Source: Nanobdellota archaeon (GTDB lineage Archaea > Nanobdellota > Nanobdellia > Pacearchaeales > GW2011-AR1). Taken from it: a DNA stretch of 31,962 nt. The notes beneath the pieces are model-generated. The model was not told where the DNA came from. It was given only the letters and a program-made list of their open reading frames with translations, and searched no databases. Below are positions 1 to 31,962 of the stretch, in pieces (the first letter of the stretch is position 1; every line of letters begins with the position of its first letter). The stretch covers positions 1-31,962 of the forward strand of contig JAHJMH010000019.1 in assembly GCA_018821425.1 (NCBI GenBank), written 5' to 3'. The position numbers were made by a program, and so were the translations under genes.

Positions 1-42
1 GAGATTGAAGAAATAAAAAGCCAGTTGAATGTATCAAAATAA
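1..42 (+). CDS. 3' end of a gene entering from the left (EIEEIKSQLNVSK*), probably a peptidase S74 / intramolecular chaperone domain protein
   Basis: Frame-1 read ends with TAA at 40-42. It is identical to 1010-1051, whose upstream part encodes the S74-like GLDYGALTPILVEGIKEL plus a coiled coil. Confidence 0.5.
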   Translation, partial: EIEEIKSQLNVSK

Positions 43-99
43 AACAGGGGAGACGACGTGGAGTAAAGAGGGAGAATAAAACCGGAAGGGGGACGCTCG
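1..99 (+). repeat. Direct repeat copy 1 (truncated by the window edge)
   Basis: 99/99 identical to 1010-1108 by direct comparison. Confidence 0.95.
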
Positions 100-104
100 C
101 TTCA

Positions 105-509
105 CTAACTCAATTTTCTGATTAATTCTAAAGTATTATAGATTTTTATTTTACTCTGATTTTTTAATTTTTTATCTTGAGTCCAAATCGGACAATTGAA
201 TTTTAATGCAGCAGCAAAATAATGAATATCATCTGAATCTGGAGAAATCTTTTCTGCCTCTTTAACAAATTTTCTTAGTTCCGGCAAAGGAATTATTTCT
301 ATCTTGCTCCTTAAAATAAACATAAATTTTTGAAAGTCTGATTCTGACCTGTGAGTTTTTTTTAAAATTTCTCTTTCATGTTCCTCAAATTCTGCTAATA
401 CAAATTCAGGGGTTATTAATTCAAATTTGTCTGACGTTATTAACTCTGCAGTTCCGGAATCTTTTATCAATGCTGAGAACAAAACATTAGCATCTACAAC
501 CAACAACAT
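105..509 (-). CDS. PIN-domain (VapC-like) toxin
   Basis: N-terminal VVDANV, central E, and DxDDxxxxAAA..WTQD acidic PIN motifs; 134 aa. Confidence 0.9.
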   Translation of the reverse strand: MLLVVDANVLFSALIKDSGTAELITSDKFELITPEFVLAEFEEHEREILKKTHRSESDFQKFMFILRSKIEIIPLPELRKFVKEAEKISPDSDDIHYFAAALKFNCPIWTQDKKLKNQSKIKIYNTLELIRKLS

Positions 510-731
510 TTACATCTCCTTATACTTTTCAACTACCTTTTTGTTGACTCTTTTTCCAAATTCCAATGCATCTTTCTCTGCAAATTCACTTTCTAAACTA
601 AAATTTTTCAAGAACTCTAATTCCTGAATTTTTTTGAGCACTGCTACTCTGGCAACTCGAGACCAATCTATGTTATTATTTTTCTCAATTATTATTCTTA
701 TTTCTTCTGGGATGTTTACTCTCAATTCCAT
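510..731 (-). CDS. Cognate VapB-like antitoxin
   Basis: 73 aa, directly upstream of and abutting the PIN gene; RHH-like N-terminus (RVNIPEE...DWSRVARVAV). Confidence 0.75.
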   Translation of the reverse strand: MELRVNIPEEIRIIIEKNNNIDWSRVARVAVLKKIQELEFLKNFSLESEFAEKDALEFGKRVNKKVVEKYKEM

Positions 732-770
732 AAATTTTATCGGAAGTGATTCTATTTAAAACTTATGTTA

Positions 771-1051
771 ATAAGCCAAGTAAATCGTTCCAGAGATTGT
801 TGAGTTTGGGGACAAAAATAATCCTTCAAATTGGTATTTGATAATATTACAGGAGAAAAAAACTCTACGCAACGGGACTTGACTACGGTGCTTTGACGCC
901 GATTCTTGTTGAAGGTATTAAAGAATTAAAATCTGAAAAGGACGCAGAGATAAAATCTTTGAAGAAAGAAAACGCGAACTTGCAGAATCAAATTAATGAA
1001 TTGAAAGCGGAGATTGAAGAAATAAAAAGCCAGTTGAATGTATCAAAATAA
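771..1051 (+). pseudogene. Frameshifted remnant of the 3' end of an S74-chaperone-domain gene
   Basis: With two single-base corrections (about 839 and about 860) it reads IVPEIVEFGDKNNPSNWY-DNITGEK-LYATGLDYGALTPILVEGIKELKSEKDAEIKSLKKENANLQNQINELKAEIEEIKSQLNVSK*. No start codon. Confidence 0.7.
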
Positions 1052-1108
1052 AACAGGGGAGACGACGTGGAGTAAAGAGGGAGAATAAAACCGGAAGGGG
1101 GACGCTCG
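1010..1108 (+). repeat. Direct repeat copy 2
   Basis: Identical to 1-99. Confidence 0.95.
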
Positions 1109-1162
1109 TTTTGCTCGCGTGATGTTGAATAATTATGCGGCGCCTCGTTGCGCTCGGCGCCG
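1101..1162. repeat. GC-rich REP-like palindromic elements
   Basis: gacgctcgttttgctcgcg and the hairpin cggcgcc-tcgttgcgctc-ggcgccg. 1142-1157 matches 27263-27278 at 14/16. Confidence 0.5.
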
Positions 1163-1321
1163 AGAAAGATTCATTAATATGCGAGCTAATTGTTTTTTGA
1201 GAATGGTTCGTGCGAAATTTATGACGGCACGCGATTTGGTTTGATTAGCAAGTCAAGTCTTATTGCCAAGGTGCATATGGAAAAGAATTAAGTTTATTAA
1301 TAATTATTTTGTTATGTTAAA

Positions 1322-2329
1322 ATGATTGGGAAAACAAAAAAAGAGTTTGGATTAGTTTTGATTTTCTTGACCGTGGGCATTTTTGTTCTTCATTTTGGGA
1401 GTGCAGATATAATTTCTCTTAATGCTGGGGGTAATAACGAAGTAATCGTTTCGGTTGATAAATTCGTGGACGGATTTTTCTTTGGAATCCCATCTCCCGC
1501 TGCTGCTGCTGCTGCGGCAACTCCTGCCACGGGAGGAACTACTGGAGGAACTACTAGCACAACAACGACAACTTCTATTTCGTTGAATCCCTCGTCACTG
1601 GATATAAGTATGGGCGTGGACACTGTTCAGAGAAAGACTATAAGCGTTACAAATCTCGGGAGCTCTTCGGTAACGGTTTCTGTAAGTCAGACTGACCTTG
1701 ATGATTTAATTGCTCTTGGAAGTACGAGTCTCACTATCCCTGCTGGAGAAACTGCGAACCTGAATGTTACTTTCGCAGCGCCGAGCGATTCGGGGTCATA
1801 CAACGGAAAAATAATAATTGGCGGAAAGGAAGTTCTGGTCACACTGAATGTTTATGAGGGTTCCCTTCTTTTTGATTCTAACATAGTTGTTCTTAACAGA
1901 GATTATACTGCTTTCCAGGGAGATAAATTAGAGACTCTTGTGACTTTGATTCCTGTGGGAGAGCCGACGAGAATTGACATTACTCTGAACTATAAAATAA
2001 TTGATTACTCAAATAAAATTTTCTTTACAAAGTCTGAGACTCTTTTCGTTGGAGATGTGACTGAACTTGAGAGGAACTTTGATACGGGAGCTCTTCCCCC
2101 CGGAAGTTACATCTTGAGCCTTGAGCTTATTTATCCTGGAGGTGTTGCACCTTCGAGCGCGCACTTTATTATTGCTGGAAGAGAAATTCCTGCTATCCTT
2201 GGTAAGTTGGTGATATTCCTCCTTGTGCTCATTATCTTAGTAATAATTGCTATACTCTCCATAGTCGTTGTGAGAAGATTCAGAAACCGAGAATCGGATG
2301 CACAGGTTTTGGGTCCAGGTACATTTTAA
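1322..2329 (+). CDS. Secreted/membrane-anchored surface protein with an Ala/Thr/Gly linker and Ig-like beta domains
   Basis: N-terminal hydrophobic signal, AAAAAAATPATGGTTGGTTSTTTTT linker, beta-rich middle, C-terminal TM followed by RRFRNR. Confidence 0.75.
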   Translation: MIGKTKKEFGLVLIFLTVGIFVLHFGSADIISLNAGGNNEVIVSVDKFVDGFFFGIPSPAAAAAAATPATGGTTGGTTSTTTTTSISLNPSSLDISMGVDTVQRKTISVTNLGSSSVTVSVSQTDLDDLIALGSTSLTIPAGETANLNVTFAAPSDSGSYNGKIIIGGKEVLVTLNVYEGSLLFDSNIVVLNRDYTAFQGDKLETLVTLIPVGEPTRIDITLNYKIIDYSNKIFFTKSETLFVGDVTELERNFDTGALPPGSYILSLELIYPGGVAPSSAHFIIAGREIPAILGKLVIFLLVLIILVIIAILSIVVVRRFRNRESDAQVLGPGTF

Positions 2330-2376
2330 TTTTCTGGAATGGGAAAATCTATAAACAATTTATCTTTTGAAAACTT

Positions 2377-3567
2377 ATGTTAATAGGACTCGTTGGAAAA
2401 CCGTCGGCAGGAAAGAGCACTTTTTTCAAAGCTGCGACTCTCGCAGAGGTGGCAATAGCGGCTTATCCTTTTACGACGATAAAACCTAACACAGGAGTAG
2501 GTTATGTGAAAGTTGAATGCATTGATAAAGAGTTTAATACTAAGTGCAACCCGAGTCACGGTTTTTGCGTCGATGGAAAAAGATTTGTTCCCGTTGAAAT
2601 AATGGACGTTGCAGGTTTGGTCCCGGGGGCGAGCGAGGGTAAGGGTCTTGGGAATCAGTTCCTTGACGATTTGCGACAGGCTGATGCTTTCATTCAAGTC
2701 GTGGATTGTTCGGGAAGGTCGAATGAAAAAGGAGAACAATTGCCCGAAGGGAAAACGAGGGATCCTGCAGATGACATAAAATTTCTGGAAGAAGAGCTTA
2801 ATCTTTGGTTTTACAACTTGTTGATGAAAGTCTGGAAAAGCTTTTCAAAAAAGACTGAAATGGAGAGGGGGAAATTTTCAGAAGCTGTCGCGAAGCAGTT
2901 TTCTGGTTTGAGAGTTAAGGAGGAATATGTTAAAGACGTTTTGAGAAATTTGAATCTGAGTGAAAAGCCGAGCGAGTGGAGTGAAAAACAATTAAGGAAT
3001 TTTGCTGAAGGTCTTCGGAGAAAGAGTAAGCCGATGATTATTGCTGCCAATAAAATAGATTTGCCTGGGGCTATAGATAATTATCGAAAACTGAGAGCAG
3101 ACTTTCCAAATTTGAATATTGTTCCGTGTTCTGCGGATTCCGAGTTAGCGTTGAGAGAAGCGTCGAAGGCAGGGCTTATAGAATATATTCCCGGAGAAAA
3201 AGATTTCAAAATTATCGGAGAATTGAACGAAAAGCAAAAAGATGCGTTGGAGAAAATTCGTGAAAAGTTTAAAGATTTCGTTGGAGGAACTGGAGTTCAG
3301 TCAATTTTAAACAATGCAGTCTTTGGACTTCTCAGTTATATTCCAATTTTTCCGGCGAGTGCAAACAAGCTCGCGGATAGTAAGGGGAACATTTTGCCAG
3401 ACTGTTTTCTTTTGCCTCCTGGCTCGACGGCGTTGGATTTTGCGTACTTTTTGCACACGGATTTCGGGGAGAATTTTATTAAAGCAATAGACGCACGCAC
3501 GAAGAAAGCCCTCGGGAAAAATTACGAGTTGAAGCCAAGAGATGCTTTAGAAATTGTGACGCGGTGA
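2377..3567 (+). CDS. ychF: Obg-family ATPase YchF (archaeal type)
   Basis: GKPSAGKST, YPFTTIKPN, DVAGLVPGASEGKGLGNQFL, ANKID, C-terminal TGS domain. Confidence 0.95.
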   Translation: MLIGLVGKPSAGKSTFFKAATLAEVAIAAYPFTTIKPNTGVGYVKVECIDKEFNTKCNPSHGFCVDGKRFVPVEIMDVAGLVPGASEGKGLGNQFLDDLRQADAFIQVVDCSGRSNEKGEQLPEGKTRDPADDIKFLEEELNLWFYNLLMKVWKSFSKKTEMERGKFSEAVAKQFSGLRVKEEYVKDVLRNLNLSEKPSEWSEKQLRNFAEGLRRKSKPMIIAANKIDLPGAIDNYRKLRADFPNLNIVPCSADSELALREASKAGLIEYIPGEKDFKIIGELNEKQKDALEKIREKFKDFVGGTGVQSILNNAVFGLLSYIPIFPASANKLADSKGNILPDCFLLPPGSTALDFAYFLHTDFGENFIKAIDARTKKALGKNYELKPRDALEIVTR

Positions 3568-3627
3568 TTTCTTCATCATTGAGTAATGATATTTCTTTTT
3601 ATAGGCTATCAAACTTTATTTATTTTA

Positions 3628-4545
3628 ATGAAGCTTAAACATTGTATTGAATCACAGCAGTTTTCTAAGGAATTGTTGTTTGAATTGTTTAATTTGGCAG
3701 ATTCATTGAGGGAAAATAATGGAGAACTTCTAAAAGGAAAAATAATGGCTTCTTTATTTTACGAACCTTCTACAAGAACTAGGCTTAGTTTTGAGTCTGC
3801 GATGCTCAAGCTTGGAGGAAGAGTTATTGGAACTGAAAATGCGAAGGAATTTTCTTCAGCTGTTAAAGGAGAATCTCTTGAGGATTCTACGAGGGTGATT
3901 TCTTCTTACTCTGATGTTATTGTGATAAGGCATGACGTTGACGGATCTGCGAAATTATGTTCTTCAGTTTCAAAAGTTCCGGTAATAAATGCCGGAGACG
4001 GAAAGGGTCAACACCCAACCCAAGCTTTATTGGATGTTTATACTATCTATCTGGAGTTCGGAAAAATTGACGGACTAAAAATTGCAATGGTTGGGGATTT
4101 GTCTTCCGGAAGAACTGTAAGGTCGTTATGTTACTTGCTTGGAAAATTTGAAAACGTTGAGATAATTTTTGTTTCTCCTGAAAATCTGAAAATGAAAGAC
4201 GATATTAAAGATTATTTAAATCGTCACAATGTAAAATTTAGGGAAGAAAGCGATCTTGATAAAATTTTAACTGAAGTTGATGTTATCTATATGACTAGAA
4301 TTCAAAAAGAAAGAATAAGTTTTGAAGATTATGAAGCAGCAATGGGAAAATTCGTCATAAACGAAACTAATTTCAATTTTGTTCCTAAGAGTTCAAGGAT
4401 AATGCATCCCTTACCTCATGTTGAAGAAATTGAACTTCCCATTGTTTTAGAAAACTTTGACGAAAGAGTGGCTTATTTTAGGCAAGCTGAAAATGGTCTT
4501 TATATAAGAATGGCTTTGTTGGTTCATTTGCTTGGAGTTGATTAG
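3628..4545 (+). CDS. pyrB: Aspartate carbamoyltransferase catalytic subunit
   Basis: FYEPSTRTRLSFE, INAGDG..QHPTQALLD, MHPLP motifs. Start moved to the ATG at 3628. Confidence 0.95.
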   Translation: MKLKHCIESQQFSKELLFELFNLADSLRENNGELLKGKIMASLFYEPSTRTRLSFESAMLKLGGRVIGTENAKEFSSAVKGESLEDSTRVISSYSDVIVIRHDVDGSAKLCSSVSKVPVINAGDGKGQHPTQALLDVYTIYLEFGKIDGLKIAMVGDLSSGRTVRSLCYLLGKFENVEIIFVSPENLKMKDDIKDYLNRHNVKFREESDLDKILTEVDVIYMTRIQKERISFEDYEAAMGKFVINETNFNFVPKSSRIMHPLPHVEEIELPIVLENFDERVAYFRQAENGLYIRMALLVHLLGVD

Positions 4546-4575
4546 ATTTAAAAGTTTTAATTGTTTCTTCATTTG

Positions 4576-4788
4576 ATGAAAATAAAAATAAAGGTGAAGC
4601 CCAATTCTGGGAAACAGGAAATTTCAAAAGAAGGCGAAGGTTATGTGGTTTTTTTGAAATCTGCGCCAGAGAACGGAAAAGCAAATGTCGAACTCTTGAA
4701 GTTGTTACAAAGGTATTTTAAACGGGAAGTAAAAATAAAAACAGGACTTAGTTCCAAAAATAAAATTGTTGAGGTTTTTGATAAATGA
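4576..4788 (+). CDS. DUF167 (YggU-like) protein
   Basis: IKVKPNS...KSAPENGKAN.EL...TG.SSKNK pattern. ATG at 4576. Confidence 0.9.
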   Translation: MKIKIKVKPNSGKQEISKEGEGYVVFLKSAPENGKANVELLKLLQRYFKREVKIKTGLSSKNKIVEVFDK

Positions 4789-5195
4789 AAACATTAACTC
4801 TTAAACAGCCGTGGGCAGAACTTGTTTTGCAAGGCAGGAAGAAAATTGAATTAAGAAAGTGGAACATGAATTTTCGCGGACCGTTTTTTATTCATAGTTC
4901 TAAAATTCCCGACTCTGATGGGATGAAAAAATTCGGGTTTGACAATTTGCCTAATGGATTTGTTCTAGGAAGAGCAAATTTGGTTGATGTTAAGAAGTAT
5001 ATTGATGGAGATGATTTTTTGAAAGATAAAAAGAAACATCTGGCCACGGAAGAATGGGGCAAATATGGTTTTATTTTAGATGATGTTAAAAGAATCAAGC
5101 CAATTTCTGCGAGGGGTCAGTTAGGTTTTTGGGATTTTTATGTGGAAGAATTAAGGGAGGTTGACGGTCAAGGAACCGTAGGTGCCTTACCATGA
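4785..5195 (+). CDS. ASCH domain protein
   Basis: LTLKQPWAELVLQGRKKIELRKW and C-terminal RGQLGFWD. Confidence 0.9.
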   Translation: MKTLTLKQPWAELVLQGRKKIELRKWNMNFRGPFFIHSSKIPDSDGMKKFGFDNLPNGFVLGRANLVDVKKYIDGDDFLKDKKKHLATEEWGKYGFILDDVKRIKPISARGQLGFWDFYVEELREVDGQGTVGALP

Positions 5196-5599
5196 AATAC
5201 GAATACGCGCCAGATTTGCAGGTTATTTCCGACGAGATTTCACAGCTTTTGTTCCCGCATGTTAAACTTGGAAGAGTAAGATGTTTTCGAAGTTATGGAA
5301 CTTCTTCACGAGGAACAATAGCGAGGTGTCATACTATTGGGAAATTAATTCAGAAAGCACTCAACACCGATGCGTTTTATGTTCTTGAATTTATTTCTGA
5401 ACGGTTTGATAAAATGGATTCTGAAGAACAGATTAAAGTTATAATTCATGAACTCATGCACATTCCCTCAACTTTTGGCGGCGGTTTTAGGCATCATGAC
5501 CATGTTCATGAGGGAAACGTTGAAAAAAATTATCGGACTTATAAATTATTGAAAGATGGGGGTGAAGATGGTGAGAGAAAAAGTTTCTTTCGTTTTTAA
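5192..5599 (+). CDS. Putative zinc metallopeptidase (HExxH)
   Basis: IIHELMHIP motif, preceded by S.GT...IARC. Confidence 0.8.
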   Translation: MKYEYAPDLQVISDEISQLLFPHVKLGRVRCFRSYGTSSRGTIARCHTIGKLIQKALNTDAFYVLEFISERFDKMDSEEQIKVIIHELMHIPSTFGGGFRHHDHVHEGNVEKNYRTYKLLKDGGEDGERKSFFRF

Positions 5600-5918
5600 A
5601 AAAAGGAAGTTCAGCGTCGAGGCAAGAACGTGCGGGTTCTTTAGTTTTGGACTGATGTTTAGAACGCGCCAGACGGAGCCGTGTGTTTTTAGGTTTGACA
5701 ATGATACAAATTTCAGAATAAGTTCTCTTTTTGTTCCTTTCTCTTTTTTAGCAATTTGGCTTGATGGGAAAAATCGAGTCATGAGTGTTAGGAAAGTGAA
5801 TCCATTCACGGTCTCGGTTTCTTCAGATAAGCCTTACAGAACTTTACTTGAAATTCCAGTAAATAAAAAATATTCCAAACTTGTAAACATTTTTGGGAGA
5901 GGCCTTTTCCGTCGGTAA
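5556..5918 (+). CDS. DUF192-like protein
   Basis: GLMFR...FVPFSFLAIWLD...LLEIP pattern. The true start may be the ATG at 5568. Confidence 0.7.
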   Translation: MGVKMVREKVSFVFKKRKFSVEARTCGFFSFGLMFRTRQTEPCVFRFDNDTNFRISSLFVPFSFLAIWLDGKNRVMSVRKVNPFTVSVSSDKPYRTLLEIPVNKKYSKLVNIFGRGLFRR

Positions 5919-5980
5919 AGAAAGATTTAAATACATCTTCGATTTTATTTATTAATTATCAGCAAAAAGGAGGTGTAAAA

Positions 5981-6136
5981 ATGGGAAAGATTATTGTTAA
6001 AAAAGTTATAACTAGAAAGCCAGGACATCTTTACTACGTTGACGGACAAGGGAATGTTTGCGAGGCTGTTATGGCTAGAGGCGGAAAGAAAAAGAAGGCT
6101 ACAAAGAAAAAAGTTACAAAGAAAAAGAAGAGATAA
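5981..6136 (+). CDS. 51-aa very basic protein with a Lys-rich tail (not in the ORF track)
   Basis: MGKIIVKKVITRKPGHLYYVDGQGNVCEAVMARGGKKKKATKKKVTKKKKR*. Strong SD (AGGAGGTG, about 5968-5975), TATA-like TTTAAATA at 5926, T-rich terminator downstream. Confidence 0.85.
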   Translation: MGKIIVKKVITRKPGHLYYVDGQGNVCEAVMARGGKKKKATKKKVTKKKKR

Positions 6137-6181
6137 ATAGTCTTCTGTTTTTTATTTTTTAATCATTTTTATTTTATTTTG
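6137..6181 (+). terminator. Oligo-T archaeal-type terminator
   Basis: Several T5-T7 runs directly after the stop codon. Confidence 0.55.
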
Positions 6182-6216
6182 AAAAAGTTTTAAAGTAGTG
6201 ATATGTTTCTTTTTCT

Positions 6217-6918
6217 ATGAAAGCAATTATACTTGCTGCAGGGTTCGGGACGCGACTTCATCCCTTTACTCTTGAAAAGCCTAAATCCCTTCTTGAAATA
6301 AAGGGAATGCCCCTTATTGATTATATAATTGAAAAAATTCCACGGAGCGTTGACGAAACCATTCTTGTTTCTAACGCAAAGTTTTATAGTAGTTTTCTAG
6401 AATGGAAGAAAACCTCTGGGGCAAAATTGAAGATTTTAAATGATGGGGTTCTTGTGAATGAAGAAAGACTTGGGGGAATCGCTGATTTATGGTTGGCAAT
6501 TCAAAGAGAAAAGATTAATGACGATTTACTGATAATCTTGGGAGATAACTTTTTTGATTTCAACTTGGAGACGTTTCTTGATTTGTTTTATAAAGATAAA
6601 AAAATATCTATAGGATTGTATCAAACGGATTTTCAAAAAGCGAAAAAATTTGGCGTTGCTGAAGTCGAAGGTAATGACTTAATTGATATTGAAGAAAAAC
6701 CAGACAAGCCTAAATCTGATCTTATCGTAACTGGACTTTATTTAATTCCAAAAGAAAAAATTAGTTTGATTCAGGAATACATGAAAACAAATAAAGACAA
6801 AGGAGGAATAACATATCTCATAAAGGACTGGCTGGGTAAGGAAAAGATAAAAGCCTGTACCTTTAAAGGAGGGTGGGAAGATATTGGCGATGTTGAGACT
6901 TATGAAAAATTAAAATGA
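6217..6918 (+). CDS. Sugar-phosphate nucleotidyltransferase (NTP_transferase family)
   Basis: MKAIILAAGFGTRLHPFT..KPK.LL, GDN, IEEKP, W.DIG. Confidence 0.9.
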   Translation: MKAIILAAGFGTRLHPFTLEKPKSLLEIKGMPLIDYIIEKIPRSVDETILVSNAKFYSSFLEWKKTSGAKLKILNDGVLVNEERLGGIADLWLAIQREKINDDLLIILGDNFFDFNLETFLDLFYKDKKISIGLYQTDFQKAKKFGVAEVEGNDLIDIEEKPDKPKSDLIVTGLYLIPKEKISLIQEYMKTNKDKGGITYLIKDWLGKEKIKACTFKGGWEDIGDVETYEKLK

Positions 6919-8135
6919 CAACAATATTGGGAATTGAATCGACGGCGCACACTTTTGGGATTGGTGTCGTTCGCGACGGGAAAGTTTTATCTAATGTTAA
7001 AAGTTCTTACACTACAGAATCGGGAGGAATAATTCCGATGGATGCGGCGAAGCATCATAAGGAAGTCGGTGTGGAAGTTTATGCTGAATCTTTGGAGAAA
7101 GCAGGAATCAGCGAAGGGGAGATTGATGCAATTGCTTTTTCTCAAGGTCCTGGTTTGGCGCCTTGTTTAATTCAAGGAATTAATTTCGCGAAAGAACTTT
7201 CTAAGAAATTTGAGAAGCCACTTGTTCCAGTTAATCACTGCATCGCGCATCTTGAGATTGGGAGAACTACTGGTGCAAAAAATCCCGTAATGCTTTACGC
7301 CTCGGGAGCGAACACACAAGTTATTGCTTATGCGTCGGGGAAGTTCAGAGTTTTCGGTGAGACTCTTGATATTGGTGTTGGGAATTTTATCGACAACTTC
7401 GCAAGGCACGTGGGTATTGGTTTTCCGGGAGGGCCAGAAATTGAAAAACTTGCCAAGCAAGGGAAGAATTTTATCGAACTTCCTTATAGCGTTAAAGGGA
7501 TGGATATTTCTTTGTCCGGAATTTTAACAAATTTGAAACAGAAGTTTGATAAGATTAAGAATTTGCGTTCGCCTTCGGCTCACTCTGAGGGGCACCAGGT
7601 TTCCCCCTACACTACCCCCTCCTTTAATTTGCGTTCGCCTTCGGCTCACGGAATTAATGGCTTCGAAACCGCCTTCGGACAGGTTTCTCCGCAAGGGAAA
7701 AATATTAAGCAGAAATCTTCTTCGAAGGTTAATCTTCTTCTGAAAAAATCCGAGTGCAGCGACGGCAAAATTGTAAATTACACTCTCGCAGATCTCTCTT
7801 ATTCGCTTCAAGAAACTGTTTTTGCGATGCTTGTTGAAACTGCCGAGCGCGCGTTGGCTCATACTGGGAAGGAAGAGCTTTTACTCGGCGGTGGAGTTGC
7901 GTGCAATTCTCGTTTGCAGGAAATGTGTCGTATCATGTGCAAGGAGCGAGGCGCGAAATTCTTTTGTCCCGAACGTTCGTTGTTAGTGGATAACGCGGCG
8001 ATGATTGCTTTTCTCGGAGAGATAATTTTTAAGATGCGGCGTAATGGACGTGCTCGCCCGCCCGCCCAAGACTTGGCAGATTTAGATATCAAGCCGAGGC
8101 AGAGGACTGATGATGTGGAGGTTGATTGGCGGTGA
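6915..8135 (+). CDS. kae1: tRNA t6A threonylcarbamoyltransferase Kae1/TsaD with an internal insertion of about 60-70 aa
   Basis: ILGIESTAH, VNHCIAHLE, SGANTQ, GETLDIGVGN..D, GGGVACN, DNAAMIA, RTDDV...WR. Confidence 0.95.
   Translation: MTTILGIESTAHTFGIGVVRDGKVLSNVKSSYTTESGGIIPMDAAKHHKEVGVEVYAESLEKAGISEGEIDAIAFSQGPGLAPCLIQGINFAKELSKKFEKPLVPVNHCIAHLEIGRTTGAKNPVMLYASGANTQVIAYASGKFRVFGETLDIGVGNFIDNFARHVGIGFPGGPEIEKLAKQGKNFIELPYSVKGMDISLSGILTNLKQKFDKIKNLRSPSAHSEGHQVSPYTTPSFNLRSPSAHGINGFETAFGQVSPQGKNIKQKSSSKVNLLLKKSECSDGKIVNYTLADLSYSLQETVFAMLVETAERALAHTGKEELLLGGGVACNSRLQEMCRIMCKERGAKFFCPERSLLVDNAAMIAFLGEIIFKMRRNGRARPPAQDLADLDIKPRQRTDDVEVDWR
7560..7700. repeat. REP-like repeat cluster inserted in frame in kae1
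   Basis: 24-bp aatttgcgttcgccttcggctcac at 7560-7583 and 7626-7649 (66-bp period), a third gccttcgga near 7671, and two caggtttc copies. Confidence 0.85.
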
Positions 8136-8177
8136 AAGATTAATAAAATCTATAAATGGTCTTGCCGTAATCATCTT

Positions 8178-8582
8178 ATGAAGTTTAATGAACTACTTGG
8201 AGAGAAATTTGAAAAACTTGTTAAAGAAGATAAGGAAATCATAGCTGTGGTTATCTTCGGGAGTTTTGTTACAAATAGAGAATATAGTCGAGATGTTGAT
8301 GTTTGTTTAATCCTTGACAAAAGTTATTCAAATTCTTACATGACTACTAAGAGATTAAAATTTCTTTCTGTGATGTCTGGGCAATTTGATATCACAATTT
8401 TTCAGCAGCTTCCTCTTTATATAAAACAGCGAGTGTTAAAAGATGGGAAGGTAATTTTGTCTAAAAATGATGATGTCCTGTATGACATTGCTTATGCGAT
8501 GATAAAAGATTATAACCTGTTTGAGAAAATTTATCTTAATTATTTAAATTCGGTTGGAGAATTTGTCGAGGTTGTAAAATGA
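8178..8582 (+). CDS. Minimal nucleotidyltransferase (MNT) antitoxin, MntA-like
   Basis: FGS-x10-DVD motif; 134 aa; overlaps the HEPN gene by 4 bp. Confidence 0.9.
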   Translation: MKFNELLGEKFEKLVKEDKEIIAVVIFGSFVTNREYSRDVDVCLILDKSYSNSYMTTKRLKFLSVMSGQFDITIFQQLPLYIKQRVLKDGKVILSKNDDVLYDIAYAMIKDYNLFEKIYLNYLNSVGEFVEVVK

Positions 8583-9022
8583 AAAAAGTTATTGACCGGA
8601 ATAAAATTCTTTCTAAACTGGATGAGATAGGTCTTTATCTTGATGAATTGGAAGAAATAAAACCGGCTGATTTTGAAGAATATAGGAAAAGCATTGTTAA
8701 AAAAAGGTCCTGTGAAAGATTATTACAAATCTCTGTTGAGTCTGTTATTGATATCTGCAATGTTATCGTTGCTAACTTGAGGCTTGGTGTTCCTTATGAT
8801 GAGGATGTTTTGTTTGAAAAATTAATTGATAAGGATATAATATCAAAAAAGACCGGGATGATACTAAGAAAGATGAAAGGATTTAGAAATATTCTTGTCC
8901 ATAAATATGGCGAAGTTGATAATGAGAAAGTTTTTGAACATCTCGGAGAACTGAACGATTTTGAAGTTTTTAAGAATGAGATTTTAAAATTTTTGAATAA
9001 CTCTTCGCGAGGTTGCAATTAA
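8579..9022 (+). CDS. HEPN (DUF86) RNase toxin, HepT-like
   Basis: ERLLQI..E..ID and the RX4HXY motif RNILVHKY. Confidence 0.9.
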   Translation: MKKVIDRNKILSKLDEIGLYLDELEEIKPADFEEYRKSIVKKRSCERLLQISVESVIDICNVIVANLRLGVPYDEDVLFEKLIDKDIISKKTGMILRKMKGFRNILVHKYGEVDNEKVFEHLGELNDFEVFKNEILKFLNNSSRGCN

Positions 9023-9069
9023 AGCTGCGGCAGAGGACTGATGATGTTTATGTGATTTGGAGTCGTTAA
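9003..9069 (+). pseudogene. Diverged duplicate of the kae1 3' end
   Basis: Reads LREVAI/KLRQRTDDVYVIWSR* (one extra base) versus Kae1 LADLDIKPRQRTDDVEVDWR*. 19-bp exact match between 9029-9047 and 8098-8116. Confidence 0.8.
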
Positions 9070-9108
9070 CAAGAAAACTTTATAAACCAATTTTTTCTCA
9101 GTAATACA

Positions 9109-9136
9109 TCCGATGAACGAATGTGTTTCGTGAGGA
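9109..9136 (+). promoter_or_regulatory. Kink-turn in the rpl7ae 5' UTR (autoregulatory site)
   Basis: UCC-GAU-GA-ACGAA-loop-UUCGU-GA-GGA: 3-bp C stem, 3-nt bulge, tandem G.A/A.G pairs, 5-bp NC stem. TATA TTTATAAA at 9080. Confidence 0.8.
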
Positions 9137-9163
9137 ATAATATTCGTTCTTGGTTAAATTAAA

Positions 9164-9484
9164 ATGGCAGACATATACACAATAGTTGAGAAAGCGAGAA
9201 GAACCGGAAAAGTTGAGAAAGGAACAAACGAAGTTACGAAGGCAATAGAACGTGGCACGGCTAAACTTGTTGTTTACGCTGCTGATGTTGAGCCGAAAGA
9301 GATTGTTCAGCATCTTGCGGTTTTATGCAAAGAGAAAAACATCTTATGTCAGGAAGCAGACAGTAAGCAAAAACTTGGTATTGCTGTTGGAATTCCTGTT
9401 GCTGCTTCTTCAATTGCAGTTATTGAACTTGGAGACGCAAAACAAGATGTGGCTAGTTTAGAGAAAGGGACAAAAGCAACTTAG
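9164..9484 (+). CDS. rpl7ae: 50S ribosomal protein L7Ae
   Basis: KGTNEVTKAIERGTAKLVVYAADVEPKEIV.HL. Confidence 0.95.
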   Translation: MADIYTIVEKARRTGKVEKGTNEVTKAIERGTAKLVVYAADVEPKEIVQHLAVLCKEKNILCQEADSKQKLGIAVGIPVAASSIAVIELGDAKQDVASLEKGTKAT

Positions 9485-9502
9485 TTTGTTTATATTTTTA
9501 AA

Positions 9503-9814
9503 ATGGCGAAGACACAAAAACCCAACGAAAATTCCAAGGAGGGAAGGCAGCAGAAACAAGCCGGGTCTAAAGGAAGTGACAAAATTCTCGGAGTTGTAGC
9601 ACCGGCTTTGGTTGAAGAAATTATTGGAAGAACTGGATTTAGGGGAGAAGTTACGCAAGTCAGATGCCAAGTTATGGATGGTAGAGATAAGGGAAGATCA
9701 ATGAGAAGAAATGTTAGAGGTCCTGTAAGAATTGGAGATTATCTTATGCTTAGGGAAACGGAGATTGAAGCAAGAAAAATAAAATCAAAAGTTTCAAAGG
9801 GGGCTTATACTTAA
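9503..9814 (+). CDS. rps28e: 30S ribosomal protein S28e with an N-terminal extension
   Basis: [18 protein letters not shown]...[22 protein letters not shown]. Confidence 0.95.
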
Positions 9815-10000
9815 ATGCCTAAATGTGTTTATTGCGGAACTCAATATGAATTTCCAAGAGGTTTGACGCTTGTCACAAATGACGGAACTCCAAATTATCT
9901 TTGTTCTTCAAAATGCAGAAAGAATATGAAAATGAAGCGTAGAAAAGTCCGTTGGGTTTCAAAAAAACAGAAATCTGAAAGGGAAAAACCTAAGGCTTAA
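9815..10000 (+). CDS. rpl24e: 50S ribosomal protein L24e
   Basis: C..CG.....PRG.......G....CSSKC.KN...R..RW. Confidence 0.95.
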   Translation: MPKCVYCGTQYEFPRGLTLVTNDGTPNYLCSSKCRKNMKMKRRKVRWVSKKQKSEREKPKA

Positions 10001-10057
10001 AAATCTGTAAAATTTCTATCAATTTTTCTTTTTACCGACGATAAAACCCCGAAAAGA

Positions 10058-10065
10058 TTTATAAA
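10058..10065 (+). promoter_or_regulatory. TATA box of gyrB, with a purine-rich BRE upstream
   Basis: GAAAAGA-TTTATAAA about 60 bp upstream of the ATG. Confidence 0.6.
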
Positions 10066-10121
10066 CCACGTTTGCTTTTTTGATATAGTTAGATTAAAAT
10101 TCTAAACTAAAATACGACAAA

Positions 10122-12011
10122 ATGACTCAAAAAAAATCTGATTATAGTGGCGGAGATATCCAAGTACTTGAAGGGCTTGAGGGAGTTAGAAAAAGACCGT
10201 CAATGTATATCGGGTCTACTGGAAAAGAAGGATTGCATCATATGATTTATGAGATTGTTGATAATTCGGTTGATGAAGCTTTGGCGGGATATTGCACCGA
10301 TATTAATGTTACGCTTAACAAGGATGGCTCCGTGATTGTTGTTGATGATGGTCGTGGGATTCCAGTTGACATTCACCCAACTCAGAAAATACCTGCAGTT
10401 CAGGTTGCTCTTACTAAACTTCACGCAGGAGGAAAATTTGACAAGAAATCATATCAAATTTCAGGAGGACTCCATGGTGTTGGAGTTTCTGTTGTTAATG
10501 CTCTTTCAAAAAAACTTGTTATAGAAGTGAGGAGGGATGGGAAGGTTCATAGACAGGAATATTCTCGGGGATTAGCTAAGACAAAACTAGAAGTTGTTGG
10601 GAAGACTGAAGACACTGGGACCACTGTGACTTTTTGGCCAGACCCTGAAATTTTTTCAACTGTTGATTTTGATTACAAGATTCTTGAGACAAGATTTAGG
10701 GAAGTTGTTTTTCTTAACACTGGATTGAAGATAATTCTTATTGATGAGAAATCGGGAAAGAAGCAAGAGTTCTTTTCTTCTGGTGGACTTATTGAATTTG
10801 TGAAGTGGATTAATAAATCAAAAGAAGTTCTTCACAGCAGTCCGGTTTATTTTAAGAAAGAATCTGGAGACACGATTATAGAAGTCGCGGTTCAGTACAA
10901 TCAAGGATATCAGGAGAATATTTTTGGCTTTGTTAATACTATAAATACTGTTGAAGGGGGGACTCATGTTTCCGGATTCAAGACTGCTCTCACGAGGGCC
11001 ATCAACGATTACGCAAGGAAGAAAGGTTTGCTTAAGGACGGTTCGCTTTCCGGCGACGATGTTCGCGAAGGTTTGACTGCGATAATAAGCATTAAACTTC
11101 CGGACCCGCAGTTTGAAGGTCAGACAAAAACAAAACTTGGAAATTCTGAAATAAAGGGGATTGTCGATTCTGCGGTTTCTACTGCGCTCTCTGAATTTTT
11201 TGAGGAAAATCCAAACGTTGCGAAAAAGATAACGACAAAAGTTTTGGAATCTGCGCGAGCGAGACTTGCTGCTCGAAAAGCGCGTGATTTAGTCAGAAGA
11301 AAAAATGCATTTTCTCTTGGGGGTCTTCCTGGAAAACTTACAGATTGTTCGAGCAAGAAAAAAGAAAGCACTGAATTGTATCTTGTTGAAGGAATGTCTG
11401 CTGGAGGTTCGGCCAAAGATGCTCGTGATAAGGAGACGCAGGCAATTCTCCCATTAAAGGGAAAAATTTTGAATGTTGAAAAGGCGAATCCCGTGAAGTC
11501 GCTTTCAAGCGAAGAGATTGCGAATATGATTACTGCCGTCGGGACGGGAGTTGGCGAACAGTTCGATATGAACCGGTTAAGATACAATAAACTCGTAATT
11601 ATGGCCGATGCCGATGTCGACGGTGAACACATTAAAACTTTAATGTTGACTTTCTTTTTCAGATTCATGCCACAACTTATTGAGGCGGGTCACGTTTATG
11701 CTGCTTGGCCCCCACTTTACAAAATTAGGAAAGGACAAAAGGACTATTATGTCTATTCGGATGAAGAACTGAAAAAAGCTACAGATAAACTTGGACCGGT
11801 GAGCGTCACAAGATTCAAAGGTCTTGGAGAAATGAATCCCCAACAGCTTTGGGATACGACGATGAATCCTAAGACAAGAAAAATCAAAAAGATTTTTATC
11901 GAGGATGCGGTCGAAGCCGACAGAGTTTTTTCGATGTTGATGGGCGATGACGTTCCCGCGAGAAAAGCATTCATACAAGAAAACGCGCAAGAAGCGCAAC
12001 TGGACGTTTAA
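10122..12011 (+). CDS. gyrB: DNA gyrase subunit B
   Basis: EIVDNSVDE, DDGRGIP, LHAGGKF, SGGLHGVG, PLKGKILN, MADADVDG.H, RFKGLGEM. Confidence 0.97.
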   Translation: MTQKKSDYSGGDIQVLEGLEGVRKRPSMYIGSTGKEGLHHMIYEIVDNSVDEALAGYCTDINVTLNKDGSVIVVDDGRGIPVDIHPTQKIPAVQVALTKLHAGGKFDKKSYQISGGLHGVGVSVVNALSKKLVIEVRRDGKVHRQEYSRGLAKTKLEVVGKTEDTGTTVTFWPDPEIFSTVDFDYKILETRFREVVFLNTGLKIILIDEKSGKKQEFFSSGGLIEFVKWINKSKEVLHSSPVYFKKESGDTIIEVAVQYNQGYQENIFGFVNTINTVEGGTHVSGFKTALTRAINDYARKKGLLKDGSLSGDDVREGLTAIISIKLPDPQFEGQTKTKLGNSEIKGIVDSAVSTALSEFFEENPNVAKKITTKVLESARARLAARKARDLVRRKNAFSLGGLPGKLTDCSSKKKESTELYLVEGMSAGGSAKDARDKETQAILPLKGKILNVEKANPVKSLSSEEIANMITAVGTGVGEQFDMNRLRYNKLVIMADADVDGEHIKTLMLTFFFRFMPQLIEAGHVYAAWPPLYKIRKGQKDYYVYSDEELKKATDKLGPVSVTRFKGLGEMNPQQLWDTTMNPKTRKIKKIFIEDAVEADRVFSMLMGDDVPARKAFIQENAQEAQLDV

Positions 12012-12012
12012 A

Positions 12013-12309
12013 ATGAAAGGAAAATTATCAACACCTGATTGGATAAGAGAAGGTTTTGATAGCAAGGCGGATTGGGAAAAAGCACAAGGAAAAAAAAGTT
12101 CGAGTAAGAAAGCGGGAAAAACATTTAAGGTTAAAGTTTGTCCGAAGTGCGATGGCAACGATGTGAAAGTTGTTATTGATGGAAAGGAAAACGGAAGCGC
12201 GAAAGATTGGGAGTGTAAATCATGTTCATGGACTGGGAAGGGCGTTAAAGAAAAAGAAATGAATGAGGACGAATTCATTGAATATATTGAAAAGATGGGG
12301 AAAAAATAA
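12013..12309 (+). CDS. Small zinc-ribbon protein
   Basis: CPKC...WECKSC. The real start is the aaaATG at 12013, directly after the gyrB stop. Confidence 0.75.
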   Translation: MKGKLSTPDWIREGFDSKADWEKAQGKKSSSKKAGKTFKVKVCPKCDGNDVKVVIDGKENGSAKDWECKSCSWTGKGVKEKEMNEDEFIEYIEKMGKK

Positions 12310-12671
12310 TGGAAGAAAAATTAATAAAAGTTTGGGATGAAGATTTTGATATTATCAAATCTAGAAAATCTTATGATGGTGCTTTTGCTAATATAACGAA
12401 TGGGGATGAGATAACTGTCATAATTGGGAAAAATAAAATTAATCAAGAGGATATTCTTGATATTGAAGGAGGCTGGAAATTAATTACATTCAATACAATT
12501 TTGGATTTTTCATTAACGGGATTTATTTCCAAAATCTCCTCGGTGCTAGCAGAAGAAAATATAAGCATATTTGTTATCTCTTCGTATTCCACCGACCATG
12601 TTCTTGTTAAAAAAGAAAATTTGGACAAAGCATTGGTTGTCTTGAAAAATTTGGAGATTGATATAAAATGA
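12309..12671 (+). CDS. ACT-domain protein
   Basis: DFSLTGFISKISSVLAEENISIFVISSYSTDHVLVK (ACT_7-type signature). Confidence 0.85.
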   Translation: MEEKLIKVWDEDFDIIKSRKSYDGAFANITNGDEITVIIGKNKINQEDILDIEGGWKLITFNTILDFSLTGFISKISSVLAEENISIFVISSYSTDHVLVKKENLDKALVVLKNLEIDIK

Positions 12672-15600
12672 CACCCGAAGAAAATAAAAAACAAGAAACG
12701 CAGAAAGAAGATCCCGCCCGCCCGCCCGCCGTGATTAGCGAAGACAAGAACGTAGTGAATACTGAAATTACTGCAGAGATGAAAAAGTCGTATCTTGATT
12801 ATGCTATGTCCGTTATAGTGTCGCGAGCGATTCCTGCGATTGAAGATGGGCTTAAGCCAGTTCAAAGAAGAATTCTTTACTCCATGTTGGGTCTTGGTTT
12901 GCAACCAAACAAACAGACTCGAAAATCTGCGAGAATTGTTGGAGATACTCTTGGTAAGTACCATCCTCACGGCGACCTTGCTGTTTATGAGGCAATGGTA
13001 AGAATGGCACAGAGTTTTACTCTTAGATATCCTCTCATTATTGGTCAAGGAAATTTCGGATGTTTTACAGAAGATACAGAGGTGAAATTAGTTGATGGAA
13101 GAAATTTATCTTTTTCAGAATTAATTGTAGAACATAAGCAAGGAAAGAGAAATTTTACATTTACCTTGGATGAAGATTTGAAAATAAAAATTGCAGAGAT
13201 TAAAAATCCGAGACTGACCAAAGAAAGTGAAGAGATTATGAAAGTTATGTTGGATAATGGCGAAGGAATAAAGTGTACGTTGAACCATAAATTTATGCTC
13301 AAGAATGGAACATATAAAGAAGCGCAGAATTTAAAGTCAGGGGATTCATTAATGCCTGTTTATGTAAAATTATCTACAGAGAAAGATAAGAGTAATCCAA
13401 AACTTCTTGGTTATAAAATGGTTTTCCAACCAAAAACAAATTCTTGGGATTTTTTACACATACTTTCAGATAACTGGAATTTAGAAAATGAGATTTACCA
13501 AAAATCTGAGGGGAGGATAAGGCACCATCTTGATTTTAATAAACTGAACAATAATCCAAGTAATATCCGGAGAATGCATTGGAAAGAGCATTGGAAAACC
13601 CATTATGATTTTACTTCTGAAAAACACAAGAATGACGAGGATTATAGAGAAAAATTAGCTGAGGGCAGAATGAGATTTTGGGCTAATCCTGAAAATAGAG
13701 AAGCATATTCTGAGAGGATGACTAAAAGAAATTTAAGAAATTGGAAGGAGGAAGATTATCAAGAAAAAATGAAAGTAATCTTAAGTGAAGTTAATAAAAA
13801 ATATCTAAAAGAACATCCTGAGAGGATAGAAGAAATTAGAAGAACAGCGTTGCTTACAATGAAAAGGATGTGGCAAACCCCAAAATATAAAAAATTGTTT
13901 AATGAAAAAATTATTGCTTCAAATAAAAAAAGAAAAACTAATTTAACAGGTAAAAAGAAATTTTTAACAATTTGCAATTATCTTAAGAATAATGGGCTTA
14001 TTCTTAATAAAAATAATTATGAAGAAATAAGAGATAAAATTTTCAAAATAAAAAGTTTTACTCAATGGGATTTAGGGATAACAAAATATTTTGGTGGAAA
14101 CCAAAATTTATTATTATGCGAGTTAAATCAAAATCACAAAGTTGTTGGGATAGAATTTTTAAGAGAACATAAAGATGTTTATGATTTAACTGTGGACAAA
14201 ACACATAATTTTGCATTGGCTTCCGGGGTGTTTGTTCATAATTCTGTTGACGGCGACCCTGCTGCGGCGCAAAGGTACACTGAAGCGAAGTTAGCCCCGA
14301 TCACAATGGATCTAATTGAAGATATTGATAAGGAAACGGTTAAATTCTCGCCTAATTTTGATGGTTCTATGAAGGAGCCGGACCTTCTTCCAGGGAAATT
14401 GCCCGCCCTTATGTTAAACGGCGCCTCGGGAATTGCAGTTGGAATGGCGACGAATATTCCGCCTCACAATCTTACAGAAGTTTGTGATGCGATTATTGCT
14501 TACGTAAAAAATTCTGATATAAGTATTGAGGAGCTCGCGAAAATTGTTACTGCTCCTGATTTCCCGACGGGGGGTTCTGTTTCCGGAGATATGCTCGAAC
14601 TTTACAAGACCGGAAGGGGAAAACTTATTTTGAGGGGAAAAACTAATACTGAGTCTTTGAAATCCAAGGACGCAATTGTGATTACTGAAATTCCTTACAT
14701 GTTGAATAAATCCACTTTGGTTACGCAGATTGCAGATATGGTTCAGAATAAAAAATTAAGAGACATTTCCGATATAAGGGACGAATCTTCGAAAGGGAAG
14801 ACAAGGATAGTCATTGAATTAAGAAAGGGGGCGAATTCTAAATTTGTTATTAATTCTCTTTACAAATACACGCGGCTCCAGGATTCTTTTAATGTGAATT
14901 TCCTTGCGCTGGTTAAAGGACGACCTCGCGTGATGACTCTTAGGGATGTTGTTAGAGAATATGTTGATTATAGAAAAAATATTATAACGAACAGAACTAA
15001 ATTTGATTTGAAGAAAGCTAAAGATAGAATTGAGATTGTTCTTGGGTTACTAAAGGCGTTGAAAGATATTGATGCTATTATCAAATTTATAAAGGCTTCC
15101 AAGAATTCTGTGGATGCTCTCGAAGGTCTTCTTAAGAAATTTGGTTTCACAAGGAGACAGGCACAGGCTGTTCTTGAAACGCGACTTCAACAGCTCACAA
15201 GTTTGGAACATGGCAAACTTCAGAAAGAACAGGATGAATTAAATTTGAAAATTTCTGAATTTGAGAAGATACTCGGGGATGTGAAAGAAATTTTGAAAGT
15301 TATCGTTCGTGAAGTTAATGAATTAAAGAAGAATTATGGAGATAACCGAAGGACTACGGTTCTGCAGAGAATGAGTGAGATTTCAGAAAAGGATCTTGTT
15401 CAGAAAAAAGAAGTTGTTGTTACGATAACGGAGAAGGGCTATTGCAAGAGAATGGATGTTAAATCTTACAGGGAACAGCGACGTGGGGGTAGGGGAGTTA
15501 TTGGAAGCGGTCTTGCAACAGGAGATTTTGTAAGGCAGCTTATTACTTGTTCAACTTATGATTACTTAATGTTCTTCACGACGAGGGGAAAAGTTTTATG

Positions 15601-16339
15601 GTTGAAGGCTTACGATATTCCGGAAGCAGAAAGATACAGCAAGGGAAAATCTCTCGCGAATCTTCTTAGTTTGAAAGATGAAACTGTTTCGAGCGTTATA
15701 TCTGTGAGCAAGTTTGAGGACTTCCTTTTCATGGCAACGAAAAAAGGAATTGTTAAAAGAATCTCCTTGGAGAATTTCTCAAGGCCGAGAGCTTCAGGTT
15801 TGCGCGCGATTAATCTTCCTGCTGACAATTCGGACGAGTTGATTGAAGTTCAAGTTATGAAAAAAGGCGACGAGGTTCTTCTTGCTACGAGGAAAGGTCA
15901 AGCAATAAGATTTAACAGTAATGATGTTAGGGATATGGGTCGCGCAAGTTATGGGGTCAATGGAATAAGATTGGGTAAGGATGATGAAGTTGTCAGTCTT
16001 GAATTGTTGGGAACTAAAGAAGTTTTGACTATCACAAAGAATGGATATGGAAAGCAAACAAAAGTTCAGGATTATAGAAAAACAGCGAGAGCAGGGAAGG
16101 GTGTTATGAACTTGAAAGTTTCGGAAAAAACGGGCGAGGTTGTTACGACGGTTTCAACACAGCCAAGTGATTCAATAATCATTACGACAGCGAAGGGAAT
16201 GGTCATAAGAACTTCTCTAAAGAATATAAGAGTGATGGGTCGCGCGACTCAAGGGGTTCGTGTAGTTAAGTTGTCGCCAGGAGACAGCGTTACTGATTTG
16301 ATAAAGGTTCATGAGAATGGTGAAGAAATAGTTGAATAG
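12668..16339 (+). CDS. gyrA: DNA gyrase subunit A containing a 394-aa intein (mature protein about 829 aa)
   Basis: DGLKPVQRR, KYHPHGD, AQRYTE (catalytic Tyr), GyrA-box QRRGGRG, beta-pinwheel repeats. Confidence 0.97.
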   Translation: MTPEENKKQETQKEDPARPPAVISEDKNVVNTEITAEMKKSYLDYAMSVIVSRAIPAIEDGLKPVQRRILYSMLGLGLQPNKQTRKSARIVGDTLGKYHPHGDLAVYEAMVRMAQSFTLRYPLIIGQGNFGCFTEDTEVKLVDGRNLSFSELIVEHKQGKRNFTFTLDEDLKIKIAEIKNPRLTKESEEIMKVMLDNGEGIKCTLNHKFMLKNGTYKEAQNLKSGDSLMPVYVKLSTEKDKSNPKLLGYKMVFQPKTNSWDFLHILSDNWNLENEIYQKSEGRIRHHLDFNKLNNNPSNIRRMHWKEHWKTHYDFTSEKHKNDEDYREKLAEGRMRFWANPENREAYSERMTKRNLRNWKEEDYQEKMKVILSEVNKKYLKEHPERIEEIRRTALLTMKRMWQTPKYKKLFNEKIIASNKKRKTNLTGKKKFLTICNYLKNNGLILNKNNYEEIRDKIFKIKSFTQWDLGITKYFGGNQNLLLCELNQNHKVVGIEFLREHKDVYDLTVDKTHNFALASGVFVHNSVDGDPAAAQRYTEAKLAPITMDLIEDIDKETVKFSPNFDGSMKEPDLLPGKLPALMLNGASGIAVGMATNIPPHNLTEVCDAIIAYVKNSDISIEELAKIVTAPDFPTGGSVSGDMLELYKTGRGKLILRGKTNTESLKSKDAIVITEIPYMLNKSTLVTQIADMVQNKKLRDISDIRDESSKGKTRIVIELRKGANSKFVINSLYKYTRLQDSFNVNFLALVKGRPRVMTLRDVVREYVDYRKNIITNRTKFDLKKAKDRIEIVLGLLKALKDIDAIIKFIKASKNSVDALEGLLKKFGFTRRQAQAVLETRLQQLTSLEHGKLQKEQDELNLKISEFEKILGDVKEILKVIVREVNELKKNYGDNRRTTVLQRMSEISEKDLVQKKEVVVTITEKGYCKRMDVKSYREQRRGGRGVIGSGLATGDFVRQLITCSTYDYLMFFTTRGKVLWLKAYDIPEAERYSKGKSLANLLSLKDETVSSVISVSKFEDFLFMATKKGIVKRISLENFSRPRASGLRAINLPADNSDELIEVQVMKKGDEVLLATRKGQAIRFNSNDVRDMGRASYGVNGIRLGKDDEVVSLELLGTKEVLTITKNGYGKQTKVQDYRKTARAGKGVMNLKVSEKTGEVVTTVSTQPSDSIIITTAKGMVIRTSLKNIRVMGRATQGVRVVKLSPGDSVTDLIKVHENGEEIVE
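13061..14242 (+). mobile_element. Intein with an HNH-type homing endonuclease
   Basis: Block A CFTEDT, block B CTLNH, block F VYDLTV...HNF, block G VFVHN|S. Internal RHHLDFNKLNNNPSNI..MHWKEH. Splits GNFG|SVDGD. Confidence 0.92.
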
Positions 16340-16370
16340 AATGGAAAGGCAGTCTTTAACTGAAAAAAAG

Positions 16371-16440
16371 GTGCGCGCTTCGCGCGATTGATGTTGCTCC
16401 GAAATGCCTCGAACGCCGGCGGGCACGAAGTTTCTCCGTG
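16371..16440. repeat. GC-rich REP-like palindromic sequence after gyrA
   Basis: gcgcgcttcgcgcg hairpin, similar to cgctcgcttc at 92-101 and 1101-1120. Confidence 0.4.
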
Positions 16441-16542
16441 AGAATATACCTAACATAAAAAACTCCAATGAGATTAAATAACAATTGACTCGTTAGGCTC
16501 ACATATTAATTAAAGATAACTTAAACAGCATGAATATTAGAA

Positions 16543-17664
16543 TTATTTATTCTCTTGCTTTAGAGCATCTTCGTTTTCATCTTCCTCGTCTTCGGTTTCC
16601 AAAACAAGAATGTTATTTATATCCTCATCTGTAAGTGAAAAGAGTCTTTCTATTATTGCATTAACTATAACTTGTCTATTATCGCTGTCAATAATAAATT
16701 TCCACTCAAATTCAACTTCAGTTAAACCATCCTCAGACTCTATTTTAACTTTTAATTTATCTTTACTTTCAGGAGGCTCATCACTTTCACCAATTTTAAG
16801 CAGACTATTTATCTCTTCCGAACTTAATATTAATTTACTTAAAATTTCAGAAATCACATCATCTGTGTTTGTGATTTCAGTTTCAAACTCTAATTCAACT
16901 TCAATTTCAGAACTCCCATTTAGAGTTTCTACATTTATTTCCAATTCCTCGTCAATCTTAATGTCTCCGAATTTTTCTTCTAGTTCTTCATCATCAGATA
17001 CTATTTCGTCTTCTAAGGTTTCATTACCGACTATTTCATTTTTGTCAGCAATTTTTTCACCAGTTATTATGAATGCCCACCAAGGGGTATTAACATCTAT
17101 GATTTCTCCAGTTTCAGGATCTATTTGTGTTTGCACCTTCATTGAAAGTTTGATTATTCCTAAAAATCGCCCCGGATGTTCTGAGTTAATTTTGTAAACC
17201 ACTCTTGGGATATTTTTGTGCTCTATTTCATCAATTGAAAACTCCGTTATGTTATTTGCTTTTAATCTTTCCATTATTAGAACTCTAAGTTTTTCAGGAG
17301 TAACTCTTATTCTGTGCCTTTCTCCTTCTGAATCTACAATAGAAAGGTTTGCTCCATTACCCTCAACTTTTAATCTTGTTCTTATTTCTGTTTGACCATC
17401 TTTTACTCTTATTTTTCTTTCAGACCTAATTTCTTTTTCAACCTCACCCTCTATTACTCTTATTCTTGTCTCGGCTCTGACTCTTGCCGAATCATCATCA
17501 TCATCATCAGAGTTATCATTTGAGCTTCCCGAATTGTCTGCGGATGCGGCGTTTTCGGAATTGCCTATTCCCGCATTTACCGAATCGGCGAGAACAAATG
17601 AAGAATTAATTAGAATTCCGAATGCTAGAACTAATAACAAAGAAACTATCACAGCCCTTTTCAT
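16543..17664 (-). CDS. Secreted acidic hypothetical protein
   Basis: Signal peptide, Ser/Asp low-complexity stretch, central IDPETGE...PWWAF motif, very acidic C-half. Confidence 0.75.
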   Translation of the reverse strand: MKRAVIVSLLLVLAFGILINSSFVLADSVNAGIGNSENAASADNSGSSNDNSDDDDDDSARVRAETRIRVIEGEVEKEIRSERKIRVKDGQTEIRTRLKVEGNGANLSIVDSEGERHRIRVTPEKLRVLIMERLKANNITEFSIDEIEHKNIPRVVYKINSEHPGRFLGIIKLSMKVQTQIDPETGEIIDVNTPWWAFIITGEKIADKNEIVGNETLEDEIVSDDEELEEKFGDIKIDEELEINVETLNGSSEIEVELEFETEITNTDDVISEILSKLILSSEEINSLLKIGESDEPPESKDKLKVKIESEDGLTEVEFEWKFIIDSDNRQVIVNAIIERLFSLTDEDINNILVLETEDEEDENEDALKQENK

Positions 17665-17683
17665 AAAAGTATTATAGGATTAT

Positions 17684-17845
17684 ATCTTATAAACATTTCT
17701 TTCTCTATCTGAGAATTAAACAACGTCGCCCCAGCCAATTAATCGCCAGTGACCCTCGATGTTTCTCGCTATTCCGACTTATCTTCTTTCAGAATTACTA
17801 CTGGAATGTTTAAGATTACTTCGACTTCGTCACCAGATATTTTTT
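17684..17845 (-). repeat. Direct repeat copy A: duplicated eif2g 3' end (pseudo-fragment 17716-17845) plus downstream promoter
   Basis: Identical to 18530-18692 apart from a 1-bp deletion (cgac-ttatc versus cgaccttatc). Confidence 0.95.
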
Positions 17846-17892
17846 TGGTGGACTATAGAAAATTTTATATAATCGCCTTTTGTTAATCTAGT

Positions 17893-18087
17893 ATGGTTGA
17901 ATCAATAAGTCTCGAACAAGTTTATCAGAAATTGGAGGGTATAGAGTTGTTTATGAAAAAGTTTGAACAGCTTGCAGAAGATATGGAATTTGCGAGGAGG
18001 ACTGAAGAGGCTATTAGAAGGCATGAAGAAGGAAACTTCACTGAAATGGACTCAAAAGATTTTTTGAAAGAACTTGAAAAATGGTGA
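17893..18087 (+). CDS. Putative antitoxin of the RelE-family toxin
   Basis: 64 aa, acidic, overlaps the downstream relE; own TATA (TTTTATAT, about 17864). Confidence 0.7.
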   Translation: MVESISLEQVYQKLEGIELFMKKFEQLAEDMEFARRTEEAIRRHEEGNFTEMDSKDFLKELEKW

Positions 18088-18329
18088 GAGTTATTTATGA
18101 TGAAATTTTTAAACGAGCTGTTTCTAAAACGAAAGACTCATCTGTTCAGAAGAATATAAAAAATAAAATCTCAAAAATTATTGACAATCCAGAGGTTGGG
18201 AAGCCGATGGGTTACGGACGGAAAGGAACAAGGGAAGTTTATGTCGACTCTTTTCGCCTTTCTTATAGGTATACAAGAGAAAAAAACCTTGTGGAGTTCC
18301 TTGACTTTTATCATAAAGATAGACAATAA
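18081..18329 (+). CDS. RelE/ParE-family toxin
   Basis: I.KII.NP.VGKPM...RKG.REVYV..FRL.Y...H.D pattern. Confidence 0.85.
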   Translation: MVRVIYDEIFKRAVSKTKDSSVQKNIKNKISKIIDNPEVGKPMGYGRKGTREVYVDSFRLSYRYTREKNLVEFLDFYHKDRQ

Positions 18330-18529
18330 ATTTAGAAATCTTATTAGTTTCTTTCACTTGTTATTTGGATTTTGCGTCGGGAAACAATATTAATAAATAA
18401 AATTCTCTGATTAATTCTTGCAGGTTAGAAGCCATTATCTATTTTATTTTTCCATCTGATATATTCTTCCCATAAGATATTGGGTCCAAAGCTCATTTGG
18501 TTTCCTTTTTATCATATTAAAGAAATAAA

Positions 18530-18692
18530 ATCTTATAAACATTTCTTTCTCTATCTGAGAATTAAACAACGTCGCCCCAGCCAATTAATCGCCAGTGACC
18601 CTCGATGTTTCTCGCTATTCCGACCTTATCTTCTTTCAGAATTACTACTGGAATGTTTAAGATTACTTCGACTTCGTCACCAGATATTTTTT
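18530..18692 (-). repeat. Direct repeat copy B (intact eif2g 3' end plus 32 bp downstream)
   Basis: See 17684-17845. Confidence 0.95.
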
Positions 18693-19767
18693 CGATTGTG
18701 CCGACGGTGATGGTAGTATTTATGCTCAGCATGAGAAGTTCTTTTGTTTTTAATGGTTCTACTATTTTTTCTTTGTTTAATCCCGAGACTTCTTTGAATA
18801 GTGTCGCTTTCATTTTTAGGCTGTGGCTTATTTCGGGGAGTGAACCAATACTGGACACGATGCATCCTCTCAGAAAATCAGCTTTTGTTATTGAAGGGTC
18901 AAGGGCGGTTTCGATTGAGATGCTTGCACCTGGCGAGACTTCGTTTACAGATTCTTTCCCTCGATAAAGAGAGAGAATTTTTGTTGTAAGAGTTTTGTAC
19001 TCCATTTCTCCGTGAGATTTTTTTATGTTTATTCCCGGTTTTATTTCAATTTCATCTCCGATTTTTAGAACTCCTTTTTTCAGAATTCCTCCGAGGATTC
19101 CTCCGTGAAGTTTTTCAATTTCAGAGCCCGGTCGGTTTATGTCAAAACTTCTTGCGACGAAAAATAGTGGTTCAGATTTTAAATCTCTTTCAGGAATTTT
19201 TATTTTCATAATTTCTTCAAATATTTTGTCGATGTTAATCTCCTGTTGTGCGGAGACGGGAATTATTGGAGCGTTTTCCATAATTGTTCCTTTCAAGAAT
19301 TCTTTTATCTCCTTGTAATTTTCCATGGCTTGTTCTTTGCTCGTGAGGTCTATCTTATTTTGAACGACTATAATGTCCTTGATGTTTTTCGCCTGAAGTG
19401 CCATTAAATGTTCTCTTGTCTGAGGTTTTATTCCTTCGTTTGCGGCTACTACGAGGATTGCAGCGTCGATGATTGCTGCGCCGGAAAGCATGGTCGCCAT
19501 GAGCATTTCGTGCCCTGGCGCGTCAATAAAACTTACATATCTAACCGGAGTTCCCCTTTTTTCATTTTCTGTTTCTTTATTTGAGAATCCCGAGGGGTGT
19601 TGGAAAATTGTTGTTTCAGCGTAGCCAAGTTTTATTGTAATTCCCCGTTTGAGTTCTTCAGAGTGTGTGTCTGTAAATTTTCCTGAGAGCCTGCTAAGAA
19701 GTGTCGTCTTTCCGTGGTCAATGTGCCCAACAACTCCGATGTTAATTTCAGGTAATCCTTTGTCCAT
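18562..19767 (-). CDS. eif2g: Translation initiation factor 2 gamma subunit
   Basis: EINIGVVGHIDHGKTT, EELKRGITIKLGYA, DAPGHE.LMATMLSG, NKID, WRLIGWG. Confidence 0.97.
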   Translation of the reverse strand: MDKGLPEINIGVVGHIDHGKTTLLSRLSGKFTDTHSEELKRGITIKLGYAETTIFQHPSGFSNKETENEKRGTPVRYVSFIDAPGHEMLMATMLSGAAIIDAAILVVAANEGIKPQTREHLMALQAKNIKDIIVVQNKIDLTSKEQAMENYKEIKEFLKGTIMENAPIIPVSAQQEINIDKIFEEIMKIKIPERDLKSEPLFFVARSFDINRPGSEIEKLHGGILGGILKKGVLKIGDEIEIKPGINIKKSHGEMEYKTLTTKILSLYRGKESVNEVSPGASISIETALDPSITKADFLRGCIVSSIGSLPEISHSLKMKATLFKEVSGLNKEKIVEPLKTKELLMLSINTTITVGTIEKISGDEVEVILNIPVVILKEDKVGIARNIEGHWRLIGWGDVV

Positions 19768-19804
19768 GAGAATAAATTGAGGAATTAGTTTTTAATAGTT
19801 TGGT

Positions 19805-19972
19805 TTACACTTTTATGTATGGAAGGGATTCAATGTTTCGAGTTATATTTCTCATTATGTAATCTTCGATTCTTTGATTCAGTTTAACCCATCCTTCCAA
19901 GATTTCTTCTTCTCTTGTTAGTGCATTTCGAATGAATCTTCCTTGTTCTGTTGTTGCATAAGTTCCATTCAT
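19805..19972 (-). CDS. Small hypothetical ORF (55 aa), in frame with the upstream lipoprotein gene
   Basis: MNGTYATTEQGRFIRNALTREEEILEGWVKLNQRIEDYIMRNITRNIESLPYIKV*, with the aaaaATG start context seen at other genes here. Confidence 0.45.
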   Translation of the reverse strand: MNGTYATTEQGRFIRNALTREEEILEGWVKLNQRIEDYIMRNITRNIESLPYIKV

Positions 19973-20026
19973 TTTTGTTTCTACAAATAACCATGAATAA
20001 ATTTTTAGATAATTTCTGGAGTGGTT

Positions 20027-20371
20027 CTAGAATTGTTCGCCTTGCACTAATCTTTCGCGACTGTAATGAGAAGTATCTGGAAGTATTTTTACTATGCTCC
20101 CATGATTAAAAGAGAAAAATGGTTCTCTGTGTTTGAATTTGTATCTTTCTCCAATTTCAAGTTTTTTTTTCAGAGAAGAATTTCCCTCGAGTTTGAATTT
20201 TGCAGGGTTCTCTCTTAAGTGAAGAGGCAAGTCATCAAATACATAAATAGTTTTTCCGGGCTCTATTGTTTCATTATATCCTTGATAAAATTCATGACTA
20301 GTTTTTTCTTCTCTTCCGCAAGCTGTCATAAATCCTAATGCTAATATTGTCAAAAGTGTTCTTGGTTTCAT
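20027..20371 (-). CDS. Putative lipoprotein
   Basis: MKPRTLLTILALGFMTAC lipobox-like signal. Confidence 0.65.
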   Translation of the reverse strand: MKPRTLLTILALGFMTACGREEKTSHEFYQGYNETIEPGKTIYVFDDLPLHLRENPAKFKLEGNSSLKKKLEIGERYKFKHREPFFSFNHGSIVKILPDTSHYSRERLVQGEQF

Positions 20372-20437
20372 AAAAAATCAACTCATAAGCGTTTTATAAA
20401 TCTTATGGTTGTTACTATTTTGTAAAAGGAACATTAT

Positions 20438-22135
20438 CTAAGCATCGGGATGTTCATGGCCTCTTTTGAATCTTTCCATAAGCATTTTGATATGCTTTTC
20501 TTTTTCTTCCTTGTAGCCTTCCCTGTCTGTTTTGATATCCTTGAGCATTCCTGCAAGATATTCTCCGCCGAGGAAGTGCGGTGTTAAAACATAATCCGCG
20601 CCCGATTTGTAAAGGTCCATCGCGTCTTCAATGGTGTGCGCTCTGACGATAACGATTGTCTTTGGGTTTTGTTCTTTTATTGTTTCAATGAGGAAATCAT
20701 TTGTTTCAAAGTCGGGGATTGTTGAAACAGCGAGCTTGAGTGTTTTTAATGGTAAATCGCGAAGGAGCGCGTCGTCGTCAACGTCGCCGTAAATACAAGG
20801 AACCCGCATCTTTTTCAAATCTGCTACGACCTCTGGATTGAAATCTACAACGAGATAATTCTTTTTTATTTTTTTTAGAGAATTAAGTATGCCGAAGCCA
20901 ATTCTATTGTACCCAAATAGAATTGCGTCTACTTTTTTGTATTTAATTTTTCTTTCCTTTACTTTTTTCTTTTCGAAAACTTGGAGGTAGTCAGAGATTA
21001 TGCGGTAGATTTTATTTCCGTAGAGTACCATGTATGTTGTGCCTGCAATAGTTATCATTCCTACTAGCGTAATCAAGGACAGAATCTCGTTTGAGATGTG
21101 GCCCACCTTAACTCCTAAGACGATGAGTATTAGTGAAAATTCGCTTATCTGCGCGACGGTTAAACCTGCGAGGAAACCAGTTTTTTTAGTGAAACCCTCG
21201 ATGCCCATCAGTATCATAACAATTAATGGATTTCCGATAAGGACAAATAAGGAAAATATAATAGCAGGTAATAGGAGTTGGGGGATATATCCTATTGTCA
21301 TTTGAGCTCCAAGGAGAAGAAAGAATGAAATTATGAAAAAATCCCGGAGAGGTTTCATCTTGGAACTTATTTCATAATTGTAAGGCGAGATGGAAAGGAG
21401 AACTCCTGCGATCAATGCGCCAACTTCGATTGAAAGTCCGGCGTAGAAGAACAGCGACGCTATTCCAAGACCCCATGCGATTGAGAACACGAAAAGGAAT
21501 TCTTGGGCGCTTGCGAAGAACTTTTGGAACCTTGGAAGAATGAAAACGCTTATGACTCCGAGAACTAAGGTGAGGAGAATTCCCTTAAGAATTGTAATGG
21601 CTATTTGACTTACGAAATTTTCTCCCGAGGAAAGGGAAGAAATAATCATCAAAATTAAAATCGCGACGAGGTCTTGAACGAGAAGGAATCCTATTGAGAT
21701 TTTTCCGTAAAGAGTGTAAAGGTCTCCCTTGTCAGAGAGAAGTTTCATAATTATAATTGTGCTACTGAAGGCTAACGCCATTCCAATGTAGAGCGAAGTC
21801 AAAATTGGGAAACCGAGCGTGACTGCGATGAGGTAACCGATTCCGCAGGTGAAAATTATTTGGCCAATTCCTGTGATGAGTGAAATTCTTCCGACTTCTT
21901 TGATGACTTTTGGAGTTAAATGAAGTCCGACGATGAAAAGTAGAAGTGCGATTCCGATTTCAGAGAAAGTATTGATAGTGTCAATTCCAGGGAGTATGCC
22001 GAGGAAGTAAGGTCCGACGATGATTCCTGAAAGAATGTATCCGATTATCATCGGCTGTTTGAGGAGCTTCATAATTAGAGAGACTCCAAGTACGATAAGA
22101 ATCATAAAACTAATCTGTGTAAAAACTTCAACCAT
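20438..22135 (-). CDS. CPA2 cation:proton antiporter (Kef-type) with a TrkA-N domain
   Basis: About 12 TM segments, LLVQDL, QISEFS, C-terminal GYNRIG...YGD Rossmann-like domain. Confidence 0.92.
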   Translation of the reverse strand: MVEVFTQISFMILIVLGVSLIMKLLKQPMIIGYILSGIIVGPYFLGILPGIDTINTFSEIGIALLLFIVGLHLTPKVIKEVGRISLITGIGQIIFTCGIGYLIAVTLGFPILTSLYIGMALAFSSTIIIMKLLSDKGDLYTLYGKISIGFLLVQDLVAILILMIISSLSSGENFVSQIAITILKGILLTLVLGVISVFILPRFQKFFASAQEFLFVFSIAWGLGIASLFFYAGLSIEVGALIAGVLLSISPYNYEISSKMKPLRDFFIISFFLLLGAQMTIGYIPQLLLPAIIFSLFVLIGNPLIVMILMGIEGFTKKTGFLAGLTVAQISEFSLILIVLGVKVGHISNEILSLITLVGMITIAGTTYMVLYGNKIYRIISDYLQVFEKKKVKERKIKYKKVDAILFGYNRIGFGILNSLKKIKKNYLVVDFNPEVVADLKKMRVPCIYGDVDDDALLRDLPLKTLKLAVSTIPDFETNDFLIETIKEQNPKTIVIVRAHTIEDAMDLYKSGADYVLTPHFLGGEYLAGMLKDIKTDREGYKEEKEKHIKMLMERFKRGHEHPDA

Positions 22136-22211
22136 TTTTCGCCTCTTTTATGAAGCTAATAAAAAGAAATACTATAAAAAGGTTTTTAAACAGCGATTAG
22201 ATTTTTATGTA

Positions 22212-22520
22212 ATGCCTAAGGTAAGAATTAAACTTAACAGTACTGACATAGAAATGATTAATAGCATCTGTGAATCCATAAAAGAGCTCGCGAAAAAGTC
22301 GGGCATAGTAATTTCGGGACCGGTTCCTTTGCCAACGAAGCGATTGAAAGTTACGACGCGAAAGGCGCCTTGCGGCGACGGAACCGCGACATTTGATAAT
22401 TTTGAAATGAGGATTCATAAAAGGTTGATTGATTTACCGGCGAACGAAAAAGTTCTTCACCATATTATGAGGATGCAGATTCCGAAGAATGTTAATATTA
22501 AGATTGAGATGAAAGATTAG
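22212..22520 (+). CDS. rpsJ: 30S ribosomal protein S10
   Basis: RIKL.S...GPVPLPTKRL.VTTRK.PCGDG..TFD.FEMRIHKRLID. Real start is the ATG at 22212. Confidence 0.96.
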   Translation: MPKVRIKLNSTDIEMINSICESIKELAKKSGIVISGPVPLPTKRLKVTTRKAPCGDGTATFDNFEMRIHKRLIDLPANEKVLHHIMRMQIPKNVNIKIEMKD

Positions 22521-22530
22521 AATTTTGTGA

Positions 22531-23817
22531 TTAGGCGTGATATGGTAATCCAAATTCTTCTACAAGTGCTTTAACATCGATAGCCCAATCTTCATCACAT
22601 TTGAACATATAAATTTCTGTTGGATCCTGGGGTCTTCTGCTTGGTGCGTCAATTATATCTATCCTTTTAGTTAAGGGTCCTTCATAATATCCCAAGGAAT
22701 CTACTAGTGAATCAATTGATGGCTGATGGGAATTGAAAATTCTTTTAAGCATTTTAAAACGATAGCCTTTGGTTTCTTCCCTGAATTTTTCTATGCTTCC
22801 TTCGTCGTAGGTTCCATCTTCTCTCCTTGTAAAAACAACTTCAGCTACAGGTTCAAATAGCGGATGATTAGATTCCATCTTTCTTTCAAAACCCAATACT
22901 TGGCTAACATCATAATAAGAAAAGTGCCCTTCATTAAGTGCCTCTTGTATTTTGAACAAAGGGGTTAGTATCTCTTCTTCAGACACGTTTTTACGAATAG
23001 CAAAAAAATGTTTTTGTCCGCGGTTATAAGGATTAATCATTCTTACAAAATCCACGACTTCATTTCCGGGATACGAACTTAAAATTCTAATAACATCTGA
23101 GGGGGATTCTCCAAGTTTATCTTGTATCTCTGAAAATTTCAAAGAGTCATAATCGTTGTAAAGTTCCTTGAATCTTTCTAAATGGTCTTTAAACAGAGTC
23201 TCCCTTTCCCCCGTGAGATCCTTTCTTTTCCCTATAAAATCATAAACAATTCTTTCTATTCTTTCGTCCCCAATAACCGCATGTAAAAATCTTTTCGCAT
23301 TTGCTCCATCAATATTGTTTGAAGAAGGTAAATAAAACCTTGAATCTCCCTTATCACTAGATGAAATGGGAGATTGGTTATTTCCCCCCATCATAGCTTC
23401 TTTCATAGAAACGGGGTCAATATTTAGAGTTCCAGTAGGCTCTGGAAATTTTTTTCGGGGGTTCGCTTTTTTCTCGGGAGGAATTTCTCTTTCGGGTATT
23501 GACATGGGAACACTTACTTCATGATGTTCAACTTTGGATTCAAGAGTAGTGTTTCCCAGAGAAATCTCCACAGAGCTTTCACCTAATGCCTCATTAAGAT
23601 ACTCTAACTCTTCCACTAAATATGCTTCGCGCTCTTTTAAAAAAGACATGGTTGTTGATTCTATGTATTGGATTGTTTCTTTGTCCAAATCGGGAGGGAG
23701 AGTAAGAGCTTGATGAAGTTCTACCGTTCTCCGTGCGGGAATAAGCCTCGTTTCATCAAAAGAAATAACAAGGTCACTTAATTTCATCATCGCCGAATGA
23801 AGATATCGCTCGCCCAT
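22531..23817 (-). CDS. Hypothetical protein (428 aa)
   Basis: Long open frame, ATG at 23817; no family motif recognised. Confidence 0.7.
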   Translation of the reverse strand: MGERYLHSAMMKLSDLVISFDETRLIPARRTVELHQALTLPPDLDKETIQYIESTTMSFLKEREAYLVEELEYLNEALGESSVEISLGNTTLESKVEHHEVSVPMSIPEREIPPEKKANPRKKFPEPTGTLNIDPVSMKEAMMGGNNQSPISSSDKGDSRFYLPSSNNIDGANAKRFLHAVIGDERIERIVYDFIGKRKDLTGERETLFKDHLERFKELYNDYDSLKFSEIQDKLGESPSDVIRILSSYPGNEVVDFVRMINPYNRGQKHFFAIRKNVSEEEILTPLFKIQEALNEGHFSYYDVSQVLGFERKMESNHPLFEPVAEVVFTRREDGTYDEGSIEKFREETKGYRFKMLKRIFNSHQPSIDSLVDSLGYYEGPLTKRIDIIDAPSRRPQDPTEIYMFKCDEDWAIDVKALVEEFGLPYHA

Positions 23818-23924
23818 GTTGTTAGTACGCAAAATAAGATTTTTATATGTTTAGCAATTTTCAAGATATATTTCCCAAGACAGATTTATTTTTAAAGAGT
23901 AATTTGTTTTTCTCGATAAGAAAA

Positions 23925-25001
23925 ATGAGGCAGTTTCATAATCTTTTGAAAAGAGTGTTGGTTGAGGGAGATGTTGTTGAAGATCCAAGAACGAAAGTTC
24001 ATACTATTTGAATTTCTGGACATCAATATTCTGTGGATTTAAGAAAACAATTCCCGTTACATACAACAAGAAAAATCTCTCCAAAATTGGCTGCGGAAGA
24101 ACTTCTTTGGAAATTAAGGGGAGAACGAAGTGTTAAATCCTTAGTCGAAAGGAGTGTTAATTACTGGACTCAAAATGCATTCCAGAAGCATTTGCAAGAT
24201 ACAGGTCGAGATAAATCAATTCCAAAACACACTCCTGAATGGGCAAAAGAATTTGTTGCTTATCAGAAAAGATTGTCGGGGGGAGAAGAATCTGGAGATT
24301 TGGGTCCTGTTTATGGGTATAATTGGAGACATGGTAAAGATGAAGATGGAAAAGAAGTGGATCAACTTGCAAATCTTTTAAGAAATTTGAAAGATCCTGA
24401 AAAGAGATTTGGAAGATATAATATCCTTGATGCGTGGGATGCTCCAAACATTTCCAAAATGGCTATTGGTCCCTGCCCCTTTTGGCAACAGTTCATTGTT
24501 AAAGGAGAATTTATGGATTTGCATGAAGTTCAAAGATCTTGTGATTCTTATTTAGGAGTTCCTTATAATGATGCTCAGGATGCCATCCTTGCTCATTTGG
24601 TTGCTAATGAAACTGGCTTAATTCCTAGAAATTTTACTCACACATTTATTGATACACATATTTATACTGGGGTTCCTCCGAGAAGTTATTTTTGGGACGA
24701 TGAAAGTAAAGTTCAAGAGTTTAAAGTTCGAGTTAATGGTGCAATGTCAGGCAAGGATTTTTTAGTTTTGAGGGACTGGTATTTAAGAAATGCTCCTGGA
24801 GAACAAGAATTGGACAAAGGGAAAGATCACACTCCCGATGTTTTAACACAATTATCTTATGAGCCAAAAAGATCCGCGCGATTAGAACTAAAAGATGTTC
24901 CTCTGATGGAAGCAATTCAACTTCCTTCTTATAGAGATGTTCTTTCTGTGAAAGATTATAAACCTCACAAATGGGAAAGCAGTTCTGTGATGGCGGCGTA
25001 A
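23925..25001 (+). pseudogene. thyA: Thymidylate synthase ThyA interrupted by an in-frame TGA at codon 29 (24009-24011)
   Basis: MRQFHNLLKRVLVEGDVVEDPRTKVHTI*ISGHQYSVDLRKQFPLHTTRK. Catalytic motifs intact downstream (GPVYGYNWR, GPC, QRSCD..LGVPYN, HIY). Confidence 0.8.
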
Positions 25002-25069
25002 GATGAGACATAGTTTCTCTTAGTTAACTTTATATATTTCTCTTCGCCGTTATAGTTCTATTAACAATT

Positions 25070-25123
25070 TGCCCCAATCGCAAAGTTCGCTTTGCTCTCG
25101 ACTTTGTCGGATACTCTGGGGCA
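25070..25123 (+). other. Structured element directly 5' of tRNA-Ser
   Basis: TGCCCCA/TGGGGCA closing stem around GCAAAG-TTCG-CTTTGC and CGAC-TTT-GTCG hairpins. 25071-25082 duplicates the first 12 nt of the tRNA. Confidence 0.6.
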
Positions 25124-25128
25124 CAAAG

Positions 25129-25268
25129 GCCCCAATCGCATAAGGGTATTGCACGAGATTGGAATGGGTTTCTTTTTTTGTAAAAAAGAAACTACACTGG
25201 TAGAAAAAAGTAAGATAGCAAAGATCTCGGTCCGCAAGGGCATCCAGGTTCGAGTCCTGGTTGGGGCG
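25129..25268 (+). tRNA. tRNA-Ser (GGA if a single 59-nt intron at 25165-25223; GCT alternative possible)
   Basis: GCCCCAA/TTGGGGC acceptor stem, G73, CGAGA/TCTCG anticodon stem, long variable arm GTCC-GCAA-GGGC, TTCGAGT T-loop; no encoded CCA. Confidence 0.85.
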
Positions 25269-25329
25269 TTATACATTCTTGTGACCTTGGAGGGCGTCAG
25301 CTTGTTCTGAATTCTGTCCAATACACTTA

Positions 25330-25371
25330 TACGTCTACATCACCAAAAGATATTTAAACGGTGTAGACGTA
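25330..25371. promoter_or_regulatory. Inverted repeat bracketing the fic TATA box (putative operator)
   Basis: TACGTCTACA (25330-39) / TGTAGACGTA (25362-71) flank ATATTTAAAC. Confidence 0.6.
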
Positions 25372-25380
25372 CAGATTGAT

Positions 25381-26274
25381 ATGGTTTATACTGAGGTAAA
25401 AGAAAAAAATGGTAAAAAGTACTATTACAGAGTCTTATCCGTTAGAAAGAATGGAAAGGTAACTAAAAGGAGAGTCTATCTAGGTGTTAACTTAAAAAAA
25501 GATCTTGCTGAAAAAGAGAAAAAAGCGGACAAAGAGTTGATGCTACTTTCTACTCTTTTAACAAACGATGAGATCAAAGAATTGAATAAGATTAAGAAAA
25601 CAAAAGATAGAAAAAAAGAAGATAATCAATCAAAATACGAAGCATTTGTTTCATTATTCACATATGATTCCACAAATATCGAAGGGAATACCTTCTCTCT
25701 TCAGGAAACTGCTCAACTACTCTTTGAAGGGGTAACTCCAAGAAAATCATTGAGGGAAATAAATGAGATAACCAATCACAAAGAGGCATTTGATTTTTTG
25801 TTAAGGTATAAAGGAGACTTAAATAAAAACTTTATATTAAAACTTCACAAACTAGTGACCAAGAACACTTTAAAGCCAGAATTAAAAAATCAGGTGGGAA
25901 GGTACAGGACCTTGCAAGTTTACATACGGGGAACTAATTGGTTACCTCCAAAACCATCTGAAGTTCCAAAAGAAATGTCTTATTTGCTCTCATGGTATAG
26001 CAAGAACAAAACTAAATTGCATCCCCTAATTCTCGCTACCTATTTCCACTCTGCATTTGAAACAATCCATCCTTTTATCGACGGCAACGGAAGGGTTGGC
26101 AGGTTACTAATCAATTTCATCTTGCACAAGAACAAATATCCCATGATTAACATACTCAACAAAGAAAAACATATTTACTATGAATCTCTTGAAGAATCTC
26201 ACCTGAATGGAAATCTAATACCATTAGTTAAATTTTTGCTTGACTTACTCCGAAAAGAAAAGATCCAATTTTGA
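25381..26274 (+). CDS. Class II (self-inhibited) Fic protein with a basic N-terminal domain
   Basis: HPFIDGNGRVGR catalytic loop and the STNIEGN inhibitory (S/T)xxxE(G/N) motif. Confidence 0.92.
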   Translation: MVYTEVKEKNGKKYYYRVLSVRKNGKVTKRRVYLGVNLKKDLAEKEKKADKELMLLSTLLTNDEIKELNKIKKTKDRKKEDNQSKYEAFVSLFTYDSTNIEGNTFSLQETAQLLFEGVTPRKSLREINEITNHKEAFDFLLRYKGDLNKNFILKLHKLVTKNTLKPELKNQVGRYRTLQVYIRGTNWLPPKPSEVPKEMSYLLSWYSKNKTKLHPLILATYFHSAFETIHPFIDGNGRVGRLLINFILHKNKYPMINILNKEKHIYYESLEESHLNGNLIPLVKFLLDLLRKEKIQF

Positions 26275-26451
26275 AAAGGGAACCACAAAAAAACAAAAGA
26301 GGGGGTAGTCGATTATTGGGAAACTTCCTCACGAGGAGACACCTTTTACTCTGTAAGCATCTAAGAATTTTAAACTGTAGAAATTTTATCCTGGCTTGGA
26401 AAGAGGCGTTTCAAAACTTTTAAAAGCCGCCCCGTTTTATCTAAATAATTA

Positions 26452-26583
26452 GGTCCGTTAGTCTAATGGTAGAACACCTCGTTTACACGCAGAAGAACAA
26501 AGGTTCTTCCGCACCATCTCCTTTGGGAGAAACGGAAACTGCTAAAAACCGAGGAAGCGGAGGTCCGATTCCTCCACGGACCA
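26452..26583 (+). tRNA. tRNA-Val(TAC) with a 61-nt intron at 37/38 (26488-26548)
   Basis: GGTCCGT/ACGGACC acceptor, CCTCG/CGAGG anticodon stem, complete BHB (TTTA/TAAA central helix, GCAG/CTGC outer helix). Confidence 0.92.
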
Positions 26584-26595
26584 TAAAAAGAGAAG

Positions 26596-27072
26596 ATGAA
26601 AAAAATAAACTGGAAAGTTCTTATTGTTCTCCTTGTTGCGGTTTACGCTATCGCGTTTCTCGGGAGCGTTTTCACGTCGGGAAGTGTGAATTCTGATTGG
26701 TATCAAACAACCAAAACGAGCATTACGCCGCCGAGTTTTGTCTTTCCAATCGTATGGAACATTTTGTTTTTTCTTATTGCGTTGTCAATTTATTTTGCAT
26801 GGACTTCTCCTAAGGCAAAAAATTTAAGCACCCGAAAAAGCATAGCAATTCTTTTTGGAGTAAATTTATTTTTTAATGTTTTGTGGAGTTTGATATTTTT
26901 TGGATTGCGAAATGCTCAAGGCGCGTTCTTTGAATTAATTGCTCTTTGGTTTTCAATAGTGGCTTTGCTGATTTTAACATATGGGGTAAATAAAAAATCG
27001 TTTTATCTTTTGATTCCTTATTTTATTTGGGTTACGTTTGCAGGAGTTTTGAACTGGATGATTGCTTTCTAA
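26596..27072 (+). CDS. tspO: TspO/MBR family membrane protein
   Basis: WY....K...TPP..VFPIVW.ILF, N.LWS.IFFG, L.IPY..WV.FA..LN. Confidence 0.92.
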   Translation: MKKINWKVLIVLLVAVYAIAFLGSVFTSGSVNSDWYQTTKTSITPPSFVFPIVWNILFFLIALSIYFAWTSPKAKNLSTRKSIAILFGVNLFFNVLWSLIFFGLRNAQGAFFELIALWFSIVALLILTYGVNKKSFYLLIPYFIWVTFAGVLNWMIAF

Positions 27073-27106
27073 AATTTTAAAAACGCAATTCTTATAGGAT
27101 ATTAAA

Positions 27107-27251
27107 GCGCTGTTGGTTTAGTGGTAGAATATCTCGTTGCCAAGGTAAGGAACCTAGGTTCCTTGACCGTCAACCTCCTAAGAATGCTCGTTCCGAGATT
27201 TTTGGGAACTGCAAGGACGAGGTGGCCCGAGTTCGATTCTCGGACAGCGCA
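27107..27251 (+). tRNA. tRNA-Gly(GCC) with a 74-nt intron at 37/38 (27143-27216)
   Basis: GCGCTGT/ACAGCGC acceptor, TTCGATT T-loop, BHB central helix TTGC/GCAA. Confidence 0.92.
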
Positions 27252-27440
27252 TATCTTTTTTTGCCTCGCTGTGCTCGGGAAAACGGGAATTATGTTAATG
27301 GGTAAAATCGCGTTAAGTCCAACTAACTTTTAAAATAATCATCGTCGGTTTTGTTAACAATATTTCTGAGAAATCTCCCCCTATTTTGTCAAAGGTTTTG
27401 AATTCAAAACCTTTATAAGTTAAAAAATGGTAAAATCATT

Positions 27441-29258
27441 ATGGATGTAAATTCTCCGGAGAAAAGTATTCCCGGCATGGATTTAAACAATAATTATTCT
27501 GCGAAAAAATTAATTATTCCTGAGAATTCAGAGAAAATTCAGAAGGAAATGGAGAAGACTAAAAAGGAACTTGAGAAAGTCAAGGTAACTCTTATTAAAA
27601 AACATCCTTGTATTCAAGCAATAGGGATTCTTCCGCCGCAATCAATAAAAGATTTTATTGAAGATGAAATGGGACCCGTTGCCGAAGCTGAGCTCGCGAA
27701 GATTCAGAAAAAAATTCATCTTTATATAATAATTCCCGAGGAGAAATTCAAGGAGATTCCAAAGATAAAAAAAGAAATTGTTGCGGAGCTTGACAAGGCA
27801 AAACAGAATGCCTGGGTTTATCTTAAAACGCCTGTTGATGTTTGGGAGACTGGACTTGACAGCAAGTTTGATCTTTTGAGTGCGGTTGGAATGTCGTTCC
27901 CGCTTTATGACAAGGGAGGACTTCTTTCAGCGTTGAGAGTTGCAGAAATTCACAAGAGTTTGGTTCTTCAGAAATTTGACAAATACGTTGTGAGTTATGT
28001 TATTGCGGGGAGCCTTGTTCGCGCCGAGGGTACGAAAGAATCCGATGTTGATTCCTTTGTGATAATTAATGATACTGATGTGAAGAGGATGCCGAGGCTT
28101 GAGCTCAAGGAAAGATTGAGGGGAATGATTCAGCAATACATTGGCGAGGCGACGGCACTTGCGGGCGTGAAGAAAAATGTTCTTAATGTTCAGATTTATC
28201 TTCTGACGGATTTCTGGGAATCTGTTAAAGATGCGCATCCGGTGATGTTTACCTTCATTCGTGATGGAGTTCCGCTTTACGATAAAGGAACTTTTCTCCC
28301 GTGGAAAGCTCTTTTGAAAATGGGGCGTTTGAAACCGAGTCCTGAAGCGATTGATATGTTTATGTCTATGGGGGATAAAACTGTTAAGAGAGCTAAGGCA
28401 ACTCTTCTTGATATTCTTGTTCATGATATTTATTGGGGAGTTTTGACACCGAGCCAAGCTTTGTTGATGCTTTACGGTTTGCCTCCGCCGACGCCAAAGC
28501 AAACCACGACTGAGATGAAAAAGATTTTTGTGGATAAGGAAAAAATGCTTGAGAAAAAGTATGTGAATATTCTTGATAATATCGTCGGGATTTACAAAGA
28601 TTATGAGCATGAAAAAATAAAAGAAATAAAGGGCGCGGAGCTTGACAAACTTCTTAGCGATATGGATGATTATTTGGGAAGATTGAAAGAATTAAGAAAA
28701 CAAATAGAAAAGCGAACGCAGGAAAAAACGTTAGAACAAATTTATACTGATATTTTTGGATTGCTTCAGGCCATCGTCGGTAAAAAACCGCAGGCGGTTC
28801 TTGTTTCAGAATTTGATAAACTTGTTAAGAAAGGAAGCTTTACGCAACAGCACGTGCGAATTCTTGAAGAGGTTATAAAGGCGTGCGCGGAATTTAAGAA
28901 AGGCAAAATGAAAGCGTATAAAGTCGATGAGACGAGAAAAAATGCGACGGTTCTTATTAATGATTTAATCGATTATTCTCAGAGGAGCGATTTCCTTTCG
29001 ATGGAAAAAGGGAGAATGCGGTTAAAGTACAAAAAGTCCGAGAAACCTGCCGTCGCGGAAGTACTTCATTGTTCTGGAGTTTCTTTCCTTTTCGTTGAAA
29101 AGGACGTGATGAAACTTACTAACAAGATTGAGAAATCAGACATGACCGAGGTTTCGAAGGTGATGGAAAATCAAAATCTTGGGAAACCGATTGAAATCCA
29201 TCCAAGAGTTTTCGATTTGATAAGGAAAGAGCTTGGTGAGTTCGAGATTGTTCTTTAG
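27441..29258 (+). CDS. Large nucleotidyltransferase-domain protein with HEPN-like helical domains
   Basis: IAGSLVRAEGTKESDVDSFVII pol-beta NTase motif in mid-protein; helical C-terminal half. Confidence 0.75.
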   Translation: MDVNSPEKSIPGMDLNNNYSAKKLIIPENSEKIQKEMEKTKKELEKVKVTLIKKHPCIQAIGILPPQSIKDFIEDEMGPVAEAELAKIQKKIHLYIIIPEEKFKEIPKIKKEIVAELDKAKQNAWVYLKTPVDVWETGLDSKFDLLSAVGMSFPLYDKGGLLSALRVAEIHKSLVLQKFDKYVVSYVIAGSLVRAEGTKESDVDSFVIINDTDVKRMPRLELKERLRGMIQQYIGEATALAGVKKNVLNVQIYLLTDFWESVKDAHPVMFTFIRDGVPLYDKGTFLPWKALLKMGRLKPSPEAIDMFMSMGDKTVKRAKATLLDILVHDIYWGVLTPSQALLMLYGLPPPTPKQTTTEMKKIFVDKEKMLEKKYVNILDNIVGIYKDYEHEKIKEIKGAELDKLLSDMDDYLGRLKELRKQIEKRTQEKTLEQIYTDIFGLLQAIVGKKPQAVLVSEFDKLVKKGSFTQQHVRILEEVIKACAEFKKGKMKAYKVDETRKNATVLINDLIDYSQRSDFLSMEKGRMRLKYKKSEKPAVAEVLHCSGVSFLFVEKDVMKLTNKIEKSDMTEVSKVMENQNLGKPIEIHPRVFDLIRKELGEFEIVL

Positions 29259-29359
29259 GGATTTTTTCCGGAGGACCGGGAGATAATTCGGTGGAGCAGG
29301 GGTATTTATAAAGTTAGGAATGAATTATAATTCAGGTGCTGGAGCACCAAGATAATAAA

Positions 29360-29731
29360 ATGCCATGGGAAACACTTCAAAAGAGTCATTCATCAGCCAC
29401 AGAGGGTAAGATAACTTTGCTGAAAAAGGGGAATTGTGTCTCGTTTAATCATATTTTTATAAGAGACAATGATCTCAGAAATTTTCCTTATGTAAAAGTT
29501 CATATTAATGATAGGCCAAAAACAATTATTTTGGGCTTTGAATTTGTGAAAGAAGGAGAAAATGGTTTCAAACTAAATAACAAACATCAAAATAATGGTC
29601 GAGTCATGTATTCTAACAAATTGTTCAAAAAGATAGGAATGGCCGACTCTGAATTCACCAATCTATTCACACCTAAAAAAGAAATTGTTGATGGAAAAGA
29701 ATTATTCATCCTAGAATTATCAAAAAAATGA
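29360..29731 (+). CDS. Hypothetical protein (123 aa)
   Basis: Open frame, aaaATG at 29360, overlaps the hicA start by 4 bp. Confidence 0.65.
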   Translation: MPWETLQKSHSSATEGKITLLKKGNCVSFNHIFIRDNDLRNFPYVKVHINDRPKTIILGFEFVKEGENGFKLNNKHQNNGRVMYSNKLFKKIGMADSEFTNLFTPKKEIVDGKELFILELSKK

Positions 29732-29931
29732 AAACCCCAAAAATTGTAAAAGGTGATAAGATCATAAAAATTTTAGTTAAGAAAGGATACAATGTGAAAA
29801 GTAGGAAAGGGAGCCATGTGACTTTGTCTAACGGTGAAATTCGCATCACACTTGTTTTACCTCTGACAACAATCGGAATATTCAAAAAAATATGTAAGCT
29901 AACTGGAATTTCTCAAGAGGAATTTTTATAA
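29728..29931 (+). CDS. hicA: HicA-family toxin
   Basis: IKIL.KKGY.V.SRKGSHVTL...GI..KI.K..GIS.EEF. Confidence 0.85.
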   Translation: MKTPKIVKGDKIIKILVKKGYNVKSRKGSHVTLSNGEIRITLVLPLTTIGIFKKICKLTGISQEEFL

Positions 29932-30171
29932 AAATATTTTTGAAATCATGGGCATTTCATATCTTTCTTCTTCTTGAATAATTAAACAAGATTTCTCTTC
30001 AGGAAATTCTTCCAAATGGGTTTTTAGTCCATCTAGAAATTTCTTTTTGGCTTCTTCTATGGAAATTCCTTCGGCAAAAACGTTCACATTCGGGCTTGAA
30101 ACTATAAACATTTCCTTATTGTTAACTTTTTCTCTTTCAATTATGATATTAACTGCCATCTTCTTTTCCAT
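29926..30171 (-). CDS. hicB: HicB-family antitoxin
   Basis: IIIERE.....FIVSSPNVNVFAEG.SIEEA.K...D.L (HicB partial RNase H fold pattern). Confidence 0.8.
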   Translation of the reverse strand: MEKKMAVNIIIEREKVNNKEMFIVSSPNVNVFAEGISIEEAKKKFLDGLKTHLEEFPEEKSCLIIQEEERYEMPMISKIFL

Positions 30172-30247
30172 GTTACAACAAAGCGCAAAATAGTATTTAA
30201 TCCTTTTGGTTTCAGAAGATCTTGAGAGGATTTTCCAATTATTTTTG

Positions 30248-30305
30248 AATTAGCAATCTTTAAAAACCAGTTTCTCAATTAGCAATCTTTAAAAACCAGT
30301 TTCTC
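30248..30305 (+). repeat. 29-bp perfect tandem duplication in the rpl35ae promoter
   Basis: aattagcaatctttaaaaaccagtttctc x2 (30248-30276, 30277-30305), followed by aatta. Confidence 0.95.
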
Positions 30306-30319
30306 AATTAATTATTATA

Positions 30320-30580
30320 ATGACAACTGGAAAAGTTTTACAATTTAGGCGAGGTCGGAAGACGGTTCATGAAAGGCACTTTCTTATAGAAGTTCTTGGA
30401 GTTTCCAATCGTGAGGAAGCTGGGAAGCTTGCGGGGAAAGGCGTTGAATGGAAGTCGCCCGCGGGAAAAATAATTAAGGGAAAGATTGCCGCCGCGCATG
30501 GAAACAAGGGCGTTGTGCGCGCGATTTTTGAAAAAGGTCTTCCGGGACAAGCAGTCACGACGGAGGTTGAGATAAAATGA
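30320..30580 (+). CDS. rpl35ae: 50S ribosomal protein L35Ae
   Basis: FRRG...V.....LIEV...L.GK.V.WK...G.I...HGNKGVVRA.F..GLPGQA. Confidence 0.93.
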   Translation: MTTGKVLQFRRGRKTVHERHFLIEVLGVSNREEAGKLAGKGVEWKSPAGKIIKGKIAAAHGNKGVVRAIFEKGLPGQAVTTEVEIK

Positions 30581-30846
30581 CAAGAGAACAAACAATGTTA
30601 GGAAATTATAAAGAAAACTATTTTGAGAAGGAATTTCCTATTTTGGTAGATAGAATAATAGATGTTATGGCTAATTTTTTTCCAGAGACATGTGATGATT
30701 TAGGTTCTTGTACTTATGTTATAAAAAGAATGTTGGCGCAGAGTTTAGGTTCCGTGCAGGCAAGAGGATACGCAGAAGTTATCTGTAAAAAATATCCCTT
30801 AGCATGCGAACTAAACCGCGAAAGATTAGGAGAAGTAGAAATCTAA
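30577..30846 (+). CDS. Hypothetical protein (89 aa) between two ribosomal protein genes
   Basis: ATGA overlap with rpl35ae; ends 1 bp before rpl10e. Confidence 0.65.
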   Translation: MTREQTMLGNYKENYFEKEFPILVDRIIDVMANFFPETCDDLGSCTYVIKRMLAQSLGSVQARGYAEVICKKYPLACELNRERLGEVEI

Positions 30847-30847
30847 A

Positions 30848-31402
30848 ATGGCACTTAGGAAAGCATCAGCATACACAAAGAGAAAAGTTCTTCCTTTCAC
30901 GAGGGTAAGTAAGAAGAAAGGGAAGTCTTATATAAAAACGGTTCCGCCGCAGAAAATTGTTAAGTTTTGTATGGGGCTTCAATCTCTTTATATGTCTGGA
31001 AAACTTCCAGAAAAAATTATCGTTGTTGCCGACGAGAAAGCGCAGATACGACACAATGCGCTTGAGGCATGTAGACAGTACATAAACAAAGCGCTCGAAA
31101 CAGAATTACTGGGGCAGTATTTTTTCAAGGTTTGCGTTTTCCCACACCATATTCAGCGAGAGAATAAAATGCTTACAGGAGCGGGTTCTGACCGAATGCA
31201 GACAGGTATGCAACTTTCTTACGGGAAGCCGGTTGGGAAGGCAGCGATACTTAAAAAAGGAACTAAATTATTTCTTATCGCTGTGCCTGACGAAAAGGCC
31301 GTTCAATTCACTCGAGGGGTCCTAAAAAAAGTTAAGCCGAAAATTCCGTTGAGACTCAAAACCATTCATGAGCATTTGATGGAACTTCCAACTAATGTGT
31401 AG
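30848..31402 (+). CDS. rpl10e: 50S ribosomal protein L10e (uL16)
   Basis: QIRHNALEACR, FPHHIQRENKMLTGAGSDRMQTGM..SYGKPVG.AA. Confidence 0.96.
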   Translation: MALRKASAYTKRKVLPFTRVSKKKGKSYIKTVPPQKIVKFCMGLQSLYMSGKLPEKIIVVADEKAQIRHNALEACRQYINKALETELLGQYFFKVCVFPHHIQRENKMLTGAGSDRMQTGMQLSYGKPVGKAAILKKGTKLFLIAVPDEKAVQFTRGVLKKVKPKIPLRLKTIHEHLMELPTNV

Positions 31403-31460
31403 TTGTTACTTCTTCTAAAAGACAACAGATAGAAAGGTTTATAAATGTTAAATTTGTAGG

Positions 31461-31871
31461 ATGAATATAGAGAAAAATAAAATGGCAGAATACAATACAT
31501 GGAAAATAGACGGAAGGGACGGAAATAGCGAAGAGCTTCGTTCTCGAAATTATCATCGGGATGCAGTCGGTTACACAATCAGACAATTTAAATCAGAGAA
31601 CCCTAACCAATCTCTTGAAAGGAGTCTCTATCCGCAATACTGGGGAACTGGAAGAACGATAGGTAATTTTAGGGGAGATTCTGCATTCAGCGATTCTCAC
31701 AAATTTTTATCTCAATTAAATAAATTGGAAGGGATAAGATTATCAAAGCCCGAAAATCGCGAAGGAAATGTCACCAGTTTCAGTTTAGTTGGGGATGAAT
31801 CTCCTGCAAATCTTGCAGCACCAATAAGATTTTGCTATTTAGTTGAATCAATCTTCTCTGAAAGGAGATAA
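31461..31871 (+). CDS. Hypothetical protein (probable start at ATG 31482)
   Basis: Open frame of 136 aa; aaaATGGCA start context at 31482. Confidence 0.6.
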   Translation: MNIEKNKMAEYNTWKIDGRDGNSEELRSRNYHRDAVGYTIRQFKSENPNQSLERSLYPQYWGTGRTIGNFRGDSAFSDSHKFLSQLNKLEGIRLSKPENREGNVTSFSLVGDESPANLAAPIRFCYLVESIFSERR

Positions 31872-31879
31872 AAAATAAA

Positions 31880-31962
31880 ATGGCAGAAAAAAAACAACCA
31901 GATTATTCAAGCTTTGAAAGATACCAATTTGGAGCGTTAGCAGGGGTTCTTGCTGGCTCTGA
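31880..31962 (+). CDS. Start of a gene running off the window (MAEKKQPDYSSFERYQFGALAGVLAGS...)
   Basis: GGAG SD-like motif, aaaATG at 31880, open to the window end. Confidence 0.55.
   Translation, partial: MAEKKQPDYSSFERYQFGALAGVLAGS

Follow-up and report, generated by a model that had tools for sequence, protein, structure and literature searches.

Toxin-antitoxin cassettes flanked by long direct repeats of host sequence at gene junctions of a DPANN-type archaeon

In the very compact genome of a tiny DPANN-type archaeon from groundwater (Nanobdellota archaeon, GCA_018821425.1; G000), we found that three toxin-antitoxin (TA) pairs, namely VapBC, MNT-HepT and a RelE/ParE-type pair, were each flanked by direct repeats of at least 102, 39-45 and 162-163 nt, respectively. 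The explanation that fits best, and that we consider probable by a modest degree, is that promoter-bearing, AT-rich TA cassettes were inserted at gene junctions, each with a direct target duplication of 36-276 nt. The window analyzed (31,962 nt) was the entire MEGAHIT-type contig C27, which starts within a repeat. The three inserts were 684-907 nt long, well below 20 kb, and consisted of toxin, antitoxin and promoter with nothing more; they held no mobility gene. A TATA-like box was observed 20-26 nt ahead of the first ATG in each cassette, and the cassette GC content of 29-32% fell within the lowest 1-8% of genome windows. Each cassette combined a toxin domain with an overlapping small antitoxin gene (PIN_2 with RHH_12, HepT with MNT, and ParE/RelE with a 64-aa partner), the stop and start codons overlapping by 1-7 nt. 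By domain content, the three pairs thus appear to be type II TA modules. An earlier sequence-only reading of this DNA had named the same three toxins, and Pfam matches backed it for PIN_2 (105-509, minus strand), Polbeta-type MNT plus HepT (8178-9022) and ParE/RelE (18081-18329). Its observation that the window lacks an integrase or transposase was also confirmed. The orientation of the TA pair relative to the host gene varied, being opposite, same and opposite at loci 1, 2 and 3.

At locus 2, the intact kae1 gene (TsaD family, Pfam PF00814; 6915..8135, plus strand) preceded the MNT-HepT cassette (8136..9021, plus; GC 30%), in which Pfam identified MNT at 8178-8582 and HepT at 8579-9022 and which had its own TATA-like box near 8152-8160. 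The cassette was followed by a kae1 3'-end remnant (9022..9066, plus), which read KLRQRTDDVYVIWSR and then a stop codon. The last 45 nt of kae1 (8091-8135) formed the left repeat, and the direct repeat 8091-8129 / 9022-9060 was 79% identical, contained an exactly matching core of 19 nt and kept the frame over 15 codons. The C-terminus of the intact gene, KPRQRTDDVEVDWR, agreed with the genus consensus. The remnant led directly into the native promoter and intergenic region between kae1 and rpl7ae (9067-9163), and the alignments of relatives ran without interruption from about 9031 into rpl7ae.

At locus 3, the intact aIF2-gamma gene (18562..19767, minus) matched Pfam GTP_EFTU and eIF2_C through its last residue, and its functional 3' end together with 32 nt downstream made up one repeat copy, R2 (18530..18692, minus). 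The RelBE-type cassette (17846..18529, plus; GC 32%) contained a TATA-like box near 17863-17872, a 64-aa antitoxin gene (17893-18087) and a ParE/RelE-family toxin gene (18081-18329; Pfam PF05016). On its far side lay the remnant copy of the aIF2-gamma 3' end, R1 (17684..17845, minus), with 131 nt of coding sequence and 32 nt downstream. R1 included a TTTATAA box 25 nt from the start of the downstream host gene, which encodes 373 aa (16543..17664, minus) and belongs to no Pfam family. The direct repeat 17684-17845 / 18530-18692 measured 162/163 nt and differed in length by a single 1-nt indel; this deletion in R1 was strain-specific, and other strains carried perfect 163-nt repeats.

At loci 2 and 3, the order was therefore exactly that claimed by the sequence-only reading: intact kae1 or aIF2-gamma, TA pair, 3'-end remnant of the gene, and next host gene. 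The claim held less well at locus 1, where the window contained no intact upstream gene. The direct repeat of this locus (1-102 / 1010-1111) was 99% identical, and its left copy (1..102, plus) was truncated by the contig start. The left copy comprised the final 42 nt of a Peptidase_S74-type chaperone-domain reading frame and 60 nt beyond; because the contig begins 42 nt ahead of the stop codon, an intact gene with its stop was absent from the window. In two ENA assemblies, the left copy was a 70-aa S74 fragment and not a shown intact gene, and it lay there within a multi-cassette TA array. A VapC-like PIN_2 toxin gene (105..509, minus; PF10130, E = 1e-28) and a VapB-like RHH antitoxin gene (510..731, minus; PF26688 RHH_12 in the precomputed annotation) followed, with a vapB TATA-like box read within 732-770. 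Next came a start-less S74 chaperone-domain remnant (771..1111, plus), of which 1010-1111 was the right repeat copy. A run of 7 A instead of 6 A caused a frameshift near 850-856 in this remnant, whose stop at 1049-1051 was followed by 60 nt of native sequence; a 6-A variant contig was found in two runs. Only this remnant showed a clear frameshift, so the earlier statement that all three remnants carry 1-nt indels did not hold: the kae1 remnant was in frame with one additional codon. A GC-rich hairpin, CGGCGCC...GGCGCCG (palindrome P, 1138..1171), lay 3' of the S74 remnant, and contigs C43, C64 and C83 had it between TA cassettes as well. Locus 1 was polymorphic among samples, and S74 fragments were mosaic among strains.

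Repeats of this kind could in principle be produced by mis-joined strain variants in a metagenome-assembled genome (MAG). The window, a whole MEGAHIT-type contig opening inside a repeat, invites this suspicion, as do the concentration of TA loci on short contigs and contig ends and the differences between samples at locus 1. However, the junctions of loci 2 and 3 were recovered in independent assemblies of four or more studies at about 1x chromosomal depth. Three runs, each from a different study (X1, X2, X3), yielded single Logan contigs covering locus 2, and in a fourth run (X4) the contig extended to 8797, within the MNT-HepT cassette. Both cassette/repeat junctions of locus 3 were recovered in four runs, with a cassette depth of 0.8-1.2x that of the flanks, and this locus was assembled straight through in another MAG. 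The NCBI and ENA assemblies agreed with the window structures, and the same architecture was present in high-contiguity genomes of other species (G004, 6 contigs). For loci 2 and 3 the artefact reading is largely refuted, and overall we regard it as hardly credible.

The empty sites that the sequence-only reading had proposed to look for were found: at loci 2 and 3, congeners carried a single copy of the repeat region and no TA pair. In most of the 41 congeners, kae1 and rpl7ae were about 85-150 nt apart, and aIF2-gamma adjoined the homologue of the 373-aa gene with a gap of 63 nt in G010 and 22 nt in G002. The duplicated segment aligned once with insert-free genomes at locus 3 (G010, G002), at locus 2 (most congeners) and on contig C83 (strain GCA_018828985.1). 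These alignments support the view that the cassettes are insertions relative to congeners, and that the repeats are duplicated target sequence is likewise supported. One repeat copy completed the upstream gene, and the other kept the native downstream element, a promoter or a convergent gene end. Other species of the genus contained further cases. In G009, VapBC lay between PCNA and the next gene and was flanked by a 61-nt repeat at 95% identity; the duplication at this PCNA junction covered the whole intergenic promoter and the first codons of the next gene. G004 carried three cassettes alternating with four S74 3' fragments, one pair of which was 99% identical; G005 had a 147-nt repeat at 97%, and G018 a 69-nt repeat covering the 5' end of a downstream gene. 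At non-TA inserts in the same two hot spots of about 12 relatives, we detected no flanking repeat except one of 21 nt. The signature is not universal among TA pairs, since no flanking repeat was detectable at about 15 of the 19 MNT-HepT loci in relatives.

The association was then quantified across G000 by scoring each gene for flanking direct repeats that reached 35 bits or more. Such repeats bracketed 10 of 26 toxin genes, compared with 15 of the 661 remaining genes, an odds ratio of 27 (p = 2e-9, a value that is overstated because TA loci inside arrays are non-independent events), and the proposed enrichment at TA loci was thus borne out. Among the 15 other genes, 8 were antitoxin partners; about 5 non-TA loci among the 661 genes had such a repeat. 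In total, ten repeat-flanked TA modules were found in 613 kb, with repeat lengths of 36-276 nt. On C80, the overlapping ends of two convergent genes were duplicated, the target being FEN-1, and on C15 the duplicated segment was a C-terminal membrane anchor. The suggested specificity for gene 3' ends was therefore too narrow, as the targets included a promoter (G009), convergent gene ends (C80) and a 5' end (G018). A DUF433/DUF5615 cassette on C83 was missing in strain GCA_018828985.1, which had a single repeat copy. The switch point fell within a 28-nt shared core, the longest identical stretch of the repeats, and contained the 12-nt palindrome CTCGGCGCCGAG. The repeats were 85% identical, the strain flanks were more than 99% identical, and the single-copy strain carried the chromosomal type. 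Given this divergence, a recent on-the-spot duplication fits less well than either an incoming cassette with its own diverged target copy (Campbell type) or a duplication of old date.

We propose that the target duplication would be made by host DNA repair or replication during the capture of foreign DNA, either by the filling-in of widely staggered breaks or by template switching that re-copies the target. With intergenic spacers of only 22-150 nt, an insert may be viable only when the overlapping gene end and promoter are duplicated with it. Later, homologous recombination acting on the repeats could remove cassettes, cause gene conversion and enlarge arrays. Inserts flanked by repeats would usually be lost in this way, and addictive modules might persist, as cells deleting them would be killed or arrested. 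The signature may thus be concentrated on TA pairs because addictive modules resist repeat-mediated loss. The suggested reason for the clustering on addiction modules accordingly has two parts, namely that both flanks are preserved in a compact genome and that the modules resist deletion between repeats.

The sequence-only reading had instead suggested Campbell-type integration. Taken as the primary mechanism, this model would have small circles of about 0.85-1.0 kb, holding the TA pair and one gene-end copy, integrate by a RadA single crossover and excise via the repeats; the cassette would be mobile by homology and need no integrase. In two independent MEGAHIT assemblies, an 847-bp closed loop consisted of the RelBE cassette and one repeat; the loop contigs, 988 nt at k141 and 974 nt at k127, overlapped at their ends by exactly k. 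Collapse of a perfect 163-nt repeat yields the same loop, however, and in the loop strains the repeat beside the 373-aa gene had no indel. In one of the two ENA assemblies, locus 1 closed into a cycle of about 1.0 kb, with the vapB start and promoter preceding the left S74 copy, and the mosaic S74 fragments also agree with exchange of this type. Against circles, the cassette depth equaled the chromosome depth in four samples, which indicates one integrated RelBE copy, and the vapBC unitig was at 1x. The presence and absence of the C83 cassette, with its 85% repeats, the chromosomal type in the single-copy strain and the switch in the 28-nt stretch, suits this model but is equally well explained as a deletion. 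Moreover, the cassettes at unique sites (aIF2-gamma, kae1, PCNA in G009 and FEN-1 in C80) each occurred in one species only; no source is apparent for a circle that already carried precisely this target, so that another mechanism would still be needed for the first insertion. Duplication at the insertion event is a simpler account of first insertions at unique sites. Campbell-type integration is compatible with the data and possible, if on the unlikely side. A fuller version, which we consider unlikely, would make DPANN TA pairs integrase-free circles of less than 1 kb, with the gene-end copy as a self-carried attachment site, moved by host homologous recombination, stacked in integron-like arrays behind S74-type surface or tail-fibre-like genes, and retained by addiction. 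TA modules rank among the most mobile prokaryotic genes, and to our knowledge their chromosomal movement without a mobility gene is poorly explained; if true, the circle reading would be a general answer to this problem.

A recombinase or transposase acting in trans from elsewhere in the genome might also move the cassettes by recognizing hairpins or core sequences, palindrome P among them; the repeats would then be att-like sites plus flanking homology, as in integron attC arrays and Xer-dependent modules. A genome-wide search returned few candidates and none adjoining the three loci; no recombinase lay inside or beside the three cassettes. G000 contained a truncated tyrosine recombinase gene (Phage_integrase match, C73), one Resolvase-domain gene (C35) and three Y1_Tnp genes, one of which adjoined a RelE pair on C67; TnpB was absent from the genome and no intI-like gene was found in it. 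Such action might be attributed to the C35 serine recombinase, to the three Y1 transposases (IS200/IS605- or RAYT-like) or to XerA. GC-rich palindromes at the cassette boundaries of S74-associated arrays speak for this possibility, as does the palindrome CTCGGCGCCGAG at the C83 switch point. The S74-associated sites also had the GACGCTCG end and palindrome P in common, and the duplication stopped at the identical GACGCTCG position in C27 locus 1 and C43. However, inspection of 10 junction sets revealed no common motif, those of loci 2, 3, C15 and C80 sharing none, and the repeats were 36-276 nt long and made of unrelated host sequences. Long target duplications are not created by Y1 transposition or integron recombination, typical integron cassettes lack promoters of the kind found here, and no recombinase gene adjoined any of the arrays examined. 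We therefore consider movement in trans quite improbable.

The cassettes were compared with known mobile systems. Integrase-encoding integrative elements target the 3' ends of tRNA or protein genes, and attL and attR restore the gene. Here too the target 3' end was duplicated, the gene was intact with a remnant on the far side, and tandem accretion gave arrays; however, the units were below 1 kb, carried a TA pair alone without an integrase, and showed no common att core on inspection of 10 junction sets. Xer-dependent pdif modules of Acinetobacter plasmids are minimal, include TA-only modules and move without their own recombinase. The present cassettes resembled them in encoding no recombinase, but pdif modules use inverted XerC/D sites on plasmids, whereas direct repeats of arbitrary chromosomal host sequence were found here. 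An insertion sequence or transposon was rejected, as the units had no transposase and the duplications of 36-276 nt were not short and of fixed length. Ghaly et al. are said to have described, in 2022, integron cassette arrays or attC clusters without an integrase, archaeal MAGs included. The arrays shared with these the single small cassettes, often TA, the palindromic separators and the strain presence/absence; they differed in that the separators were, by sequence, homologous host gene ends plus a hairpin, the cassettes had their own promoters, no intI was found in the genome, and the kae1 and aIF2-gamma single-site insertions had no palindrome. An integron cassette array thus seems a poor match, given the gene-end separators, the TATA-like boxes of the cassettes and the lack of an intI-like gene.

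The closest likeness was to bacterial restriction-modification units, for which 'insertion with long target duplication' has been described (Nobusato et al. 2000, Gene 259:99; Furuta, Abe and Kobayashi 2010, NAR 38:2428, PMC2853133). In both cases, long direct repeats of variable length (46-423 bp for the restriction-modification units, 36-276 nt for the present cassettes) enclose an addiction-type unit that lacks a mobility gene, the repeat is single at the empty site of a related genome and often overlaps the 3' end of a neighboring gene, and flanking repeats are significantly commoner than for average genes. The repeats in the window and elsewhere in G000 exceeded the 30 bp used by Furuta et al. 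2010. The earlier statement that no system with such a layout had been described was therefore too strong, since the restriction-modification case has the same architecture (PMC2853133). The cargo here was type II TA (PIN, HepT, RelE/ParE, DUF5615) and not restriction-modification, so that the cassettes involve no element-encoded DNA cleavage and are a variant, not a member, of that class. As the TA toxins here are RNases, the DNA-break rationale of restriction-modification does not carry over. The host also differed, being a DPANN-type archaeon, and the cassettes additionally formed arrays interleaved with gene-end fragments. The 2010 survey had zero archaeal cases left after its screen (PMC2853133), and our literature search found no report of the layout for TA pairs or for archaea. 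The finding may be regarded as a TA and archaeal counterpart of the bacterial restriction-modification insertions, which would extend this insertion mode to TA pairs and archaea. Natural events of this kind are densely represented in this genome and its genus: ten modules, empty sites, a strain presence/absence case and multi-cassette arrays. Such repeats also bear on MAG quality, as they break assemblies and yield spurious 'circular' contigs.

Self-comparison of the window revealed three pairs of direct repeats, each bracketing a TA pair. At locus 1, a VapBC pair (105-731), the repeats (1-102 and 1010-1111) were 99% identical. At locus 2, an MNT-HepT pair between kae1 and rpl7ae, the repeats (8091-8129 and 9022-9060) were 79% identical, with a 19-nt exact core. 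At locus 3, a RelE/ParE-type (RelBE) pair between aIF2-gamma and a 373-aa gene (16543..17664, minus strand), they (17684-17845 and 18530-18692) agreed over 162/163 nt, a single 1-nt indel being the sole difference, and weaker similarity reached on to 17656/18504. The window is one entire contig (C27) of a metagenome-assembled genome of a groundwater DPANN-type archaeon (613 kb, 84 contigs, 37% GC, 91% complete). Many contig ends of this genome had exact 141-nt overlaps in common, which is characteristic of de Bruijn assembly at k=141, and contig breaks are therefore expected at repeats longer than about 140 nt. For comparison, Logan contigs (k=31) were taken from four runs of four different studies, with organism depths of about 12x, 560x, 44x and 33x. 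Single Logan contigs ran from kae1 through MNT-HepT into the remnant, the second copy of the kae1 3' end (e.g. 5153-9108). At locus 3, they broke 30 nt within the repeat, as k=31 demands; both cassette/repeat junctions were recovered, and the cassette depth was 0.8-1.2 times that of the flanks. In addition, the assembly GCA_018819745.1, which was 99.8% identical to the window, ran straight through locus 3, indel included. Based on these independent Logan, ENA and NCBI contigs and on depth, an assembly artefact was therefore rejected at loci 2 and 3, and the bracketing of TA pairs by direct repeats, as claimed by the sequence-only reading, was upheld.

Pfam matches identified a PIN_2 toxin at locus 1 (105-509, minus strand), a Polbeta-type MNT with HepT at locus 2 (8178-9022) and a ParE/RelE toxin at locus 3 (18081-18329), together with the host genes kae1 (6915-8135) and aIF2-gamma (18562-19767, minus strand); the VapB of locus 1 was an RHH_12 protein. 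Direct reading of the sequence revealed a TATA-like box 20-26 nt upstream of the first ATG in each cassette. The cassette GC content was 29-32%, among the lowest 1-8% of genome windows, and an Rfam search of positions 1-20000 returned no RNA family. An in-frame insertion of about 220-250 nt in kae1 (7555-7780), containing two exact 24-nt copies of a GC-rich hairpin motif 66 nt apart, was absent in all of the approximately 40 matching congeners, including the closest species, and copies of its core (7586-7625) were found on at least seven other contigs of the genome and in other species. GyrA (1223 aa; 12668-16339) carried an intein according to an Intein_splicing match in the precomputed Pfam list, and read joints in some runs skipped about 1.44-1.49 kb of it (12828-14321, 12990-14432), as if intein-free alleles or relatives coexisted.

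Comparison with relatives, which had been proposed as a check for empty sites, uncovered them. In two congeners, the 373-aa gene had a homologue directly next to aIF2-gamma, with a gap of 63 nt (G010) or 22 nt (G002), and the kae1-rpl7ae gap was only about 85-150 nt in most of the 41 other genus genomes. In JGI metagenome contigs, which lack this organism, both the empty-site gapped pattern and a cassette-internal positive control were without matches. In the locus 3 repeat, a TTTATAA box lay 25 nt from where the next gene begins, so the duplication preserves both the aIF2-gamma end and the promoter of its neighbour. At locus 2, the remnant read KLRQRTDDVYVIWSR followed by a stop, with KPRQRTDDVEVxWR as the genus consensus, and alignments to relatives indicated that it ran unbroken into the native rpl7ae promoter region. 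A donor origin of the active kae1 end was considered and rejected: the active end and the remnant both came from the genus consensus, the remnant being the more decayed. Both junctions were hot spots, where other species had unrelated non-TA genes without flanking repeats, save for one 21-nt repeat in the closest species (G005). In that species, another gene without flanking repeats took the place of the RelBE cassette at the aIF2-gamma junction (G005:C13, 1827-2840); judged by eye, its N-terminus may be GDP-mannose 4,6-dehydratase-like. The conspecific assembly GCA_043824235.1 had an extra 1.54-kb insert with two unannotated genes at the kae1 remnant (L076 4516-6057), replacing about 29 nt (window 9050-9078), and the Logan contigs of two runs broke at 9054/9079. 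These results suggested that the kae1 remnant is a strain-level hot spot.

Locus 1 was of a different build. The sequence-only reading had placed this TA pair behind an intact gene, which was not borne out. The left copy reaches its stop 42 nt into the contig, and an intact gene is not visible in the window; in two ENA assemblies that reached further, the left copy was a 70-aa Peptidase_S74-type (S74) chaperone-domain fragment that matched the right copy at about 93% identity and lacked the frameshift of the latter. No intact S74 gene upstream of locus 1 was found in the genome, and the loose-end sequences of the reads were absent from all 84 contigs. In one ENA assembly, the left S74 copy came after the start of vapB and the vapB promoter, so that the assembly graph closes in a cycle of about 1.0 kb. 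The reverse complement of another contig, C83, ended at the point corresponding to position 1008 of the window, and the window contig started at the one corresponding to 1010. C83 carried five TA cassettes (two PIN_2 pairs, HicAB, DUF433/DUF5615 and MNT-HepT); interspersed among them were S74 3' fragments and gene-end fragments of another type, which preceded a GC-rich palindrome. We infer that locus 1 is the terminal unit of a multi-cassette array rather than a lone insertion behind an intact gene.

Family searches identified about 26 toxin genes in the 613 kb. For each gene or gene pair, we then looked for a same-strand match between the 450-nt flanks (threshold of at least 35 bits). Such matches were found for 10/26 toxin genes vs 15/661 other genes (odds ratio 27), with a p value of 2e-9 that is overstated because TA units within arrays are not independent; 8 of the 15 non-toxin genes were antitoxin partners. 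Flanking direct repeats were thus enriched at TA loci over other genes, in line with the proposed check against non-TA controls. Further cases included an MNT-HEPN pair that separated the gene of a 250-aa surface protein from a second copy of the final ~42 codons (C15), a PIN_2 pair flanked on both sides by a 36-nt segment in which two convergent genes, the one putatively flap-endonuclease-like, overlap at their ends (C80), a 276-nt repeat (C43) and two repeat-flanked cases on C64. Non-TA cases were few: on C55, duplicated 5' ends enclosed a membrane-protein gene, and the remainder were genes that had a copy of a multicopy short repeat on each side. Most congeners had 0-4 PIN_2 or HepT matches, and the TA expansion is therefore lineage-specific; the TA genes of this genome were concentrated on 2-6 kb contigs and contig ends. 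One of the contigs, C71 (L035, 4184 nt), with MNT-like and HEPN-domain genes, had identical 119-nt ends that would join into a 4065-bp loop, and shared 120-190 nt with one end of the C43 TA island. Either a small circular element or a further TA island with collapsed flanking repeats would account for this contig.

Of 19 PIN_2 loci in other species, about 6-8 were bracketed by repeats no shorter than 43 nt. In G009, a VapBC pair lay between PCNA and the next gene, and its flanking repeat (61 nt, 95%) spanned the PCNA stop and the entire intergenic promoter and reached 11 nt into that gene. In G004 (6 contigs), four S74-type 3' end copies, one pair of them 99% identical, alternated with three cassettes, and S74 fragments were likewise repeated at cassettes in G005 (147 nt, 97%). 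HepT loci of relatives had bracketing repeats in only 2-4 of 19, so a signature general for MNT-HepT was rejected; at one of these loci (G018), the duplicated segment was the 5' end of the downstream gene. Taken together, the counts and the G009 and G018 repeats indicated that the signature is widespread, yet neither universal nor confined to 3' ends, and the supposed specificity for gene 3' ends was abandoned.

The same architecture has been described for restriction-modification units as insertion with long target duplication (Nobusato et al. 2000; Furuta et al. 2010, PMC2853133). These restriction-modification units are of the addiction type and encode no mobility gene; the direct repeats on either side of them (46-423 bp) are single in the empty genome, often overlap the 3' end of a neighbour and are significantly enriched over average genes; all reported cases were bacterial, no archaeal case passed the screen, and the mechanism was unknown (PMC2853133). 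The TA cassettes are a variant of this class, since they depart from it in cargo alone, type II TA pairs here and restriction-modification units there. The sequence-only reading was aware of no earlier example of the layout among TA-only units; an incomplete literature search likewise found no report for type II TA pairs. In contrast to integrase-borne elements, the cassettes lack a recombinase; unlike integron cassettes, they have promoters of their own, with no apparent attC and no intI found; and unlike IS elements, they show neither inverted repeats nor a short duplication of fixed length.

The data show that the cassettes were inserted, that the target was duplicated, that the functions on both sides were preserved and that the repeats recombined with each other. 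The reading we moderately favor is a joint one, in which host repair or replication would make the duplication when a cassette is captured, only target-duplicating insertions would be viable where gene ends and promoters overlap, and addiction would shield TA inserts with flanking repeats from deletion through those repeats, the route by which other inserts are lost. The main rival, proposed in the sequence-only reading, is a cycle of TA-only small circles and Campbell-type integration. Evidence on it came from C83, whose DUF433/DUF5615 cassette was present in a third strain and absent from strain GCA_018828985.1. In the latter, the single repeat copy had its left flank in common with repeat 1 and the rest, right flank included, with repeat 2, switching within a 28-nt shared core that holds the palindrome CTCGGCGCCGAG. 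This agrees with the expected empty site or with a precise deletion, the direction of the event being unpolarised. The C83 repeats were 85% identical to each other and the strain flanks more than 99%, which fits either a cassette arriving with its own diverged target copy or an old duplication lately lost in one strain. A single A/C difference at the left edge of these repeats was rejected as a Campbell signature, as it fits integration and deletion alike. The circle cycle would account for the diverged C83 repeats and the mosaic S74 fragments; it leaves the first insertions at unique sites unexplained, and we regard it as rather unlikely.

Closed loops gave the circles no further weight. The RelBE cassette with one repeat formed 847-bp closed loops in two MEGAHIT assemblies, with end overlaps of exactly k. 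In those samples, the repeat beside the 373-aa gene had no indel; the 163-nt repeats are therefore perfect and longer than k, and collapse in the graph yields the same loop. With a cassette depth of about 1x, these loops and the locus 1 cycle were rejected as proof of circles; they are not evidence of circles, and are compatible with rare ones. A recombinase acting in trans at hairpins might be envisaged for the S74-associated arrays, to which a GC-rich palindrome (1138..1171) was limited; no junction motif common to all 10 loci was seen by inspection, and we consider this explanation improbable. As had been noted for integrases, no recombinase gene was found in the window. The genome contained a single tyrosine recombinase, truncated and located at the edge of a contig, one serine recombinase and three Y1 transposases, none of them adjoining loci 1-3, and no TnpB was found. 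The Y1 genes (IS200/IS605- or RAYT-like) were located at C40:12856-13203, C67:9-266 and C45:4990-5136, one copy beside a RelE pair. Several families of short GC-rich hairpin repeats were also present, and together with the three Y1 genes, they may represent a REP/RAYT-like system in a DPANN archaeon.

Follow-up and report, generated by a model that had tools for sequence, protein, structure and literature searches.

Organization of the locus and its host

The window, i.e., the whole stretch of DNA that was analysed (31,962 nucleotides), is contig C27 of the Nanobdellota archaeon MAG G000 (GCA_018821425.1, JAHJMH010000019.1), which comprises 613 kb in 84 contigs and is 91% complete. The neighbouring genes in the window are of archaeal type (L24e, S28e, L7Ae, Kae1, and a YGR210-type GTPase), the genome is tiny, and every sequencing run that holds the locus is of groundwater origin, which together point to an ultra-small (DPANN-type) archaeon of groundwater as the host. 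The features of the locus are arranged as follows.

1-31,962, one strand: the window, contig C27 of G000
1-99, plus strand: left copy of the direct repeat, truncated at the start of the contig, exact match to 1010-1108
1-42, plus strand: within the left copy, last 13 codons and stop codon of the S74 fragment
43-99, plus strand: within the left copy, GC-rich downstream element
105-509, minus strand: vapC-like toxin, PIN_2, 134 aa, intact (PF10130)
510-731, minus strand: vapB-like antitoxin, 73 aa, abutting vapC (ORF and PF26688 match)
732-783, minus strand: putative vapB promoter region, as read from the sequence
784-1051, plus strand: start-less C-terminal fragment of Peptidase_S74 type (tail-fibre chaperone), from phmmer homologues
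1010-1108, plus strand: right copy of the exact 99-nt repeat (sequence match)
1052-1175, plus strand: GC-rich conserved element after gene-end fragments, with copies on the array contigs
1190-1291, plus strand: 3' relic of a 207-aa membrane protein gene (tblastn against contig C78 of genome G005)
1322-2329, plus strand: Ig-like membrane protein, chromosomal flank, synteny anchor together with the GTPase
2377-3567: YGR210-type GTPase, after the Ig-like gene

Base 1 of the window is also base 1 of the contig, so the repeat's left edge is set by the assembly and does not mark a biological boundary. The insert between the two copies is 684 nt long and contains only the vapBC pair and its promoter.

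The vapBC pair

The toxin gene matches PIN_2 (PF10130, E = 1e-28, residues 4 to 116, hmmscan), and its acidic motifs VVDAN (D6), PEF, DDIHYFAAAL, and WTQD are kept across 10 array paralogues. vapB lies upstream of vapC with a spacing of 0 nt and is assigned to RHH_12 (PF26688) by a precomputed match; our own hmmscan of vapB gave no match. Relative to the orthologues in G005, a genome of the same genus, vapC is 87% identical at the amino acid level with a pN/pS of 0.14, and vapB has a pN/pS of 0.26; by these values the pair looks to be under purifying selection and functional. The vapC stop codon (105-107) is located 5 nt from the end of the repeat. On the other side, a TTTAAATA box resembling an archaeal TATA box occupies minus-strand positions 760-753, 21 nt upstream of the vapB ATG, and the vapB mRNA is therefore probably leaderless. 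The motif AAAG(A/T)TTTAAATA also precedes other cassettes. When vapB and the ORF of the left repeat copy were looked up, matches were found only in the same two contigs, belonging to assemblies L009 and L010 described below.

The S74 remnant

A TAA at 781-783 precedes the frame of the S74 remnant, which covers 784-1051 on the plus strand and has no start codon; it fits the family consensus once a missing base is put back into each of two homopolymers, the T-run at 837-839 and the A-run at 856-862. A phmmer search with an unbroken sister fragment (P0001, from L011) against 1.8e9 proteins yielded 112 matches. PF13884 (E values of 1e-12 to 1e-15) ends exactly where the fragment match starts in 10 of the 10 long homologues scanned, and the consensus of the full-length homologues reads ...MGFIAEEVG..VPE.V......SNWY.D..GEKKLYATG.DYGALTP.LVEAIKEL. 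The contexts of two full-length homologues, P0003 and P0006, which are found on contigs of ~1.6 kb, are uninformative.

The initial annotation had described the right copy as the start-less C terminus of an S74 chaperone with two single-base deletions in homopolymer runs. The position of PF13884 directly upstream in the long homologues upholds the first part, and comparison with the full-length homologues places the two deletions in the T- and A-runs named above. It had also suggested an HMM search of the corrected peptide against Peptidase_S74, which gave no match: against Pfam, the mended fragment produced no PF13884 match and only coiled-coil noise, because the PF13884 model is confined to the N-terminal half of the domain, and this half is lost from the fragment. 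The fragment begins at the last ~6 positions of the PF13884 model, and the catalytic half of the domain is missing. A PF13884 search of the whole MAG found none. Judged by its homology to the segment that follows PF13884, the remnant is a relic of an S74 gene and no working member of Peptidase_S74.

The direct repeat and the evidence from reads

Bases 1-99 are identical to bases 1010-1108 (102 nt match at 99%), and an exact 99-nt repeat within 32 kb is far beyond chance. Two contigs of the same population, one in L009 (k127, 18.6 kb) and one in L010 (k141), are 99.6 to 99.8% identical to the window over 9 kb and extend to the left of its base 1. The left copy measures at least 383 nt in L009, where it corresponds to window positions 726-1108 at 95.6% identity, and at least 283 nt in L010, with an overall identity of 94 to 96%.

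The L009 left copy starts with the first two vapB codons (ATGGAA) and the same 58-nt vapB promoter. It is start-less and has the same TAA, 5' truncation, and T-run deletion as the right copy; it has A6 instead of A7 in the A-run, which reopens the frame by chance. Since the 5' truncation and the T-run deletion are common to the left copy, the right copy, and a further copy on contig C83 (see below), the three descend from an already broken fragment, which makes the left copy a further relic rather than the terminus of an intact S74 gene. Within bases 1-31, the two copies differ from each other in L009 and L010 but are identical in the window; the perfect identity of these bases in the window reflects either strain-specific conversion or a path choice of the assembler. 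The exact 99-nt identity coincides with a MEGAHIT k step.

The junctions at 99/100 (repeat to vapC) and from the repeat to 1109 are found in two independent assemblies as well as in Logan contigs of four runs, which come from four studies; a scan of JGI metagenome contigs for the exact junction gave no match. Cassette and flank depths in the four runs were 579/553, 38/44.5, 43.8/41, and 5.4/6.7; relative to the flanks, the repeat has a depth of ~1.6 to 2.3× and the A6 allele one of 0.65 to 0.8×. These depths exclude a collapsed single copy. A tandem duplication of the whole 1009-nt unit was ruled out, as the depth of vapBC equals that of the flanks in the four runs. The vapBC unit has single-copy depth in these runs, and neither a circular nor an empty-site form of it was seen.

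Much of what the initial annotation had proposed for this arrangement thus stands: the exact match of 1-99 to 1010-1108, the minus-strand vapBC pair with its toxin stop beside the left repeat and its promoter beside the remnant, the presence of matching sequence upstream of the window (94 to 96% in L009 and L010), and the existence of two copies, which the reads do not collapse into one. Its estimate of ~340 bp for the full repeat was right in that the repeat extends well to the left of the 99 nt, but the repeat is longer (at least 383 nt in L009). Its identification of the left copy as the 3' end of an S74 gene has to be abandoned, given the start-less, truncated L009 copy with its T-run deletion and the promoter in front.

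The cassette array in this species

A third copy of the fragment lies at the end of contig C83 of this MAG. It corresponds to window positions 826-1008 at 91% identity and has both frameshifts of the right copy, and an RHH/PIN_2 pair on the opposite strand comes before it. The end of C83 is one base short of abutting the start of the window, which is suggestive of a C83-window join. PIN_2/RHH, HicAB, DUF433/PIN, and MNT/HEPN pairs are found on C83, C64, and C43, with gene-end fragments and copies of a GC-rich element (see below) between them; the gene-end separators are 3' fragments of three different surface-protein genes. The locus is thus probably the terminal unit of a cassette array, not one insertion into one gene.

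Both of the other fragment kinds are start-less. The second contains ...KTDKPNIKVSWQVTG... and has a fuller copy in another genome (G008, contig C30, L019); the third ends in ...TSTMIKINLG*. These two kinds are located at C83:2743-2940, C64:1487-1759, and C43:1-279 and 1525-1809.

The content of the array varies between strains. A DUF433/PIN cassette together with a gene-end fragment (C83:2712-3553) is missing from L012, a contig of GCA_018828985.1 from the same species, providing a clean comparison of one copy versus two copies. The crossover of this indel lies inside a 29-nt identical stretch of the flanking repeats, which includes a palindrome and a TATA box. Two more cassettes within the window itself share this layout: one shows a gene-end duplication after a toxin-antitoxin pair (17656-17845 versus 18504-18692, a 192-nt repeat at 94%), and the other, an MNT/HEPN pair, is followed by a diverged kae1 end (8090-8150 versus 9020-9070) whose C termini read ...KPRQRTDDVEVDW and ...KLRQRTDDVYVIW.

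No mobility gene was found in or beside any unit. The sole trace of a tyrosine recombinase (PF00589) in this fragmented MAG is a XerA-like C terminus at C73:3-155, cut by the contig start; it is followed by an Hjc-like gene and ordinary genes and lies away from the arrays.

Synteny with related genomes

G005 has array contigs as well (C52, C64, and C78), of which C52 displays the order fragment, vapBC orthologue, fragment, RHH/PIN, fragment, RHH/PIN. The layout of vapBC plus fragments is therefore common to the two genomes and predates the species split. Another G005 contig, C78, carries the syntenic flank, where a RelE-like pair lies between two S74 fragments and is followed by an intact gene of 207 aa (L029 1046-1666). 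The relic at 1190-1291 of the window (...FGLISKSSLIAKVHMEKN*) matches this gene in tblastn with 78% identity over 23 aa, and the rest of the membrane protein gene is deleted from the window.

About 30 genomes of the genus retain the Ig-like gene with the GTPase after it, and most of these have no S74 gene there. In G026, which is too diverged to serve as a base-level empty site, the Ig-like gene is immediately preceded by an S74 gene end that includes the complete PF13884 region, and there is no cassette; G013 probably has the same S74 gene end at this position, also with no cassette. The S74 gene of G031 is not syntenic and was ruled out as a counterpart. In the window, the interval that separates the Ig-like gene from the GTPase (2330-2376) is empty. 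In other species of the genus (L043, L059, L062, L063, and L064), this interval holds AbrB/RelE-like or RHH/MazF-like pairs (MazEF-/RelE-type), and no flanking repeats were detected around them.

Divergence pattern of the fragments

The toxins of the array are only 25 to 50% identical to each other; neighbouring fragments are 65 to 95% alike. Differences between fragments are enriched at synonymous sites, with pN/pS values of 0.25 to 0.45 (binomial P from 0.02 to 2e-7), for which the neutral expectation lies somewhat below 1, since NG86 ignores transition bias and AT-rich codon usage, and to which the within-genome pairs, being short, contribute only 16 to 44 substitutions each. Neutral decay after in situ duplication should give a ratio of ~1, and the observed values argue against such decay. 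The bias is present even between copies that share frameshifts. It implies that most of the divergence arose while the sequences were coding, in functional S74 genes of donors or paralogues; the same dN/dS signal would be expected from fragments of independently truncated paralogues.

The differences are also patchy and vary between MAGs of one species. A patch at 926-973 is present in C83 and absent in L012 and L013, and the L009 left copy has its patches at 856-897 and 992-1031. Patchy, strain-specific differences of this type read as a signature of gene conversion, and the overall pattern fits an origin of the fragments from functional genes with later gene conversion, rather than neutral decay after one insertion.

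A model for the array

Given the observed anatomy, array, strain polymorphism, synteny, and substitution pattern, we consider it reasonably probable (about 0.6) that bases 1-1108 are the last unit of a recombinase-free array of toxin-antitoxin cassettes, located where an S74 tail-fibre-like gene formerly ended. Each unit would consist of a compact toxin-antitoxin pair and the 3' part of a surface-protein gene without its start, which here are the RHH/PIN_2 vapBC pair and the S74 fragment. The fragment copies could act as long direct repeats for host homologous recombination, by which units might be inserted through Campbell-type or unequal exchange, giving the appearance of an insertion with long target duplication. 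Recombination between fragments would also delete units, and gene conversion would overwrite patches of one fragment with another. We infer this recombination mechanism, and with it that a cassette travels together with its fragment.

A broader reading is more tentative. Ultra-small archaea might run an analogue of the integron that needs no recombinase, in which a portable gene-end fragment serves as the homology handle for host recombination, arrays pile up behind a gene and are exchanged between strains and species, and the synonymous-biased differences are the footprint of the donor genomes. We regard this generalization as possible but doubtful.

The GC-rich element and a site-specific alternative

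The gene-end fragment is followed by an element (1052-1175) with a GC content of ~58% in a genome of 37% GC. It contains GCTCG repeats and a 12-nt palindrome, CTCGGCGCCGAG, at 1153-1164, which is succeeded by AAAGATTTAAATAAT and a degenerate BRE/TATA-like tail. The vapBC cassette breaks the left copy of the element after ...GACGCTCG. Copies are found only on the array contigs C27, C64, C83, and C43, at C83:2687-2730 and 3528-3570, C64:4037-4152, and C43:331-386 and ~1860-1930, and across 41 genomes of the genus the element is essentially limited to this species. Rfam gave no match to the element on the array contigs, where it returned a single sub-threshold snoRNA hit.

This element could be a recombinase site, in which case the array would be a site-specific cassette system, integron-like or Xer/dif-module-like, with CTCGGCGCCGAG at the recombination site and the recombinase encoded elsewhere. 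The recurrence of the palindrome and promoter module at cassette junctions, only on array contigs, is in line with such a system, as is the position of the L012/C83 crossover inside 29 nt containing the palindrome; archaeal integrons, including those of Nanoarchaeota, are mostly without IntI and rich in toxin-antitoxin genes (PMC9668308). However, no IntI was found, and the XerA-like C terminus beside housekeeping genes is the only tyrosine-recombinase trace. A heuristic scan detected no RYYYAAC...GTTRRRY core pairs at any junction, and the long hairpin predicted at 1113-1186 fails to reach significance (z = -1.5) and is not conserved among other copies of the element. Moreover, the vapBC junctions of the window (99/100 and ~783/784) do not coincide with the palindrome, and G005 has arrays that lack the element. 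We therefore consider a site-specific system unlikely.

Other alternative explanations

If vapBC had inserted once, at the 3' end of a then intact S74 gene, and had duplicated a target of ~340 bp by a staggered cut and fill-in, the left copy would still end the live gene and the right copy would have decayed. Direct repeats do flank a filler-free cassette, a relative (G026) has the S74 gene end at this site with no cassette, and the layout matches that of restriction-modification units with long target duplications, which have repeats of 46 to 423 bp and no mobility genes (PMC2853133). What makes this history improbable is the L009 left copy, which is itself start-less with the same truncation and T-run deletion and has the vapB promoter and ATGGAA in front of it. 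The absence of PF13884 from the MAG, the tandem occurrence of several units, the synonymous bias of the differences between copies, and a layout that is shared with G005 and older than the species split all stand against it as well.

The S74 C-terminal fragments might instead be real small genes, for instance a third partner in the cassette, with the frame kept by selection. At least five copies in G005 are open over 57 to 105 codons despite 20 to 30% protein divergence and with pN/pS values of 0.25 to 0.45, and many short ORFs of this kind occur in metagenomes. In this species, however, all three copies examined (the right copy, the C83 copy, and the L009 left copy) are frameshifted at the same place; several copies have no start codon and have different 5' ends, and the fragment is devoid of the catalytic half of the domain. 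The S74 fragments in G000 are non-coding relics, and we hold a coding role for the fragments to be quite improbable.

That the repeat is an assembly artefact, whether from contig ends overlapping by a k-mer or from a chimeric join, might be suspected from its position at the contig start, the agreement of 99 with a MEGAHIT k step, the many 141-nt contig-end overlaps, and the complete identity of the copies in the window against their differences within 1-31 in L009 and L010, yet it is highly improbable in view of the repeat-vapC junction in four runs of four studies and two other assemblies and of the excess depth of the repeat (~1.6 to 2.3×), and at most the perfect identity of bases 1-31 would be a matter of strain-specific conversion or graph path choice.

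Relation to known systems

Insertion with long target duplication was reportedly described by Nobusato et al. in 2000 for restriction-modification gene units. In the survey of Furuta et al. (2010, PMC2853133), restriction-modification units of this type have direct repeats of 46 to 423 bp and no mobility genes; the authors proposed that such units cycle through insertion, amplification by way of the repeats, and release, and no archaeal case was kept after their screen (PMC2853133). By the measures of that survey, our locus has direct repeats longer than 30 bp (99 bp exact, at least 383 bp at 95.6% identity in L009), an insert of 684 nt, which is below 20 kb, and no mobility gene. Like those units, it is a selfish "addiction" unit with long direct repeats and neither transposase nor integrase, and its repeat lengths (99 to at least 383 bp) compare with the 46 to 423 bp of the restriction-modification units. 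The repeats of those units correspond to one copy in a genome free of the insert; here, the nearest counterparts are the S74 gene end of the diverged G026 and, for the neighbouring DUF433/PIN cassette, the one copy in L012 against two in C83. In contrast to the restriction-modification units, the cargo is a type II toxin-antitoxin pair in an archaeon, and units are lined up in arrays. The repeats consist of gene-end fragments with mainly synonymous differences, not of simple copies of a resident target, and both copies that flank vapBC are broken.

Integrons and CALINs, those of archaea included, consist of cassette arrays rich in toxin-antitoxin genes (Ghaly et al., 2022, PMC9668308). The arrays described here are similar in their rows of small toxin-antitoxin-rich cassettes, often promoter-poor or self-promoted, in their strain-variable content, and in a conserved element at the junctions. 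They differ in having no IntI, attC core sites, or conserved attC fold, and in their junction repeats, which are remnants of coding sequence and span hundreds of bases; the orientation of the cassettes is mixed.

In E. coli, the elements e14 and phage 21 insert at icd, a protein gene for which they bring a replacement 3' end; each encodes an integrase, and integration happens once. The locus resembles them in the displaced, start-less 3' end of a gene that lies beyond the inserted DNA and differs mostly at synonymous sites from the resident end. Unlike e14 and phage 21, it has no integrase, and its units of ~1 kb are arranged in tandem.

Toxin-antitoxin pairs are among the most mobile genes of prokaryotes, and most of them have no visible means of moving. 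For one lineage, the locus offers a concrete and testable picture of how they may do so: cassettes behind copies of gene ends, with strain-variable content and no recombinase, in which the substitution pattern speaks for functional genes, rather than local duplication, as the source of the gene-end copies. Should this arrangement be general, it would account for the way in which reduced genomes with nearly no mobile-element machinery gather and shuffle many toxin-antitoxin modules, and it would extend the idea of long target duplication from bacterial restriction-modification genes to archaeal toxin-antitoxin arrays. Such arrays break assemblies, with at least four contigs ending in them here, and are therefore under-reported in MAGs. 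Many contig ends of G000 (for example, those of C2, C5, C22, C45, C49, C51, C58, C61, and C72) share exact overlaps of 141 nt, which are the graph signature of MEGAHIT at k = 141, and several contigs of this MAG can probably be joined.

Follow-up and report, generated by a model that had tools for sequence, protein, structure and literature searches.

The kae1 gene of a Pacearchaeota-like DPANN archaeon contains 72 extra codons that are probably a modular palindromic repeat, inserted at the DNA level into a loop between two helices of Kae1 and translated as part of the protein. A first-pass annotation, made from the sequence by itself, had proposed that core genes are gaining in-frame peptide sequence from a non-autonomous repeat family. 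The proposal has held up, given that the modules of the repeat lie throughout the genome, close kin have empty alleles, the reading frames are open, and a second gene, for a TYW2/Trm5-like protein, is affected as well.

The window, which is the whole stretch of DNA analysed (31,962 nucleotides), lies on contig C27 of a genome of 613 kb in 84 contigs that is 91% complete. The ORF at 6915-8135 (+) encodes a protein of 406 residues assigned to the TsaD/Kae1 family (Pfam PF00814, E 2.5e-77), and a six-frame search returns one match in the genome, the sole copy found of this essential tRNA-modification gene. The HCIAH metal-binding motif and the other invariant columns are undamaged, and the database homologs of the protein are named Pacearchaeota or Nanoarchaeota. 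The Kae1 of P. abyssi (2IVN) aligns to residues 4-211 and 288-405, so that 3 residues of the solved protein correspond to 76 in the query. In a DNA alignment, the extra block of 216 nt (7560-7775) sits between the codons of KQKFD and NYTLAD, keeps the frame, lacks stops and is bounded by AATT tetranucleotides at 7560-7563 and 7776-7779. The earlier claim that repeats are inserted in frame inside kae1 is thus confirmed. The features are listed below by window position and strand.

6915..8135, +: kae1 (tRNA t6A37 synthase, TsaD/Kae1 family), from the ORF, PF00814 and the single match in the genome
7552..7559, +: 5' flank AAGATTAAG (K I K), which covaries with insert presence
7560..7775, +: inserted block of 216 nt, reading NLRSPSAH...DGKIV, missing from G005 (the closest relative), from genus relatives and from 2IVN
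7560..7583, +: module B copy 1, the outer element end, an exact 24-nt repeat with near-identical copies at C16:16103 and C55:12007
7586..7625, +: module A, in which TACACTA and a C-rich tail follow an 8-bp hairpin, from nhmmer, BLAST and a strict pattern
7626..7649, +: module B copy 2, which opens the B-linker-C half-element, from the exact repeat and a profile search
7650..7664, +: linker GGAATTAATGGCTTC, where intergenic copies carry GATTGATGTTAAC, which contains TGA and TAA in the kae1 frame
7665..7687, +: module C hairpin of 6 + 3 bp with a bulged base and a TTC loop, from covariation
7688..7749, +: degenerate right half, inverted, with the CTTCGAAG palindrome, from homology to C55:6577-6648 up to about 7719 and by eye for the remainder
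7750..7772, +: inverted B-like end, by inspection a terminal inverted repeat or terminal helix
7776..7794, +: 3' flank AATTACACTCTCGCAGAT (N Y T L A D), closer to other filled alleles than to the nearest empty relative
16372..16437, +: second B-C-like member in the window, intergenic between convergent genes, from a weak nhmmer match, its sequence and the ORF context
26452..26583, +: tRNA-Pro(GGG), whose intron contains an A-type module, from ARAGORN (intron boundaries off) and Rfam
27107..27251, +: tRNA-Gly(GCC), with a 74-nt intron that opens with an A-type module, from ARAGORN and the Rfam tRNA model

Modules of the kae1 insert

Module B is the 24-mer AATTTGCGTTCGCCTTCGGCTCAC, and its two copies are exact and spaced by 66 nt, just as first annotated; no such repeat is expected from 100 shuffles. 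The 24-mer had also been described as a GCC-TTCG-GC hairpin motif. By itself it makes a poor hairpin, with a GCC/GGC stem of just 3 bp. The GAGGGG...CCCCTC sequence that had been taken for a palindromic spacer is instead a separate repeat, module A, and the supposed third, degenerate copy of the 24-mer (about 7668-7680) is really the loop region of hairpin C.

By inspection, the ends of the insert are complementary, with 11 pairs and one internal mismatch loop between 7560-7573 and 7759-7772. The minimum free energy fold pairs both ends, and the fold of the whole insert is not significantly more stable than those of shuffled sequences (z -1.5). The complementarity of the ends is repeated in the kae1 copies of P0003 and P0079, two other filled alleles, and in the latter it takes the form CACTCGC/GCGAGTG. 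Overall, kae1 contains one complete palindromic element, made of B-C, a degenerate half in inverted orientation and an inverted B, and 66 nt consisting of module A and a second B are nested after the first B. The basic element would be about 140 nt long, with two inverted B-linker-C halves, complementary ends and AATT bounds, and the kae1 copy of this genome would later have gained the further 66 nt. AATT recurs at module boundaries in kae1 copies and may belong to the inverted repeat itself; intergenic copies have no longer duplication at their ends.

A repeat misjoined into kae1 during assembly of a metagenome-derived genome would be a trivial explanation of the insert. The bin is fragmented, and repeats break assemblies elsewhere, for example in G007, G021 and G009, where the TYW2/Trm5-like gene is split across contigs at its insert site. 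Such an artefact is nonetheless vanishingly improbable. Run X1 yields an independent 1113-nt Logan contig, at depth 559, that matches 7300-7856 except at one position, all sampled words are present in at least four groundwater metagenome runs from four studies, and homologous inserts are found in many unrelated assemblies. Run X1 also contains loose ends that match the empty allele of the G005 type, at depths of about 4-17, and a low-depth joint in run X9 that skips 7539-7799 is most simply a relative's empty allele.

Over 7555-7864 a contig from run X6 matches the window exactly, but 27 differences follow over 7865-8034, which may reflect recombination between alleles or a chimeric assembly with its junction at a conserved 31-mer.

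Copies across the genome and in tRNA introns

Short-word BLAST of the insert against its own genome finds every part of it elsewhere. The first-pass annotation had suggested counting the 24-mer genome-wide, and the searches bear out a family: near-identical B copies lie on C16 and C55, and a B-linker-C profile recovers about 20 half-elements. Module A has about 20 copies by nhmmer profile search, and a strict pattern for it finds 13 copies versus 0 for the reversed control. The copy in kae1 is 98% identical to C46:1460-1500 and 90% identical to the intron of tRNA-Arg(TCG) on C21. Four head-to-head inverted pairs of half-elements, of about 140 nt each (C55:12011/12153, C38:902/1043, C7:1536/1675 and C16:16107/16241), are intergenic and end in inverted B. 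Apart from the kae1 copy, all of the half-elements lie outside long ORFs.

Covariation supports the C hairpin. The stem retains at least 8 of its 9 pairs in 18 of 23 family members, and its positions individually show 2 to 4 Watson-Crick pair types. A search of Rfam with the window and 12 repeat-bearing loci gave tRNA and rRNA matches only; A, B and C matched no family, and C20 received no RNase P call. Several other identities were considered for the modules. Inspection of module A finds neither C/D boxes nor a pseudouridylation pocket, which rules out a C/D-box or H/ACA guide RNA, and its likeness to helix 45 of 16S rRNA was dropped because the pairing register differs. An antisense MAKSVLELTSIV-like small ORF in the B-C part of some copies was rejected because most copies lack the start codon and the stem carries compensatory changes.

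The intergenic and genic copies differ in their linkers. The intergenic consensus GATTGATGTTAAC supplies TGA and TAA in frame, and 14 of the 18 intergenic half-elements have a stop in the frame equivalent to that of kae1. The kae1 copies read GATATTGATGGC or similar, and an extra base in their linker removes both the TGA and the TAA. Since the cell depends on its one kae1 gene, a variant would survive there only if it preserved the frame and avoided stops, which would account for the observation that all kae1 copies are open and the intergenic ones mostly are not.

The family extends to tRNA genes. ARAGORN reports 36 of these, about 20 with introns of 32-156 nt, and an A-type hairpin with a C-rich tail opens 10 of the 19 parsed introns, 1-9 nt past the 5' splice site. 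These hairpins differ from one another by compensatory changes, and an eleventh intron with an A-type module is mis-parsed. About half of the genome's tRNA introns thus share their 5' module with the kae1 insert, where it is module A. In the tRNA-Arg(TCG) intron on C21, a B-like hairpin comes after A, which is the order in kae1 7586-7650, with 90% identity over 48 nt. Module A likewise opens introns of tRNA-Cys and tRNA-Lys in other genera of the family. The identity of the middle module with a tRNA-intron 5' module, and the occurrence of the insert at the same site in other genera, go beyond what had been annotated before.

Mobilisation by a Y1/RAYT enzyme, as previously suggested, finds no backing in the genome. 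Three Y1_Tnp matches are present, of which two are at contig ends. The intact one (C40:12856-13203) is flanked by hairpins other than A, B and C and adjoins a sigma-70-like ORF, and its contig may not belong to the archaeon. No match to module A, B or C occurs on any of the three Y1_Tnp contigs. The genome also has a tyrosine recombinase fragment and one DDE_Tnp_1 gene (C11), neither of them associated with A, B or C, and the inverted repeats of the DDE element are unrelated. Neither TnpB or DDE_3 genes nor an autonomous parent element with matching ends was found in this 91% complete genome.

Filled and empty alleles among relatives

The insert is rare among relatives and patchily distributed. 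A six-frame search of 40 relatives recovered kae1 from 38 of them. For same-genus genomes that match in full, query residues 1-213 abut residues 288-406 with no insert, as in the closest relative, G005 (86-89% identity). The sole exception, G018, has a different and unrelated N/K-rich insert of about 40 residues in the same loop. An order-wide six-frame search, independent of gene calling, found kae1 in 142 of 151 genomes. A loop insert is present in 10 of these 142, all from family f1 and spread over nine genera, and all ten are open and free of stops. Among the database matches listed, 118 of 120 homologs could be parsed and 32 of the 118 have a loop insert, which adds 9 to 94 residues and in no case contains a stop. 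A minority of these inserts form a separate short class, ES.S.RDDS.EPKY, and the remaining filled alleles read EK[MI]N...NYTL. Many of the latter begin with NL[RHY]SPSA[HR], the translation of module B in this frame, and end in SE.SE.NYTL or RA[SK].., that of inverted B.

At the DNA level, the kae1 genes of P0003, P0079, G170 and G160 contain B, the linker and an intact C at the identical site and in the same orientation and frame as the gene in the window. The C stems are GAAACC/GGTTTC in the window, AAAATC/GATTTT in P0003 and G170, AAAACT/AGTTTT in P0079 and AGAACA/AGTTCT in G160. In kae1 of G138, module A is antisense but still in frame.

A second gene is interrupted in a similar manner. 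In G002, a TYW2/Trm5-family methyltransferase (PF02475) contains module A in antisense and in frame, read as KGGVSVRGTLVPLK and flanked by AATT, and the ortholog from G024, which is 90% identical, is without it. That site is occupied in G005, G052 and G008 by longer inserts, also in frame, in which A-like or B-like sequence can be recognised. No ortholog of this gene was found by tblastn in the 91% complete genome of the window.

The C hairpin is kept paired in kae1 of five species via compensatory differences, and nucleic-acid structure could be under selection there. The whole element might even be selected as a hairpin that, for example, affects mRNA stability, pauses translation or lets a tRNA-binding enzyme regulate its own expression, such that the peptide is a by-product. 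This is unlikely, even though C retains 8-9 of its 9 pairs in all five species with stems that are compensated differently, and even though the two insert-bearing genes encode enzymes, Kae1 and the TYW2/Trm5-like protein, that presumably both act at tRNA position 37. About nine tenths of the species of the order, and nearly the whole genus, manage without the insert, and recognisable modules are gone from the filled alleles of G018, G121 and G149. The apparent bias toward tRNA-modification genes is drawn from two genes examined. The kae1 half-element in the window is 78-85% identical to intergenic copies of its own genome versus 70-77% to kae1 copies of other species. These values are compatible with exchange among genomic copies, and exchange with intergenic members, or re-insertion from them, would explain the compensated stems equally well.

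The segment could instead be a lineage-specific functional stretch, for example a docking loop, that is selected as protein. The frame is always kept, and the motifs NL[RHY]SPSA[HR] and SE.SE.NYTL recur among filled alleles. These recurring motifs, however, are translated DNA modules that are also present as intergenic repeats. Low in complexity and hypervariable both in sequence and in length, the interior is predicted to be disordered, and the segment is absent in the closest relatives. Selection for such a protein function is therefore very unlikely, and insertion of a translated repeat remains the preferred reading.

The flanks of the insert bear on the history of that repeat. They covary with its presence, with empty alleles reading ESKKY[SKN]L and filled ones EK[MI]N...NYTL. 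The gene in the window has KQKFD like its empty sister G005, and its immediate flanks (KIKN..., NYTLAD) are like those of distant filled alleles, which suggests that recombination between alleles carried the filled segment across, together with short flanking tracts. On a FastTree tree of close kae1 sequences, with the loop columns left out, presence of the insert is patchy, requiring 18 state changes versus 25-32 in the ten shuffles inspected. The filled alleles of several genera agree in site, orientation, frame and distinctive flanks, which suggests one old insertion. That single insertion would later have spread or been lost via recombination between alleles, with modules exchanged among genomic copies. 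An alternative history is one of many precise losses from an old insertion.

Translation, splicing and comparison with known elements

Removal of the insert at the RNA level had been offered as an alternative in the first-pass annotation. The tRNA-splicing endonuclease might cut the insert, or its 66-nt A-B part, from the kae1 mRNA, which would then be religated to give a protein of normal length. Module A does open many bona fide tRNA introns right after the 5' splice site, and splicing endonucleases of broad specificity are reported in DPANN archaea (PMC3239211, PMC5829648). A scan of all junction pairs within 7500-7830 (5' cut at 7500-7639, 3' cut up to 7829), with 200 random genomic windows of equal search space as the control, nevertheless found no bulge-helix-bulge above background. 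The best score at kae1 is 15, versus 13-17 in random windows, and the pairings that reach it are AT-rich and would not remove the insert. The scanner was validated on 19 tRNA introns, most of which have a 4-bp central helix and an outer helix of 5-7 bp. The canonical motif, two 3-nt bulges around a 4-bp helix, is missing at the insert junctions, although a relaxed form of it may escape a scan of the sequence.

Other features also speak against an intron. The filled alleles are all in frame and free of stops despite their varied lengths, which an intron would not need, module A occurs in both orientations inside ORFs, and the stops of the intergenic consensus have been lost specifically in the kae1 copies. 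Splicing of the insert is accordingly quite unlikely. The conservation of frame over many lengths, the loss of stops and the freedom of orientation fit selection on a translated insert, not a spliced intron. None of the sampled words occurs in three metatranscriptomes from one of the source studies, and no run with the stretch among those listed was of RNA.

The first-pass annotation had also proposed that orthologs be aligned and the insert mapped on a predicted structure, and these analyses place a lineage-specific insert in a coil between two helices. In an AlphaFold2 model (26 aligned homologs, mean pLDDT 72), residues 218-290 are coil, with pLDDT below 50 over residues 229-285. Helices 201-217 and 291-317 border the coil, and the remaining fold is confident. 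The insert most likely is translated as a disordered surface loop of 72 residues, judging from sequence and model. The element would thus stay in the mRNA and be tolerated by the protein. The marks of an intein, namely an N-terminal Cys or Ser, a C-terminal His-Asn with a following nucleophile, and splicing blocks, are lacking in the kae1 insert, which starts with NLRS, ends with GKIV|NY and is 72 residues of modelled coil.

The closest parallel is with the Rickettsia palindromic elements (RPE), an analogy first drawn in the first-pass annotation and supported here by the finding of an in-frame repeat in a core gene. As summarised in PMC10969869, RPE are palindromic, multicopy elements of about 100-150 bp that lie in frame in protein genes (Ogata et al. 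2000), and the same source gives 44 RPE insertions in genes of R. conorii. The element described here is likewise a multicopy palindromic repeat, with about 20 half-elements and four pairs of about 140 nt. It lies in frame in conserved protein genes, where it would be translated as extra peptide that is predicted to be compatible with the fold, and the same insert is common to orthologs of related species. In contrast to RPE, the host is a DPANN archaeon, the element is modular with one module shared with tRNA introns, and one of about 20 copies is in an ORF with the rest intergenic or in or near tRNA genes, compared to the 44 genic insertions of R. conorii. Given that the host and the proportion of genic copies differ, and the sequence presumably does too, the kae1 element is classed as working like RPE rather than as a member; the likeness is one of behaviour. 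By this analogy, its way of working would match that of RPE, a known kind of element.

Other known systems are matched less fully. Archaeal miniature inverted-repeat elements (MITEs) are listed for Sulfolobus, Halobacterium and Haloquadratum (PMC10969869). The kae1-type element resembles these in being small (about 140-210 nt), multicopy and non-coding, with complementary ends and nested or composite copies. It fits a loose definition of a MITE, save for a parent insertion sequence and a firm target duplication; the search found no autonomous insertion sequence with matching ends, and those of the DDE_Tnp_1 element are unrelated. As in REP/RAYT systems, short hairpin repeats often stand as inverted pairs between genes and Y1_Tnp proteins are encoded. 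The units here, however, are larger and composite, and the Y1 gene on C40 is flanked by other hairpins. Transposition of introns among tRNA genes is described for the Thermoproteales (PMC4090602), and here too one family occurs as an intron in many tRNA genes, with one member inside a protein gene. The kae1 copy differs from transposing tRNA introns and from cbf5-type mRNA introns in that it is in frame and without the splice motif. Introns of the cbf5 type are short, have a bulge-helix-bulge and need not keep the frame.

That one modular family occupies three types of sites, namely tRNA genes as a spliced intron, intergenic DNA as palindromic pairs, and loops of Kae1 and TYW2/Trm5-like proteins as translated sequence, is a doubtful proposition at present. 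On this view splicing would make it tolerable in tRNA genes, and translation would do so in the protein loops. A genuine preference for tRNA genes and genes of tRNA enzymes would hint that tRNA introns are linked, through targeting or regulation, to the enzymes that modify neighbouring positions of the anticodon loop. An endonuclease of relaxed specificity might then even act on the kae1 copy at the RNA level.

Selfish repeats that keep the reading frame are a textbook curiosity of Rickettsia. None in archaea is mentioned in the MITE review (PMC10969869), and none was found in the literature searched. Their occurrence in ultra-small archaea would suggest a general way for repeats to persist where spare DNA is scarce. 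The shared module joins the gain of tRNA introns with dispersed repeats, and so provides a concrete family for asking how archaeal tRNA introns spread. Such inserts also enlarge universal marker proteins by 10-30% and break assemblies at conserved genes, and therefore can mislead alignment-based phylogenies and the annotation of DPANN genomes.

Insertion hot spots in Kae1 and in a TYW2/Trm5-like gene

The loop of Kae1 that carries the repeat insert in the window (loop 1) is also occupied in an archaeon of another genus, where module A, the 8-bp hairpin with a C-rich tail, lies alone, antisense and in frame (KGGVDKGDLGSL; genome G138, contig C26, L078). The hot spot is shared with the window, but the G138 arrangement is an independent one. 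A separate class of short loop-1 inserts, with the pattern S.S.RDDS.EP, is found in the database homologs P0045, P0061, P0092, P0105 and P0120. Kae1 also has a second insertion hot spot near its C-terminus, after GEIMF (columns ~425-480 of alignment A2), at which P0002, P0067, P0079, P0107 and P0117 have 20-60 extra residues.

A contig from metagenome run X6 (525 nt, depth 193; window 7555-8034) is identical to the window across the kae1 insert and for 90 nt further, and past that stretch differs from it at 27 positions, mostly third-codon positions. Either this contig is chimeric, or it comes from a recombinant kae1 allele that has an identical insert.

Another hot spot is present in a gene for a TYW2/Trm5-like methyltransferase, between QGDVKRVAK and KFDVIVMPRP. 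Several genomes of the source archaeon's genus have in-frame repeat modules at this site, and in others contig breaks coincide with it.

TYW2/Trm5-like loci
G002:C1:135882-136691 (L089)
L095, L096, L097 and L098-L101

Repeat elements and a transposase outside these genes

An element resembling modules B and C, the 24-mer and the hairpin of the kae1 insert, lies in the window at 16372-16437, immediately 3' of the stop codon of a 1223-aa ORF, where two genes converge. The B part forms a perfect GCGCGC hairpin, and the C hairpin is expanded, with CTCGAACGCCGGCGGGCAC inside.

Within 11356-13438 (L067), contig C40 of the source genome (G000) encodes an intact IS200-like Y1 transposase of 135 aa with an HVHLIV motif and, beside it, a sigma-70-like ORF (353-405 aa) that would not be expected in an archaeon. 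Contig C40 may have come from a bacterium, either as contamination or as a mobile element.

Module A at tRNA and rRNA genes

Roughly half of all G000 tRNA introns start with one common structured module, in which an 8-bp hairpin, with compensatory variation among introns, is followed by a C-rich tail that could pair with GGAG/GGAAG downstream. A second GC hairpin often lies 3' of the module, for which no Rfam family was found.

tRNA introns opening with the module
G000 C2, C3, C10, C12, C17, C21, C55, C65
window 26452-26583 and 27107-27251

Resetting the intron borders by the bulge-helix-bulge motif changed two ARAGORN labels, from tRNA-Pyl(CTA) to tRNA-Lys(CTT) at C2:7952-8084 and from tRNA-Phe(AAA) to tRNA-His(GTG) at C10:7144-7287.

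In the region G000 C8:1702-4744 (L058), the 16S-23S spacer holds one copy of module A, antisense to the rRNAs, and the called strand of the spacer tRNA-Ala is opposite to both rRNA genes. At C20:370-470 (L084), an A-like module lies 3' of GAGGAAGGTCCGGCC, which is similar to a conserved part of RNase P RNA, the CR-I region; at its gathering score, RNase P was not called there by Rfam.

Segments that contain module A also adjoin genes for tRNA-Pro, tRNA-Ile, tRNA-Lys and tRNA-Leu, flanked by exact 12-14-nt copies of that tRNA's own 5' or 3' end.

Module-A segments with tRNA-end copies
G000 C46:1447-1575
G000 C39:380-856
G000 C2:7870-7965
G000 C12:10575-10670

The arrangement next to tRNA-Ile is found again in another genus (G237). 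These bracketed segments may be scars left by integration, or else an unusual organisation of intron or split type.
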